Source of the DNA: Psammoneis japonica
Lineage: Eukaryota
Reading direction: 5' to 3'
Assembly (NCBI GenBank): GCA_008632985.1
Contig: QPGO01000026.1
Coordinates: 310,001 to 374,000 of the forward strand
DNA length: 64,000 nucleotides
Within the stretch, counting starts at the first letter, position 1, and each line of letters opens with the position of its first letter. The notes under the pieces are model-generated. The model ran no database searches and was not told the origin of the DNA. It worked only from the letters and a program-made list of their open reading frames with translations. The position numbers were made by a program, and so were the translations under genes. This document shows, piece after piece, positions 1 through 64,000 of this stretch.

Positions 1-564
1 AAAATGTTGAAATTCCATCGAATGTCCGTAGTTCCGTCCTCATTGGGAAGCTTTTGCTTGAGAAAGGAAAACACGTCTCGGGTGTCGGCACCATTGACGT
101 CACCCTTTTCAAAAAAGGTAAACTTTTCATTGGCGCCGTCAAATTGCTTGGCGAAATCCAAGATTTCCTCGTGTGTGCCCTGTGTTGTACGACGAAAACG
201 ATTGAGTAACCCATGTTGCATCATTATCAAAAATACTATTCTCTCGACACGTATGACTCACTGGCTCTTGTCCACCAAACTGGTTGCATGGAAAGGCCAG
301 AACCTTGAAACCGTGCGAACCATGTTCGTCCACAAGTTTCACAAGCTCGGTATAATTCGAATTCGTGAGGCCTCATTTGCTAGCCACATTGACAACACAA
401 AGGACGGATCCCTTGAAATTCGACATGGGAATTTCCTCGCCCTTCATGTTGCGATCGACAATTTTGAAGAAATGATCAATAGCCGTTGGTTTCTCCTTTC
501 CAAAGATTGCCTGCGTGACACCGTCTTGGGCCTTGGCAAAACTGCGTCGCAAAATATTGCTCAT
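1..564 (-). CDS. GPX: Selenocysteine-containing glutathione peroxidase (3' end runs off the window); exons 564-262 and 179-<1
   Basis: The spliced reading is MSNILRRS...[13 protein letters not shown](373-375)[10 protein letters not shown]...[14 protein letters not shown] / GTHEEIL...KGDVNG...DIRWNF. All three GPx signatures are present and TGA sits exactly at the catalytic Sec/Cys position. A GTGAGT...CAG intron spans 261-180. Confidence 0.93.
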
Positions 565-1236
565 GTTCTTCTTGTATTTGGTGTCCGTGAGAGCTCTTCT
601 CAAACGATTGTGGGTCCCTTGGTGCAGTGCGGACAATACTCCGATACTAATGGTGAAACGGGAGGTAGTCGGATCGGTGAAGTTCTTTCATTTCTAACAA
701 TCGTTGGCCGCTGCGATGTGTCAGTCGGTCAAGACGAAGATAGACGGTTGTTCAGAAATGACGTCAGTGCAAAAATTTCGAAAATTCAATATCTTATTCA
801 GTATGATAGCATGTATCAATTTTGAAATTTGAATAAAGTATTTTATGAATGGAGCTTTTGATAATATCCATAGCTTCTAAACGTTACTTTACTTAGGTAT
901 GTACGACCGTACAGTATCAAATTCTTCGAGTGTTTTGGCGGGAAAAAATTACTTATGGCGCCTGTACAGTACAAAATTGACCCCACCATCCATTGCATTA
1001 GGGCCTACCCCCACCCCCACACACTGAAGACGACTCAAGTTTCGGACGATGAGAGAGTAAGTTGGCCCATTCGATTCAGCTCCAAGTGGAGGCGCGGCCG
1101 CAGCCTCAAAAAATACAACATTAAAAAGCATCTTTCAAAACTCGAAGTAAAAGAGAACAAGGCGAGATTGTATTGCTTGATAAGCAGGACGAATGAGCGA
1201 TTTTCTGTGCTGTATTGCAAAACTAGCATCATCCTA

Positions 1237-3636
1237 ATGCTATCCACTACCGCTCACAAACATTTCGCTTCGTCAGCACGCCAAAGAAATTCGTGCTGCT
1301 GTACAATAATTGGAATTGCCTTGGCAAGATCGGCAGCTGCAGCCCCTTTTGGATCGTACAGTTTTCCATTGCGAACTGTAAAAAGAAGAAATCCATTGGC
1401 GTTTTTGCGGAGGAACACATCATCATCATCATCATTGTCATGTTTATTTCCGACTAGTGCTTTTCAAACATCATGGTGTTGTTTACAACAACGTCGCTAC
1501 TTGGCAAAAAAGCAAAACAAGAAGCAACAGAAGAACAAGCCTTCTAAGGCAACCAGACGAGCCGCACGTCGTAAACGAGAAGCACGTGAACGCGAGTATC
1601 GCGAATACAGGAAACAAGAACAGGACCGCGTGAAGAAACTGCACCGACAAAAGAATTTACATTACGCAGCCAAAATGAAACGTGTCTTGTCGACGGCGGA
1701 CTACTGGTTTTCCGAACGAAATTTAAAAACGGACGAGTTCATGAGAGAGCAATTGTTGCTGCATGGCGGGTACATTCCCTTGACTGTGTTGTTGACCTTT
1801 CCCAAGTTTGAGCATTGGACCGACTTGCAGCTCTTGTATGATTCCTTTACCAATCCAGCAGCTGTGAAACGGTACAAGCTGAAAATTGACAAACAATTGA
1901 TGGATACTATGAAACGACAAAAAGAAGAACGAGAGGAACAAATGGCTAGAAGGCTGTACCAACTACAAGAAAGAGCCAGGGCAGAAGACGAGCGGGAGTG
2001 GAAAAGAAAGGAAATGCACCATGAAATATTACAACAGCTCATTGAAGAAAGGAGGCCCGAGGTGTTGAAATCGTTCAATCAAGCTATTGACGAGGAACGC
2101 GCAGAGATTCTTGAAGCAAAGCGAACGGCATATGCCAAGGAGGAACATTTTTCGATTCGCGGTGTGTTGGCTCGGCATCGAAATGAATCGACAGTTGCGG
2201 CCAAACTGTTGGAAACATGGGAAAAGTACGAAACACAAAACGACAAATGGGAGCTCCCAGAGTACTATACCATTGAAGATATTGATGATGAAGTTGTAGA
2301 AGAGCATTACGGTTACGAACTCATGCGCGAAGTCGATGATTATATCTCTGAATACTTGGATGATTCCGAAGACGAGTTTGAAATGCAAGGCGACGACGAA
2401 GAGTTGGCGATCTCAGACGATGCCACTGACAACACTAACAAAGAGGATGCTTCATGCAACATGGTAACGGATAATGATCCTGCGCTTTTTGAGAACCAAC
2501 AACATGCTGACGACCAAGACGAAGAGTTGGCGATTGAAGACGACAACGAGGATGCTTCAAGCAACGTGAGAATGGACAATAATCAGGCACCAATTGAGAA
2601 CCAAGGTGCTTTCGAACAAGACAAAGACTTGCAGTCATGTATTGACATAAACTATGCACTCGTTGGTCACAAACGTGTCACTGTCGAACGCTTGCAAGAA
2701 ATGAACGATTACGAGGGTTATAGCGACGATGATGATTTTTTTGCCGATCATTATGGATTCAACAACTATGGGCTTTCCGTTCATGATTTCGCTTACACTG
2801 ATGACTGGCTTCACGATTCTGATATTCAAGAAAAAAAGAAAAAGAAATCCAATAGCAGTGACGAGACGACTAGCAGTTTTTCCAAAACAACACCGGTAGC
2901 ACCCGCGAAGAAAAAGAAAATGTCTGGCAATATGAAAAATTATGCAACAGAACGTGACATTATTCTCATTTCAAAGTCCAGCAAGTTGGGCAACTTTTGC
3001 GAGCGCTTGCGGAACGAGATCAAGACATCCGTCACAGAAAACGACGACAACCCGTTTGCTTCGGCAGTTGGCTTTGATGTCGAATACGCGACACTGGAGC
3101 TTGACATTCGCAACACTTTGCCCGCCATGATTCAACTGGCTGGTCCACGAGTGACTTCCCCCGTGGGGTTGATTTGGCTGGATAAGTTTCCTAATCACGG
3201 TCGTGGTCTTCTTGGCGACACTAGCGTGCGCCCTTTACTTGACATTTTAGCGGATGCCTCCATTCTCAAAGTCGGTGTTGGAGCTACCCAAGATGCCAAG
3301 CATTTGGCCTCTTGGTGGGGTATCAATGACAGAGACTTCATTGGCGACTTTATTGCCGGTGTTGAAGATATTCGGAGCGAAGTCGAGGATGACAAACTAG
3401 CTGAGGTCGAGAGCTTGGCCGAATTATGCGAAGCAGTCCTCGAGCGTAGGTTGCCAAAAAGGAAACAGAAGGTGAGCAGGAAGAATAAGAAGCGAAAACG
3501 GCAAGGTAAATCCGTACCGACGGCACACTGGCGAGTCAATTCGTCGCAGTTGACACAAGAAATGAAGCGGTATGCTGCCAATGATGCGGCAAGTGGTATC
3601 GATATCTGGATGAAACTAAAGGGTCTGAAACAGTAG
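1237..3636 (+). CDS. La-motif (LAM-like winged helix) + acidic linker + C-terminal DEDDy 3'-5' exonuclease (EXD2/WRN/mut-7-like); Arg/Ser-rich N-terminus may be a mitochondrial presequence
   Basis: DYWFSERNLKTDEFM...GGYIPLTVLLTFPKF resembles the La motif. Exonuclease motifs are VGFDVEY, MIQLA, ILKVGVGATQD, SLAELCEAVL and LTQEMKRYAANDA. The ORF is open from 955; the ATG at 1237 is my preferred start. Confidence 0.78.
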   Translation: MLSTTAHKHFASSARQRNSCCCTIIGIALARSAAAAPFGSYSFPLRTVKRRNPLAFLRRNTSSSSSLSCLFPTSAFQTSWCCLQQRRYLAKKQNKKQQKNKPSKATRRAARRKREAREREYREYRKQEQDRVKKLHRQKNLHYAAKMKRVLSTADYWFSERNLKTDEFMREQLLLHGGYIPLTVLLTFPKFEHWTDLQLLYDSFTNPAAVKRYKLKIDKQLMDTMKRQKEEREEQMARRLYQLQERARAEDEREWKRKEMHHEILQQLIEERRPEVLKSFNQAIDEERAEILEAKRTAYAKEEHFSIRGVLARHRNESTVAAKLLETWEKYETQNDKWELPEYYTIEDIDDEVVEEHYGYELMREVDDYISEYLDDSEDEFEMQGDDEELAISDDATDNTNKEDASCNMVTDNDPALFENQQHADDQDEELAIEDDNEDASSNVRMDNNQAPIENQGAFEQDKDLQSCIDINYALVGHKRVTVERLQEMNDYEGYSDDDDFFADHYGFNNYGLSVHDFAYTDDWLHDSDIQEKKKKKSNSSDETTSSFSKTTPVAPAKKKKMSGNMKNYATERDIILISKSSKLGNFCERLRNEIKTSVTENDDNPFASAVGFDVEYATLELDIRNTLPAMIQLAGPRVTSPVGLIWLDKFPNHGRGLLGDTSVRPLLDILADASILKVGVGATQDAKHLASWWGINDRDFIGDFIAGVEDIRSEVEDDKLAEVESLAELCEAVLERRLPKRKQKVSRKNKKRKRQGKSVPTAHWRVNSSQLTQEMKRYAANDAASGIDIWMKLKGLKQ

Positions 3637-3842
3637 TCAGTGGAACTAACGATTTCTGGATCAGCTTGATGGTGTTGTTCTCACAACAATTGAAGTAGAG
3701 CTTCGCATTCAATGCGTGTGATTGGTCTTCTACTGCGTTTTTGACCTACCCGCTAGATCAAGTTCTATTCTCTAGAGGTGGAGGGCCCCACTGGCAGTAC
3801 AAGCTATTGTAGGTGCCTACTTCTAGTGTAGGGCGCTTCTAA

Positions 3843-4043
3843 CAACACTTTCAAATGGCCATGCAAAACTATAGTGAACAGTCAATCTTACTCATGTTGC
3901 AGAGCTAAAAGAAATGTCTAATAACACCTTCAAACGGCAATGCAAGCTAGCGAACAACTATTCGTAGTACCGTACTCTTAACAGGGCTAGGAAATGCCAT
4001 TTACTCATGAACACTTTCAAACAGCAATGCAAACTAGAAAACA
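3843..4043. repeat. Three degenerate ~80-90 bp-period direct repeats (AACACYTTCAAAYRGCMATGCAA core) between convergent genes
   Basis: The core is visible at about 3844, 3923 and 4010. These copies retain TpA. Confidence 0.6.
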
Positions 4044-4113
4044 AATATTATTCTTAAAATCCCGCACACTAACAAACCGTTTAACCCCAATACAGTGAAG
4101 CTAGCGCTATGCT

Positions 4114-5345
4114 TCACTCGCACGAAACATCCTTTACCGATTCTTGATTCCTTTCCCTTTCTTCCTTTTGCATGGCGTACTTTTCTCGTTGACGTTCTCT
4201 GCATCGCTCGCACTTCGTAACGTGTCCCTTATCGCCAAATGCAGCCCACGGACGGAAGTTTTTGCACCCCTTGCACCACTTAATTTCCATACCAGATTGC
4301 GTAACGGCCCATACTTTCACGTCACACCTGTTGCATAGGCCCTTGTTTTGCGCAGGGATGACCGCAAGGCTCCTCATCTCCTTGTCCTTCGTGGTGCATC
4401 TCACGCTGTTGCTGCTTTTGCTTTTATTACGAGAAAAGCACTGACAGGCTTTGCCACACATGACGCAGAATCGTAATCCATCAGGGGGGTTGGCAGATTG
4501 CGACATGTAGCTAGGAAAGTTGACCAAGAAGGCAAACTCCGGTATTACAGCATGTTGCGCTTTTTCTCGATCCCTATCGAAACAGCTAAAAATGAGCAAT
4601 TCAGAAAACACTCAGTTCAGAAAAAAAAATTCAAGCATAGTACTTACCCAAGGAACATTGGGCCAATCGGAGGCTTGAGCGGGACACATTGACTTTTGGA
4701 TGGGTTTAGAGCGCCCTCCAAAATGCGCTTGGCGGCATTTCCAATATCCCCAACACTTGCAACTGGATAACTCTCACGCTCATCTGTTGCAGCAGCAAGT
4801 GCCAATATTTCATTGTTACTCATACGCGAAGACGCGATGCCAAGGCGATCTTCCTCTGAGTAATCCATCTCATCCCCGTCCTGTCGTCCTTGGAGACCTG
4901 ACAAAATGTGCTCATACTCGTTAACCTGAGAGATAGCTTGAGAACTGTCAATACGGTTGGCTCTAGCGCTCTCTATAGGCCTACTACTCTGGAGATCTTT
5001 CACTTTGTCTTCGAGCTGCTTGATTTTTCTCTTGTCTGAGCGGCGCGTTTCGAGCAATAGTTCTTCTAGTTCTTCCCTGTTCTCGAGGTCATTCCGTAGC
5101 CTATCCCTTTCATCACGCAGCACAGACACTTCTTGTTCTAAAGCTTCAACGCGATTCTGCAATTTCTTTATGGGGTCTGCCATACCAAACAAAGGTGATT
5201 CTTTGCGAGCGCGTTTTTCTGCTTTTCGAGAAGTGGCGTCAGCGTCGTCGCCACTGCGGTGAACAGCCGCTCGCTTTCTATCTCCTCCACAATCGATCTT
5301 CGGAGCGAAGCTTGAACCATCAACATCAACAAGCTTTGAATCCAT
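4114..5345 (-). CDS. Coiled-coil + C-terminal SBP-like Cys-rich zinc-finger protein (putative transcription factor); intron 4647-4511
   Basis: GG|GTAAGT at 4647 and CCTAG|C at 4511 join PMFLG-YMSQ in frame. The C-terminus reads CVMCG...GLCNRCDVKVW...IKWCKGCKNFRPWAAFGDKG...KCERCRERQREKYA. The start is uncertain (ORF open to 5525). Confidence 0.7.
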
Positions 5346-5665
5346 AATCGTTTTGGAAAATAGTGCGACGTGGTACAACGTCGGCCAGTTTGTGTCGTGT
5401 GGCCATTTGCATTCCTTGTCGTCGTTCATCGCTGACATCGCCCAAAAAGTGAGCCATCGCCCAAAATGGCTTGTATTTCCGTTTGGCGATGAGTGTGCGA
5501 GAGGCGGTATGGTACAGTATGACATTTCCCTTAAGACTAAATATTTAATTATTCAAGAGTAAATAGAGATTGATAATGGAATACTTTAATGAAATAACTT
5601 AAACTATGGATACATGTAAAGTAGCAGAATTTTTGTCCACTTACTCGCGCGCGGGGGTGCCACAT

Positions 5666-8177
5666 GGGTAATGCGACTTTACCGGTTTTGGTGGCAAGTA
5701 CAAACTCCTGTAGGATGCACATACGGAGGATTTGTACCATTCTTACGCAAAACAAAAAGTATGCTCTGCAGGCGGCTACTAACTCTCTCTCTAGACAGCA
5801 AGCAATGTCTAACCGACCGGCTGTTACCGGCAACACTACACCGACGCTGTCTTAGCTAGCACGAACCCGACTAAAGTATGATTACAATCATCCATAATGC
5901 AACATAAAGAACGTTTGTAGTTGCCATTTATTTGGCCAGTAGTGTCATTTTAATGGACTGACTTGTGCATGAAGTTTGCTTGAAATCCCCATGCAAGCCG
6001 GACGGGATTCTCATGCTTTCCGAGGCCACGTGCAATGCGATTGCTCTGCTTGAAAACATGAACTGCACATTCATCACCAGATCGAGTTGATGCAACAGCA
6101 CCAATTTGCTTGACTTGTTGAGAAGTGAACCGCCGGTCACTCCTTGCAAAATCAGGCTGCTGCACTGTCATTTGTCGGCCTTGACGCTAAGCCGCCATTG
6201 TCACCTGGCATCCTTTGTCTAGCACATTCAAAACCACTGCATCTGGAGCACCAATGCATTCTTTGACAAACCCCTCTTGGCAATCAAGCATTCCTGCATT
6301 CTCTTGACAGTCGGAGTCAGACATCGCCCCGGACCAAAGTTCCCAGTTCCCCTGCCATCCACAAGTTTGAAGGAAGACAGCACCCTTCGCAACGCATGCA
6401 TTGCAGCAGTGGGAAAACAATGCACGATTTATGTCAGCACACAATGAGTCTCCACATGGCACATTTGTGTCATCCCAAAATGTGGCTCGTCTGTCACCAA
6501 ACTTCTTTGCCCATTTTTCCAGTCGGAAAGCAATGCCCTCGTCGTACGATGCAAAACGTGGACACTGCAACAACAACGTTTGTTTGATTTTTCTGAGCTT
6601 GTGATCGATGATGCTGGCAATTCTTCGTCTGCTCTTCACTTTGTAAGTCACAATCAAAGCTTCCATTGTCATGTTTGTTCGACACCAAACCCACTCGAAG
6701 CAGCAGAACCACTCTTCAAACCACGTGAGAGACGATGTTCGGTCCATCATTTCATCAACCGAACCATCACACACAACCAAAAAACAAACAATGCCAACAA
6801 AAATAGAGAATCGCATCCAGTGCGAACTTTTACCTCTGAATCACTGAGAGCCTCTAGATGGACTGTTGGTGGTGGCTGCACCGGCGGAGCAGTCTTTTTC
6901 GACACGGGCGCACTTGGTCTCGCATTCGACACGGTCACCGTTGTTGTCAATTGCATTGCAAGGTTCGTACAGCCAAGCATCCACCAGCACAGCTAGTTCC
7001 TGCTTGGCTCTCATCAGCTCCAAACCATCTCTTGATTTCCTTCCAGACCTCTCATGAGCAAGTGACAGCAACAATCTTCCGCATCGGTCGTGATCTGTGG
7101 CAACGTCCTTTTTTGTCAAATCCGCAACATTCTTTGAACCAAGACCTGAAACACCGCCAAGCAGCGTCACAGCCAAGCACAAGTCCCAACAAAACACAAA
7201 ATCTAGGATCCAACTCCTTGTCAATGATGGGATGCTTTGCTTCTTGAATTTGCGAGTCTTTCAATTCATCAGAATCATTCACAACATGCAACAGCATGCT
7301 CTTAAATCCGCTTTCCACGGTGATGTCTTTTGTGGCGTTCTCCGATGGCACAAACGACACTGTCTGGAGAGCATGCTCTCCACAAATGAACAAAAAAACT
7401 GAATCATTTCTCAACACAATCTGGGCTTCACAACGGCGAACTAAGTTGCAAACAACCGAGTCCGCCTGGAAGTCTCATGTCATACAAAGAACCGAGGTCG
7501 ACAGCTGAGATTGAGACACTTCCTCGACGACACGCAAGCAAAAGTCTCGAGGAAGCTTCTTTGATCCCTGTGTTTCACAAGACTTTACTCCTGATTGGAG
7601 AATTTTCTGCTTTCCCAATAAATGCATCCGACACGCCTCCGCAACATCTTGCTTCCGGAGTTCTGAGGCAATCTCTGAGGTTTCAAGCCTTGCGTGGCAT
7701 GCTTTGGTGCGAGCCGTCTCCCTCTCCCCAGCCTGCTTGATTGATGCAACTTTTGCATGATGACGACTGTCAGGGTCAAATGCCATTGTTGCATGAATGC
7801 CGGTGTTCACAAGTGACGTGACAACCGACACAGTGCATGCAACAGCGTCACCGCCAGAGGAGCAAGGCCCCTGAGACCGATCCAACTCGAGTCGACAGCG
7901 ATGGTTGGTGGACCATCACATTGACAAACCTCCAACAGATGCTTTGCAGCATTTAGAATGTTTGCAATGGACAAGGAGGCGATGACATGGAGGACCGCAC
8001 CGCCGCCTTGAAAACCCATCGTGTTGATTGATGCACAGAAAAAAGTGCTGTTTTGAGAGCGTGCAACAAACATCAACACGAAACTCGGCACAAATCGTCG
8101 TGCAAAGCTGCACACGCAAAACCACGTGGAAATCCATTTTTGCACCACGCCACCAAAACTGAAAAATCGCATTGCCC
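5666..8177 (-). mobile_element. Degenerate PHIS-group (ISL2EU/PIF-Harbinger-like) DNA transposon with TIRs and AT flanks
   Basis: The left end AT|GGGTAATGCGACTTTACCGGTTTTGGTGGC matches the reverse complement of the right end, AT|GGGCAATGCGATTTTTCAGTTTTGGTGGC. An internal DDE_Tnp_4-like remnant is present. Confidence 0.7.
5950..6816 (-). pseudogene. Frameshifted Harbinger/ISL2EU-type DDE transposase remnant
   Basis: Motifs are WDDTNVP, KGAVFLQTCGW, WSGAMSD and NVLDKGC (family DKGY/F), followed in another frame by FTSQQV...VASTRSGDECAV. Confidence 0.65.
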
Positions 8178-8188
8178 ATGAGGTTGCC

Positions 8189-8768
8189 GCCGTGCGCACA
8201 TGGGCAAAAGGGTTCAGGGGGGGGAGCTGGGGCTTGCCAGTTCATTTTGTTTGTCGAGATGGGTTGTGAGCCACTGGGACGTGCCACGTGCTGCACTGCA
8301 GGTGGCACGGACCACGACGAGCGCATCGTGCTCATGCAGTGCACGGTGCACGCAAACCGCAATGAAGACGCCATGCATTGCAAGAAGATGCCATTGAACA
8401 AACACACCATGGAGGATGATGCGCCTGCTGCGGACGAGTCTTTTCTCTCCTGAGGAACTTGTTCATGAGAATCAAACAAGAGTTCTCAGACAAGATCACA
8501 CTTTCTCTGTTTCTTTCATGCAACAAAAGGCCTGCCCAGGTGCCTGGCTGGCCAGAGCAGACTGCAGTTTGACGTGTGCAACAGATCACACAATGATGGT
8601 TTGACCCACTGCAAGTGGGGCATTCCCTGCCCTGCCAGGTTTGACAGGCAGGAGCATGATGACACATTCCAAAAACTGGGCCCCCGCTTTTTTTGTCGCC
8701 CCCCCCCCCCCCCCCTTTTCATCGTGAAGTGCTCCCCCCCAAACCCTTTTTGCCCATGCGCACACGGC
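8189..8768. mobile_element. Non-autonomous TIR element (MITE-like), copy A
   Basis: Imperfect ~40 bp TIRs (GCCGTGCGCACATGGGCAAAAGGGTT..GGGGGGGAGC / GCTCCCCCCC..AACCCTTTTTGCCCATGCGCACACGGC). The internal sequence recurs at 35977-36500. Confidence 0.75.
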
Positions 8769-11249
8769 CTCTCATGCTTTGCACACGAGCCTCGTCACTG
8801 AAAACAACATCCCAATCAGGGCACAACAACAACATCACAAGAGCTGCATTGATGGGTGACAGAGGGCTGCTTGTTTAAGTCACAGGCAGAGCAATGACCT
8901 GTTTTGTTGCTCTGTTGCTTTTGTCTGTGTGAGAGAGGTCTTTGTGGGGGTGTGGGGGCTGGTGTTTTGGTGCTCAGCTTGGTCTTGCCGTGGGTTTTCC
9001 CAAAATTTCCAAGGGCTGCCATGCTCTTCCATGGGAAGCATGAACTCCTGGGGAACCACCACAAATGCCACTTCATCACACACACAATTCAGACATGCAA
9101 GCAAATTCTTCACACACTGGTGGCTGCCTCCTCCTTGCGAATTGAACAGCGGCCTCTGTTCCAGCTCCAGGTGATGCACATGGGCTCAATGCCCATCACT
9201 GGCCCATTTTTGCATTTGGCACAATGAACTCACTCAAAATCTTTTTTTTTTCCAAAATCAAAGGGTGAGTGCACACAAAACTTTCACTTTTTTGTGTGCA
9301 CTCACCTTTTGATTTTTGAAACGACAAAATTTGAAGGAGAGTTCAGCATGCCAAAGTGCACAAAAAGTCTGCCTTTCGCCTGATGGATTGCACATCACCT
9401 GGAGCTGGAGCAGGCTGCAGCAATGCTTGCTCTTCCAATTGAAGCATCTCATTTGGAGAACAAAGCGGGTCACTCAAATCGCACTTGTGTCATGCAGTCA
9501 TCTCTGGAGTGAAGGCCAAGGCAAAACAGAGCTGCTGTGTCACATGTCATGGCTGACAAAAACATGGTGGAATGACTGGCAATGTTGTTCTTCCCTCTGA
9601 CCTCACTCATGTGCAGAATGCTGTGAATCATTTTTTTTCCTTTTTGCATCATGTTGTCACAAATGCAAACCAAGGGCTCCAGAGCAAAGGCCAAGGCAAA
9701 AACAAAGCCACACACGAGCAACACATCAATGTGGGTGTGATTTGGTGGCAAAGTTTGTTCTTCTCTTGCTCTGCTTTGTTGTGTGTTGATGTGTCAATGC
9801 ATCAGTTGCAGTTGTTGCCCAGAGTGGATGGTCATGGGATTAAAAGCACACCCATCTAAAAAGAGTTGCTTCACATTGTGCTGCAACCCACTCAAAACCC
9901 TCCTCCCCTGAGCCCTTTCAGGCCTTCCTTCCCACAAATTTGCCCTCATTTCCCAGGTTTTTGGCCATTTTGGGGGAATCCCCAAACAAGTGAAACCAAA
10001 CCAAGTTGTGGCAAAAGTGCAGCAAACCCAGCCAACTCAATTTTGGTCTCTGTCTTGTGCTGTGCACTGGGATTTGTGGCATTTGATGTGTTCTTTGAAT
10101 GAGCTGATTGAAGACAATTGCTGTGCTGCACCTGCCCACCACAAATGCTCAGGTTTGAAATTGTTGCTCTGAAGGATGGGTTGAAATCTGTGTGGTTGGC
10201 AAGCCAAGTGCACGTGGGAGATGCAAACAGAAAAATCATGGCACTGTTCAGAGGTGACTTCCATTTTTCTAAAGAGAGACAGCACTGCTTAAAAAGCTGC
10301 AAGGGTGCCATGGAGAGGAGAGAATCAAGAAATGCCTTGTGAAACTGAGGGTGATTCTTCATGTCATGGCAAGTGGAACACGAGAGACAAGATGTGGCAC
10401 AAGCAAGGCACCACATTCTGGATTCATTGGATCTCAGCTCTTGATGGTTGTTGATGCACAGTCCTTCTTTGTTGACAAATTTTGAGCTCTGCCCCCCTCT
10501 TCTTCCAAACAATGCAGCAGCTCCAACAGGCACTCAACCTGACTTTCTCATCAAGGCAAAGGGTTAGGGCCATGGCACAACATTTTGTGTCAAGTCCTCA
10601 TGCCAAACATCTCCATGCTGCACACAACTGAAGTTGGCAAGAGGCAACCCCCTTGATCAAAATTGTTGCTCTGCTGTGTGCGGCAGCGATGCAGGCCACC
10701 AACTTCTGAACACCAAGCTCCATTTGTTGTGCTTTTTTTCTGTTTGCAAAAAACTCAGGGGATTGGAGACATCATCCCCCCAGTCTTTTGAATGACAGTG
10801 CAGCTGCTCACATCATGTGTGCAGCACATGCTCAAAATTGTGAGTCCAAACCAGCAGCACATTTTTGACCTGAGCAAAGTCAAAGGGTTGCTGGCAAACC
10901 ACTTCCCACACTTTGCCCCCCCCCCCCTGCCAGTGGCTCAGGCACCTGTTTGACGGACATGCAAGAGCCAATGTCCATCACAACCACACAAGAGAGAGAT
11001 GCTTGCAGGCCCAGAATTGCCACTCATGTGACATGTGCTGCTGCAAAGCACAGCCAAGCAGAGGAGAGCTTTTCCTGGTGGGACAACTTGCCAAATTGCT
11101 TCTGGGCTCCTGAAGGCACCACAAAAAGTGCTGGCTGGCTTTGAATGACAAGCGCGCCACACACAAAAGCAGCACACACACAAGCAAAAAGAGTGGTGAT
11201 CCACCAAAGCAGGCAGGGGCAGGCCACAGGCAGCTGGCTGATGCAATGT

Positions 11250-11410
11250 CAAAGGTGAGACATGATGTGGATGACAAGGGTGCCAGCAGCAACAGTTTCA
11301 GCAACAAGTGGCACGGTGCACTGCAGTGCACTCAAGCCCATGGAGGCACCATCATCTTTGTGTGAATTTGTGATGCATTGTGTCATGTGATTGGATGAAA
11401 CATTCAAGGC
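11250..11410 (+). repeat. ~150 bp dispersed repeat, copy 1 (copy 2 at 25832-25980)
   Basis: Both copies share CAAAGGTGA..CATGATG..GACAAGGGTGCCAGCA..CAACAAGTGGCAC..CTCAAGCCC..GGAGGCACCA..GGATGAAAC..TTCAAGG. Confidence 0.75.
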
Positions 11411-12314
11411 CTTCTCAAGCACACAATTTCTGAGCCTCCATCTTGGCTCATTTTTCTCCTTGAAAATGTCAAACATTTCTTGGAGTTTGTCAACAAATGA
11501 TTCGAATGGCACAACACGCTCACTCTTGCAATGAAGAGCAGCCTCCAAGCACTCAGCCTGAGAAACATGACAAGAGGAATTTCCTTCTCCCTGGCAGTGG
11601 TCACATGGTGCTTGAAAATCCATGCGTCCATTCTGCTTGCTCTTGTTTCAACTGCTGTTCACTTGGGGTCCCAGCAGCAAGAGACTCAGTCAACAAGTGG
11701 GCAGCATGAGCATCCCCTTCAACTGCAGGACCTTGGAGTGGTGCACATGTGACACACTTCTGAACAAAAGTGTTGTGACCATTGGGTTCAGGTGCATTGA
11801 TTGGACAAATGCGGTGCACCAATGGTGCACCAGACAGTCTCCCAGCACAACACCGAGCATGTTCGTCAATCCGGCACACCACTTCACCCAGCTCTTCTTG
11901 CTCTCAAACATCCTGGGTGCGGTGCCTCTTTGCTGAGAGATTCAGCAGTGGTCTTGGTCTGAGAGCAAATCTCAGTGCAACCAAGTGCCGTCTGAAGTGC
12001 AGCATGAAAAGTTGCCCAATCGAGCCTCAAGAGAGCAGGGCTCTTGCTCACACGACCAAAGTCTTGCACCCAGTGGATGAGAGCCTTGAGACAATGACTG
12101 TGGGCTGATCCAAAATGAATGTGCCCTTCAGCAACCATCCTCCTTGTGCATGATGATGCAAGAGAGTCGACATCCTCCTCCTTGAGGTCTTCTGGCAGGT
12201 CGTCAAAAGACGCGAAGAAGTCTGCCACAAGCAAAGCTCGCTGAGCTGGATCAACAAATGCAATCCAATCCAATCAAGAGCAGTCTCAATCAGATCCAGA
12301 GGAGCAACCACCAT
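11410..12314 (-). pseudogene. Degenerate gag-like ORF of a Ty1/Copia (diatom CoDi-like) LTR retrotransposon
   Basis: Frameshifted peptides LKALIHWVQDFGR, DHCQGEGN and LHCKSERVVPFESFVDKLQEMFDIF resemble diatom Copia gag, recognised from memory only. No pol or clear LTR pair was seen. Confidence 0.5.
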
Positions 12315-13238
12315 GGCAACACCCATGCCAGTGGATGAACAGAGTTGTGCAAGAAAACACACAACAAAATGACACTTCTCGTTTCGTGCTGACAACAACA
12401 CATGGCCATTGGAAGCGCATTGAGACTGGCCTTGTCTCCTCACTGCTTGTGCACCATGCACTGATGCCAGGCAATGACAATCATCACACACCCTCTGATC
12501 AACTGGCATTCATTGTCATGACCCTGCCATCATGGTGCGATTGTTGCTTTTCCGTTGTTCGTGATTTTTCGTCAAACCAAACTCGAGTCGCGATTTGGCT
12601 CTGACAAAGCAAGCAAATCTAGTTGCCAGCCAGAAGGCTCAGCCACTCACAGTCTTAGTGCGACAATGCAAGTGCAACCAACAAGATGCTTCTAGGCCTG
12701 TTGCAACTGCTTCAGATGCAACAAGTGTGACCATGTGATGGTCATCGCAAAGTTCCCTCCGACCACGTCACAGGTCACTGCACTGCTGACTTCAACTTAC
12801 GGAGCACACAAGGCAATCCGTGACACTGCGGATTCACTCGAAGTTGCTCAAACTCACGAGGAGCGAGGAGAAACGAGAGGCAGCAATTCTGTCGAAGCCC
12901 GCAGGGCAACAAAATGTTTGTCATGTTAAGGCGAACAAGCAACGACAACACTTTGTGCAAACAAAAAAGCAGAAAAAATCAAGATCCATGTCACACGCAC
13001 TCTTCAAACGCCTCACAAAAACCAAGCGACTCTGCACAGTGGAAGGAACAAAACAGGAACAATGTGGAATTGGGTCTTGCCATGTCTGCTTTTCATTTTT
13101 TGCTTTTTTGGTCATGTTGAGGCGACGGCGGAAGTTGCTCGTGAAGACATTCGCAAGGAAGACATCTCATTGGCTTCGCGGCATTATGGCATGTCCCATC
13201 TATGAAACAACAAAACGACTCCCGATGCAGCAACTCTT

Positions 13239-14166
13239 GTGGAAATGCAAGCCGACGCAATGTCGAACCGTCAACTGGTGGAAGGTCGTCTTTCATGCTA
13301 CAAGATCACTGAAGTTTCCAAGGTTTTGGCTTCATCTGGATTCACGCTAATGCCGATGGGTGGGAAGCTGTACTTTGGGCACAGAGATGAGCTTTTGGTG
13401 CATGATCCCGCGACCGGCGCGACGGAAATGGCAAATGGCATTGGCGGTCAGAGATTGGAGGGATGTCCATTGCATTTGACGCCCATGGATGGAAAGCTGC
13501 ACTTCCTGGCAGACGATGGAATGCATGGAAGAGAGCTTTGGGTTCACAATCCACTGAATCGCACAACGGAAATGACAAAGGACATCCATCCCGGCGGCGT
13601 GTCTTCAAATCCAACGCGCTTGACCCCAATGGATGGAAAGCTGCATTTCACAGCCAATGATGGAAAGCGTGGAGAGGAGCTGTGGGTGCATGATGCCATG
13701 AGTCACAAAACAAAAATTGCAGAGGACATGCATCCCGGCGGTGGTGGTCGCTGTTCTTCGTCTGGGGCGGCATTTTTGACACCTGTGAATGGAAAGCTGT
13801 GCTTCATGGCTTGTGGTGGAACGCATGGAATTCAGCTTTGGGTTCATGATCCAAAGAGTGACACAACACAAATGGTTTCAGACAATCCAAAGAGTGATGC
13901 AATGGAGTGGCTTTGTTCTCCAAGGGGGATGGCAGCAATGGGTGGAAAGCTTCACTTTAGTGCGCATGACAGAACGCGTCATGAGCTTTGGATGCACAAC
14001 CCCGTGAGTGACAGGTCGGAAATGATGAAAGAGATCAAACCATCAGATTTAACACCAATGGATGGAAAGCTGTGCTTCAGTGTTTGTTGCAAAGGACTTT
14101 GGGTTCACGATCCATTGGGTCACGCAACGGAATTGGCAAAGGACATCCATTCTGTTCAATCACCCC
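13239..14166 (+). pseudogene. ELWxxDGT-like beta-propeller repeat gene, 5' part (interrupted by the LINE)
   Basis: About six repeats of LTPMDGKL(Y/H/C)[13 protein letters not shown]. The frame continues at 22013 once the LINE and one TSD are removed. Confidence 0.75.
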
Positions 14167-17100
14167 GTGCTTTTCTACGCAAGCACACATTGGTCATTTC
14201 CACATGGAATTCTACGAGCTTTTTGTGCCAAGCAGCCGTCACCATGACGACCCCTCCTCCACCGCAGGCCAGCCCTGCCGGTGTTCCTCCCCCGGATCCT
14301 CCCCCCATTGTGGATCACACCCCATCGACTCCAACAAGAACTGGGTCCAAAAAGTCCAACGCGATTGGCCCTGACGAAATCACGATCCGTTTTGAGTTAA
14401 CGTCGGCAGAGGACAATGCCTCTGCGGTGCCAGCTGTGGGTCACACCACCATCCTCCATGCCCTACAACAAAAAGCATCTCAAGATCCTTTGACCCACAA
14501 AATCTCCATTGTGTCGAATCGAGGAATTGACATTCCCGACATCAACGTCGTCGAATGGAATTCTGGACTGACTCATTCGCAACACTTCGTGGTTCACCGC
14601 GTCGGAGGTGCCCGCCGCCGCCCTCCTGCTTACATCATCGCCCACCGTATCCGCACTGCTTTGACTCTTGCCGAAATCAGGAACATTCCCTTTGTTCACA
14701 AAGTTCTCAAAGATGACGGCATTTACATGCGACATCATGAATGGGACGAAACTGCCATCGATTTATCTCGTGTTGCCCTTGTTCTCGATTTCGCGCCAAA
14801 GCATTACCCTGCGGACATTGTTCAGAAACGACTCATGTCAATTCCACCACCCCGCAGTCGCTCCAAGGTTCCCTTCCGGTAGATCATTCAATCGGCAACA
14901 TCCCCACTCGACAAGGACATCAAAGCAACTTTCTACACAATCGAGACTCCTCGAGACCGAGCCAAAGATGTGATTGCTGCTTTAATGGAAGCACTGAAGG
15001 ATCATCCTTTAGCGGTTGTCTTTACTCGCTGGCGGTGCACCCAACCAGAACAATTCGACAAAGCAGTTCGGAAGCAACGTAAAACCGCAGCGACACTCCA
15101 CGTGATTCCATTGTTGCACTGCACTGATGGAATGCATTTTTACATGTCTGACAAAATTACAACGATCCCCGGAGTAGTGGTCGTCGTTCCAGCAAAGAAG
15201 AAAACCTTGATTCCCCGTTGCAACATTCTCGTGGACAAACTGTACTTTCACAAAGCCAAAGAACAAATCACTGAAAACTTGTCGGAATGGACAAACGATC
15301 TTCCGGACAATGAGCTGCCGTTCATTCACCAACCACGTCCTGTGATTCCGGGTCTCAACGACGACATCTCCGACACAGCTCAGTCCATCACCTCGGCGAC
15401 CATCCAAAGCTGGAAGTCGTCAGATGTTTCTGACATCTAGCCTTCTGACTCCCATGCTGCCAAACCTGCTCCACAGCCATCCCCCCCACCGGTTCCACGA
15501 AACGTTGGGATTCACGGAGGTTTTCAGACCTTTGCCCAAGTGCTGGAAAGTTCCACAAGCGCGGCAGTGCCAAGAGCAACCCCAACTTCGGAGTTGACAT
15601 CTCGGACTAACGACATCGCAGAACTCAAACAAATGGTCTTACAGCACCATCAGGAACAGGATCGTTGGTTAGAGCAGCTGGAACAGCAACATCAGGCATC
15701 TCTTGAGCAACTTGCATTAAAGTTTCAATCTCTGATTCAAGAAACAATTTCAACCATGTCTCAAGGTGCAGCATCTCCTCAGAGGAAGAAACCTGCACTT
15801 TCCGCTCCGGCAGGGTCTTCATCTCATCATCCTCCCAACGATGCCACTGTGGACGACGCCGAACAAGATGACTCAGTTTTTTCCCAGGGCAGGACCAGTC
15901 GTCTCACCTGCCTGGCTCCCATGACGCATGCGCCAGTCGCACTTTTCAGTCTTTCTTTGAGAAAGCACGGCATCACACCCGGGGGTGACACCCCTTCGGC
16001 AGCACTCAATCCCGCTGCTCAGCAGTGGTCCCAGATGTTGTCAGGCAGAAGTTTTGCGCCTCTCTCCAGCACTGTTGATTGTGCCACTTTGCAACAGAAT
16101 GACCCGATCGGAGATCAGTTAGGCCCTGAATCTCCTGAACATGCACGATTGCACGCGTTCAACGCAAACGGATGCGCTTGTGACCTCCAAGGCGGCGACT
16201 TCAATGCACATTCTCAAGTCGCTGTGGAAATGCAGGCAGATGTCATTGGAACATCCAAAACTTGCTTGGACACTGCGCAGTTCAAAGTCCAACAGAGTTG
16301 CCCCAATGCAGTTCGCCAGTCTCTTCATCACGGCCGTTTGACGTTGTCATCCTCCAAGACCACCTTTTCCACTCCTTACAAACCAGGGGGTGCCGCCACA
16401 TTTTCATGCAATTCCCTGTCTTCATGTCACCGCACCCAACATGAGGATCCCCTTGGAAGATGGTCCATTCAAATTTTCGATGGACGCCATGGACGGCAAG
16501 TGATGTTTGTGTCTTGTTGTCGAGTTTGCTCCAACTCTTCGGTTGCAGGAAAAACAACAGCCTGTGCTCAACAGGTGGCACTGCTGTGACAACAAGGGCG
16601 AGCGAACCTAGACCCAAGATGATCCTTTTGTGCTGACCTGACTCGGATCTTAGAGAGGTTTCTCAATGACACCGACCGAGAGGTTGTTCTGTTCGGAGAC
16701 TTCAACACAGACTTCCGAACTGATAACGACACCCTCGCTTCCATGGCGCAACGGTTCAATGTGTCTGATGCAATGCACTGCCATCAAGAAGACCTTGAAT
16801 TTTCCACTCACATGAGAGGATCTCGTTGGTTAGACTTCGTTTTGGCAACCCCAGGGGCTTTGGCAGCCTCTAGAAAGTGTGGATGCGAATCTTTCGGATG
16901 TCGCACATCTTCGGATCACCGAGCGTATTTTGTCGATTTTGATGCAGTGGCATTGTTTGGCAACCCCACCGTCGACCTGCCACGTGCCGAACACCGTGAC
17001 CTGCAAGCAAATTCTCCCAAACACATCACCACATGCCCAGAGACAATGGCTTCACTGTTGTGCAGCCGAAACGTTACGGCGCAAACCGAAGCCTTGATCC

Positions 17101-20100
17101 AGTCCTTGACTCCAGACCACAGACTCGCAGAGAGACTTGATTGGGACATCCCACAGTTTTCCATGTCGTCTGCGAAGCATTGCCGATGACACAAAGAACC
17201 AGCATGGTCTGTTAAACTGGCCAGTCTTGGTCGACAGATTTTTGCATTGTCCAGGATGATGTCGATGTTTCGTGCCAAGGTCGACATGGCACCTTCGATT
17301 CTACGTGCTAAGTTTGACCTCAAAGATTCCTTTGTTCTCCCAATTGCCCTGCAGGAATGTGCGATTGCTCTACGAAAAGCTCAGTCAGAGTGCCGTCAGG
17401 TGGCACGCGAAAGTCAGCAACATCAAGACGAAGAACGAGACACCCGCATCGCTGAACTCGAACTGGATGGTGCCAAACAATCGAAGGCTGCTGCACGAAT
17501 TTTACAGAATCAACGTTGTGCGGAAGAAACTGAGAGGGCATTCAGGAAGATCAATGCGTGCAAGAGAGCGGAAGGAGCCAGCGTCCGAACCATTCAGATT
17601 CCTGAAGATCCCAGAGACAACCCCAAAACATGCGAGAATTGGACAACGATCGACGCTCCAGATGATGTGGAATCAGCTCTCCAACACAGAAACCAACGGC
17701 ACTTCGGCCAGGCACAAGGCACTCCCCCTGCAGCTCCACCTCTGTCAGTCGACTTGGGCTGTGAAGGTGACACAGTGATGGCGGATCTAATCCTAGACGG
17801 AGAATGCGAAACCAGTCACCTGAACCGCGCTGCTTCGTCATTGATGCAACACCTTCAACGAAGGACTCCATCAGCAGTTTCAAATTCCCTTGCCCCAGAG
17901 GCACTTCACTCAAAGATGAAACTGTGGTCAGAGTCAACGTCTGCCTCCTTGAAGTCAGGGCTGCATTTGGGACACTGGAAAGCTGTGCATGCTCCACACT
18001 CCCATTCCAATGATTGTGATGAAGACGGCATCCCTTCAGATCGGAAAGAGTTGTTGGACTCAGCTCAGCAGTCACTGGTGTCCACACGACTCAATCTGAT
18101 CAACTGCGCACTAAAGTGGGGATGCTCACAAGAACGGTGGAAGGACACAGTCAATGTTGTGATCTTCAAAGAACCAGGCAATGACAAAATACACCAACTG
18201 TGAGTGATTCACATTTGCGAGGCGGACTTTCAACTCATTGCAAGCGTGAAGTGGCGTGAGTTGGCCCAGCACATGGAACATCATCGAATGTACAATCCCG
18301 GCATTTACGGATGTCGCTCCTTCCTCTCTGCTCAAACTCCTGTGTTTCTTGAAAACATGATGCTGGAGATGTCGCGCGCCTCACGGAAAACCTCACTCAC
18401 AAGTGACGACGACTGTGCCTCTTGCTGCGACAGGAACATTCCAGCGACAGTGGGTCTCTGTGCAAAGAGCGATGGGATGCATGAGAAAGTTGTGAAAGTG
18501 AACATGGCAACTCTGCACCACGCACGGTGTTGGTTACGCACTTTGTTGGGACTCGCCCGAAAAAGTCATTCTCATTCCCCCGAGCACCCGTTGCATGGAA
18601 CAGGACAAGGCAGCGGCAACTCTCCCTGGTGCTGGAACACTCTGTGCAGCAGACTGTTTGACATCTTTGACGCAGAAGCTGTCGGCTCATTTTTCGAAAC
18701 TCCGGATGGACAGTTTTACATCCGCGCACACAACAGAGGTCATGTTGACGATGCGTCTGAGCAGGTGAACGACTTTAGAGCAAGCCCTCAGCCCTCAGCA
18801 CTCGAGCTGTCTCAGGCACTTCAATCAGACAACCAGTTGTGGTGTGACTTGCTGGACGCAGCTGGACACGAACCAGAATTGCCGAAGTGTTCTTTCCATG
18901 CCATCGAATGGGATTTTACCGAATGCGGCGAACCGTGTGTTCGACCTTATCACGACGACATCGAGGTGGAGATTTTTTCCGCCGACCGTTCCACTTCACG
19001 TTGCAGCAAGCAATTGTCAGCTTACACTCCCCACAAAACTCTGGGACATTGCATGGCTCCCATCGGTGCGCAGAAGACTCAGCTGCAGAAATTGCAACAC
19101 AAGAGCGACACCGTTTCGTCATTTCTTCGGTCATGTCCTTTGGATCGTACAGAAACCTGGCGACACCACCATGCCTGTTGCCTCTCATCGATGACATGTG
19201 TTCTGGCTAACTCTAATTTTCTCCCAAAAGAATTGCAACAGGCACAACAGAAGGCCATGCGAACGATTTTTGCGAAATGCGGCTACAACAGAAACACGAA
19301 ACGTCTTGTTCTTTACGGTCCCCAGGCTTTAGGAGGAGGAGGGTTTCGATCGCTCGACATGGAACAAGGAGTCGCCCAATTGCCACAACTGCTGAAGCAC
19401 TCAAGAGGAGTTGCCCATCTTCAACTTGGGGAAGATCAACCACACAAGTTACTTCACATTGCCGCAGCATGGATTCAGTTAAACTTGGGGACAGGCGACA
19501 GTTTTTTGTGGGACGTGGAGACAGAGTCACCACACATGGAATCGCGATGGTTCGCGTCGGTCCGAGCATTTCTGCAATGGATCAATGGCGAGTGTTCCTA
19601 ACTCACAATGGAACACTTCCGCTACAACGAGACAATGACCAGCATCTGATGGACATCGTTTTGAGATCCAAGACCTTCTCTGCACGAGAGATTCGGTGGA
19701 TCAATTGTTGCCGATTGTTCCTTCGGGTCTCATCTGTCTCGGGTGTCACTCTTTCAGATGGTGTTGCAATTGACGGTTCAAAAGTGAAAGGGGAACCCTC
19801 TCTGCGCAGCAGCACAAGCACCCTCAACAACGTCGAACAATGCAAACCGTGCAAGCGAGCTTGGACAGCGTGGGGGAAATTCTGTGCAAGTTTGTGTCGT
19901 CCGAAATCACTTCAACTGAAGGAACCTCTCGGCGATTGGTTATTTCCTCCGTCAAAAATGAGGATGCAATCTACCGCTTGCTGCTCCCGTCTGAAGAGTG
20001 CTTGTGCGTTTGTTCATTGGAAGGTCATGACATTTTCCAGGCGAACGGAACTACAGCTGATTCAATTGTCGAGATCGAGACCGTTCCAACCCCCTCCGAA

Positions 20101-21998
20101 GAGTCTTGTCCAGTGGAGGTTTCTACACTCGAGGACGGACGATGGCGATTTGAAATTCCGCGTACATCACTCACACCTCCATCAATTCCGGATGCACCAG
20201 ACTCCTTTTTCGAGAGCCTGCAACGATTGGAACTTTGGGAGTCTACATTGTTTGATGCTTTGGAACTGCATGTGTCCTCTCAAGTGTTGGTTCAACACTT
20301 TCTTTCGTCAACTCTTGCTGCAGGCAGTGACGGCTCTGTGCGTGAGGGAGCCACGTTCGGCTGGACGATTGCCTTGAACAGCATGTGCTGGCCCTGTGTT
20401 CGGGAAGAAACCTTCCTCGTATCGCGCGGAAGCCCACGGCATTCTTTCAATCGCTCGGTTCATTTGCCGATTGTGTGAACATTGTCGGATTTCTGCTCCA
20501 TTGGACGCGGTGATTCACTGTGATGACAAAGCTTTGGTCAAATGCCCATCTCGGTTGACATCCACTCCACCTGTGATCGACCCAGGAGACGAAGCACACA
20601 CCACACATGATTTTCACATTCGGCATCACGGCGCCAATGCCACATCCTCAGACTGGGATGTCTTGAACGAAATTCTTTACACCCAGCGAACGTTGAAGCT
20701 GCTCTCGGAGTCGACGGACATGACTCTTCCCACAGTTTCTTGGGTGAAAGGACATCAAGACAGGCACACTCCAGTTCACACCTTGCCCTTAAATGCAAGA
20801 GTCAACATCTGGGCGGATGGATTGGCAGGATCACATCAAGGCCACTGCCTGTGCGACACCGATCAAGTCAAGCATCTTCCTCATTGCCATTCTCATTTCG
20901 AGACAGAGGGCGGCACGGTGACTTCCAATTACAAGAAACAAATCAGATGCGCTGCCACAGCTCCCCCACTGCTGGAGCACATCGTCGAACGTAACCAATG
21001 GACCAATGCGGTGATCGAGCAAGTTGACTGGAATGCACACGCAATCCCAGTGAAACGCCATTCAAAGCAGCACGTGAACACGGTCAAATTGGTTCACGAT
21101 TTGCTGCCCACGAATGAAATCGTCCACAGATGTAACCCGGCACGTCCCCACCAGTGCATTGCGTGTGATCATCCAATGGAAGACAGGGATCACATTCTAC
21201 GATGCCCCAACAACGAGCAGTGGAGGAGGAAGTTTTTACAAGGATTGCGCCGCTGTTGTGATGAGGTGGACACCATGCCTGTCCCATGTGACTTTCTTCT
21301 GGATGTGTCACAGGCTTGGTTTAACGAGGAAATCACTTGTCTTGCGGATGTGGATTACAGACTCAAAGAGTTGTGGAAAGCCCAGACTGACATTGGCTGG
21401 AGACAGATTTTTAACGGTCGACATTCGTTTGTGTGGAACCTGCTGCAATCCGGCCACCTTCATGATTCAGGCATCTTGAGGCAATGTCAAGAAGAGAACA
21501 AGCAGCCACCGGATTGGACCGTCCAGGTCGGATCATGCACATGGAGAAGTTGGTGGGAACTGTGGGAGGAACATGACAAGCTCGTCCATGGGCACGACGT
21601 GGAATCTCGTAAGTCTTCCCAGCGGCGAAGGGCAGAGGCCGAATTGACTGCGATTTACAACAAACGTCAGGAGCATTTGGTGAAAGATGGAGGCGCACTG
21701 CTTGACTCGGTCGAGGAACACCGTACATTTTCGACGACGAGGATTCAAAATTGGATTTCAGTGGCACGACCACGCCTCCAAGACAGCTTGAAAGAAGCCA
21801 AACGCCCAGCCAAACGTGGTGCTCGCACCATTCGTAGCTACTTCCGTTGGGCGCCCCCTGCTGGGGGCGCCGGGTCAGGCCAATTGCACACAATTTCTGC
21901 CGCATCCTTTTAGGGTGCACTGGAAGTGTGGGTCAGCCGGCGCCAGTGTTGCTGGGCAAAGGTGCGGTGGCACTTAAAAATTAGAGTTTGGTTTTTTT
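14167..21998 (+). mobile_element. Full-length (~7.8 kb) degenerate non-LTR retrotransposon: ORF1 + ORF2 with APE endonuclease, RT, RNase H and C-terminal CCHC (Ambal-like architecture)
   Basis: A 14 bp TSD, TGTTCAATCACCCC, lies at 14153-14166 and 21999-22012. APE motifs: GDFN, RGSRWLDF, SDHR. RT motifs: IFKEPG, CCDR, GTGQGSGNSP, GHVDD, KTLG. RNase H motifs: SDGSV, SYRAEAHG, WVKGHQD, NIWADGLA. CCHC: CIACDHPMEDRDHILRC. In-frame TGA stops occur at 16587, 17187 and 18201, plus frameshifts. Confidence 0.9.
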
Positions 21999-22977
21999 TG
22001 TTCAATCACCCCATTCTGCGTACAACTTGACACCCATGGATGGAAAGACGCACTTTGAAGGTCACTCTAAAAAGCATGGAGGAGAGCTTTGGGTTCACGA
22101 TCCATCGAGTCACACAATGGAAATGACAAAGGACATCAATCCTGGTTTCCGCAGTTCAGCTCTAGGAGATCTGACGCCCATGGATGGAAAGCTCCACTTC
22201 AGTGCCAATGATGGAACGCATGGATCTGAGCTCTGGGTTCACAATCCACTGACTCAGACAACGGAAATGGCAAAGGACATCCATCCCGGGGTTGTTGGTT
22301 CGAATCCACGAGATTTTACTCCACTGGATGGAAAGCTGCACTTTGCTGCTCAGGATGAAAGGGGAAATCAGCATGCACGCAAACTTTTTGCATTGGAGTT
22401 GTCGCAGGAGGACAGTGACGGTGACGGTGACGGTGTGTCGGATGTCAATGACAACTGCCCCTTGGCACCCAATGCCAAACAGGCGGATGGCGACGGGGAC
22501 GGCGTCGGCGATGCTTGCGACACGTGTCCTTCGGCATCGAACCCGGACCAGTTGGATGTTGCACAGGTTGTCAGCTCCAGACCCATGGGTCGGGTGAGGG
22601 TTCGTTCATTGCCAAGAAACAAGTTTTCTTGTCACTCCAACTTGAAAAGAAAAGGAGTGGAAACAACCGCTTCGAGACTTGCTTCAAAAATCATCGTGGG
22701 GGACTGCAATCACAATGTTGTTGCAGATGCTCTCCGAACCGAAGGCATTGAGCCAGAGTTGAATCGTGTCGTGAAAGTGAGTGGCAAAGGCGAGTTCGAG
22801 GACACGGGTTTGGCGGGTGGTAAGATGCAGCTGGCCAAAAAGGATGGAAAGTGGGTGTTCAAAGTTGCAAATCTGAAAACACTGGGCGGGGTTGGTTGTC
22901 ATGTGGCGGAATTCAAGACATGTCGACCAAATGGTGGAGAGCCCGTGCATGCAAGTTCCCCATTTTGTCTGATCTGA
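21999..22977 (+). pseudogene. ELWxxDGT-like repeat gene, 3' part with thrombospondin type-3 Ca-binding repeats
   Basis: Three more repeats, then [40 protein letters not shown]. Confidence 0.75.
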
Positions 22978-24954
22978 TTCGTTCGGAGGTGCGGAAGAAG
23001 TCAGTCACACACGCTTGACGAAAAACAGGCAGATCTTTTTTGGTGAGATTTTCGTGCATTTTGCTTGCACTGCATTGATGTCTCTAGCAGAGCAGATTAC
23101 GTGAGACGCTCGTAGATCACAATGTTGATGCCCCGCACCACTCAACAACAACAACTTGATCTGAGAGAGTGCTGTCATCCAAAAATGTGCTCGCAAAGCA
23201 CACATGATTGATGCAAGGATCAAATCTGACAGGGAGCGACTCCCTCATGACATTCTTTCTCAATCAAGTGCGCTTTTCTGCGCAAATTGGCATTGAATTT
23301 ACCTGCATGTTTTCAATGCCAGGCTCTCCACAGAACATCCAATGCACCATGGTGTCTCCTCCCATCAATGATGGTGTCCCCACCCTGGGGACTCTGAAAG
23401 CATCATCCGCCAATGCTGATGATGCCACTGTCAAAAACAGTCAACCCCCTCAATGCTGTTCATCTTCAAGCCAAAAGGAATGCCAACATGTGCGCAGTGC
23501 CTCTTGTGTGCACTTCCTGCTCCAACATGCTCTGCTGCTTGGAATCTCACATTTAAGAGCACACAAGGTTGTTGAATGTCATCCCAACAACTTCTGTCCC
23601 AAAAACCAGTTGTCGCAACATTCTGGCAATGAGCAAGAGCACTTCAAGTCCACAAGATCTAAGATTGTGACTGCTCTGCTTGAGAAAGTCCATTCCATTC
23701 CAAAAGATGCGCTCCCATCTGTGCCTTTCCCAGATCACAAGTGCAGGGTGCACACAAAGAAATCTCTGATGCAAGCAAATCCATTGTCACTGCCAGCACC
23801 AAAACAAGCCTTGAGTCCCTGACCTTTGCCAATGCCTCTCTTCCATCCGATGTTGTCAATCCGAACCCCAGCCCTTCCTTGCACTCATTGCAGTGCTGTT
23901 GACACATGTGAAGTCAAGAGATTGCACAAGAGAACAAGGATCAAGGGTCCAACCCAAGCAGCCCAATGTGGGTGGGAGTGGAAAAAAGGGCCTGCAGAGA
24001 GCCCTGTGGCACTGATGCTCTCTGTTCTTGGCAAGAAGGAGATTGCGTCCTTGACTCTGTGGAACTTGCAGCCAACGCACACAAGACCAAGCACTTTTGG
24101 CAAGTTCTGGGAGCCCCCAGAGACAGAATGAACACACTTGTCCAAAAGATCAATCTCCAGCTGATGAGAAGCATTTGAACCTCAAGCAGTGAGCTGGAGG
24201 AAAGAATGAACAGCAGCTGTGCCTTGACAAGACTGACATCAATGACCTGCGCTGCAGGCCACACACTGTTTTTCCCACCTTCAGCATGAGCATGAGTGGG
24301 ATCTGTGGAACCCTCATGAAATTGCAGGACCTTGATCCAACAAAAAAGCAAGAATGATGTGTGCAATGATCTTTTGTTGAGAGACTTGATGGCCACACCC
24401 AACTGAGAAGTGGTGCAGCAGCAACATGGCATTCCTGGGTTTGACTTCAGGGATCACAAACAGCCAAGCAATGGACCAACACTTGGAAGTGACAAGAGCA
24501 ATGCTGAGAGAGAGAAGTGTTGCCGTGCCAAGATGGAGTGTTTTGTGGAGAATGTCCATGGAGTTGCAGGAGCATTCAATGAATTGATTGAGGTCACAGT
24601 GACTGTGGTGAGCATGTGTGTTTGTGCACCTGCAATTTGGTCCTGCTGGATGATGCTGTGAGAGTCCTGAAACAGGTTGCAAAAATTCCAAGAGCTCCAA
24701 ACAGGAGAATGGCGAGCCACAAGATGACAAGGATTCCAAGAAACAAGAGTCACATGAAAGGCAGAACATCATTGCGAGCATCAGAAGCATGTCCGAGCAT
24801 TCAGAACAAGCAGGAAACATGAGAAACCTGGAATTGAGATTGTTGAAGAGAAGAGGTTTTGGATGCTGACATGGCGAATCTTGTGATGCTCGAGAAACAA
24901 ATGTGCGCTCCTCACCAATCTTGCCAACAACCTTCTTTTGTTGATGCATTCCAG

Positions 24955-25148
24955 CTCCAGCAGGTGGGACCTTGCACTGCTGAGCTGTGACATTGACAGT
25001 TTTTTGGATGGTGCCACATGTTGCGCACGTGCACATTTCTGTGTGTGATCTTCTGCGAAATGGTTTCATGCTTCCCATTTTGCAAACCCAAAGGCTTTTT
25101 GTTTTCCACATTTGTGACAATGAAAACAAGCTGGGCACATTCTTCAAC
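24955..25148 (+). repeat. ~190 bp dispersed repeat (second copy 33291-33483)
   Basis: Both copies share CAGGTGGGACCT.GCACTGCTGAGCTGTGACAT..ACAGTTTTTTGGAT...TTTTGCAAA.CCAAAGGCTTT.TGTTTTC.ACATTTGTGA.AATGAAAAC. Confidence 0.75.
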
Positions 25149-25831
25149 ACTGGTTGTTGCCAAAATTGGGCTTCTTGTGGGAGATCAGCCATGACTTTCT
25201 GGGAAAATCCGATGAGTGGCATTCGATGACTGGCTCTGTGGACACATCATCTGCAGTCGACAAGGTGAAAGTCGCGCATGCTTGCAGCCATTGTTTGTGC
25301 TCTTTGTTTTGTTTTTGAAGCAGACAAAGTTTGACCTGTTGCCAAAATTTTATTTTTGGTGAATGCTTGCACTGAGTGCAAAGAATCCGGGGGTCATTTT
25401 TGTGAAAATTGCAAGGCAGCTCCCAAAAAACAGACCGCAGCACGCAAATCCATCCTCAATTGCTGGCATGCTTTTTTGCATGAAATGTGCTGCCATTTTG
25501 TGTGCCATCTTGTAGAATTGGTGCCAGAAACTGCCGTGGCCAGAGACAGCATGTGGTGCTCTGTCACGCCATCTGCGCGGATGATCGCTGGAGCTGGGGC
25601 GCGTCTGTCTCCTCGCTCTTTGGAGTGAATCATCATCTGGGTCTGTTTTTGCACACAAACTGCACTGTGGTCATGTCAAAACAGGTGCCCTGTCACATCA
25701 TTGGATCAAAGTTTGTTGAGAGCTTCAAGGCAGACCACAGCTGCCACAGCAACTGGGACACATGTGACGAGTGGCACAGGAAACCTCAGAGGGCTCTTCC
25801 CCGGGACACACTGGGGGTGTGTCAGCTCAAC

Positions 25832-25980
25832 ACAAAGGTGACATGATGCGGACAAGGGTGCCAGCAACAGTGTCGACAACAAGTGGCACTGTGCATTGCG
25901 ATGTACGGCTCAAGCCCGCGGAGGCACCACCTTTGTGAATTTTTGATCATGTTGTGACTGGATGAAACGACGTTCAAGGT
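25832..25980 (+). repeat. ~150 bp dispersed repeat, copy 2 (less mutated, at domain edge)
   Basis: Matches 11250-11410. It keeps TGTAC and several CpG where copy 1 has TGCAC, TG or CA. Confidence 0.72.
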
Positions 25981-26240
25981 GGTGTCAAGGGTGCTGCGCG
26001 GCAGGCGGCAACAAAAAGATCGCGCAAAGATACGATTTTCGTACGATGGCCGGACCAAAGATATCGTTTCCTTCTCATTTTCATGATTGTTTTATATTAA
26101 AGTTCGTTTAAAATTGAATGATACGAACAGAACCCAGCGATCACCATTGGCATGCTGGCGGGCTCGCCAAAACATCAACGCACACATCAACAACACATGA
26201 TGAAGTACACACAATACCGTTTTTCTGTTGTTGTTCTACC

Positions 26241-28219
26241 ATGATGGTGCGCTTTACGCTTGTTGCAATATCGCTGTTGCTATGCAGTACTACTAGTCAT
26301 GCTGCCTTTGTTCCTGTACCCCGACTTGCTCGGTTGTCCGTCAAACGGTCTGTCGCGAGCAGCATTCGTCCCGAGAATGTGACTTCTTCCTTTCCTACAA
26401 AAGATACTACGGATGACGATGTATTGTTGGACGAATCGCAATTTTTGCAAGACATGGAACGCGAGATTGATGCTGTGGACAAGTTGAATTTGTATCAAGC
26501 CAATCCTACAGAAAACATGTTGCTCAAACCAGAAGCAGCCTCGGCCGCTCAGGTTGCGTCTCATGTACAGTCTCCCTATCCCGAGCATGCCGCCAAGATG
26601 CAAGAGCTCGCGTTAAAGGCAGAACTCATTTCTCAAAAGTACGACGCTCCCATTGAGGTCCACAAGAAGTCTGTCACGACTGTTTCCTCCAATACAGATG
26701 CGACTGCAGCCTTTTTGTTGCTGGGCATTACGGTAGCTGCCGTCACCTTGGCGGATCCAAACGTCGTCACGGATCAGCTCGCTTCCGTCATTGACTCTTT
26801 GGAGCAGGCACTCCAGGTGGATCTCTCCGCATTGGACTTGTCGGCGCTCGATTTATCATCCTTTGATCTTTCGAGAGCCTTTGATCTTTCGTCCATCACA
26901 TCATCCTTGATGCAAGCGCGAGATCTCATTCTCACGCAGGCTTCCACCTTTGGAGACAACGTACTTGTGCAAGCCCACCATGCTGAGGATATCATGACGA
27001 CACAATTGCTTGCCCTCCAAGAATTTGTAGCCAAGATCGACATGGAGCAATTCCTACAGTGGCTACGCGAACTGGAAGCCATGTTGGTGACCAAATTGTC
27101 AAGCAGTCCGGTGGTTCAGCAGTTTGCACTCAATTTGGAAAACCTAAAGAACGACATGAATCACGGTGCTCAGCTTTTGATGGATGCCAAAACATGGAGC
27201 ATCGACGCATCGGCTCTTGTGGCGCGTTTCCAAGAGGCACAACACGACCTCTTAAGCAAGGCGTCGTCGTCAACCTTTCAGCTACCCGCCCTTCCCACTT
27301 TGGCTCAAATTTCCGACAATGCCGTTCATGCATTCTTGGGAAAGCGTACAAGTTGGATGGATTCGTACAAGCCATGCAAGAACAAGTGGCGAAAAACACA
27401 GCCAATCTAGAACAAGCCAAGATTGGCATGCAAAACGCCATGCAATCGTCTCATGTCCAAATGCAAGAAATGATGCGAGACGCTTCGAATCAAGTGGACA
27501 CCTTCAAGCGGCCATGATGAGCCAATCGGCAAGTAGTATTGATTTGGATGGACTACAACAAGCTGTCGTGGGACGTATTCAAGATACTCAGAAAATGTCT
27601 TGACCAAGCTTACTTCGATCCAAGTCCCACGTAGTAGTATGCCTCTGGAAGACATCATGCAACGTGCTCTTGATGACACCGTGTCAAGCATCAAAGTACC
27701 CCACTTTGACTTGCAAGCCGTAAAGGAGGAAGCATTCCAAGGCATGCCACAATTTGATTTGGATAGTGCCATGCAAGGTTGGGTAGACAGTGTACAAGAC
27801 GCACAAGCTACGCTCGTGGCCAAGGCCAACAGCGTGGAACTGCCGCAATTGGAGGACGTGTGCAAGATTTCCAATTCCGCATGCAAGCGTTTCAAAACCA
27901 AGAGGGTACAAGGGCCCTTGGCAACAACCTTGTATCCATCAAGGACGACATGGTCAAAATGGTGTCATCTGTCAATGACATTTCCATTACGCTTCCAAAG
28001 CTTGAACCGGTGAACTTTGACGTGCCCACGCTTCCAAAGATTGAATCATCCTTCAACTTTGACGTGTCCACGTTTCCGCAGTTGGATTCTTCCGTGGACG
28101 TGCGTGGCGTCTTGAGTGATTTCATGACTTCACTCGCTCCAACCGGTACAACGACGACGACAATTCCACAAGAAAGCTTGCTTGAAACTCTCCAAGTCGA
28201 CGGCGCCATTGGCCTATAA
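26241..28219 (+). CDS. Putative plastid-targeted low-complexity helical protein; about four frameshifts between 27340 and 27860
   Basis: MMVRFTLVAISLLLCSTTSHA-AFVP is a signal peptide plus ASAFAP-like motif. There is one hydrophobic segment, and similar composition continues through successive frames to TAA at 28217-28219. Confidence 0.6.
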
Positions 28220-29135
28220 TAAAAAGGGCATTGTGACGGTGTCTTTACACGATTGGATGGCGCAAATGCATATAAGATATTCACGGTGCATCCAAAATGA
28301 TTCATTCTCTATTTTTTGCCATTTCGATACAATAGAGACAATGCAAGAAAGGCAAAAAACGAACGGTCAAACCGAAACGCTCAAGAAAGGTTCATTTTCA
28401 TGATGAACTCTTCCATGTTAGATTCCTTCATAGACTGCAGCTGACGATTAATTACGCAGTACATTAAAAAACGATTTGCATATTGTTCGGCTGCTGTTTT
28501 GCAACTTGTGTATTCATTATCAATCCTCCACACTGGACAACTTTGACCACCACGGGCAAATGACGCATGGCAAGTTGCGAGTCTTGTGCTCTTGCATTTT
28601 CACCGAGACGAGGGTGTACCTCTAAAGTACCGGTATGGGCTAAAGACTCCGTTGTATGGATATGCATTGCTCGTGATCTTTTGGGTTTTGACCAGAGAAC
28701 TAGCTAGAAGATCCAAGATATTGAAGCGTGCAATACAATTATTAGTCTTTTAGTTTTCCCTGGCATTCCGAAGCCATGCACAACCCTAGGCAAATGTCGC
28801 TTTCGTTGACAAATTTGTCTGTTCCTTATTTTAAACCGCAGTTAAAGATTCTTTCAGGACAGGGCTGCCAAGTTTTTAGCGGTAGCGCTCAGAACTGGAG
28901 CGTTGTCTTTCCGAAAATCTGTATCCGAGAAGTATGGTGATTCTCACGACTCTTGTGAATTTCTCCGTCTACCGATTCCGTGACGGACCACAGGAGTACA
29001 TAGCTTCTATCATGGGTGAAGTGATACGATAGCCATTGGTACCATTCCAATGGACTGCACGTACCGGTGCTGTAGGCCGGCCTCCACCACCAAGTAGAAA
29101 TGAAGAATTTGCAGTTGTTGCAGTCATTCATTCAC

Positions 29136-30857
29136 TCATGTGACATCGTCGTATGGTTGGTTTACAGTTGCCTTTGTCTGGAAATAAGCAGACGTGTGCA
29201 GTATTGTGGCCACAGTCACTGAGCAGAAGCTGCCAACGATAAGGTAGGAAAAGCTGGCCGGGTCTGGTAACAAAACACAACTCAGAGCCGCCATGGCATC
29301 AAAAGCGTTTTGAATAGCCGCTTGCGTTCCGTTGACACTCCCAAGAGCCGAAATAGGTTCGACTCTTTCCTGTAAGAGCTGTGTAACACACAAATCAAAA
29401 CCCCAAAGACCAAATCTCGAAAGAATAACGGAAACGACAATGATCCAAACGAGAAGTCCTTGTTCAGAAAACAGGTTGCTGTGATGCGAACTGGATCCTG
29501 CCAAGATTGGGGCCAAGACAGCACAGGGGAGAATACAGAGCCACATAAAGACAATAAAACGTAACGCAGCGCCCTCGATTCCATATTTTTGTGTAGCTCG
29601 AGGGGATACCCGAGTCGCCAGCATTCCAAAACCCGCAGAGAATGCACGAGCGATTCCAACATAGGACTCTTGAAAGCCAAGAGAGACTAACCAGGCCGTC
29701 ATGAGCGTTCCCAAACTCACCACCGTCAGGTACAATATGGCCAATGCAAAGGCAGATTTAAAAATCGTCTGACGACAATACAGCCGGTATGAATGACAGC
29801 AACGTGATGACTCCACTGTTTCGTCTTCGTCGCTACCCATGACAAGTTCTACGGGAGATCTGGTTTGACCGTTCCCGTTGCTCTTGCTTACCGCCACTGA
29901 TACATTTTCATCCCTGTCATCTGTATCACCAGGCTGGGTACAGTCGAGAGTGTTTTCGTCATCATGGGTGGGGGGTGGAGACACCTCAGAATAATTCCTG
30001 TTGATCCACAACAAGCATGCGACTTCTACAGGCCAAGCCAAAAGATTGAAAGAGGCAATGGCTATTGCGGTCGCACTAGGACCGGTATACTGTAGCAAGA
30101 AGCCCACTGCAATGGGTGCCAGTAAGTTGCAAGACAAATCAATGCACCTCATTTTTGCATTCACGCGGGAAAGAATCTGACTAGTAGGACATTCACTGGC
30201 TTGGCCGGGCCGCTCGAGACTACCACAGTAGCCGGGAAACAAGAAGCATGAACGATGGAATAGCAAGCCACACCCCGGGTTAAATTGATCTCTTGCCCCA
30301 TTCGGTACATGCACATCTGCTAAACTTGTTGTCCATCGTTTTTCGACTGCAATCGTAGACCCTAAACTCCCCAGCCTGGCTACAACGCTCGATAGGATAA
30401 CAATAGTAACTCCAATTTCTGTCAGCACCGATTCATCATCCCAAGAGCTGGTGGCAACAATAGACCCAAGAGCAGCTACTGCTATTCCAAAGTCTTGCAC
30501 GGCCAGCGTTGTTATTGCTGACTTTAGTAGCGAAACACTTTGCACCCAAGCTCCAATTCTCGTTCCAAGAACTACGCATGACGCACACGACACCAACACC
30601 AAGAGTGCCGTCAAGCGAAGATCCTCACCATTGTTGGCGTATAAAAGCAAGAGGCCAGCTCCGAATTCCCACGACCGTTCGCCCCACGCAGCAAATCCGT
30701 GAGAAACACACAAAGGAGCGACCCACAAAGGGAGTGACGACGTAGTTTCAACAACTGGGATCTCGCCTTCGTGTAAGTCCTCTTCAGTCGGTCCTATGTC
30801 TTTGCTGCTTGTGACTTCGACGGGAGTATATTGCCCTGCTTCTTTGCTTCTCGCCAT
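29136..30857 (-). CDS. FPN1: Ferroportin (SLC40/FPN1/IREG family) metal exporter
   Basis: Motifs SHGFAAWGERSWEF, NAKMRCIDLSCNLLAP, LYLTVVSLG and SRFGLWGFDL..TQLLQE, with many TM segments. There may be an in-frame intron near 30180-30310. Confidence 0.88.
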   Translation of the reverse strand: MARSKEAGQYTPVEVTSSKDIGPTEEDLHEGEIPVVETTSSLPLWVAPLCVSHGFAAWGERSWEFGAGLLLLYANNGEDLRLTALLVLVSCASCVVLGTRIGAWVQSVSLLKSAITTLAVQDFGIAVAALGSIVATSSWDDESVLTEIGVTIVILSSVVARLGSLGSTIAVEKRWTTSLADVHVPNGARDQFNPGCGLLFHRSCFLFPGYCGSLERPGQASECPTSQILSRVNAKMRCIDLSCNLLAPIAVGFLLQYTGPSATAIAIASFNLLAWPVEVACLLWINRNYSEVSPPPTHDDENTLDCTQPGDTDDRDENVSVAVSKSNGNGQTRSPVELVMGSDEDETVESSRCCHSYRLYCRQTIFKSAFALAILYLTVVSLGTLMTAWLVSLGFQESYVGIARAFSAGFGMLATRVSPRATQKYGIEGAALRFIVFMWLCILPCAVLAPILAGSSSHHSNLFSEQGLLVWIIVVSVILSRFGLWGFDLCVTQLLQERVEPISALGSVNGTQAAIQNAFDAMAALSCVLLPDPASFSYLIVGSFCSVTVATILHTSAYFQTKATVNQPYDDVT

Positions 30858-31399
30858 GATACCCAAGCTACTATTCTTTTTTTCCCTGTGTGGATATTGT
30901 AGCTGCATGTTTAGAAGAATCATCGCCTCTCTTCTCATTCTTCGATTTCTTCTTCGAGCATAAGCAGAAGAAAAAGCGGTGACGTCATCTTGCGACTGTT
31001 ACTTCTGAATAAAATATCTAAAGCCATGAAGGGTTTATCTTCCGTTTGGGAATGTTCGCCATGAGCGGCATCGGATTGACGGGAAGAAACGTCACGAAGG
31101 CTTTGAGAAAAGGACAGTTTGCAGGGAAGATCAGCCCTTAGGTGGTGTTGAAGACCAGTTGGGAGAAAACGTTTGCCACACACGGGACAATCATTTCCGA
31201 CGGCGAAGGGGGCGCCATTGTTCGTGTTGTAAAAACAAGTGAGACAAAAATGAGTGGGACAAACCACATGGTAAAAATGACACGTGGCACGTGACAAGAT
31301 TGTGTTGCATGAATCAACTCACACATGAGTTTGCTTGTTAGACCCAGTTGTCTGGGTCCCCTTGTTGCACAACAGAACAAGAGCCAGGGAAGGCTGATG

Positions 31400-32600
31400 T
31401 GGTGAGAACACTGTGTCATGAGGCTGAATGCACCATTGATTGCACACCTCTCACACTGCCATTGTTCATGCAAAGGCAAATGAGATGGAGCCACTGGCAC
31501 AAAAGAAAAGGTGAGAGCATTGCCGGTGCTCCAGTTGTCGATGTGGGCTGTTGCTCTTGCAGCTTTTTGGCATCATTGTGTTGCTGGATGCCAGACTCAA
31601 CCATCTCCCAGATTGCTGAAACACCATCAGAGCAAGCACAAAACAACAGGTGAGCAAACAGAGTTCTGAGGCTAAATGTGACACATTGATTGGAGCTGCT
31701 GTTCTTCATGACAAGGCAAATGAGGTGGTTGCCATTGGTGCAAATGAAAAGGTGAGAGCATTGTTGGTGCTCCAGTTGTCAATGTGGGCTGTTGCTCCAA
31801 CAGCTCTTTGGCATCATTGTGTTGCTGGATGCCAGACTCAACCATCCCCAATTGCTGAAACGCTGGAGCCAGCACAAAAAAAGGTGAGCAAACAGAGTTC
31901 TGAGGCTGAATGTGACACATTGATTGGATTCACCTCTCACACTGCTGCTGTTCTTCATGACAAGGCAAATGAGGTGGTTGCCATTGGTGCAAATGAAAAG
32001 GTGAGGGCATTGTCGGTGCTCCAGTTGTTGATGTGGACCATTGCTCCAACAGCTCTTTGGTGTCATTGTGTTGCTGGATGCTGGACTCAACCATCCCCAA
32101 TTGCTGAAATGCTGGAGCAAGTGCAAAAAAAAAACAGGTGAGCAAACAGAGTTCTGAGGCTGAATGTGACACATTGACATTGGAGCTGCTGTTCTTCATG
32201 ACAAGGCAAATGAGGTGGCTGCCATTGGTGCAAATGAAAAGGTGAGAGCATTGTTGGTGCTCCAGTTGTAAATGCAGACTGTTGCTCCGACAGCTCTTTG
32301 GCATCATTGTGTTGCTGGATGCCAGACTCAAACATCCCCAATTGCTGAAACGCTGGAGCCAGTGCAAAAAAAAGGCAAGCAAACAGAGTTCTGAGGCTCA
32401 ATGCAACACATTGATTGGATTCACCTCTCACACTGCTGCTGTTCTTCACGACAAGGCAAATGAGGTGGTTGCTGTTGGCACAAATGAAAAGGTGAGAACA
32501 TTGTTGGTGCTCCAGTTGTTGATGTGGACTGTTGCTCTAACAGCTCTTTGGCATCATTGTGTTGCTGGATGCCAGACTCAAACATTGCTGAAATGCTGAA
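31400..32600. repeat. Tandem repeat, ~235-255 bp unit, about five copies
   Basis: AGCAAACAGAGTTCTGAGGCT recurs at 31653, 31887, 32141 and 32378, with a degenerate unit before it. Confidence 0.9.
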
Positions 32601-33290
32601 GAGAGCGCCACTTTAGACAGCAAGATCACATTGTCTTGCAGCCAATTGTGCAATTCATTAGAGACATCTCACACAGTCATTGTTGTTTGCAATGAGAAAG
32701 GCTGATGAGATGATTGCCAATGGCACAAATGAAAAGGTGAGAGTGGTTTTGCATTGAGAAGTTGATCTGATGGCATTCAATGGGTGTCATGCTGGCACTT
32801 CTTGACAGACTCAACCAGCCAACCTCTCTAAACCATTGAATCAATTGCAAACAACAACAGCGAGAATGCATGATGAAGTCATGTGGAGTGTTGGAAACAC
32901 TTCTCACATTGTCTGTTTGCAACAAAGAAAAAGACAACGGAGAACAAATGCACACGTGAAACTGCAACCCTCATCATTGCTGCAGCCAATGAAACAATTG
33001 CTTGCAATTCCCAGGCACAGAACAAAAATTGTCATTTTGGCATGCCTTGTTGCGCTGTCTTGTTCATGCAAGCAAACCAACTGTGTTTGTTTGTTTGTGT
33101 TTGCAGTGCAAGTGCCAGGAGGCTCACTTGATCCATGCCTTGGTCCATCACAAGATGATGGAAAATGTTTTGCTCAAGCGCACTTTTTAAAAAAGCCCAC
33201 TCTTCCCTGCAAAGTGCTGCAGCAACAAGTGTGATGTTGTTTTTGGATCAAGCAGTTGCAAGGTGGGAAAAAGAAAGGCAGTGTGATGGG

Positions 33291-33483
33291 CTCCAGTCCC
33301 AGGTGGGACCTCGCACTGCTGAGCTGTGACATCAACAGTTTTTTGGATCATGTTGCATGTCATGCACGTGCATTTCTGCTCGTGACATTCTGTGAAATTA
33401 TTTCATGCTCCCTGTTTTGCAAAGCCAAAGGCTTTCTGTTTTCAACATTTGTGAGAATGAAAACGCACTGGGTGTGTTCTTCA
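33291..33483 (+). repeat. Second copy of the 24955-25148 repeat
   Basis: Direct visual alignment with 24955-25148. Confidence 0.72.
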
Positions 33484-34285
33484 ATGTCTGCAGAACACAC
33501 CCGGGCAAACTGCCAATGATGCACTCCAAGTGTGACAGAGGAGATGTGTTTGCAAAATTGCCTCTTTTTCTGTTGGCAATCATTTAAATTTTCATTGCTT
33601 GACAAATTTGCTGCTGCGGAGCTTGCGCGCAGAATTCTGCAGGCCACATGTCACACAGAGTCCCGCCTGGGGCTGGAATCCGTTGTGTGTGGGTTTGCAT
33701 GAATGCATTGAATGGTTCTTGCAATTGCATGTTTGCATTGTGTCAGGAGTGTTGTCAAAAGGCCATGTCAGCAGCATCAAACAAACGGAGCCAAAGGACA
33801 ACCCAAAAACAACAACAAAATGCAGTTGTGGGATTGACTCAACCGGCACAGTCAGAGTTCAGTGGGTGTGTCTGTTTGCAGAGTTGATTGAAGCACAGCT
33901 TCTTAAATGAAATTTGTTCAGAGCACTGCGTGGCTTCTTCCAAAAGATGTCACTCAGAGCATCAACAAATTTGTTCAGAGTGGTGCTCTGTTTAAATGGA
34001 GATGCTCAGGCATCCAAACTTTGTTCAGAGTTGTGCAACAATTGGATGGACATGCTGGGGCATCAAAACACATTCAGAGTCATGCTCTGATTGAATGGAC
34101 ACAGTCACAGCAGCACTCTGCATGTCAGCACAATGCTCTAATTTGCAAATTTCAATGCTCTGTGTGCAATGATTCAAACAATTTTCTCAAGCTCCAAGTG
34201 ACCAAATTTACTCTGATTGTGCTCCATGCAGGCGTCATCACCTCAATGAACTCTCATTTGCTTTGAATGTCACACCCGGAGCATG

Positions 34286-35936
34286 CAGTCATTTTCATCA
34301 TCCGCGGAAATTGCGCAACACCCCCCTCCCCAAAATTGCAACTTCCCAATGCAAACTTTTGACCACGCGTTTGCACAGAATTTGTGAAGTCCAAAAAACA
34401 CAAAAAGATGCAGGGTTCCACATGCAAATCCAGCACAAAATGAATGCAAAGCCACCCTCTTCACACCACGGCAAAGCAAGCACAAATTGCCAACAGCTTT
34501 GACCACTTTGTCATTGCTGCGTTCTTCTTTTTGTTGTCCAACTGAACTGTCATCACCATGACATTGCAGACATCTGCATCAACCACTGGTGCTGAGGTTG
34601 AGCAGCCAGAAACAATTGAATTTGCAATGGCTGCAGTTCAACATCCTCAATGGGATCTCAGCACATGCATTCCACACAATGTCTGCAACCTTGGGGCTGT
34701 GATGCTGAGAATCACATTGTCCAAAATGACAAGAGAGTTTGGTTCCTGCTTGTCAAATTCACCAAGCTGAGGCACCACACACTCTGTCAACCATTCCTCA
34801 AGCCATTCTGTGTCAACAGCCCCTCTTGTGGGATCATTGTCATCTTTTCCTTGCTCTTGCAAAACAATGTCACAAGCTTCCAAGACAAAGCCATTGCAGT
34901 TGGCGGCACCCATCAATGTGTGTTGCGTTTCTGCAGCATCAAATGCACAAGCAAGCTCAGCTTTTTTGCCTTTCAATGCCCAGATTTGATGACAACAGGC
35001 GCTCAAGTGGTCTTTTGCTGATTTGTCCAAAAACAAGGCCATCTTCGGGTTGCAAAGCAGGATCTTGAGAGTGTTTTGGCAGTCATCGCGCTCTTCTTGG
35101 CAACGTTGGGCTGCAACTTCTGTGACAACTTTGAGAGAGCAGCGCAATCGCTCTGTCAGAAGTCTCCATGGTTGCACATCTCACACCTGCAATTCTTTTG
35201 CACTCATCCTGCATTTTGTCCAGATGAAACTCAGGGTGATCCTCAACAATGGATCTGATGATGTCAACCTGATGACATTCCCATGAGTGTGCTTCATGCA
35301 TTGTGTCTTGCTTTTGCTCACTCCTTTTCTTCAATCGCCCTTTTCTCCATCGTGTCACTTTGGAAACTTCCCCGAATTGCTGACAATGGAGGTGCCAACA
35401 ACAACGCAAAGTGGTTTTGCTGATCTTTGTGATGCTTGCACCCACCACCTCTTCCAGAATGCAGTCAAGAGGCTTGTCCTCAAACAGCCCAACCCTTGCA
35501 ATCAAATGACCAACTGGTGTCTCTTCCAAATGAAGTTGTCCGAGTGGACTTGCATGATTGCATCCTGCTGCTTCAACTTGAGGAACAAGCTCCAAGAAGA
35601 CAAAGACTGTGATGATCAAGGCAAGAAAGACTTCCAGCAACATCTTTTCGGTTTGCCAACATGGAACGCCATGCACACGACGACGCCCTGCTGCCCACTG
35701 CCATGCAGTGCGAGACGGTTTGCTGCATTTGGTTGCAAAGGTTGCAATGAGATGGACCGCTGCTGTCCAACTTGACAAAGGAAAAATGCACTGGACTTGC
35801 ATGGAATCCTGTGTGTTTTTGTGGTTTTTTGACTTCTTGACATTTGCAGGAGGCTTGCGCAAAAGTTGTGCTTTGGGTGCAGTCGTTTTTTTGGGGGGGT
35901 GTCACGCGATTTTTCCGCAGATGATGAAAATGACTG
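34286..35936 (-). mobile_element. Degenerate IS630/Tc1-mariner DNA transposon with ~150 bp TIRs
   Basis: The ends read CAGTCATTTTCATCATC.GCGGAAA at 34286 and its reverse complement ending at 35936. A minus-strand transposase remnant includes HPEFHLDKMQ, LFLDKS and SLVILDNV. Confidence 0.82.
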
Positions 35937-35976
35937 CAGTGGCAGGTGTCGCATGCCATGTCATGGGTGGGCTCAT

Positions 35977-36500
35977 GGGTTCAGGGGGGAGCTGGGGCTC
36001 CCCAGTTCATTTTGTCTGGCCAGGTGGGTTGTGAGCCACTGGGGCATGCCAAGTGCCACGCACCGCGCCACGCAGCATGGACCACGATGAGCACATGGTG
36101 CACAGTGCAGCACACACAGTGCATGCAAACGAACCGCAATGGCAGATGCCATCCATTGCAAGAAGATGCCATTGAACGAACACACCATGGAGGATGATGC
36201 GCCTGCTGCAGACGAGTCTTTTCTCTCCTGAGGAACTTGTTCAATGAGAATCAAACAAGAGTTCTCAGACAAGATCACACTCTCTCTCCTTCTTGCATGC
36301 AACAAAAGGCCTGTCCAGGTGCCCAGCTAGAGTAGACTGTAGTTTAATGTGTGCAACAGATCGCATGATGATGGTTTAACCTGCACTGTGGGGTGTGATC
36401 CCTCCAGGTTTAACAGGCAGCATGATGACGTATTCCAAAAACTGGGCCCCCGCTTTTTTATCGGGGGGATTCCCCTTTTTATCGCGAAGTGCTCCCCCCC
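35977..36500 (+). mobile_element. Copy B of the 8189-8768 non-autonomous element (outer TIR parts missing)
   Basis: It shares long near-identical blocks, e.g. CACACCATGGAGGATGATGCGCCTGCTGC.GACGAGTCTTTTCTCTCCTGAGGAACTTGTTCA. Confidence 0.85.
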
Positions 36501-36752
36501 AGTCACGGGCCAGCTCCGCATGTCACAAAAAAAAAACAGCAACGTGCTTCGTTTTCCAATTGCATGGTGTACAACCCCTGGGTTTGATCCCTGGCTAGCT
36601 AGCAGGACCCTGACCACCTGCTGTTGCTCGTCTCCATTCATGCGTCATCTCGTTGCTTGGATTGCATCGACTCGTTCGTGTTGAAAGCAATCACACTTGT
36701 AAACAATCCATTCTTGTCATTGTGCGTTGTGCTTCTTTGTTGCATCAGCAGC

Positions 36753-37232
36753 ATGTCACTCGACGATGCCTGCCGCCGTCTCCGGCAAAATGATCCCGCA
36801 TTGACAGAGCTCTGTCTTGGGCCCAACCAAATCGTTGACGATGGTGCAAATTCGCTCGCAACGGCACTCGCAACCAACACCACATTAAAATGGCTCAGTC
36901 TTGATTTCAACCAAATTGGTGACGCCGGTGCAAGAGCGCTCGCAATGGCACTCGAAACCAACACCACATTGGAATGGCTCGGCATTTCTTTCAACCAAAT
37001 TGGTGACGACGGTGCAAGAGCATTGCTGCAAACTCTACAACAACACAATGGGAGTTTGACGTTCTTGAATTTGGACTTCAACTTTGGCCTTTCCGTTAAT
37101 CTGGAAAGCGAAATTCGGGCATTGGTGGAACAAAACAAGAACAAGACTCGAAACCCGCCGCCTCGGCCTAAATTGACTCGTGCGTTGTTGCTTTTTCGGT
37201 TTTACCCCGGGAATGCCAGCGTGATTATGTAA
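36753..37232 (+). CDS. Small RNI-like leucine-rich-repeat protein (NLRC3-type LRRs)
   Basis: RLRQNDPALTELCL followed by 28-aa repeats NTTLxWLxLxxNQIGDxGARALA. The 3' end may be spliced (GT at ~37180 to TAG at ~37288). Confidence 0.8.
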   Translation: MSLDDACRRLRQNDPALTELCLGPNQIVDDGANSLATALATNTTLKWLSLDFNQIGDAGARALAMALETNTTLEWLGISFNQIGDDGARALLQTLQQHNGSLTFLNLDFNFGLSVNLESEIRALVEQNKNKTRNPPPRPKLTRALLLFRFYPGNASVIM

Positions 37233-38114
37233 AGCGCAAACGATTGTGTCTCACGCGACCTATTATATTTTGTGTGTCTTGCTTGTAGGAGAACAAGAAT
37301 GACGACGAAGGTAAATCAGAAAAGACTTTACCAATTTCGGCTCACTAAATAGTGACTAGATGGCCTTTTTTTTTGCTTGCTACGTTCTTTGGCTGTTTGT
37401 ACAGTTGGCGTTGCTCGTCCTGATTGTTGTACATTGCACGTCACCCGTGCCAATAAACTCATCGCAGGATACTTATTTCAAGACAACTAACATTAGAGTC
37501 ACTCTTATTTTGAGTCCTTGCGTCTAATCCATTCACCCCCCTTTCATGGATTCCAATTTATAGTTACTCTTCGCTGTTGCTGACTCTGTACAAATGCGTT
37601 TTTTACTAGCCCTATCTCTACTAGAAGGACATGAGCACAACAGCCCGTGTCGATTGACTGTAGTTCGAATGGAGCTTGAAGTTCTAATCTCTCTCCGTCG
37701 AGCCGTCGAAATTGATCCGTTCAATGCTCTATACGTACAAAATGAAAATGGAGATACAATCCAAAACTCACTCACACAATCTGTGAATTCTTCACTGTAA
37801 TTAATGAACTCTCTATCAGCCCAAATACTCTCGTGATGGTTGTCAACTAGTTCTGGCAGATAGTAGCCGAGTATTTTAACGTCTGATCCCCCGTTGGCCG
37901 GACCAACCTACCCCCCAAAAGGTCCACGCGGCATCGTTCTGCTCTGATAATGATCTTATTCAGTGGTGTCAGCCCCTGAGCCAGTCCAAAAGTATGCTCT
38001 TGTTCCAATTGACATTGCGCTCGATTCACCAAATAGGAATTACAGCGTACGACGTAATGAAGGGGCTCTTTTCCTAATATAAATTATAGCTGTTACTAAG
38101 AACCACACACATCA

Positions 38115-40636
38115 CTATGCAGTTTTTGTTTCTTGTTGAATGTCATTGAGAAATTTCAAAAGCTGCCGAGCATTGGACCGTTTCGCTTCATCTTGAACGG
38201 TGTTTTGCCAACGATCCTCCAGTGTCAAGTCTGCTCCGTGATCCGCCAAGACTCGAATCGCAGCCACGTTACCCTCTGCTGCCGCAATGTGAGCGGCAGT
38301 GCGCTTGTCATAGTCGGCGGCGTCCACGTTAATCTTGGCATTGAGCAATCTCCTAAGGAGCAAAATGTCCCCATCAAAGACGGCTTGGCATAGTACGGAC
38401 GCTGCGAGGCTTTCCGACATGCACAGCTCGGCGCCGTACTTGAACAATAGTTTCATGGTTTTCTCGTGGCCATTCTTGACGGCCTCCAAGAGGGCGGTGG
38501 AGCCGTGCATGTCTGTCAAGTTGGGGTTTGCCTGTTTTCAGATAAGAAGAGGCCATGGGTTGAATTCTATGGAAATCTAGTAGGCAGAGACGACACGACA
38601 CGACTTACCTTGTATTCCAACAGCATTTTCACAACGTCCGTGTTTCCCTTCATACTCGAAACCATGAGTGCGGTCCGCTGGTCATAGTCGGCACTGTCCG
38701 GGTCAAATCCTTGGTCACACATGAGAGCAATCGTAGCCGTGTCACCACGAGATGCGGCAAAGAGCAGTCGGGTTGTTTGATCATCGAGCTGCTTGCTCAC
38801 ATGCATCTTTACCAAATCCTTGATTGCCGTGAGTGACTCTTTTTTACGTTCCATTTCCGCCGAGCTGGTTTGGGCGCGGACCGAACCATAGCCGGCTTCA
38901 ATGTCATATGTGGACCCCGCTCGAAGTATTGGTAGACTCGTGGGGAGTTGCAGTTGTAATTCTTCCACCTTGTCGAGTAGATTCTGCAAAATTTTGCCAA
39001 CACTCCCGGGATGATCTTGAGCCAAGAGTTGATAGGCCGATCTTGATATGGTCAAAGTCTTGCATACCGTCAAGCATGAAACCGAATCAACCTGGGGCGA
39101 CTCTGTAAAAAAGCCAATCTCACCAATCAAGTCTCCGGCTTGCAGTTTTCGGTGACGCAAATGTTCGTCCGCGTCAAATTCTTGTTCAGAAGCATCGGTT
39201 TGAACGGAAGCATCCGAGGAAGCTGTATATTCAGGAGTGGTAATTTCTGCAATACCACCCACCAAGAGGAACAAGTCGGAAATGATGGAACCACGCTCGA
39301 CAATCTCCTCTCCCGGACTAAAAATCTCCACTTTACACGACGCCAGAAACGAATCGACAAATTGCTGCCGGACACCCTTCATGAGCTTGGTTTTGAGCAG
39401 TGGTTTCAGATATAGCTTTCGAAGTATCTTTCGTCTCACGGCGCTCGGAAAGTTCTTTAACACTTGTTCATCGGCAATCTCTCGATTATTGAATTCGAGT
39501 CGTAATTGCGACTCGAGCATGCGTTCAAACGCGTCATCAAAATGGTGCATTTCAGAGTAATCGTGAAGCGTCTCCAAACTGTCCCTGTATTCTCCCGTCT
39601 TTTCGTCGCCCTTGACAATGAGCAAGGTAATGGAACCAATAATCCACGCTGCCACCACAATGTTGAGCAGCATGAAGAATGAGCCACAAATCTGCTCGGC
39701 GGAACTAACGGGAGAAAAGTCGCCTATAAAAAGAATCATCCATAAACAGTGGTAAGTATCACAAGGAAAAGAGAAACTCCCACATTATCAACCTCTACGT
39801 ACCATACCCAACCGTACAAAAGGTCACAATAGACCAATACAATGCCGTCACGTATCGCTCAAAGCCATTCATATCATTGACCAACGGCCCTAGCCACGTT
39901 TTCTTGTCATCAAAGTCATTTAATCGTGCAATAAAGTACATGGAACACGCTGCCAAATGCGTCACGGTCAGTACGGCAAAAAAGTTTCGAATCAAGGTAA
40001 ACCAAAGCAGCGAGATTCGTGCGTCGTACTGCAACACGTCTGACAACTTTTTCATACGATGCAACCGCACAAACCGGAGCAAGCGTAACAGTGACAAGCA
40101 CAGCACAGTGTCATTTGTAGAATCTTGTTCCAGTCCCAAAGAAGCAATGCACAGGATTCAAACGGAAAGACTCCAATCAGATCGATCCAAAACATGCGTT
40201 TTAGGTAATGCACAAAGATATCGCGTCGTTCAAACATCATGATTTCATTCTTGTAAAAGGCGAGATTGAAATTAACGAGAATATCCACGGAAAAAATCAA
40301 CGTCAAGAGTCGTTCCACCATGGACGCTGCCGAATTGATGTATCCCTTTTCGTTCTGAAAGGCAATGTGAAAGGGAACGGAAAAGACGGTAAAGATGGCA
40401 CCCGTCACGGTCACGGTCCACCACACTTTGTACACGGGCATCCACGGAAATAAAATACCGTGAATTTCAGCCTTTTTCACCATATCCTTGTCGGATAACG
40501 TGGCTCCTTCGCCCCGAATGACACCGCTGGGACGCGTTGCCAAAACTTGACGAGCATGATGGGAGCTGTCCGTCAATACGACCTTTTTGGGACCAAAGGA
40601 TGCTCTACGAACGAGGGGTTCCAAAATGCCAGTCAT
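38115..40636 (-). CDS. AKT/Shaker-like 6TM potassium channel with cNMP-binding domain and ankyrin repeats; introns 39802-39724 and 38608-38532; one frameshift near 40135
   Basis: S4 reads LLRLLRFVRLHRM. The pore TFCTVGYG|DFSP spans an intron. The CNB domain includes IGEIGFF, and the ankyrin repeats include DYDQRTALM, HGSTALLEA and DYDKRTAAHIAA. Confidence 0.9.
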
Positions 40637-40703
40637 ATTGTTAGTATTTGTTTGAAACTACTTTATGATGGACAGTAGTCCTTTAGTGTGTTTGGGTTGT
40701 CGC

Positions 40704-40888
40704 TTCTTTGAACGAACTACTTCAAAGATTTTTTCATGGCATGGCACTACTCATGGTTTTGGCGTTGTGCGCAAATTCCGACGATTTTGGCGGAAGATCC
40801 AAGCAGCCAAACTTGAAGATGACGTCGAGTACGAAGATTGGCTGTAGATTTCTACAGAGATTTGATTTTTTGAAACTTCCCTCCGACG
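40704..40888 (+). repeat. ~180 bp direct repeat, copy 1, in the divergent intergenic region (copy 2 at 43762-43938)
   Basis: Both copies share GTTGTGCGCAAATTCCGACGATTT.GGCGGAAGATCCAA.CAGCCAAACTTGAAGATGAC...GAAACTTCCCTCCGACG. Confidence 0.88.
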
Positions 40889-41037
40889 TGATGATGAGAG
40901 TACCGTAGAGCCTGGCTGACACCTGACACGCGTGAAACTTCTCGACGACCGACGACAGCAATCGATGATTTTCTTCGACGCCATACAAAACAACTAACGA
41001 TACGGCGTTATTATTTGGCAAAGAAAGGTGCACTAGT

Positions 41038-42885
41038 ATGCTGGCAAGGTTCGAAGTGTTTGAAAGAGCTGGTAGCTCTGTCCCACCATCGTACGATGCA
41101 TCACTGGGGTTGCTGGGATCATGGGTGAATGGGCTTTTGGACCGTGTGGACGAATGCGGAGAGAAACCTGCATCAGTCAGCGGTCAGCCGCATGAATCAA
41201 AGGTTCCGCCGCAACCAATCTCTCTCACCACCATGACCAAAGACGAAATGGTAGAATGTTTGATGAAAGCTTCCCAAGAGTATGATCGAGATGCAGACGT
41301 GGATGACAATGACGAAGAGCAAGTCGCGGCTGCGCTCCCCAAACGCAGCGACCAAGCAACGCCCGATGCCTCTCCTGAACAAAATGAACAATACAAGAAA
41401 GCACTAGACGATCTGGATGAGGCGATTGCTGAGGCGGCCAGCGAATTGATTGATATGTGTAAAGTTCGTAAGAAAGGCGAGGAGCGAAACGTGATGAATC
41501 TAGGTGGAAATACAAAATCCTGTCTTGCTTTTCAAGCCGTTCGCGCTGCAGCAGTGGAAGCCCTTCGCCAAGCGAAATTGCTTTCAAAACACAGTTCAAT
41601 CGTTTTCTTATCCAGACTGATCGAAGTGATTGACGATAACTGTAACGGCCAACACGCCGTGGATGAACGACCCAGCGACGATGTTGCAAGCGAACAGAAT
41701 CAAAGAGATGAGTTTGAGGCACGCGTGAAGATTTGGAGGCGATGTCACGGACGTGGTGGAGGCCGCCTTTTGCATCCCCGATGTACTGATGTCGAGTCTA
41801 CCGTGCCTCGTCTACGTCTTTACTTTTGCGAGTTGCGGGAGGAATGGGAGTCGAGTCACGAGTTAGAGGTTTCACGTGCCAACAAAGCTCTCACATTGAG
41901 ATTGGTGTTTGGCGTTCATGCAGCCCAATTCCCCTGCTCCACATCCAGGTACGGGGTACGCGGATTACTCGACGATAACCCTCACGTCTACACCATGGAT
42001 TATGAGGAGTGGAAGAAGAGAAAGATGATCAACAACTTGAACCTAAAGGAAGCATACAAGAGCAATTTGCTTTTTGGTTGGGTTGGTACTCGTACTGAAG
42101 CCTGCAAGTGCCCACCCAACCTTTTGAGCCATTCCAACTTCAGCGGGAGAGGGCATGCCAATCTTACCGAGCCAATGTTCTCAAAACCAAAGGTATGCGT
42201 TCCACTCTGTAAGTTCGTACGAGTTGGGTATCTTCGAAAAATGGCCAAGCTTGAGAGATGCCAAGACATTCCAGATCATGCGTTTGTAGAACACGCAACA
42301 TTCGCGGTGAGCCATCGATGGCGTACTAGAGACCACCCCGATCCCAAAGGCGAACATTTGAGGTCGATCAATGCCTCTCTTGCCTCTCTTGATAACGTCG
42401 ACGAGGATGATGGTGTGTTTATCGACTACTGTTGCCTTCCCCAAAAACCAGATCGATCCGCGGTTGAACTGGCAAGTTTCCGACTCTTACTGAGAAACAT
42501 GGACATTATTTACCGGAGAACACACATAGTCATCGTTGCCAGTGAAGACTATTTCTTGAGATCGTGGTGCTGGTATGAGTTCTGTTGCTGGCTACTGAGC
42601 CCATACCCAACACAGGCTTTCGGCCAAGATATTGAGGGGATGTCGGAATGGGTCATGGCAATGACGGCAATGCTTTTTGGACGGCCAATATTTTTGCTGG
42701 ATCGTGCCGAGTTGTGTATGTTGGGCTCGGTTTGGCTTTGCTTCACAACCGCCACAAATTCTGCGGAAACATTCTACCTGCTTCAATCGTTCGTCGAGAA
42801 TCATCCTGCATCAAGACAACGCACCTTCCTTCCTGAAGTGTGGACACGGATTTTTTGGAAAATGGGCTATATGATTCGAACCTAG
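41038..42885 (+). CDS. Protein with C-terminal HET-like (heterokaryon incompatibility-type) domain
   Basis: FAVSHRW..DHPDP.G, VFIDYCCLPQ, NMDIIY and YFLRSWCWYE follow the HET motif order SHxW / D..C.Q / M..IY / R.W..E. The start codon is uncertain. Confidence 0.68.
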   Translation: MLARFEVFERAGSSVPPSYDASLGLLGSWVNGLLDRVDECGEKPASVSGQPHESKVPPQPISLTTMTKDEMVECLMKASQEYDRDADVDDNDEEQVAAALPKRSDQATPDASPEQNEQYKKALDDLDEAIAEAASELIDMCKVRKKGEERNVMNLGGNTKSCLAFQAVRAAAVEALRQAKLLSKHSSIVFLSRLIEVIDDNCNGQHAVDERPSDDVASEQNQRDEFEARVKIWRRCHGRGGGRLLHPRCTDVESTVPRLRLYFCELREEWESSHELEVSRANKALTLRLVFGVHAAQFPCSTSRYGVRGLLDDNPHVYTMDYEEWKKRKMINNLNLKEAYKSNLLFGWVGTRTEACKCPPNLLSHSNFSGRGHANLTEPMFSKPKVCVPLCKFVRVGYLRKMAKLERCQDIPDHAFVEHATFAVSHRWRTRDHPDPKGEHLRSINASLASLDNVDEDDGVFIDYCCLPQKPDRSAVELASFRLLLRNMDIIYRRTHIVIVASEDYFLRSWCWYEFCCWLLSPYPTQAFGQDIEGMSEWVMAMTAMLFGRPIFLLDRAELCMLGSVWLCFTTATNSAETFYLLQSFVENHPASRQRTFLPEVWTRIFWKMGYMIRT

Positions 42886-43761
42886 AGAGGTGTCAGCAAT
42901 TGGATAAAAGAGTCTTTCCAACGGCCGAAGCTAAATGCTGCATAAAGCACCACAGCCCTGACTTCCGCGCTCCCTTGACATTCTTCTTCCACTGTTCTGA
43001 TGTCGCTGCAACTGTTCCTTTCACCATGCCTGTCGCATTGTCTTCAAAGGAGTAACAGCACTTAAAAATTGGATTTGCTTTTCTCTGCTTGTGGGTGCGC
43101 CGCGGAGGTTTCCCAGCACGATTGTTCATGTTTAGCATTTTCTTCTTTGTCAAACGAACACAGAAAACAAAGCCTTCGTTCGTGTCAGGAGCACAAGGCA
43201 GATGAACCGCGGCGCATTCTATTTTTCCATGACTGAAGCATTGTGATGGCTCAAGCCAATCATCTGCATCATGTGTTCATCACCATTGAACTTCAACATG
43301 CCCATCACCCATGAGTTTGAAGTTGTGGTGAGAGAAATCCAGAGTTGCACAGCAGGTGCATTGTTGCTTTAGTGTCATCCACACACAATGACAAACAAAA
43401 GCCCAACACATGAAGGCTGTCATGCACTGTTGTTTCCGAGTTCATGGTGATTCATGCACTGGCAAAAGTGCACACTTCAGGTGAAATGTGTTGTCTGCAA
43501 CAGCGCAACAGAGAGCAATGCAGCACATTTTCAGTGCCTGTTTCTGATGGGGTTCTGTTCAAAACAAATTTTGTAGAGCAAGGTCATGACATGGCAGTGT
43601 GCTCACGCAGATTTTTGGCATGGTGTGCAAAGCAATGATTCATGAAAGCAAAGGCCTCACATTCTGTTGCTTGTTGCACGTGCACAAACAACCCTTCAAT
43701 GTTTGTGCTGGAGTCAGCCTGTCATCTCATTAGAGAAATTGGATCATGCTGGTTTCAGAAA

Positions 43762-43938
43762 TTCTTTGAACGAACTAAAAATCAAACGAAAGAGATCCTG
43801 CTCACATGGTTGTGTTGTGCGCAAATTCCGACGATTTGGGCGGAAGATCCAACCAGCCAAACTTGAAGATGACAACGAATGCTTGGATTGGCCGTAGAAT
43901 TCTACAGAGATTTAGTTTTTCGAAACTTCCCTCCGACG
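43762..43938 (+). repeat. ~180 bp direct repeat, copy 2
   Basis: Matches 40704-40888 and locally retains TA and CG. Confidence 0.85.
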
Positions 43939-46900
43939 AGTGCGGCACTCTACAGTGGCAGGCTACAGCACGAGCCGTCACAGGTGGGGCCCTCCTGCAG
44001 CATGACCACAGGCTCAAGTTCAAGAAATGGGCTGGCATGTCGCCTCAACGGAAAAATCTTTAACATCCATGACTTAGGACAATTTTATGTGTGCCGATTT
44101 GCAACCTTTTTCGCGAATGTTTGGTCCGTCATCTGTCCATCAGAACATGGATTTTCGTGACCCTTCAGGCCTTTTTCACCGCGACACAGCACGGCACAAT
44201 GGCGCCGTCACGCCGTCGCGATTTTGAGCACAGTGGAAGGTGGGGCATTGGTCGCCGACGATTGCATTGGTCCCTTTCGATGCTCCAAAGGCTCGAGTGT
44301 GTCATCGGCGACCGATGCCCCGCCTTCCTTTGTTGTGAAAATGCGATCGATGACAAGGTGCACACATCTCTGCGTGATTCAGTGCTCGTCATTTGAATTT
44401 CCAATTTTCTCACACCAACATCATCAACCGTCATCATCGTTCGTGCAGCCATGGCACCCAGCAAGAAAAAGAGCAGCGATGCAGGAAAGAAAAAAGTTGT
44501 TGTCCTGTTGAAAAGAGTTGACAATGCTCTCATTCTTTTGACAGCACACGTCTTGGCAAGCTTTGATGGGAAATGGCCAAACGCAGGAGACATTCACCGT
44601 GTGCTCCAGGTTGGCGGCATTCCAGGCAGAATGGCCCAAGTGATGTGCCGGATTCAATCCAGAAGGGATCTGGATCCAAGGGCTTGGCTTCATTTCGCAG
44701 AATGTCTGATGACAATGAAAGGCACAGCCGTTCAGCAAAATTTGAATCTGATCCCGATGCTCCCGAATCTCAAGCCCACATTCAAATTGAATCATTCAGG
44801 ATTGACTTTTCGGCGTGCTGTGTGGTTCACATGATTCCCTTGTTGCATCCGTTGATGCTCACATTGCACAATCTACCGTGAAGTCATGCAACAGAATGGA
44901 ACAATCTGTTTCATGGCAACAGCGATTGTGGCGGCATTGATTTTTTCAACTGCCATTGCAGTTGGCGACATTGCATCTAGAGTTGCAATTTGCAACATCA
45001 TCACATTCTTTGAAAGCATCCTCTTCTTCAGACAACTCAGCTGCCGGCACCCATGCAGTCGTCATGGCAAAGAAGCAGCTCTCACTTTTTCTTCAGTGTT
45101 GATGGAGGGAGAAAAAAATTCTCAGATTGCACGTAATTTCAGTGCTGAAACACACGCAGAACAGACAGCAAAAAGAAGTGCAGGCCAGCCCATGTTCGCA
45201 AAATGGGACTCACGTGGCGGCCCTTCACACCAGCCTGTTTCTTGAACTTGAGCCCATGGCATGACAGGCCTAAAACGGCAAAGCAAAAACACACACACAC
45301 AAATCACGTGAGTTGCTGTCCATGATCTTGCAAGAGAGAGTGTGGCACAATGCTTCTTCAACACTTGTTGTTTCTGTTGTGCAACTCCTCTGTTCAAAAC
45401 AAATTTAATGAGACACAAGGCAAAAAACGAGGAGAGCCACCAAAAACCTTTTGATTTCTCGCAGCAGCAGCACACGCGGTGCTCTCATGCAATGATTCTT
45501 GGCACAGTGCGCAGAGCAACTTTCATCTCAGCAAATGTTCCATTCTGCACCCCAGGTGCACACTGCACACATGAACAATGGGCTCTGTGTCCTGGAGTCA
45601 GACAGCTTTGTCATCATCTCATTGGCTGGAAGCCACAACTCTTGTCATTGAGCATGTGCCCCCGCGCACTGCCCCATGGGAAACTTGGACCATGCTGGTT
45701 TCAAAAGTCACCAGTGCTGGGTTGATGAGTGGGTGGCTGTGCTCATTGGTGCACACCCAAAGGAAACTTGCACTGTGACTTGTTCCAGGCTTGTTTGGGG
45801 TGGTGTGCACATGCCCACTTCTCTCACAAAAGCAAATGTTTTGTGGTGCGCATCATGCTCACTTGCTTTTGGTCAATTTTTTGCAGCCCAATTTTTTCAA
45901 GAGGTGTCAAGATCAGTTTGGCAAACTGTGCTTTCTGCACACAAGCAACAAAGATGGGCATTGTTGTCCTTGGCCCTTTTCAAAAAAAGATCTCAACCTT
46001 TTGAGACACGACTCTCACTCACATGTTTGTCAATGCAGGCCATCATCTGTGTGCAGCACTGAGACGACAAAGCCAAACCAAGCCAGGTGTTGGCATGATG
46101 CTCTCTTGACAAATGAAAGAAATGGCAATTGTCCTGCTCAAATTTTGGCAAAAAAGAGCAGAAACAGGATCACAATGTGAAGACTCTCTGCCTTGCCAAC
46201 CCAGCATGAGCAACAATGACAGCCAAAGTGACGTGCACGCAAACAACACAGTGCGGTGGTGCGCGCATGACACCCAACTCTTCTACAAAGGCAAGCTTGG
46301 GAGCACATGTCCTTGCAGAAACAAATGTCTTTGAGACTGAACTTTGCAAGTCTCTGCTGACCAAGGCCTCCCCCAATTGCAGCTCTCGTTTCCAACTCAT
46401 CTCAGATGCCCAGCTTCATGGCTTGACTCCAGTTTGCCATGCTCAAGGGTTGGCCATCATTGTTGACACAACCACAAACCTGCAATGCCAGAGACACCAC
46501 AAGTGCTTTGTTGGGATTGTGCCAAGGTTGCTTCTTGACACTGACAACTGGCATTCATTGAAGCACTTTTTGACATCAGCTGTCTGCCCTTGGCCCCCAC
46601 ATGTGTTCCCATGCACACGCTCTTGCACTGATGTTGCCCTTCTTAAATGGCATTTTGCTGGGCCTCCCACAGCCATTCTTGCCATTTTCCGTGCAATGTT
46701 TCCAAGTGGAAAATGACTGGAATTGACTCCTTGTGGTTTGCGTGCTCATTGATCTTTTTCATGATTTTCTGCAGATTTGACAATTTTTCTTCATTGACTC
46801 CAGTGCAACTCCTGCAAGCTTTAGTTTGTCAAATTTCTGAGGTGCTTGCACCCACACCCATCTGTCCTTGAAGCCCTTCTTTGTTCCTGTTGGCCAATCA

Positions 46901-48320
46901 AGGATCGCTTGGTTTGGTGAACACATGGCCTTGGCTGTGGTGCTGATGAGAATGAGTGCAAGTTCTCCTTTGGCGCCACTTCTTGTTGACAATCTTCCAT
47001 TGATTTGGCATGGTTTCTGCATGTGAAAAATGTTTTTGCCAATGGACAACTTGTCACATCATCAAGTGCTTCCATTTCTTGTCTTCCAGTCCTGCTGGAC
47101 AATCCCTCCATTGCTTGCTGGCAAATCAAGCTCCCTGCTCCATGGTGCAGTGATCTTTCTGCCATGGTTGCATTGCTTTGAGGTGTGAAAGTGGCTTCTT
47201 TTTGATGAGCACCAGCCAGTGGTTTGGCAACCACATTTTAATCTCATTTTTTGCTGTTTTTCAACCAACCAAGTTCTGAGTGTGCCTGTTCTTTGCCATT
47301 TTGGCATGGCAGCTGTGTCTCCAGTCCATGTGAAAGCAATGAACTCTGCAAAGTGTCAATTTGTTGTTCCCAGTTGCCCCAGGTGGGCATCAATGCAAGG
47401 TGGCACCAACCTTGGTCAGTCCTTGTCCCCTTCTGTCACACTTGTTTGGCAAGCTAGAAGTGTGGGTCAGCTGGTGCAATGGCATGGCTGGCAAAATGGT
47501 TGGAGCCCCTCTCCATTGCCCTCCAGCAATGTCCTCCAGCCAGCAGGGTCACACTCCTCCCTTTGTTGCAAACAATGACTCCACAGCCCCATCATCCACA
47601 GCATTGGCACACTCCACAGACTTGGAGCATGTGGCAACATCTCTGGAGCTGTTGGAGCTGCCGCCTCTGTCGAGCAACACAAAAACATTCCCCACACACA
47701 GGATCTTGGGTGTGAGGGGCACACAAGGACAGATGACCTTGCACTTCATTGCTGTCTTGGGACAATGGGTCCATGTCTTGACCAACAACACCATGTTCCA
47801 AGCATTGTGCCGTGCATCATGGAGATGCAAATCATGCATTTTAACAACCACAGACAAGTGTGATGCCCTGCATTCCATGCAACAATGACAATCATCAATG
47901 CAAACTGTCATTTGCAGTTGTTGTTGTTTGCTCACTTTTAAAGTTGACACAATGATTGTTCCTGAAAAGCCCCCAATTTGATGGCTCTGTCAAGCAAGTG
48001 AACTCCACAGTGTTCACCTCAAACAGCAATGGAAGAGAATGGATGCTGAAAAGAGTCCCAACAACTGCCACAGCTGTGTCAAAACAAATGCCATGACCCT
48101 CTCAGAGCCACAAGCAATCATGTGTGCAGCACAAGAAGAGAAGTTTGCAACAGCCCTGCTTCCTTGAAGAGCCAAATCTCTCAAGTGAATCTTGCCCTCA
48201 AATCAGATCAAACAATGATCATTTTCAGCACTTGATTGCAACCTTGATGGCATCCATTCCACTTGACTTTGACATTGCTTGTTTGCATTGGCAAGGCTGG
48301 ACAGGCAGGCTGAGCCAACT

Positions 48321-48527
48321 GCCACCATGCAGATGCAACATCAAGCAGAGAACAGACATCTGATGGATGCCACAGTCGGAGAGAGTGCAACCATCCTCCA
48401 ACTGCTTTCTGGCAAAACCCAAATGCTGTGCATCCATGGGGATTCCCTCCACATCCTGAATGCCCAACTTCACATTGCAGATTGTGTTGCTGGGTGCAAC
48501 CGCAAGCTTGGTTGTCTTTCCCATCAA
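48321..48527 (-). pseudogene. Decayed ubiquitin/ubiquitin-like domain
   Basis: [67 protein letters not shown] aligns without gaps to ubiquitin [67 protein letters not shown]. Confidence 0.85.
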
Positions 48528-51500
48528 CTCAAACTGCTGGAACTCTTGGTGACATGAGATGTGATTCTCTTGACAAAAAATTCCTTTTCTGATTGAGACA
48601 AACAGGAACTCTCACTCACTTTGTGGACAAGTGCAGCTGAACAGCATCAGCAAGCCAGTTGTGGTTGCTTCTCTTGGCCCAAAAGAGTGCCGCCGCTGTC
48701 TCAAACTGACCATTTGCAAGCACAGCATGAACAACTCCATGTGCCAATGGAAGAGATTTTCCTGAGATCAGCAAGTGTGCCACATCAATGTTGCTTTCCT
48801 TTGCAATTTTGCCACCCCATCCTTCTCCCCAAAGCACGCTGCAGCATGTGGTGTTGACACACAATTCCACAAATGACAGCCTGCTTTGCTCCCAAAGTGA
48901 TGTGCCAATGCTTGCATCAGACCAACTGACTCCACACCTCTCATTCCACAAATGCACAAATCCAGCAGGCAATCAACAACTCTCAGTCATTCTGGGTTGC
49001 TTTTCTGGCTCACTTTTGTCTTGCAAAAGAGCAACAAGAGTGCACCAATGCTGCATCTCTGATCCCTCCATGATGTCTTCAAAGGCATTTGGACAGCATT
49101 GGTGCAATGCGCTGAGCATGCCTGCCATGCCTCTGTCAGCAACCAGATGCAACAGGCCAAAAGATGTGTTGTTGAGTGACCAATGAGGCTCAGCAACTCA
49201 CCAGGCCACATGCAAATGATTGAGGGACACCGGTTGCTCATGGTCATGCTGACATGAAGCCTGCACAAAGCCTTCCTCATCCACAGGTTGTGCCAAACAG
49301 AAAGCAGTTGACTTTTGCACAATGAAAGGATCTGCTGAGGATGCAAAAAGAAGATGACTGGCAAAACCAATCACTTTCAACAATGCTTGGTGTGCATGTG
49401 ACTTGTCAGCACAATTGTGTTCATGCCAACCAGTGACAAAGGTCAGGCTTGGAAAGAAGAAACCATTGTGGGCCCCACACGCACAAACTTTGTCTGTTCA
49501 AACTTCATCCAATCCCTCCTGGATCATCATGGAGCAATGATGTTTCTGTGGATGTGTTGTTTCTTCACTGTCCTCATCACACCAGGGAAGGTGATGCTCT
49601 GCAATGCAGTGAATGCACAACTTTTTTCTCCCTTGGAAACCATTTGGCTCAGGTGGTCAAACATGATGTTGTGCAAAGTGAAGCACCTTCCAGCCAGCCT
49701 TGCAAGGACACCTGTGCTGACAATCATGCAAACAATCTTTTGAGCCATCAATGGTGGCAGGAGTTGTCAAGCCAGCACAATTCTGGGAGTGTCTCTTTGT
49801 GCAAACAGCACAACTTGTGGGGAGATGCAGCAACAAAGCAACTCAACAAGCTCCATGATGAGGCAAAACAAGACAGGGCAAGTGAGCAAGGTGTGCTGTT
49901 TGACACAGGGTGTGGCAACAACACAGAGGACAAAAACAATGAGAAGAGCAAGAGTGCACCAACATGAAAAGCTGGCAAAGAAGGTGGCAAAAGCACAAAG
50001 GAGAAGACAATGAGGCAGCAGATGCTTTGAGGGCAGACAATCCAGCAAATGAACAGCAGCAATTGGCAAAAAACACTGCACAGCCCTTGGCAAAGAAAGC
50101 AGCACATTGGCAACCATTGACACAAACTGTGTGCACAATGCACTGTGTTGTTTAAATTCATGCACATGACACAATGACAAACACCAACAACAATGACTGC
50201 GGGGGGGGGGGGGGGGGCATGGCAAAAAAATGTTTGCATGTCACAGTTGACAATTTTTTGCCATGTGCAACATGCAGCATCCTGTCACAGCATGAAGAAA
50301 GTTGCCATGAGAAAGGACCCTCAACAACTGTGCAACATGCTCTGATGCATGGCATTGAACTAGATCAGATTTGAGCCTGCCACCACAGCTGCAGCTGCCT
50401 TGGTGTGATCCCATCTTGTTTCCATTGACTGTGGAGAGCAAACCTTGTCATGATGTGCAGATGTTTGATCGGCTCTGGTGACACTAAAGTTGGATGCGCT
50501 GTTGTCCATTCAAGATTTGGCTGCTTGCAAGATGCAGCAATTTGATTTGTGCAGGTGTCAGCACATTTCTGCTGTTTCATTTTGTTCAGCAGAAGTGTGC
50601 AATTTGCTCCAGAGCCAGCAATGTTTTTCACTTTTTCAGGACACAATGATGACACACAAAACTTTGAAAAGAAAATTTCTCCCTCCAACCTGACCAAGAC
50701 TGACAGAAGGCGACAACATCTGGGTGCTGTTGCACATCCAGGCACGTGCACAATCCCGTGCTCATGCAGCTCAAAGCAGAAAGCAGAAAAACAATGAAAG
50801 AAAATGGTGGGTGAACACTGCAAAGGAAAAAAAGAAAAAGCAACAATGGCTGAAGAGAGTTTGAAGATGTGCTGCAGCTGCACCTTGGGGTCAACCTGCC
50901 AAAAATGTGCTTGTTCATGCAGCAGATGTGGCCAACTGTGCACCACTTGTGCTTGCTTTCACAAGTGCAAGAGCAAGAAAGGACTCCATGCTTGTGGCCA
51001 ACACACAGCAGGAACATGGAAAATAAACTGCAAAAACTTCAAACCACCCAGGGGTCCAGTCTGCTGCAGTCAAACATTTCTCAACCCATCAACCACATCC
51101 CAGCACTGAAATCAAACAAGAAAAAAGAAGGCTGTCACCAAAGCCAACAAGGAGAGCATCATGTCTGACAATCAAGCAACTGCCACTGTTGAGGGCAGCA
51201 ATGTTGAGAAGGTTGTTGCTGCCACAAGGTGAGAGAGCAGCTGCAGGATGGAGAGTGCTTGGAGGGAGCCATTGCTCTGCCCAACAACTTCAACTTGGCC
51301 CAGCACAAATCATTTGCAAGATGTTTGGCAAGACCTGTCAGCTGAGTTGAGGTTCTCATGATGGCTGCCCGGTTGTTGGGTCTGTTGGATGCACACCCAG
51401 AGACACAAACTTTGGCACATGCAGACAGTGCTGGATCTCTCTGAGATCCTTTGCTCACTCTTCCCCTCATTTCCATGCTTGTTGCTGCTGTCCTGGCATC

Positions 51501-52340
51501 TTGCTGGATTGATCAGATGCTCCTGTCTGATGTCTCAGCTGGGTGGTGAAATGTCAGACATTGAAAATTTGGCAAAAGCACTGGCGCCGGCCAGTGCCCC
51601 ACCAACCACCACTGCAAATGCTCTGAATGGTTCCACTGGGAAAGACTTGCTGCAATGCAGGCAGAGTTGCTGCATGGAGGCAAAATGCAAAAGTGGAACT
51701 CAGAAAGGTTTGCAGTGCACCAAGTGGCAATTTTGCAGCAGGGTTGCAATGCAAAAGCAGCCAATGACATCAGGATGTTGCTCACCAGGCATGTGGATGA
51801 TTGAGGCACAGACAAGCACAAGATTCTAGCACAGTCAAATGAGCTGCCACCGTTGAAAGCAATCCACTCAAAAAGAGATGCTGGAGCCATGCACCAAGAC
51901 ATTCAACCAAATGGCGCTGCAAGGAAACCCAAGAGGAGCAGCCATGGGCCCATTTCTGAGCACAAAAAAGGTGGAGCACTTTCAACAAAAAGACCAAGAC
52001 ACCAGAAGAAGATCATTTTCACAAGCTCAGTGAGCCAGTGAGCTGCCTCAATGCCAGGGTTTCATTGCAACCAACAGCACTGCAGAGACCCCAGTGCAAA
52101 AACCATCTGGAAGTGCAGCTCAAGGTGGATCTGTGATGATTTGGGCTCGCAGATCCAACTGGTCAATTTTGACAAAATTGAACACAAAAGCAGAGGAGCT
52201 GAGACAAGCTTGTTGGCACATGCTCCAATCACACATGTCAAGACACAAAAGAGAGGGAAATGAATTGTTCCAGACTCAGGTGACCTCGCGCACAAAAAAT
52301 GCCCCCTTTTGCATGAAACGCACTGTCCAAACTTGCTGCA

Positions 52341-53741
52341 CAATTTTCAACAGTTGAGACATGACAATCTTCAAATGTGTTGTTGTGAATGCACACAGAA
52401 AGGTCTCATGCATGTGCCCATGCATTCAAAACTGTGGACTGACTGAGTTGTTGATCACCAAATGGCGCCACAGCCAATGTAAGATGAGAGCTCAATTTTT
52501 AATCCCATCAATGTGATGACATGCAAACATGAAGTGAATGTTCTCACACACACAAATTCACTCTTTAATGATGCACAAACAATGTTTTGTCAAAACACAT
52601 GAACAAAACCTGGCCTCAATGGATTGAACAAAACACAAGCAGGTGGTTGAGTTTCACAAAACATGAGAAGAAATGAAACTCAGCCCATGCAATGGCATCA
52701 ACTTTGGACCCTTTTTCACTGCGTTGTCAATGCAAAAAACTGGCGCACTTGCATCAGTTGATGCTGTGGAGGGAACACACATGGCAATGAAAAAGAGACA
52801 ATTTTCAACAGTTGAAACACAACAATCTTCAAATGTGTTGTTGTGAATGCACACAGAAAGGTCTCATGCGTGTGCCCATGCACTCAAAACTGTGGACAGA
52901 CCAAGTTGTTGATCACCAAATGGCACCACATCCAATGCAAGACAAGAGCTCAATTTTTAATTGCGTCAATGTGATGACATGAAAACATGAAGAAAATGTT
53001 CTCACACACAAATTCACAAACAATGTTTTGTCAAAAAACATGAACAAAACTTGGCCTCAATGGATTGAACAAAACACAAGCAGGTGGTTGAGTTTCACAA
53101 AACATGAGAAGAAATGAAACTCAGCCCATGCAACGGCATCAACTTTGGACCCTTTTTCGCTGCTTTGTCAATGCAAACAACTGATGCACTTGCATCAGTT
53201 GATGCTGTGGAGGGAACACACATGGCAATGAAAAAGAATTTGTCTTTGGGCACAAATTGTGCACAATTTTCAACAGTTGAAACACAACAATCTTCAAATG
53301 TGTTGTTGTGAATGCACACGGAAAGGTCTCATGTGTGTGCCCATGCACTCAAAACTGTGGACAGACCAAGTTGTTGATCACCAAATGGCGCCACATCCAA
53401 TGCAAGACAAGAGCTCAATTTTTAATTGCGTCGATGTGATGACATGAAAACATGAAGAAAATGTTCTCACACACAAATTTGCTCTTTGATGATGCACAAA
53501 CAATGTTTTTTTAAGACACACGAGCAAAACTCAACCTCAATGGGTTGAACAAAACACAAGCAGGTGGCTGAGTTTCACAAAACGCAACAAGAAATGAAAC
53601 TCAGCCCACGCAATGGTGTCAACTTTGGACCCTTTTTTGCTGCTTTGTCAACACAAACAACTGGTGCACTTGCATCAGCTGATGCTGTGGAGGGAACACA
53701 CATGGCAATGAAAAAGAGCTTGTCTTTGGGCACAAATTGTG
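52341..53741. repeat. Tandem repeat, ~460 bp unit x3
   Basis: CAATTTTCAACAGTTGA recurs at 52341, 52799 and 53264, and the whole units align. Confidence 0.9.
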
Positions 53742-55111
53742 AGTGAAATGAGGCCAAATTGTTTTGTTGCCAACAGATTTGTCTTCTTTTTGTGCCACAC
53801 TGCAGCCTGTGACAAGCATTTTCATTGTTGTTGCCAATGACACAGACTGCACAAAATGCTGCAATTCTTGTTGTGTCATTCAATTTTCCTGGAGGTTCAA
53901 GAAATTGGCCGGGCTGTCATGATCGCTGAAAGCCATTGTTTTGGCTGCCAGCTGGCTCCAATTTCATCTGCTTGTTTTGCTTGCAAGCAATGAATGTTGT
54001 GATTTCCACAAAATGTCAATGACATTGAATGAAGCACAAAACTTTTGTTTGTTTTTTGTGCAAAAAGGGGCATGTGTGCACCACCCAAGTCTGGAACAAG
54101 TCAAATGCACCCAGATCAGGCAAAAAGCTGTTGGTTCTAGAGCTTTCATTTGTGAAGTGATCGTCAATGGCCATGTTGGGAATAGATTGTTGGCACAAAG
54201 CCAGACAAGGCAACTGGCCAGGGTTTTGTTTCAGTGTGTGGGAATCACTGGTGAGTGGCACGTGCTGCAATGTTTCACAAGCGTCTGTGCACGGATGTCT
54301 CACCACAGCTGCTCTGTTGCTCTGTGAGCAAATCCTCTGAGTGACATGGACAGTGTGTGCTGTGAGAGCATTGTGAAAGGCGTGGCAACCTTGCCCTTCT
54401 CAAGCTCTCCAGGAAGAAGCATGGTGAAGAAGAGAGTTGGGGGAAGTTCACGGCTGACACAGCCTGGTTGGCTGTGGTGGCTCAGGAGAGGTTCCAAGCC
54501 AGGACTGAAAACTGGTTGCATTGCTTGACAAGACAAAATTCCAATTTTGTGGAAAAGCTGCTCCCAACATGGGACGTCTGTGGAATTGCTGGTTTTGGTG
54601 CATTTCTGCAAAAGTGACAGTTTGCAGGTTCAAGACATTTCCCCAGTGCACTGTAAAACTGCCAGTTGAAAAACTGGGAGACACTTGCATTTTGGGCCCA
54701 GTGTGCGCGCGAAGGTTTCCAAGTTTGATGCAGGGAAAGGCCAAGACTCTGGGGCTCAGCTGTGTCCTCTGCCACTCGCCCCCCATGGTTGCCCAGAAAT
54801 CCTTGCCCCCCTCTTTCAGTTTTCATTTTATTGTCGGAAAGAAAATAAAGGAGAAGGGTGAGGTGTTTGTCACAAGTCTATTTACACTCAGTTAGACTTT
54901 CTTGTCCGCAAAGCAAAGACGATTGGCCACTATGTTCTTTTGGGAATCGCCGCCATGGCCAGCAAAACGGAAGTAAAAAAGCCTAAAGAACTCAAGCCCA
55001 ACAGGTGGAGGGTACAGATCAAGAAGAGGTGGTCTTATACTCTTTTAAACATAGCACACCCGCCTGCAATACTTTTCATTCAAAGACTTGGGGACGTCTC
55101 CACTGTACGTG

Positions 55112-56182
55112 TCACCGCAACTTTTCCTCGTACAGTGAGAACATTTGCTTCAATAAATCTGTCATTAAAGAGGTCAAAGGGGACGGGTCTCCGCCATCCC
55201 ACGCCGCCAATGCGCCACGATAGGTCTCCCCCTTTTCGACTGGAATGATGATGGGTGGATAACCACATCTCATTAGGACCAAGTTTGAGAGTAAACGCGC
55301 CGTGCGACCATTACCATCCAAAAAAGGGTGGATACGAACGAACACATAATGGACTGTGCTTGACAACAACAAAGGGTGATCAATGTCCTGTCTCTCGCCA
55401 ATCCAAGAAACTAACTTCATCATCAGCTCTTCAATTTCATCAGGCATCGCAAGAAGTAGTTTTCGGTTACCAACCGAAACAAACTCCTCTTCTCCTCGAT
55501 ACTTCCCCGCGGCTGAGTGATTTTGCAGTACAAGCTCGTGGATGCACAAGATGTCGTCAATGCTGACGGCGGCATTTGTCGCAACGAGCTCCCGAACTTT
55601 CTGAAAAGCCTTGGCGTGGCCAACAATGTCTTCCATTTCCCGCAGCGTCTTGCCTTCACCGCCGATTAATCCAGACAGAATCATTGTTGTTTCGGACCTA
55701 GAGATCCGGTTCCCTTCTATTGCGTTTGAGTTGTATGTCATTTCTATGTTGAGACTCTCGTAGAGTTCTTTCAGCTTCAACCCATTTTCACGACGCAGAC
55801 GTGCAATCTCCTCATTCTTTGATGTCAGGTCGTCCAAAACGCCACGGTCGGTCTTGGCAGTGAGGTCAAAGAGACTGGAGTATTTGATGAAGGTCTCGCC
55901 TGATGGATCACTCCCCCCATTGTAGACTCGAGCCTTTTCCTTCATCCACCATTGAGTCATTTCTTGCCTTTCCTGCTGCGCTTTCTGAAAGTCTTGCAAT
56001 TTCTTCTCAATGTCCGCCCGTTCTCGTTCATAAGCCCGACGGACATCCTGTCTTTGCTGATGAATCAGGCCGCAGAAAGAGACAAAAACAGCTACCCATC
56101 CCTTCAAGTCCAGCAGATTGTATTGCGATAAGAACAAAGTGACAAGGCAGAAGGCGGCGAGAATGGACGTAAAGTATTCCAT
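55112..56182 (-). CDS. Fic-domain AMPylase (FICD/HYPE-like) with hydrophobic N-terminus
   Basis: Canonical HPFLDGNGRTARL motif, upstream inhibitory-helix motif SNAIEGN, and two N-terminal hydrophobic segments. It is an intact single-exon ORF. Confidence 0.9.
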   Translation of the reverse strand: MEYFTSILAAFCLVTLFLSQYNLLDLKGWVAVFVSFCGLIHQQRQDVRRAYERERADIEKKLQDFQKAQQERQEMTQWWMKEKARVYNGGSDPSGETFIKYSSLFDLTAKTDRGVLDDLTSKNEEIARLRRENGLKLKELYESLNIEMTYNSNAIEGNRISRSETTMILSGLIGGEGKTLREMEDIVGHAKAFQKVRELVATNAAVSIDDILCIHELVLQNHSAAGKYRGEEEFVSVGNRKLLLAMPDEIEELMMKLVSWIGERQDIDHPLLLSSTVHYVFVRIHPFLDGNGRTARLLSNLVLMRCGYPPIIIPVEKGETYRGALAAWDGGDPSPLTSLMTDLLKQMFSLYEEKLR

Positions 56183-58078
56183 TTGTGTTGTGGGTGGTAT
56201 TTTTTCTTCGTAAGATCAATTGTGATGAAGGTAGCTTGCATTGTCGAATGTGCTCATGGTGCCACTTGTCGCCATCGTGAACCGTGGAGAATTCTGCCGC
56301 CCGCGAGCGCGCACAACATCCGGCGGGTTCGAGAGAGACAATAAACAATAAGCCATGTGCAGGGGTTATGAGTCCCAAAAAAGGGTTTGGGCCGATTTCT
56401 GGTACAAAACTCACGTTGAAAATTTACGTAGAATATCTTGTTCGTCGTGCTTTTCCTGTGCTTTGCGAAAAATAGGCCACGACCTCAAAGGAATCGATTT
56501 CAGTCATAATGGTTGACACTTTGCGTACTTACTTTTTGATGACAAACACGACGATGTCCACCGTTCGGCGAAATTCCATCATTGGAAAATGTTCACCATA
56601 GTGGGACCGCAGTGAAGTGTTGATCGAATTTCTGAAAATGGAATTTTGAAGTGTCCATGCACAGAATCGTGTTGTTTGTGTAAAAGTCATCATGTAAAGT
56701 GTCAATGGTTTCATTGGAAAACGATTCCTTGAGGCGTCGGTGGAGCCGGGGAAGCACGGTAGAAGCACGAGAAAAAAAAAAAATCGGCCCAACCCTGATT
56801 TTTGTCATTTTTTCTGCGTAAAATTCTACGTGATTTTTGTGCCAGTGCACATGATGAAATGTCAATGATGAACAAGGATTTTCGATCCCTTCTGCCATTG
56901 ATGTCATCAAGCCAATGCCACTTTAATGAAGGCACAAACAAATTTGTGTTCCACCCTTTTCGCAAACTTTGATCTATCGGCATTTTCAATGCGAGTGCGC
57001 GATGACAACAATGAAGCATGCTTGCATGTGTCATGGCCACAAGCTGTGAGGCGCACCGTCACATTTGGATTGAACTCGGGGATCTTGGTGTCGAAAGCAG
57101 CCATTTGTTTGACATTTGCGATTTTTCATCGCCCACAAATTGGGGTTTCAACTGAGTCGAGTTGATGTTGGACGTGTTTCAAAGCACTGCGTTTGATGAA
57201 ACAATTGAGGGCTCTGGGCTTGTGGCATTTTATGCCATGGAGACTCAAAACAGTGAATGGGCAAACAATCAAGCCAGTGATCAGGTTTGCCAACATTTCC
57301 AAAAATGTGACAACAAAAATTGCATCACTCAACAACCAACAACCCCTCAAGAGAAAGAAACAAGAAAAGTGACTCCTCTTTGCACTTGAGTTAAAAGAGA
57401 CAACAATGCACAACAAATGTTCAAGAAGGACAAGAAGCTCTTGAATGTATGAAACAAGAAGAGAGTCAATGAACCACTCTTGTTTTGAACCTCTTGTGCC
57501 CTGTTCTCTCTTCCGTGGTGGTTGGTTGAAAGGTTGGTGGTGGTTTTTTGTGAGACTTGCAGCTTGATGCATGTTGATGCATGAAACATGGCCCATGTGT
57601 GGTGTCACCTTTGGAACATGCCACTTGTGGAGCTTGAGCAGACAGCTCTCTGTGCTCAAGCTTTTTCCACCAAATGCTTCGTCAAAGTCCAGAGATGCTG
57701 CCCCATCCCACCCAGCCATTGAAAAAAACAGTTCTTGCAAAATGCTGTCACCTGTTTCCCTCTTCCTCTGCAGAGCAGCTCTCTTGGTGACAGTGCCACC
57801 CACATGCCAGACTGTGCTCAAGAATGTTTTCCAACCTGCCAGCCAAGACACCCAACTCAGGGCTCTGTGTGGGCTCGCATCTCTCTCAAGACAAGCTGAT
57901 GTTTCTGGCACTGGAGGCAATGCTGAGCCCTCCTTCCTGTTTGACTTCCCAGGGGTGTGCCCAGACCACCTGCATGCAAGCCGAGCCACAAGAGTTGCTG
58001 TTTTTGCCAGCTTTGTTGGCAGGATGTGCCAAGGTTGCTCTGGCCATGTGTGTTGCCTGGCTGGCGCTGGCACCACAA

Positions 58079-58305
58079 TGCAAAGACAGGTGTGACAGCA
58101 GCACTTTCTGCTGTCAGCAAAGAGTGTGAGCTGGCTGGACTGCTCAACCCCACACTTCACAGTTCCTTGGCAGTCATTCCAAATCAAGTGCCAGCTTGGG
58201 ACCAACTGCACGTGGCTGGTTGCAATGCAAAGACAGCTGTGACAGCACTTTGTGACAACAAGAGAGTGTGAGCTGGCTGGGCTCCTGACCCCACACTTCA
58301 CAGCC
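58079..58305. repeat. Local duplication of an ~80 bp motif
   Basis: TGCAAAGACAG.TGTGACAGCA...GAGTGTGAGCTGGCTGG...ACCCCACACTTCACAG occurs at about 58080 and 58226. Confidence 0.7.
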
Positions 58306-59318
58306 CCTCAGCACTGGCTCCCAATCAAATGCCATCTTGGCGCCAATGGCCATGAAGCCATTGTTGCAGATCCCTGTGCCTGCCCCCTCACACAACATGT
58401 GTGGCCTTTGCAAGATGGGCCCCTGGCCAACTGCAGACTCCTCACGGCTTGCAACAAGCCACCACAACACAGAGCATTGTGGGGTGAATGCAGCACAGCT
58501 TGAGCAAGCAAGCCATGCAGGGAGCACCCAGAGCTGGCTGCTGTCCTGGGGCTCCATTCAAAGCTGAGCTGGGCTGCTTGGCTCCTTGGTGTGCGGCACA
58601 TGCTTGCTTGGCATTGCATTGTCACCAAGCAGAGCCACATGGCATGTGCCCACCATTTCTTGTGCCCGCAACAGTGGCCCCTGGCCACAAACAAGCCAAC
58701 AAAAAGTTGGGCCTGCTTTTGTGGTTGAAGAGTGAAGAAACTGTGAGTGAGGTTGGGTTCAAGAGTTTGTTGTGGCAATGCCAATTGAGAGCAACCAAAG
58801 AGAGTCGCCACCAAAAATGACTGTGTGAAGCGTCTCTCTTGCTCCTTTCTCAAGAGGAGCTTGTGTGCATGATGCAGGGTCTGAAGCAAGCACCAGTCAA
58901 GACAACAATTTTTTCCCTCTCTGTTCCACCCAAAACACAGCCTTTGAGTCAATGTGGTGCTCCTTCAACAATTGACGCACGCACTGGGAGGAGCAGCTGG
59001 AGCCAGGGCAGCTGGCCTGGCAGGGCTTGGCTCACAACCAAGCTGGGCTTCTCAGCTTGGCAGCACACACTCAGACTCACATTGTCACCCTCCTGCAGCT
59101 GCAATGTGCCCCACTCTTTGCACCTGCAGCAACCACCCTGGACCAAAAGAAGCCAGCGCAACTCTGGCCCTGGTTGCATGGTCAAATTGTGTGTGTGCTC
59201 AACTGTTGGAATCCCCTCCTTTTTCCCTTTTCCTTTGACCAGCCACGAACATGAAAAAATTGCCAGCTTGGGAGGTCTGCGGGAGTGCAAGAGAGAGAGA
59301 GTTGGGGCCCTGTGCAGG

Positions 59319-61446
59319 GGTGTTTCTTTTCCCTTCCACAACAACCTGCCGGGTTCCTCTCAACATCCACGCAAAATCGCACACAAAATGAGTGCTAGAT
59401 TTTGAGATGCAGCCACCACAAGATCAAAAACAATGGCATTGAAGCCGGTCCGGTTGCTCACATTTTTCATCACATTGCTCTCTCTGACAGGGCTTGCTTT
59501 TGGAAAGGCATCCCAAATGACTCAAAGAGATGCTGTCGAGTGCATTGTTGATCACGCTCAGCTGATGGCAGGCACGGCGAGCCTCGCCGCAGTGCTGAAA
59601 CATGGCGCAAGGACATTTCACAGCACCGAACGTCAACTCCAACGTTGGCACAAGCACTGTCTCTTTCATGGAGAACTGCCATTTGACACCACTTGAAAAT
59701 GTGTTTTTGGTGTGTGAAGCACACCTCCATCACCATGGAGAACTTGAGGTGGTGACCAGGCAGATTGACGGGAAGAATTGCTGTCAGTGACTCCCCGGCC
59801 TGCCAGCATGCATGGCAGTGAAGGACGTGTTCCAGCCGTGTGCAAAAACAACATTTGCGTGATTTTTGCATGGTCTCTCACTTGCAAACAAAATTTCACC
59901 ACCAAAAGCACAGATTTGCACAAAATTGAATGTTTTGCAACACTGACAAGACTTGCGTCAGTGTTGCAATGTCATTTTTTTTTGTGCCATCCATGTTTTT
60001 CATTGCAACAAATGAATCACAACACAACGGACAATTTTTGGCAAAACCATTGCCGTCATTTGAGTGTTGGTCAAACAATTTTTGCACAAGACCTTCTGGC
60101 AGGTGTTCCACCTCTGCAACCAAAAATCTGCATCAAATGCACCAACGTGCAATCAGCAATGAGTCTGCTGAGGGAGTTCATTGCACATGTCCCATGAGGA
60201 AAATTGAATGCCAACTAAAAAACTGTTCACATGTTCACACTCTAAACACCTGTGAAAGCCCATCCGCCCAAGCATTTTACATTGAAATGCTCCACACACG
60301 AGAGACACACAATTCATGTTCAAAATGGGTTGTTGTTTTGTGTGTTGCCTGGGGCTGGAACACGTCGAAGGGCTTTCAAAAAGGTGGGGTGCCATGGACA
60401 GAGATCAGAGCATTCAAGGTTGGTGGTTGGGGTGTCATCATGAGTCGCACTGCATTGTCTTGAGTGAACATCCAATCCAGAGTGGCATCGTCTCGAGCAG
60501 TGGACATCAAATCTTGAATGGTTTTGTCTCAAGCAGCAAACATTGTCTTAGTGCCATCATCTCAAGTGTTGGCAGCTTGCAGCAGCAAATGTGCAGTCTC
60601 AAGTGGTGTTGCCCAGCTGCTGCAGTCTCTCAAGTGGCATCATCTCAAGCAGCAGAGTGCATCTGGTCTCGAGCAGAATCTGGAGTGGCGATCTTACAGT
60701 TGCTCTAAAGTGTGCCTTCTTGTCCCACCCACAGTGCTTCTTCAGTTTGGGATGTGTTGAAGCATGCTTGATCATGTCATGAAAAAACCTTGTCAATGTG
60801 AAAGTCGCCATTCCATCCAGCTCCTTGCAACACTCTTTAGCCACCGTCTGGATTTTCTCAAACCACTTTGCATCTGAATCAGCAACCTCCACCTTCATTG
60901 TTGTTTGGCTGGAATTGGTCTTCCTCTTGGTGCATCTCATGAATGTGAAAGCACCATTGGGGAGCTTGTTGTGAGTGGAGCAACCATTGGCTTCAATGTG
61001 TGCAGTGATGAAGGGGCTGTTTCCCTTGGTGAATGATGCAGTTGTGTCAAACGGACAACTCAGCTTCAAACTTTCCAAGTTTGGAGAGTTTTGGCTTTGG
61101 TTCTTTGGATGTTCCCTTTTTGCTTGGAACAAACATGGTTTTGTCAAAGTGAATGACAAGTTTTGCAGGTTGCGGCCCCTTGGTTTCTCAAGGGCTTTCT
61201 GAGTCCTCTTCAGAATCAGACAAGTCCAAGTTGATGGCAGAACACTTTGCATCTTGACTGGGTGCATGACTGTTGTGTTCCAGCTGGTTGGTTGTGGGCT
61301 GCTTGGTGGCGGTTCTTTGCCATGGTTGACAGTGGCATGTTTTGATCCCCAGTTGTAAATTCCAGTGTTCATTTTGTGTGTGATTCTGCATGGCTGTTGA
61401 GGGGAACCTGGAAGGTTGTTGAAGGGAAAAAAAAAAAGAAGACACC
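59319..61446. mobile_element. ~2.1 kb element bounded by ~85 bp imperfect inverted repeats
   Basis: GGTGT.TCTTTT..CCCTTC.ACAACCT.CC.GGTTCC.CTCAACA.CCA.GCA.AATC.CACACAAAATGA at 59319 and its reverse complement ending at 61446. No recognisable coding content. Confidence 0.6.
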
Positions 61447-61469
61447 TCTCTCTCTCTCTTGAACCCTGT

Positions 61470-62627
61470 GACATTTCCACCGCAAACAGCACTGGAAACC
61501 GTTCCACAAATAACTTTGCAGCACAATCATGAGGATGGCAAAATTGAGACACTTGCTCAGGATGAAGCAGTCACTGAGGCATTTGAACAAAACGGTGTCA
61601 AAGGGGATTGCTCCACTTCCTCAAGGACATCAAAAGCACTTGGAAGAAAAAGCATGGTTTCCATGAAGAAGGCTCGGGACTGCTTCGTGACTCTGTGCCA
61701 CTTGTCAACCAAGGGCAGCTGGATTTTGAAGTCAAGAAGCTGGTGGCAAAGCTCACCAACCATGTGCATGGCAGGTGGTGCAACAAGCCCAACAAAGCCA
61801 AGAAGGAGGCTCAAAGGAGGATGAGTTGCCCGTCATCCAAGACCTTGGCAGACACAGAAACAACGGCGCCTGAACCCTGTGATCTTTTGGCAAGAATCAA
61901 GAGCATGGTGAGATTCATTGCCAATGTCAAGTGTGCCAAGTCAGGGGAGCCACTCATTTCAAAGGGAACTTGCAGAGTTTGCTTCATCTTTGTCAAGCAC
62001 TCCAAAAAAAAGTGCATGAGTGACAAACCTGGCTTTGACTGCTGCTGCATCTAAGCCAGTCCATCAAGTGGAAAGACAACCCTGCATTGCATTCGTGGCA
62101 TGTCACAACTGGAGGGCTTTCACAAGCACCTCAAAGAGGCTCTGGTGGCACGCCATTTGTCCCCCTTGCCAGCAGTTTGCCTTCTGGCAAAATTTGTGCA
62201 CCGATGGAATCATGATCAAGCAGCAGAAAGGGGGCTTGCACCTTCCCAGTGCACACAATTCTACAATCACAAAACAGCCCACAACATGCAAACTGCAAAC
62301 TGTGAGCATGGAGCGCATCAGTGCCAAGGCAACCTTGCAAACAAGAGCGACTTTGGACATGCTAGAGGAGGTGCCTGTGCACACCAATTGAGGCCGGTGC
62401 ATGGCAATGACCAAAATGAAAAGGATTCTGAATCACCTGTCACAACAGTGGAGAGCACCATGTCTGAAGCTTTGGAGTTCCTTGTGGAGCAAGACGGAAG
62501 GGATGGCATCCCTGTCACTCAAGTCACCAGCCATGAAGTTGAATTGTTTCAGGAGGTGCTTCTAAGATTTGCAAAAGCATGCCAAAACAACAGAGGCAGC
62601 ATGGTTTGCATGACTTTGCACACATGA
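61470..62627 (+). pseudogene. Degenerate transposase-like remnant, family uncertain
   Basis: Frameshifted peptides include RGMSQLEGFHKHL...FVHRWNHD, which resembles an RGTxxLEGFH...RWN motif I associate with eukaryotic putative transposases. This is from memory and unverified. Confidence 0.35.
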
Positions 62628-64000
62628 ACACATGTTGGGATGATCTGGCAGGCACAAATGGCAAAAACCACTTGGCAAGCATTGTCAGATGTTCCAGAGG
62701 ACAGCACCCATTCTCTTGGCACATTGCAAAAAGGTTGAAAGACAGAAAATCAAAGCTCGCACTGTGCAGCAAACCACCGCCACTTGTGACTGCACTGGTG
62801 CAGTGAGAACACAATCATTGTGAACAGGGAGACAGAAAGAAACCAAGAAGACATGCAAGAAAGAGCTTGTGGACAATCCTTCCATGCCCTCTTTCAAACC
62901 CACCAGATGGGTCTGAGCCATTTGGAGTTGCAGGAGAGTGCCAACCTGTGAATTTGCCACTGGCAAATGTGAGCAGACTGGCTCAAAATGCAGCCATGTT
63001 GGAATTGGCAGCTGACAGGTGACACTTCCAAATGCCTGATCCTCCACACTGCAAATGAGATTCACTCTGAACAAGCATTCATTGCTCTGAACAAAAAACA
63101 AACACAGCATTTTGCTTCATTTGCAAGTGCAGAAAAATTGGTCAGAGCATCGCTCTGTTCAAGCCAGAGTCAGAGTGACATGCTTTGTTTCAAGACAATC
63201 ACAGCAACATAAAAAGTGTTGCTCTGTTTGACTGAAATCAGAGGATGCCTCTGACCAAGTCCCTTTTTTCAGAGCCAATGCTCCAAGTGATTTCAGCCTC
63301 ATGGGACCTTGATGAAAATGCAATGTGCAAATTGTCATTGGCACACCAACACAACACACATGCACATGCACTCATCCACATCATGTGTGACATGGGCATT
63401 TGCATTGCAACATGCAGAAAGGCACCAAAATTGCAACGTTCAAGATTTGCAGAGCTGTGCCAAATGACGAGTGCATGAAAACACATTGTTTCTCCCCACA
63501 AACAAGTCAAGGGGAGCGCAAATGAGTGCTCCAAACACTTTTTTGTGTGAAATGTTCAAGTTTCCATCATCTGGGAGAGGGTTCAAGTTGGCAAGGTGAT
63601 TTTGGCAATTTGTGCAGAAAACACACCAAGTTCCACACAACACAAAATCTGGCCCAAATTTGCACCTGCACCACCTTGAGAATGGCGCAGGGTGGGTGGA
63701 TGTTCAAAAACTTCGAGCGCGGACAGATGCAAATGTGCTACAAACTTGGTCATTCATTTGACATTGTGACAAATGCATCCATTGATCAAACTCTTGTGCT
63801 GCGGAGCTCCCACGCAGAACTGTGCGGGCCCAACATCACATGGAGTCCCACCTGTTGCTGGAGAGCATGTTCCCACCAAAGAGTTTGAATGAAAAACAAT
63901 GGCAAACTCTGGCATTTAACATGGAAATCTGCTGGAGTCAGAAGTAAAACACAGTGCAATGCTCTTTTGTGCTGCAGCAAAGGTGGCCATTTCCGGGTTC

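Follow-up and report, generated by a model that had tools for sequence, protein, structure and literature searches.

Why do long blocks of a 64-kb window of Psammoneis japonica (the whole stretch of DNA analysed here) contain almost no TpA steps, while adjoining genes have plenty? The depletion is genuine and far above chance level. About two thirds of the window consists of silent, repeat-rich DNA whose TA steps have nearly all been turned into TG or CA. In 1-kb bins across the whole window, the observed/expected ratio (o/e) of TpA is at most 0.25 in 45 of 64 bins and lies between 0.36 and 0.76 in the remaining 19, which bear genes. The low-TpA bins form four blocks (6–26, 31–37, 43–55 and 57–64 kb), in agreement with the four TpA-poor domains described in an initial annotation of this DNA, whose counts also held on recounting (no TA in 8881–9840, 22 rather than about 21 in 45200–54200, and 16 in 781–900). 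The domains and the control regions between them are as follows.

5955–13200, unstranded: TpA-erased domain 1; last normal TA at 5951, next at 6188; TA-free at 7955–8876, 8877–9841 and 10566–12620
23000–26030, unstranded: TpA- and CpG-erased stretch closing domain 1; TA o/e 0.00–0.09, CpG o/e 0.18–0.52; TA-free at 23661–25351
26031–31036, unstranded: gene-bearing control region, normal in both TA and CpG; minus-strand ferroportin gene at 29136–30998; colinear contigs of public runs X1 and X2
31040–36327, unstranded: TpA-erased domain 2; 241-bp satellite at 31401–32760 and a very high-copy segment at 32.7–34.0 kb; edge at 36328
36328–42900, unstranded: gene-bearing control region; a cNMP-binding/ankyrin gene (77-bp intron, 38531–38607) and others
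43000–54830, unstranded: TpA-erased domain 3, more extreme than the others; CpG o/e as low as 0.05 and CA+TG o/e as high as 2.0; TA-free at 47940–50153
56975–64000, unstranded: TpA-erased domain 4, extending past the window end

Domain edges are sharp to within tens of bases; domain 1 ends between 25904 and 26031 and domain 3 between 54654 and 54829. Erasure is partial at 6–7.6 kb, with CpG still at 0.72–0.75, and from 7.6 kb on both TA and CpG are almost absent. The window holds 36 TA-free runs of more than 300 bp, up to a maximum of 2,214 bp (47940–50153). In the genic parts of the window no such run exceeds 186 bp, and across 449 kb of related LINE loci none exceeds 312 bp. At genic TA density, a run of 2,214 bp has a probability of e^-85. 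The most deeply erased domains, pooled over 31,205 bp, retain 86 TA (o/e 0.04) and 473 CG (0.27) at CA and TG ratios of 1.77 and 1.87. Pooled genic DNA (19,003 bp) has 731 TA (0.54), with CG at 1.00, CA at 1.18 and TG at 1.22. The interval 13.2–23 kb (9,801 bp) has 96 TA (0.16) and a CG ratio of 0.80. CpG is thus depleted too in most TpA-erased domains, which the initial annotation mentioned only in passing.

The total of YpR steps per kb is nearly constant (243 in genic DNA, 245 in deep domains, 239.5 in the LINE described below). Relative to genic DNA, the deep domains have 35.7 fewer TA, 39.5 fewer CG and 77.2 more CA+TG per kb. The gain of CA+TG equals the loss of TA and CG, and the TpA deficit is mutation, not native composition. 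CA and TG per kb are balanced, and AA/TT are not depleted (o/e 1.19/1.22 genic, 1.25/1.27 deep). Bins with a CpG o/e of at most 0.34 never exceed a TA o/e of 0.13, and 13 bins combine CpG of at least 0.72 with TA of at most 0.25. TA was lost before CpG, at a rate about eight times that of CpG decay. The CpG loss (to an o/e as low as 0.05) and some of the CA/TG gain are explained by decay of 5-methylcytosine at CpG, but this decay cannot remove TpA, whose erasure is earlier and faster. Since most CA/TG sites in the deep domains could derive from either TA or CG, direct proof of TA ancestry rests on a LINE, the ELW-repeat gene that it interrupts, a ubiquitin-like gene and one repeat pair. The first three are these.

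13350–14120, plus strand: 5' part of a host ELWxxDGT-repeat gene, interrupted by the LINE (NCBIfam ELWxxDGT_rpt, E 3.1e-36)
14150–21950, plus strand: LINE with endonuclease, reverse transcriptase and an RNase H-like part (the last labelled by eye only), inserted in the ELW gene
21985–22977, plus strand: 3' part of the ELW-repeat/thrombospondin type 3 gene (ELWxxDGT_rpt, E 2.4e-25; TSP_3, E 6.4e-10), with GKLHF units at 22186 and 22330
48228–48611, minus strand: ubiquitin-like pseudogene within domain 3 (Pfam ubiquitin, E 2.8e-13), its translation ending ...LSDC...LHLHGG

The LINE endonuclease resembles Exo_endo_phos_2 (16623–17186, E 2.6e-5, under the Pfam cut-off), and its reverse transcriptase has 41 homologues of at most 43% identity. 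With 10.6 TA per kb against 44.6 in relatives and a CpG o/e of 0.80, the LINE is an intermediate stage of erasure. All 80 related loci have a TA o/e of 0.39–0.85, so the family is not natively TA-poor. Aligned to 49 intact relatives, the LINE keeps 295 of 433 conserved columns and only 2 of 25 conserved tyrosines (the rest having become Cys in 10 columns, His in 6, Phe in 5, Leu in 1 and Trp in 1; Fisher p = 1.6e-10), the catalytic box being among those replaced; an earlier test on the reverse transcriptase alone had given 2 of 9 kept (4 Cys, 2 His, 1 Asp). Among 81 columns with codons starting in A, 50 keep the A, and in none of these does a T precede it (C 23, G 15, A 12). Thirteen of the 81 now start with G, 11 of them after a T (p = 1e-5). 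The mutations run from TA to TG and from TA to CA, depend strictly on a 5' T, are strand-symmetric and stop at sharp edges.

This strictness bears on error-prone repair synthesis in heterochromatin by a Pol eta-type polymerase, a mechanism suggested at the outset. A>G at TA falls within the WA>WG bias of such enzymes. However, the undepleted AA/TT and the near-absolute requirement for a 5' T, found before none of the retained A, make this explanation very unlikely.

Half-site survival in the LINE relative to its relatives is 0–0.09 for ATAN, 0.21 for GTAC, 0.29 for CTAG, 0.33 for CTAC, 0.53 for TTAA, 0.60 for CTAA and 0.63 for GTAA. ATA half-sites are erased first and TTA half-sites last, and tyrosine codons of the form A|TAY became Cys in five cases and His in one. 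The LINE also carries five in-frame TGA stops, three at arginine columns; CGA>TGA changes of this kind are consistent with 5-methylcytosine decay at CpG.

The host gene is affected too. Its 5' part is TA-free over 13372–13958 yet retains 23 CpG, so that TA is gone where CpG is still normal. The seven matched ELW units have His (5) or Cys (2) at a column that is Tyr or Phe in 443 of 543 units from 120 homologues (Y 238, F 205, H 4, C 8); an eighth unit, found by eye, retains Tyr. The ubiquitin-like pseudogene differs from what we take to be the canonical ubiquitin sequence by Tyr>Cys and Arg>His/Cys changes. The change of tyrosine codons to Cys or His that the initial annotation observed is confirmed wherever an ancestor can be inferred (LINE and ELW gene).

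Further evidence comes from repeats.

8201–8741, plus strand: unclassified repeat, copy 1, entirely TA-free (alignment to copy 2)
35968–36501, plus strand: copy 2, with its first 360 bp erased and its last 170 bp, past 36328, retaining TA
52330–53741, plus strand: satellite of three monomers of about 460–480 bp, inside domain 3

In the aligned pair, eight TA in copy 2 correspond to four TG and four CA in copy 1, with no case of the reverse. Monomers of the satellite at 52330–53741 differ by 88 transitions and 20 transversions, and their CA/TG double differences number 17, next to 27 single YpR differences; a second satellite has 75 such double differences; their excess indicates that monomers mutated independently after amplification. 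At four listed places, other copies or alleles have TA where the window reads TG or CA.

Taken together, the counts, satellites, repeat pair, LINE and ELW gene support the proposal of strand-symmetric TA>TG and TA>CA transitions that are confined to silent, repeat-rich DNA and strike mutually unrelated sequences. Its breadth stands for the LINE, ELW gene, ubiquitin-like sequence and satellites. The labels Copia gag, Tc1 and ISL2EU do not: Pfam scans of 276 ORFs of at least 72 aa in the depleted domains matched only ubiquitin and the LINE endonuclease, and found no viral domains either.

A base-calling or assembly artefact at modified bases would suit an erasure limited to silent and probably modified DNA. 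The public-run contigs, however, reproduce the sequence, which argues against it: run X1 (mean record about 214 bases) differs at 5 positions in 40776–43947 (3,172 bases) and at 5 in 45225–46000 (776 bases) of erased single-copy DNA, although X1 may be the window's own assembly sample and its support is then not fully independent. The outcome per site, TG or CA, also varies between copies. A selected, native TA-free composition conflicts with the normal LINE relatives and the replacement of conserved tyrosines, the catalytic box included, and either account is scarcely credible.

The same holds for A-to-I editing of double-stranded repeat RNA followed by fixation through reverse transcription. 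ADAR-type enzymes favour a 5' U, according to work cited in a passage of bioRxiv 10.64898/2026.01.13.699255. AA, however, is untouched here. Editing with retrotransposition is excluded for the host gene flanks, which were not retrotransposed, and for the satellites, and the Tyr>Cys and Tyr>His changes in the LINE affect both strands.

Whether duplicates are recognised by pairing and then mutated, as in fungal RIP, is a separate question. Most of the erased DNA is, or once was, repetitive, satellites included, and the summed contig (word) depth of the high-copy part of domain 2 reaches 14,487–24,393 compared with about 55 in unique DNA. Diatoms also have DNMT4 enzymes related to RID, to which the passage of PMC9998398 cited here assigns no function; they are a lead for C>T, not A>G. 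However, DNA near single-copy depth is erased (45344–46000 at 61, 34672–35338 at 100), as are the single-copy host gene flanks of the LINE, and the last 170 bp of repeat copy 2 are spared despite continuing homology. A homology trigger is therefore unlikely, and the term 'repeat-directed', in the RIP sense, is not supported. We infer instead that targeting follows chromatin or silencing state. Like RIP, the process irreversibly hypermutates silent or selfish DNA through transitions in a dinucleotide context and leaves compositionally aberrant, sharp-edged blocks beside normal genes. Unlike RIP, which converts CpA to TpA and raises TpA, it erases TpA and brings CpA/TpG to an o/e of 1.8–2.0, and some evidence speaks against homology dependence.

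The initial statement that no described system matches is outdated: there is a single report so far of this kind of hypermutation, a 2026 preprint that deals with another alga. In the passages cited here, Mettrop et al. measured TpA>TpG/CpA in mutation-accumulation lines of Bigelowiella natans, where, in two regions, 230 of the 231 de novo mutations were A>G or T>C, all at TpA (bioRxiv 10.64898/2026.01.13.699255, version of 14 Apr 2026). As here, TpA alone is affected, giving TpG or CpA according to strand, in discrete regions, and lasting TpA depletion with CpA/TpG gain marks clustered 1-kb windows; Exo_endo_phos_2, matched by our LINE, is the second Pfam family named. The proven targets in B. 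natans are integrated giant-virus and virophage DNA, whereas a LINE, satellites, pseudogenes and a broken host gene are hit here. Erasure is also far wider in extent here, with 45 of 64 bins at a Rho_TpA of 0.25 or less and many at 0.00, whereas the NCLDV insert of B. natans has 0.45 and the 5% cut-off of that genome lies at 0.43. Further differences are the CpG decay in the same domains and the scarcity of introns (one in about 6.5 kb of RNA-like contigs). The best relative of the ferroportin is 50% identical. The single-copy nature of the B. natans target also speaks against a homology trigger.

A palindromic TpA modification of the maintenance type could mark silent DNA and itself be mutagenic (T>C or A>G by mispairing or faulty repair), as a TpA counterpart of 5mCpG decay; hydroxymethyl-uracil, a further modified T, or N6-methyladenine on both strands are candidates. 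In its favour, the two self-complementary YpR steps, TA and CG, decay together and strand-symmetrically in the erased domains, and edges are sharp and chromatin-like, one of them inside a repeat copy. Against it, no such mark is on record for the source organism, eight times the rate of CpG decay is fast for a spontaneous side reaction, and the B. natans process is switched on in some lines only, a pattern more in keeping with a regulated enzyme than with a permanent mark. We regard this explanation as improbable.

Overall, we favour regionally targeted TpA>TpG/CpA hypermutation of silent DNA, with CpG decay on top and a signature as in B. natans (probability roughly 0.75). The most likely chemistry, at about even odds, is enzymatic deamination of adenine in DNA to inosine, which is read as G; the enzyme would be ADAT2/TadA-like or some other deaminase. 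Polynucleotide adenine deaminases (TadA/ADAT2-ADAT3, ADAR) with a preference for 5' U/T would, by A>I>G changes, yield TA>TG on either strand, although ADAR accepts a 5' A as well and AA is untouched here. Such a process would resemble the deaminase restriction of foreign nucleic acid in APOBEC-type antiviral hypermutation, although we know of no natural adenine deaminase acting on chromosomal DNA at such scale. The flank hierarchy in the window is ATA >> GTA, CTA > TTA. The ATA preference has no obvious match to the tRNA anticodon-loop context of ADAT/TadA.

On this reading, the erased domains are silent DNA (transposon remnants, satellites, pseudogenes and the LINE-broken gene) in which regional hypermutation turns TpA into TpG or CpA on either strand. 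Methylated CpG would decay more slowly to TpG/CpA, so that all self-complementary YpR steps would become CA or TG. The outcome is irreversible inactivation: tyrosine codons become Cys or His, TAA and TAG disappear, and signals of the TATA, AATAAA and TA target-site type are lost.

The window holds 64,000 bases without a single N, and in 45 of its 64 1-kb bins the observed/expected ratio (o/e) of TpA is at most 0.25, reaching 0.00–0.02 in ten of them; CA+TG o/e in these 45 bins is 1.31–2.00. The depleted bins group into four blocks (6–26 kb, 31–37 kb, 43–55 kb and 57–64 kb, here called erased domains 1 to 4), and the 19 other bins, which contain the recognisable genes, show TpA o/e of 0.36–0.76. 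Recounting the TA steps on which the initial annotation had built its proposal of a "reverse RIP" gave 0 in 8881–9840, 22 in 45200–54200 (it had about 21) and 16 in 781–900. TA-free runs of more than 300 bp occur 36 times. The longest spans 2,214 bp (47940–50153), compared with maxima of 186 bp in the genic parts of the window and of 312 bp among the related foreign LINEs, which total 449 kb, and at the genic TA density such a run would have a probability of e^-85.

Dinucleotides in the pooled sequence classes (counts with o/e in brackets; CA and TG as o/e; deep, most depleted parts of the erased domains)
Deep domains, 31,205 bp: TA 86 (0.04); CG 473 (0.27); CA 1.77; TG 1.87
Genic, 19,003 bp: TA 731 (0.54); CG 1040 (1.00); CA 1.18; TG 1.22
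13.2–23 kb, 9,801 bp: TA 96 (0.16); CG 510 (0.80); CA 1.43; TG 1.41

In the pooled counts, the twelve dinucleotides other than the YpR steps are nearly unchanged between the classes. The YpR sum derived from these counts is constant (243 per kb in genic DNA, 245 in the deep domains and 239.5 in 13.2–23 kb), and relative to genic DNA the deep DNA has 35.7 TA and 39.5 CG fewer and 77.2 CA+TG more per kb. A constant sum with a loss of TA and CG that equals the gain of CA and TG is what transitions inside the YpR class predict. Fungal RIP chemistry, i.e. C>T at CpA with the help of a RID/DNMT4-type enzyme, would raise TpA and lower CpA and TpG, and was rejected given the deep values of 0.04 for TpA, 1.77 for CpA and 1.87 for TpG. 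Error-prone repair of the Pol eta type (WA>WG), a mechanism considered in the initial annotation, would hit AA too; AA and TT are untouched at 1.25 and 1.27 in deep versus 1.19 and 1.22 in genic DNA, which contradicts this mechanism and makes it highly improbable.

We compared the window with contigs of the public sequencing run X1 (657,387 contigs, 141 Mb in total, unique word depth about 55), which is possibly from the same sample as the assembly, so that its support is not fully independent. Over erased single-copy DNA the X1 contigs show 5 differences in 40776–43947 and 5 in 45225–46000, and all 2,440 aligned contig pieces together contain 408 transitions and 99 transversions. Among 40 listed places, four (33220, 34512, 43881 and 43885) have TA in other copies or alleles where the window reads TG or CA, and five have CG. 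A base-calling artefact is unlikely to cause the absence of TA: copies differ in whether a given site has become TG or CA.

The following features of the erased domains are used in the argument:
13350–14120 and 21985–22977, plus strand: host ELWxxDGT-repeat/thrombospondin type 3 gene (ELW gene), in two parts
14150–21950, plus strand: LINE inserted in this gene
48228–48611, minus strand: ORF of a ubiquitin-like pseudogene (Pfam E 2.8e-13)
8201–8741: unclassified repeat, copy 1
35968–36501: unclassified repeat, copy 2

With an apurinic-type endonuclease and a reverse transcriptase in one long ORF, the LINE is a non-LTR retrotransposon. Its endonuclease matches Exo_endo_phos_2 (E 2.6e-5, 24.5 bits, under the Pfam cut-off of 27.4) and its reverse transcriptase has 41 homologues at identities of up to 43%, one of them with PF00078; Pfam RVT_1 gave no match in the window's copy, and the RNase H-like part was seen by eye only. 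The clade, in which RVT_1 is recorded in only 1 of the 41 homologues and ORFs reach 2,133 aa, occurs widely in metagenome contigs from marine, freshwater and other sources. All 80 related loci that we took from metagenome contigs have TA o/e of 0.39–0.85 and CG o/e of 0.74–1.13. Since the scan patterns favour intact copies, these loci show the native composition of the LINE family, but not an absence of the process in other hosts. Together with the contigs of X1, this leaves almost no weight on an artefact or a natively TA-free composition, the latter having been named in the initial annotation as a check on its proposal.

For an analysis of conserved residues, the window ORF, its five in-frame stops replaced by X, was aligned to the 49 relatives with ORFs of at least 1,100 aa (range 1,100–2,133 aa; 31 shorter ones were excluded). 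The LINE retains 295 of the 433 columns that are conserved at ≥70%. Asp (27/28), Trp (17/19), Lys (14/15) and Arg (22/32) are largely kept; Tyr is retained in 2 of 25 columns, the remainder having become Cys (10), His (6), Phe (5), Leu (1) and Trp (1; Fisher p = 1.6e-10). The sequence context was analysed in 81 conserved columns with I, M, T, N or K, whose codons necessarily begin with A. First-position A is retained in 50 of them and is preceded by T in none (C 23, G 15, A 12; p = 1.3e-6), and in the 13 columns where the first position is now G the preceding base is T in 11 (p = 1e-5). Every T|A junction has accordingly been altered and now reads T|G or, through a silent change, C|A; the 5' T is strictly required and AA is unaffected. 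All five in-frame stops are TGA, and the three at Arg columns, one of which is invariant in 49/49 relatives, read in this alignment as CGA>TGA by CpG decay.

The host gene interrupted by the LINE shows the same exchange. Of 543 ELW units in 120 homologues, 238 have Y, 205 F, 4 H and 8 C at the aromatic position of the G-x-L-(Y/F)-F strand; the window has H there in five units and C in two, and Y is preserved in one. The replacement of conserved Tyr by Cys or His that had been noticed from short motifs is therefore found in both the LINE and the ELW gene. Among the 120 listed homologues, those with a named source are all bacterial or named by family only, which hints that the ELW-repeat and thrombospondin type 3 gene may be of bacterial ancestry. 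The translation of the ubiquitin-like ORF ends ...LSDC...LHLHGG, which, set against the canonical ubiquitin sequence, would mean Tyr>Cys and Arg>His/Cys. In the unclassified repeat, eight TA have persisted in the end part of copy 2; copy 1 has TG at four of these sites and CA at the other four, and the reverse case does not occur. Monomers of two satellites differ mainly by transitions (88 versus 20 transversions), and double differences of CA versus TG between monomers are frequent: one satellite has 17 of them beside 27 single YpR differences, the other 75. Such a pattern would be expected if ancestral TA or CG had changed separately in the individual monomers once these had been amplified. 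RNA editing by ADAR, fixed by retrotransposition, should leave sense-strand A>G only and be confined to retrotransposed copies. Tyr>His at 6 of the 25 LINE columns and the changes in the ELW gene flanks and the satellites make this route negligible.

Self-comparison of the window yielded 21 repeat pairs, of which 40752–40888/43805–43938 falls in a border zone where TA is still present. The stretch 32671–34004 is a very high-copy repeat, with a summed X1 word depth of 14,487–24,393 compared to about 55 for unique sequence.

Taken together, the T|A test in the LINE, Tyr>Cys/His, the repeat pair and the unchanged AA and TT agree with a change of TpA to TpG or CpA only, and the LINE, the ELW gene, the repeat pair and the mass balance support the core of the initial proposal, namely TpA-directed transitions on two strands. 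Both strands are hit, as Tyr>Cys (10) and Tyr>His (6) both occur and CA is close to TG in every kb. The bases that flank TpA modulate its survival, which was calculated for the LINE relative to its 80 relatives.

Survival of TpA in the LINE by flanking bases
ATAN: 0–0.09
GTAC: 0.21
CTAG: 0.29
CTAC: 0.33
TTAA: 0.53
CTAA: 0.60
GTAA: 0.63

These values roughly fit independent half-site factors of about 0.12 for A, 0.46 for G, 0.54 for C and 0.73 for T, and the order is the same in the deep domains. Tyrosine codons in the context A|TAY became Cys in five cases and His in one; as a guide to the base that is hit in the ATA half-site, the trinucleotide balance is confounded by family composition. Within the hypermutation reading, the chemistry would most likely be an enzymatic deamination of adenine in DNA on both strands, for which we see about an even chance; a mutagenic modification of the palindromic TpA step is an unlikely alternative. 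TpA loss runs ahead of CpG decay: 13 bins have CpG o/e ≥0.72 yet TA o/e ≤0.25, and no 1-kb bin of the window has CpG o/e ≤0.34 with TA above 0.13. In the LINE, survival is 0.24 for TA versus about 0.84 for CpG, a rate ratio near 8.

The process acts in discrete regions and spares neighbouring genes (TA o/e 0.54 genic versus 0.04 deep). Erasure edges at 5951/6188, 25904/26031, 31036, 36328, 54654/54829 and about 56975 are sharp within tens of bases. The segment 5508–5951, which adjoins the first erased domain, is TA-rich with one TA per 5–17 bases, and the switch occurs within a few bases near 5955. Against a trigger by homology, as in RIP, speak some erased stretches at about single-copy depth, a measure in which old repeats diverged beyond 85% are not counted, and the edge at 36328, which cuts a repeat copy 170 bp before its homology ends. 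We regard a homology trigger as unlikely, and targeting by silencing state as more likely than targeting by homology.

Pfam domains have gone from the erased domains, with the exceptions of ubiquitin and the sub-cut-off LINE endonuclease, and ORFs are inflated there because TAA and TAG are gone (over six frames, TGA occurs 1,574, TAA 90 and TAG 51 times); such domains consequently defeat homology-based repeat annotation. A Pfam scan of 276 ORFs of the depleted domains found no viral domains, nor any domain of the Copia, Tc1 and ISL2EU/Harbinger elements that had initially been named. The motif DKGC at 6208–6219 lies in an ORF on the minus strand (6190–6840) in a partly erased part of domain 1 and could, we presume, be a DKGY box of Harbinger/ISL2EU type with Tyr>Cys; Pfam gave no transposase support for this ORF. 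At the edge of domain 2, ORF 36603–37232 contains an 84-bp tandem repeat of 2.4 copies (36824–37021), across whose units several contigs join. A Fic/DOC-domain gene (55112–56215, minus strand, E 1.3e-19) sits in the short gene island between domains 3 and 4. A contig of a second run, X2, which is listed as 'DNA?', omits 77 bases (38531–38607) within a cNMP-binding/ankyrin gene; as it skips these within a gene, X2 is probably an RNA run and the gap an intron. X2 does not cover the erased domains and was not counted as evidence.

One 2026 preprint, on Bigelowiella natans (Mettrop et al., bioRxiv 10.64898/2026.01.13.699255), gave the first description of targeted A>G hypermutation in chromosomal DNA. 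According to this preprint, 231 of 302 nuclear point mutations in 15 mutation-accumulation lines fell in two regions, a 186-kb integrated giant virus and a 25-kb virophage, at a rate of about 6e-7 per site per generation, about 1000 times background. The change was A>G or T>C in 230 of the 231, every one at TpA, and hypermutation occurred in some lines only. The preprint also reports 124 clusters of TpA-poor, CpA+TpG-rich windows in the genome and proposes an ADAT2 homologue as the enzyme. Our literature search for TpA erasure elsewhere returned only fungal RIP and unrelated work, leaving this preprint as the only description found; the kind of process is thus already known, and the earlier statement that no described system matched has been overtaken. 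The window shares with B. natans the TpA-only transitions, the two strands, the discrete regions and the clusters of low Rho_TpA (o/e) and high Rho_CpA+TpG. In B. natans the targets are integrated viral DNA, whereas in the window erasure has struck a LINE, which counts as foreign in a wide sense, together with a fragment of a host gene and a pseudogene resembling ubiquitin, and 70% of the window lies far under the 5% cut-off given there for B. natans (Rho_TpA 0.43).

The genes of the window show a single 77-bp intron across four colinear RNA-like contigs of 1.4–1.9 kb, whereas B. natans is very intron-rich. A collection with NCBI and JGI proteins among its entries offers no relative of the ferroportin gene closer than 50% identity. 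As a weak lead, the protein cluster nearest to the ferroportin is most frequent in diatoms (Bacillariophyta); for the La/exonuclease protein nothing scored above 0.82. The few introns, the low ferroportin identity, a Rho_TpA far under the B. natans cut-off and, weakly, the diatom cluster indicate that the window probably belongs to another lineage and is a probable second case, with far more complete erasure.

Overall, we put a probability of roughly three in four on silent DNA having undergone a TpA>TpG/CpA hypermutation of the B. natans kind, targeted to particular regions and combined with slower 5mCpG decay. Going beyond the text of the preprint, the window adds an end state of TA o/e 0.00, the order relative to CpG decay, the hierarchy of flanking bases, edges that run through a repeat copy and, in the LINE, an intermediate stage of erasure in one dated insertion. 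Flank preference, order, edges and the non-viral and host targets are new constraints on the mechanism. More tentatively, and at somewhat less than even odds, TpA erasure could be a widespread eukaryotic genome defence that, in a second, unrelated and intron-poor lineage, which may be that of a diatom or another ochrophyte, is chiefly what becomes of all silent DNA in the long term, proceeds about 8-fold faster than 5mCpG decay and spreads by chromatin state instead of homology, with an A-T-A preference usable as an enzyme fingerprint. If true, a second organism with most of its silent DNA rewritten would point to a general and powerful genome-defence system or heterochromatin-linked mutator, which on the A side would match what RIP and APOBEC do. 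The ATA half-site preference would then be a fingerprint for a DNA adenine deaminase or a TpA-modifying enzyme, and this enzyme would represent a naturally occurring DNA adenine editor that is specific for a dinucleotide.

Follow-up and report, generated by a model that had tools for sequence, protein, structure and literature searches.

Kilobase-scale domains nearly devoid of TpA in Psammoneis japonica, with one domain edge inside a copy of a MITE-like transposon

A hypermutation process confined to the dinucleotide TpA has recently been described in Bigelowiella natans. In mutation-accumulation lines, two integrated viral regions together yielded 231 mutations, of which 230 were A>G or T>C changes, all of them at TpA (Mettrop et al., bioRxiv 10.64898/2026.01.13.699255). 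Their rate was around 1000-fold above background and only some of the lines were affected. The same preprint reports 124 TpA-depleted clusters in 95 Mb, with 5% of 1-kb windows having a Rho_TpA of 0.43 or below, and 324 TpA-depleted predicted coding sequences enriched for endonuclease-reverse transcriptase, reverse transcriptase, DDE and zinc-finger motifs. Its authors suggest that an ADAT2-like adenine deaminase, a candidate by sequence and fold likeness only, is responsible (10.64898/2026.01.13.699255). Our literature search retrieved no report of TpA-specific A:T>G:C hypermutation besides this 2026 preprint, which concerns one marine alga. The kind of process is already known, and the stretch of Psammoneis japonica DNA analysed here is a new and much more saturated instance of it.

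The window, by which we mean the whole 64-kb stretch that was analysed, contains DNA of two kinds. Some 68% of it is made up of purged DNA, kilobases long and nearly without TA, and a LINE. Four TA-purged domains were delimited. Domain 1 (5952..26030) contains the LINE (13206-22977), which is younger and half purged; domain 2 (31340..36327) has its right edge inside a repeat copy, referred to below as copy B; domain 3 (42950..54650) is the most extreme, with no TA and only 8 CG in 47939-50153; and domain 4 (56976..64000) continues past the end of the window. Per 1000 dinucleotides, the gene islands (19.7 kb) have 38.8 TA, 54.0 CG and 149.8 CA+TG at a GC content of 0.465, against 3.4, 17.1 and 224.8 at a GC content of 0.477 in the purged domains (33.9 kb). 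The corresponding values for the LINE are 9.9, 52.0 and 177.7, with GC 0.511. In the purged domains the combined loss of TA and CG (72.3) matches the gain in CA+TG (75.0), and CA and TG are present there at similar levels (116.4 and 108.4). The observed/expected (o/e) ratio for TA is 0.00-0.10 in TA-free domains and 0.4-1.06 in gene islands, whose non-coding DNA is also TA-rich (0.9-1.06 at 3501-4000 and 5501-6000).

The domain edges are sharp. At the left edge of domain 1 TA occurs every 10 nt or so until 5951, and the next is at 6188; at the right edge of domain 2 there is no TA from 34209 to 36328, and then there are nine within 153 nt. The six edges other than the last of these are equally sharp and lie around 70-760 nt from the ends of ORFs. 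Genes recognised in the window are a La + 3'-5' exonuclease gene (874-3636), a ferroportin gene (29136-30998, minus strand), a leucine-rich-repeat (LRR_6) gene that begins at around 36753 (start part 36753..37232, plus strand), a cNMP/ankyrin gene (38567-39784, minus strand) and a Fic gene (55112-56215, minus strand). The best homologues of the ferroportin are only 43-50% identical, and the protein atlas labels it simply as eukaryotic FPN1. The lone Fic-domain gene forms a 2.3-kb island (54650-56975) of normal composition with a purged domain on either side.

All six gene islands were spared, and the sequences that could be recognised among those hit are the LINE, a terminal inverted repeat (TIR) element, tandem arrays and a pseudogene. 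Since TAA and TAG are nearly absent, the purged DNA (6001-13200, 22900-26000, 31300-36327, 43000-54600 and 57000-64000) is full of long open frames: its 34 kb contain 160 stop-to-stop ORFs that are 90 aa or longer, of which 150 were tested and one, a ubiquitin-like pseudogene, matched Pfam. In practice, gene callers would annotate many false ORFs in TA-free DNA as genes. Short dispersed repeats, 77-87% identical, also occur across the domains (24954-25147 / 33290-33484, 11250-11401 / 25833-25968 and 40752-40888 / 43805-43938). The last pair has one copy in normal and the other in purged DNA, and could be a second before-and-after pair besides the one described next.

That pair consists of two copies, both on the plus strand, of a MITE-like repeat of around 600 nt. 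Copy A (8177..8779), in domain 1, is complete and has no TA. Its TIRs (8189-8223 and 8734-8768) are 35 nt long and 83% complementary, with weaker symmetry out to about 8177 and 8779; at one site the two arms have CA and TG, where the loose ends of other copies have TA. Copy B (35955..36501) is without the right tip and departs from the family after about 36501. The two can be aligned over the whole repeat (8201-8741 with 35968-36501) at 81% identity in 558 columns, and no further copies were found within the window. Elsewhere in the genome the repeat is abundant: in contigs of run X1 the summed depth is around 1000-2000 within 35975-36499 and around 60 outside, approximately 20-30 times the single-copy depth, and the contigs depart from copy B at loose ends 35984/35994 and 36499/36501. 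None of the element's ORFs matches Pfam, and an open frame that crosses copy A on the minus strand (8335-8718) has no match in the protein collection. Rfam and tRNA scans of the window were empty, and thus do not mark the element as a SINE of recognisable tRNA or other RNA origin. Metagenome contigs contained no match to either of two 22-mers taken from it, and viral contigs none to the one 22-mer tried. No clear target-site duplication was seen at copy A, whose ends are blurred, copy B being without its right tip. Since it is short, non-coding and TIR-bearing, has a high summed depth and matches nothing in Pfam, Rfam or the tRNA scan, the element is a multi-copy, non-autonomous, MITE-like TIR transposon family. 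The TA-free DNA adjoining copy A also contains a 66-nt inverted repeat (9215-9280 / 9290-9355), 77% complementary with a 9-nt spacer.

Copy B is divided by the domain edge. Its TA-free part (35984..36325) closes a TA-free run of 2119 nt (34209-36328), of which it makes up the final 342 nt, and its TA-bearing part (36326..36501), which lies in the region upstream of the LRR_6 gene, has a normal level of CA+TG and nine TA, equivalent to 51 per kb, at 36328, 36333, 36340, 36345, 36377, 36411, 36431, 36459 and 36480. The counterpart of the latter part in copy A (8549-8741) has no TA at all, sitting within a 922-nt TA-free run (7954-8876). An earlier note on this DNA had claimed that each TA of copy B is replaced in copy A by CA, in five cases, or TG, in four, so that both strands are hit. 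In a MAFFT alignment seven of the nine sites pair cleanly with CA (four) or TG (three). Sites 36328 and 36459 adjoin gaps and yield CA and TG only with the gap placement of the earlier note, which is reasonable; once that is adopted, the count of five and four is reproduced and the claim holds at all nine. Both strands were hit, since CA and TG outcomes are both present and, as described below, tyrosine codons of the LINE have become codons for both cysteine and histidine. When the 22 observed transitions were shuffled over the 176 aligned columns, at least seven of the nine sites were struck in 53 of 200,000 trials (p = 2.65e-4), a conservative test because the TA transitions are themselves counted among the 22. 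The outcomes along the nine sites (CA CA CA TG TG TG CA TG CA) show no significant same-strand clustering by run count. Reading conversion tracts from the order of CA and TG proved uninformative, the local CA/TG skew being just as uneven in coding DNA. In the part of the repeat purged in both copies, there are four sites at which CA in one copy faces TG in the other.

The polarity of these differences can be questioned, since a TA-free family in which the right part of copy B gained nine TA, by a RIP-like process or by ordinary C>T change at CpA and TpG, would give the same pairing. C>T is the commonest spontaneous change. Other copies of the repeat bear on this question. We examined 154 contigs of run X1 that aligned to copy B with at least 80% likeness, a filter that favours copies similar to copy B; the run may be the window's own source sample and hence not independent. 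Alternative letters below 5% were left out, and the listing covers 40 of 77 rows of alternatives. At 36333 and 36340, where copy B has T, the alternative C accounts for 1246.6 of 1301.2 (96%, 11 contigs) and 1103.7 of 1335.5 (83%, 12 contigs) of the depth, respectively. At 36378 and 36412, where copy B has A, G takes 171.2 of 721.8 (24%, 3 contigs) and 219.8 of 466.4 (47%, 5 contigs). At the remaining site with alternatives, C is seen in place of T at 36459 (213.6 of 1061.5, 4 contigs) and G in place of A at 36460 (713.6 of 1061.5, 67%, 9 contigs), the data not distinguishing whether these are the same contigs or different ones. At 36328, 36345, 36431 and 36480 there is no alternative letter among the matches listed.

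The consensus is therefore mixed. At 36333 and 36340 most of the family has CA, and TG is probably the majority at one site, 36459/36460, all of which would favour a gain of TA in copy B. At the other sites a large share of copies appears still to have TA: four of the nine show no alternative among the matches listed, and at 36378 and 36412 more of the depth has A/T than the alternative. At 36333 the depth remaining for T (54.6, against a single-copy value of 59.8) shows that TA there is private to copy B and that it derives from real reads. The pattern that the earlier note considered fatal to its view, a CA/TG consensus with TA private to copy B, is thus formally present at two of the nine sites, even though polarising with the family left TA standing at several others. 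At 36333 and 36340, the TA may have arisen in copy B alone by C>T change; alternatively, the majority of copies may stem from a master that had already been converted. The consensus is a weak outgroup here, because the process is one-way and most copies are affected by it. A three-state pattern is also seen among the copies. At 36111/2 CA in copy B faces TG in copy A, while two contigs (23% of depth) have T at 36111, and paired differences of CA against TG occur at 36047/8, 36061/2, 36181-4 and 36421/2. Such a pattern needs TA (or CG) as an intermediate.

Composition argues against a gain of TA. The right part of copy B has a TA/AT ratio of 0.75 and a (CA+TG)/(AC+GT) ratio of 1.37, both on the non-RIP side of the usual thresholds (0.89 and 1.03, respectively), in line with the dismissal of a RIP-like gain in the earlier note, and in composition it matches the gene islands. 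The values for copy A are 0 and 1.80. Gain of TA in copy B would, moreover, leave the multi-kilobase domains with a TA o/e of 0.00-0.06, the replacement of conserved tyrosines by cysteine or histidine and the lack of any TA in copy A without an account, and we consider it improbable. The ancestral status that the earlier note gave to TA consequently stands for the process, in view of the abnormal TA-free domains, the tyrosine losses and the B. natans precedent, but it cannot be extended to each site individually given the mixed consensus.

The same contigs bear on the suggestion that the differences are an artefact of sequencing or assembly, for example through miscalled modified bases. Contigs of run X1, which are of short-read type, match copy B with no differences over 35991-36154 and 36472-36620, T at 36333 is present at single-copy depth, and purged genes also have stops, a frameshift and many other substitutions. 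No support for such an artefact was found, and its probability is negligible.

Why the edge should lie inside copy B is a separate matter. The DNA immediately beyond the repeat (36502-37000), which takes in the 5' part of the LRR gene and its likely promoter, has five TA, none of ATA/TAT type, a CA+TG o/e of 1.56 and normal CG, and so is half purged. This makes the TA-bearing 176 nt an island, rather than a simple edge. The island might have arisen by promoter-proximal protection, by a later gene conversion with an unpurged copy as donor, or by rearrangement at the truncated tip. The edge might accordingly be a later junction, formed when a purged and an unpurged copy underwent gene conversion or recombined unequally, instead of a limit of the process. 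The location of the 176 nt between fully purged and half-purged DNA, the lack of the family's right tip, with loose ends behind 36499 and 36501, and the many family copies that could serve as recombination partners are all compatible with a junction. On the other hand, with TA at 36333 private to copy B, there is no donor of this exact sequence among the matches listed, and the six other edges, equally sharp and similarly near to ORF ends, fit a limit set by active genes. A later junction is therefore the less likely origin of this edge, though one to be taken seriously.

The direction of change is best judged from coding sequences. The decayed LINE (13206..22977, plus strand), which has in-frame stops and one frameshift, retains an endonuclease region (16623-17189), an ORF for the reverse transcriptase (RT; 18204-19601), whose YxDD box reads HVDD, and a zf-RVT region (20378-21913), all on the plus strand. 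The RT ORF was compared with 41 homologues of 28-42% identity, among which at least 60% agree in 211 columns. It retains 133 of these. The nine conserved tyrosine columns hold four cysteines, two histidines, two tyrosines and an aspartate. Change to histidine or cysteine has thus affected six of nine tyrosine columns as against 12 of 193 others (Fisher p = 1.5e-5), and conserved histidine and cysteine themselves are kept in five of six and three of three columns, respectively. The ubiquitin-like pseudogene (48321..48527, minus strand) tells the same story when compared with solved ubiquitins: its sole tyrosine, Tyr59, has become cysteine (tgt), and all four of Arg42, Arg54, Arg72 and Arg74 have become histidine or cysteine. 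The tyrosine and arginine losses together indicate that both TAY>TGY/CAY and CGN>CAN/TGN changes occurred here. As a process, a direction from TA to CA or TG, on both strands, is well supported. At the ends of the LINE, 144-nt repeat units that are 63-82% alike are found at 13474-13904 and 22025-22360, and an ORF at 21985-22977 matches thrombospondin type 3 repeats (E = 6.4e-10); a repeat-bearing host gene may have been split by the LINE, or the units may be part of the element.

The presence of a LINE among the affected sequences raises the question of whether the changes came through RNA, by ADAR-like A-to-I editing of repeat transcripts that was fixed through reverse transcription before insertion. 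Because the template for copying a LINE is its sense RNA, editing could yield only A>G on the sense strand. The LINE, however, has two Tyr>His changes, T>C on the sense strand, besides four Tyr>Cys changes, and its sense strand has more CA than TG (96.5 and 81.2 per 1000). ADAR does prefer U before the edited A (10.64898/2026.01.13.699255), in keeping with the TpA context, but in the same source the B. natans changes are made in place in single-copy DNA. In our window the TIR element, tandem arrays, pseudogene and unrecognisable spacer are purged too, in continuous domains, and one edge falls inside a repeat copy. An RNA route is therefore most improbable.

Purged DNA also contains two tandem arrays on the plus strand, one of five units of around 245 nt (31401..32742) and the other of three units of around 460 nt (52337..53741). 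Over all pairs of units, CA against TG is the commonest adjacent double difference (65 and 17 cases, compared with 11 and 4 for the next class), and such pairs make up about a third of all mismatched positions. At five of 24 CA/TG-polymorphic sites another unit has CG, which indicates that old CpG feeds this class besides old TpA. For this reason, namely CG in a third unit at some sites, the idea of taking a CA/TG difference as proof of former TA was dropped.

Loss of TpA and decay of CpG nevertheless appear to be distinct. CG o/e in the purged domains is 0.00-0.35, yet at 6001-8500 and in the LINE CG remains at 0.57-1.19 where the TA o/e is 0.00-0.32. The disappearance of TA where CG remains implies that the two losses are separate, TA loss coming first and being faster. 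The half-purged state of the LINE (TA 9.9 and CG 52 per 1000) is as expected from a progressive in-place process, and CpG decay suggests that the purged DNA is probably CpG-methylated. Stretches where TA is nearly gone with CpG still at o/e 0.57-1.19 are seen at 6001-8500, 14501-15500 and 44001-44500.

Surviving TA dinucleotides are not a random sample. Counted on both strands, the base 3' of the A is T at 7% of 114 sites in purged DNA and 5% of 96 in the LINE, compared with 25% of 765 in normal DNA. Sites containing ATA or TAT number 15 of 114, 9 of 96 and 344 of 765, respectively (Fisher p = 1e-11 for purged DNA and 6e-13 for the LINE), and the survivors are mostly YTAR. Relative to normal DNA, density is 0 for ATAT, 0.01-0.08 for ATAC, ATAG and ATAA, and 0.3-0.67 for CTAA and TTAA, a ranking to be read with the caveat that the purged DNA may have started out with a different composition. 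Loss of ATA/TAT first suggests a flanking-base preference of an enzyme, for which the order of 3' neighbours would be T, then C, then G or A.

The chemistry that we favour is deamination of adenine in 5'-TA-3', the resulting hypoxanthine pairing with C. The primary event might instead be T>C, if the thymine of TpA were modified and then mispaired with G, as it might once a TET/JBP-type enzyme had oxidised it to 5-hydroxymethyl- or 5-formyl-uracil. TpA being self-complementary, T>C on one strand and A>G on the other are indistinguishable from sequence. Moreover, 5-formyluracil causes A:T>G:C changes and 5hmU in dinoflagellates prefers TpA. Even so, we think a thymine route rather unlikely.

Taking these results together, we are fairly confident that the two copies record the conversion of TpA to CpA or TpG in silent domains, acting on a multi-copy transposon of which copy A lies within a domain and copy B across an edge. 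The window alternates between islands of genes, whose composition is ordinary, and silent domains bearing repeats and pseudogenes. In the latter a process at the DNA level would have turned nearly every TpA into CpA or TpG by A:T>G:C transition on either strand, with CpG also decaying to CpA and TpG. Copy A, inside such a domain, would have lost all its TA. Copy B spans the domain edge, around 425 nt upstream of the LRR start codon, with its left 342 nt purged and its right 176 nt still bearing TA, so that the copies would represent one sequence before and after the process. They would differ at TA against CA/TG because copy A sits in silent DNA purged of TA. Conversion was probably in place and aimed at silent, probably 5mC-marked, chromatin, not at repeats as such.

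Tentatively, the window may thus come from a second eukaryote, apparently an intron-poor one, with DNA base editing across whole chromatin domains. Every TpA of silent DNA would be converted to CpA or TpG, ATA/TAT first and independently of CpG decay, with GC content unchanged and the process halting a few hundred bases from active genes. A halt near active genes would, on this tentative reading, imply that chromatin state, and not repetition or viral origin, provides the aim. The window displays the process at saturation together with a matched pair of copies that would show one sequence before and after it. Domain edges that are sharp to around 100 nt beside genes offer an experimental handle, the ranking of flanking bases is a constraint that any candidate enzyme must reproduce, and the link to CpG decay suggests that silent chromatin is where the process is directed. 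Should the enzyme prove to deaminate adenine in DNA, nature would have its own version of the engineered adenine base editors. Erasure of TA would be expected to remove TAA and TAG stops, tyrosine codons, TATA boxes, AATAAA signals and the TA or TTAA targets of some transposons.

The pattern resembles several known systems to different degrees. ADAR and APOBEC footprints are similarly deaminase-type, context-dependent transitions clustered in mobile elements, and ADAR shares the U/T before the edited A. They arise, however, on RNA or pre-integration cDNA, on one strand and in single elements, whereas here whole chromosomal domains are changed on both strands; the changes are not restricted to A>G on a retroelement's transcribed strand, both strands of the LINE being hit and non-retroelement DNA purged. 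Deamination of 5mC is at work in the same domains and feeds the same CA/TG sink, but the resulting CpG decay is separate from, and slower than, the loss of TA.

Fungal RIP is similar in that it defends the genome by mutation, marking repeats with a dinucleotide footprint and disabling their genes. TpA A:T>G:C hypermutation is its mirror image: RIP converts CpA to TpA and makes DNA AT-rich, whereas here the direction is the opposite and GC is unchanged (0.477 in purged DNA against 0.465 in gene islands). The purged DNA, with TA/AT of 0.06 and (CA+TG)/(AC+GT) of 1.96, is accordingly not RIP-like. Duplication seems not to be the trigger either, since the multi-copy element escaped in part and the pseudogene DNA that was hit is single-copy.

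The closest likeness is to the hypermutation of B. natans as the preprint text describes it (10.64898/2026.01.13.699255), which also changes TpA to TpG or CpA on both strands and leaves clustered TpA depletion with a gain in CpA+TpG. In the window such depletion and gain are found in four domains of 5-20 kb, and TA is replaced by CA or TG on either strand, the polarity of the nine paired sites being partly resolved. The enrichment there for endonuclease-reverse transcriptase, reverse transcriptase and zinc-finger motifs is paralleled by our LINE, which carries Exo_endo_phos_2 and zf-RVT. The two differ in extent, around 68% of the window being purged (TA o/e 0.00-0.10) as against a genome-wide tail of 5% in B. 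natans, and in gene structure, the window having long intron-free ORFs (920 and 620 aa) where B. natans has about eight introns per gene (PMC13746701). These differences hint that the window is not from B. natans itself, as does the presence of the stretch in the runs of one study alone. Co-depletion of CpG, a flanking-base preference with faster loss of ATA/TAT, and edges close to genes, one of them within a repeat, are features of the window that do not appear in the abstract, Results or Discussion text of the preprint.
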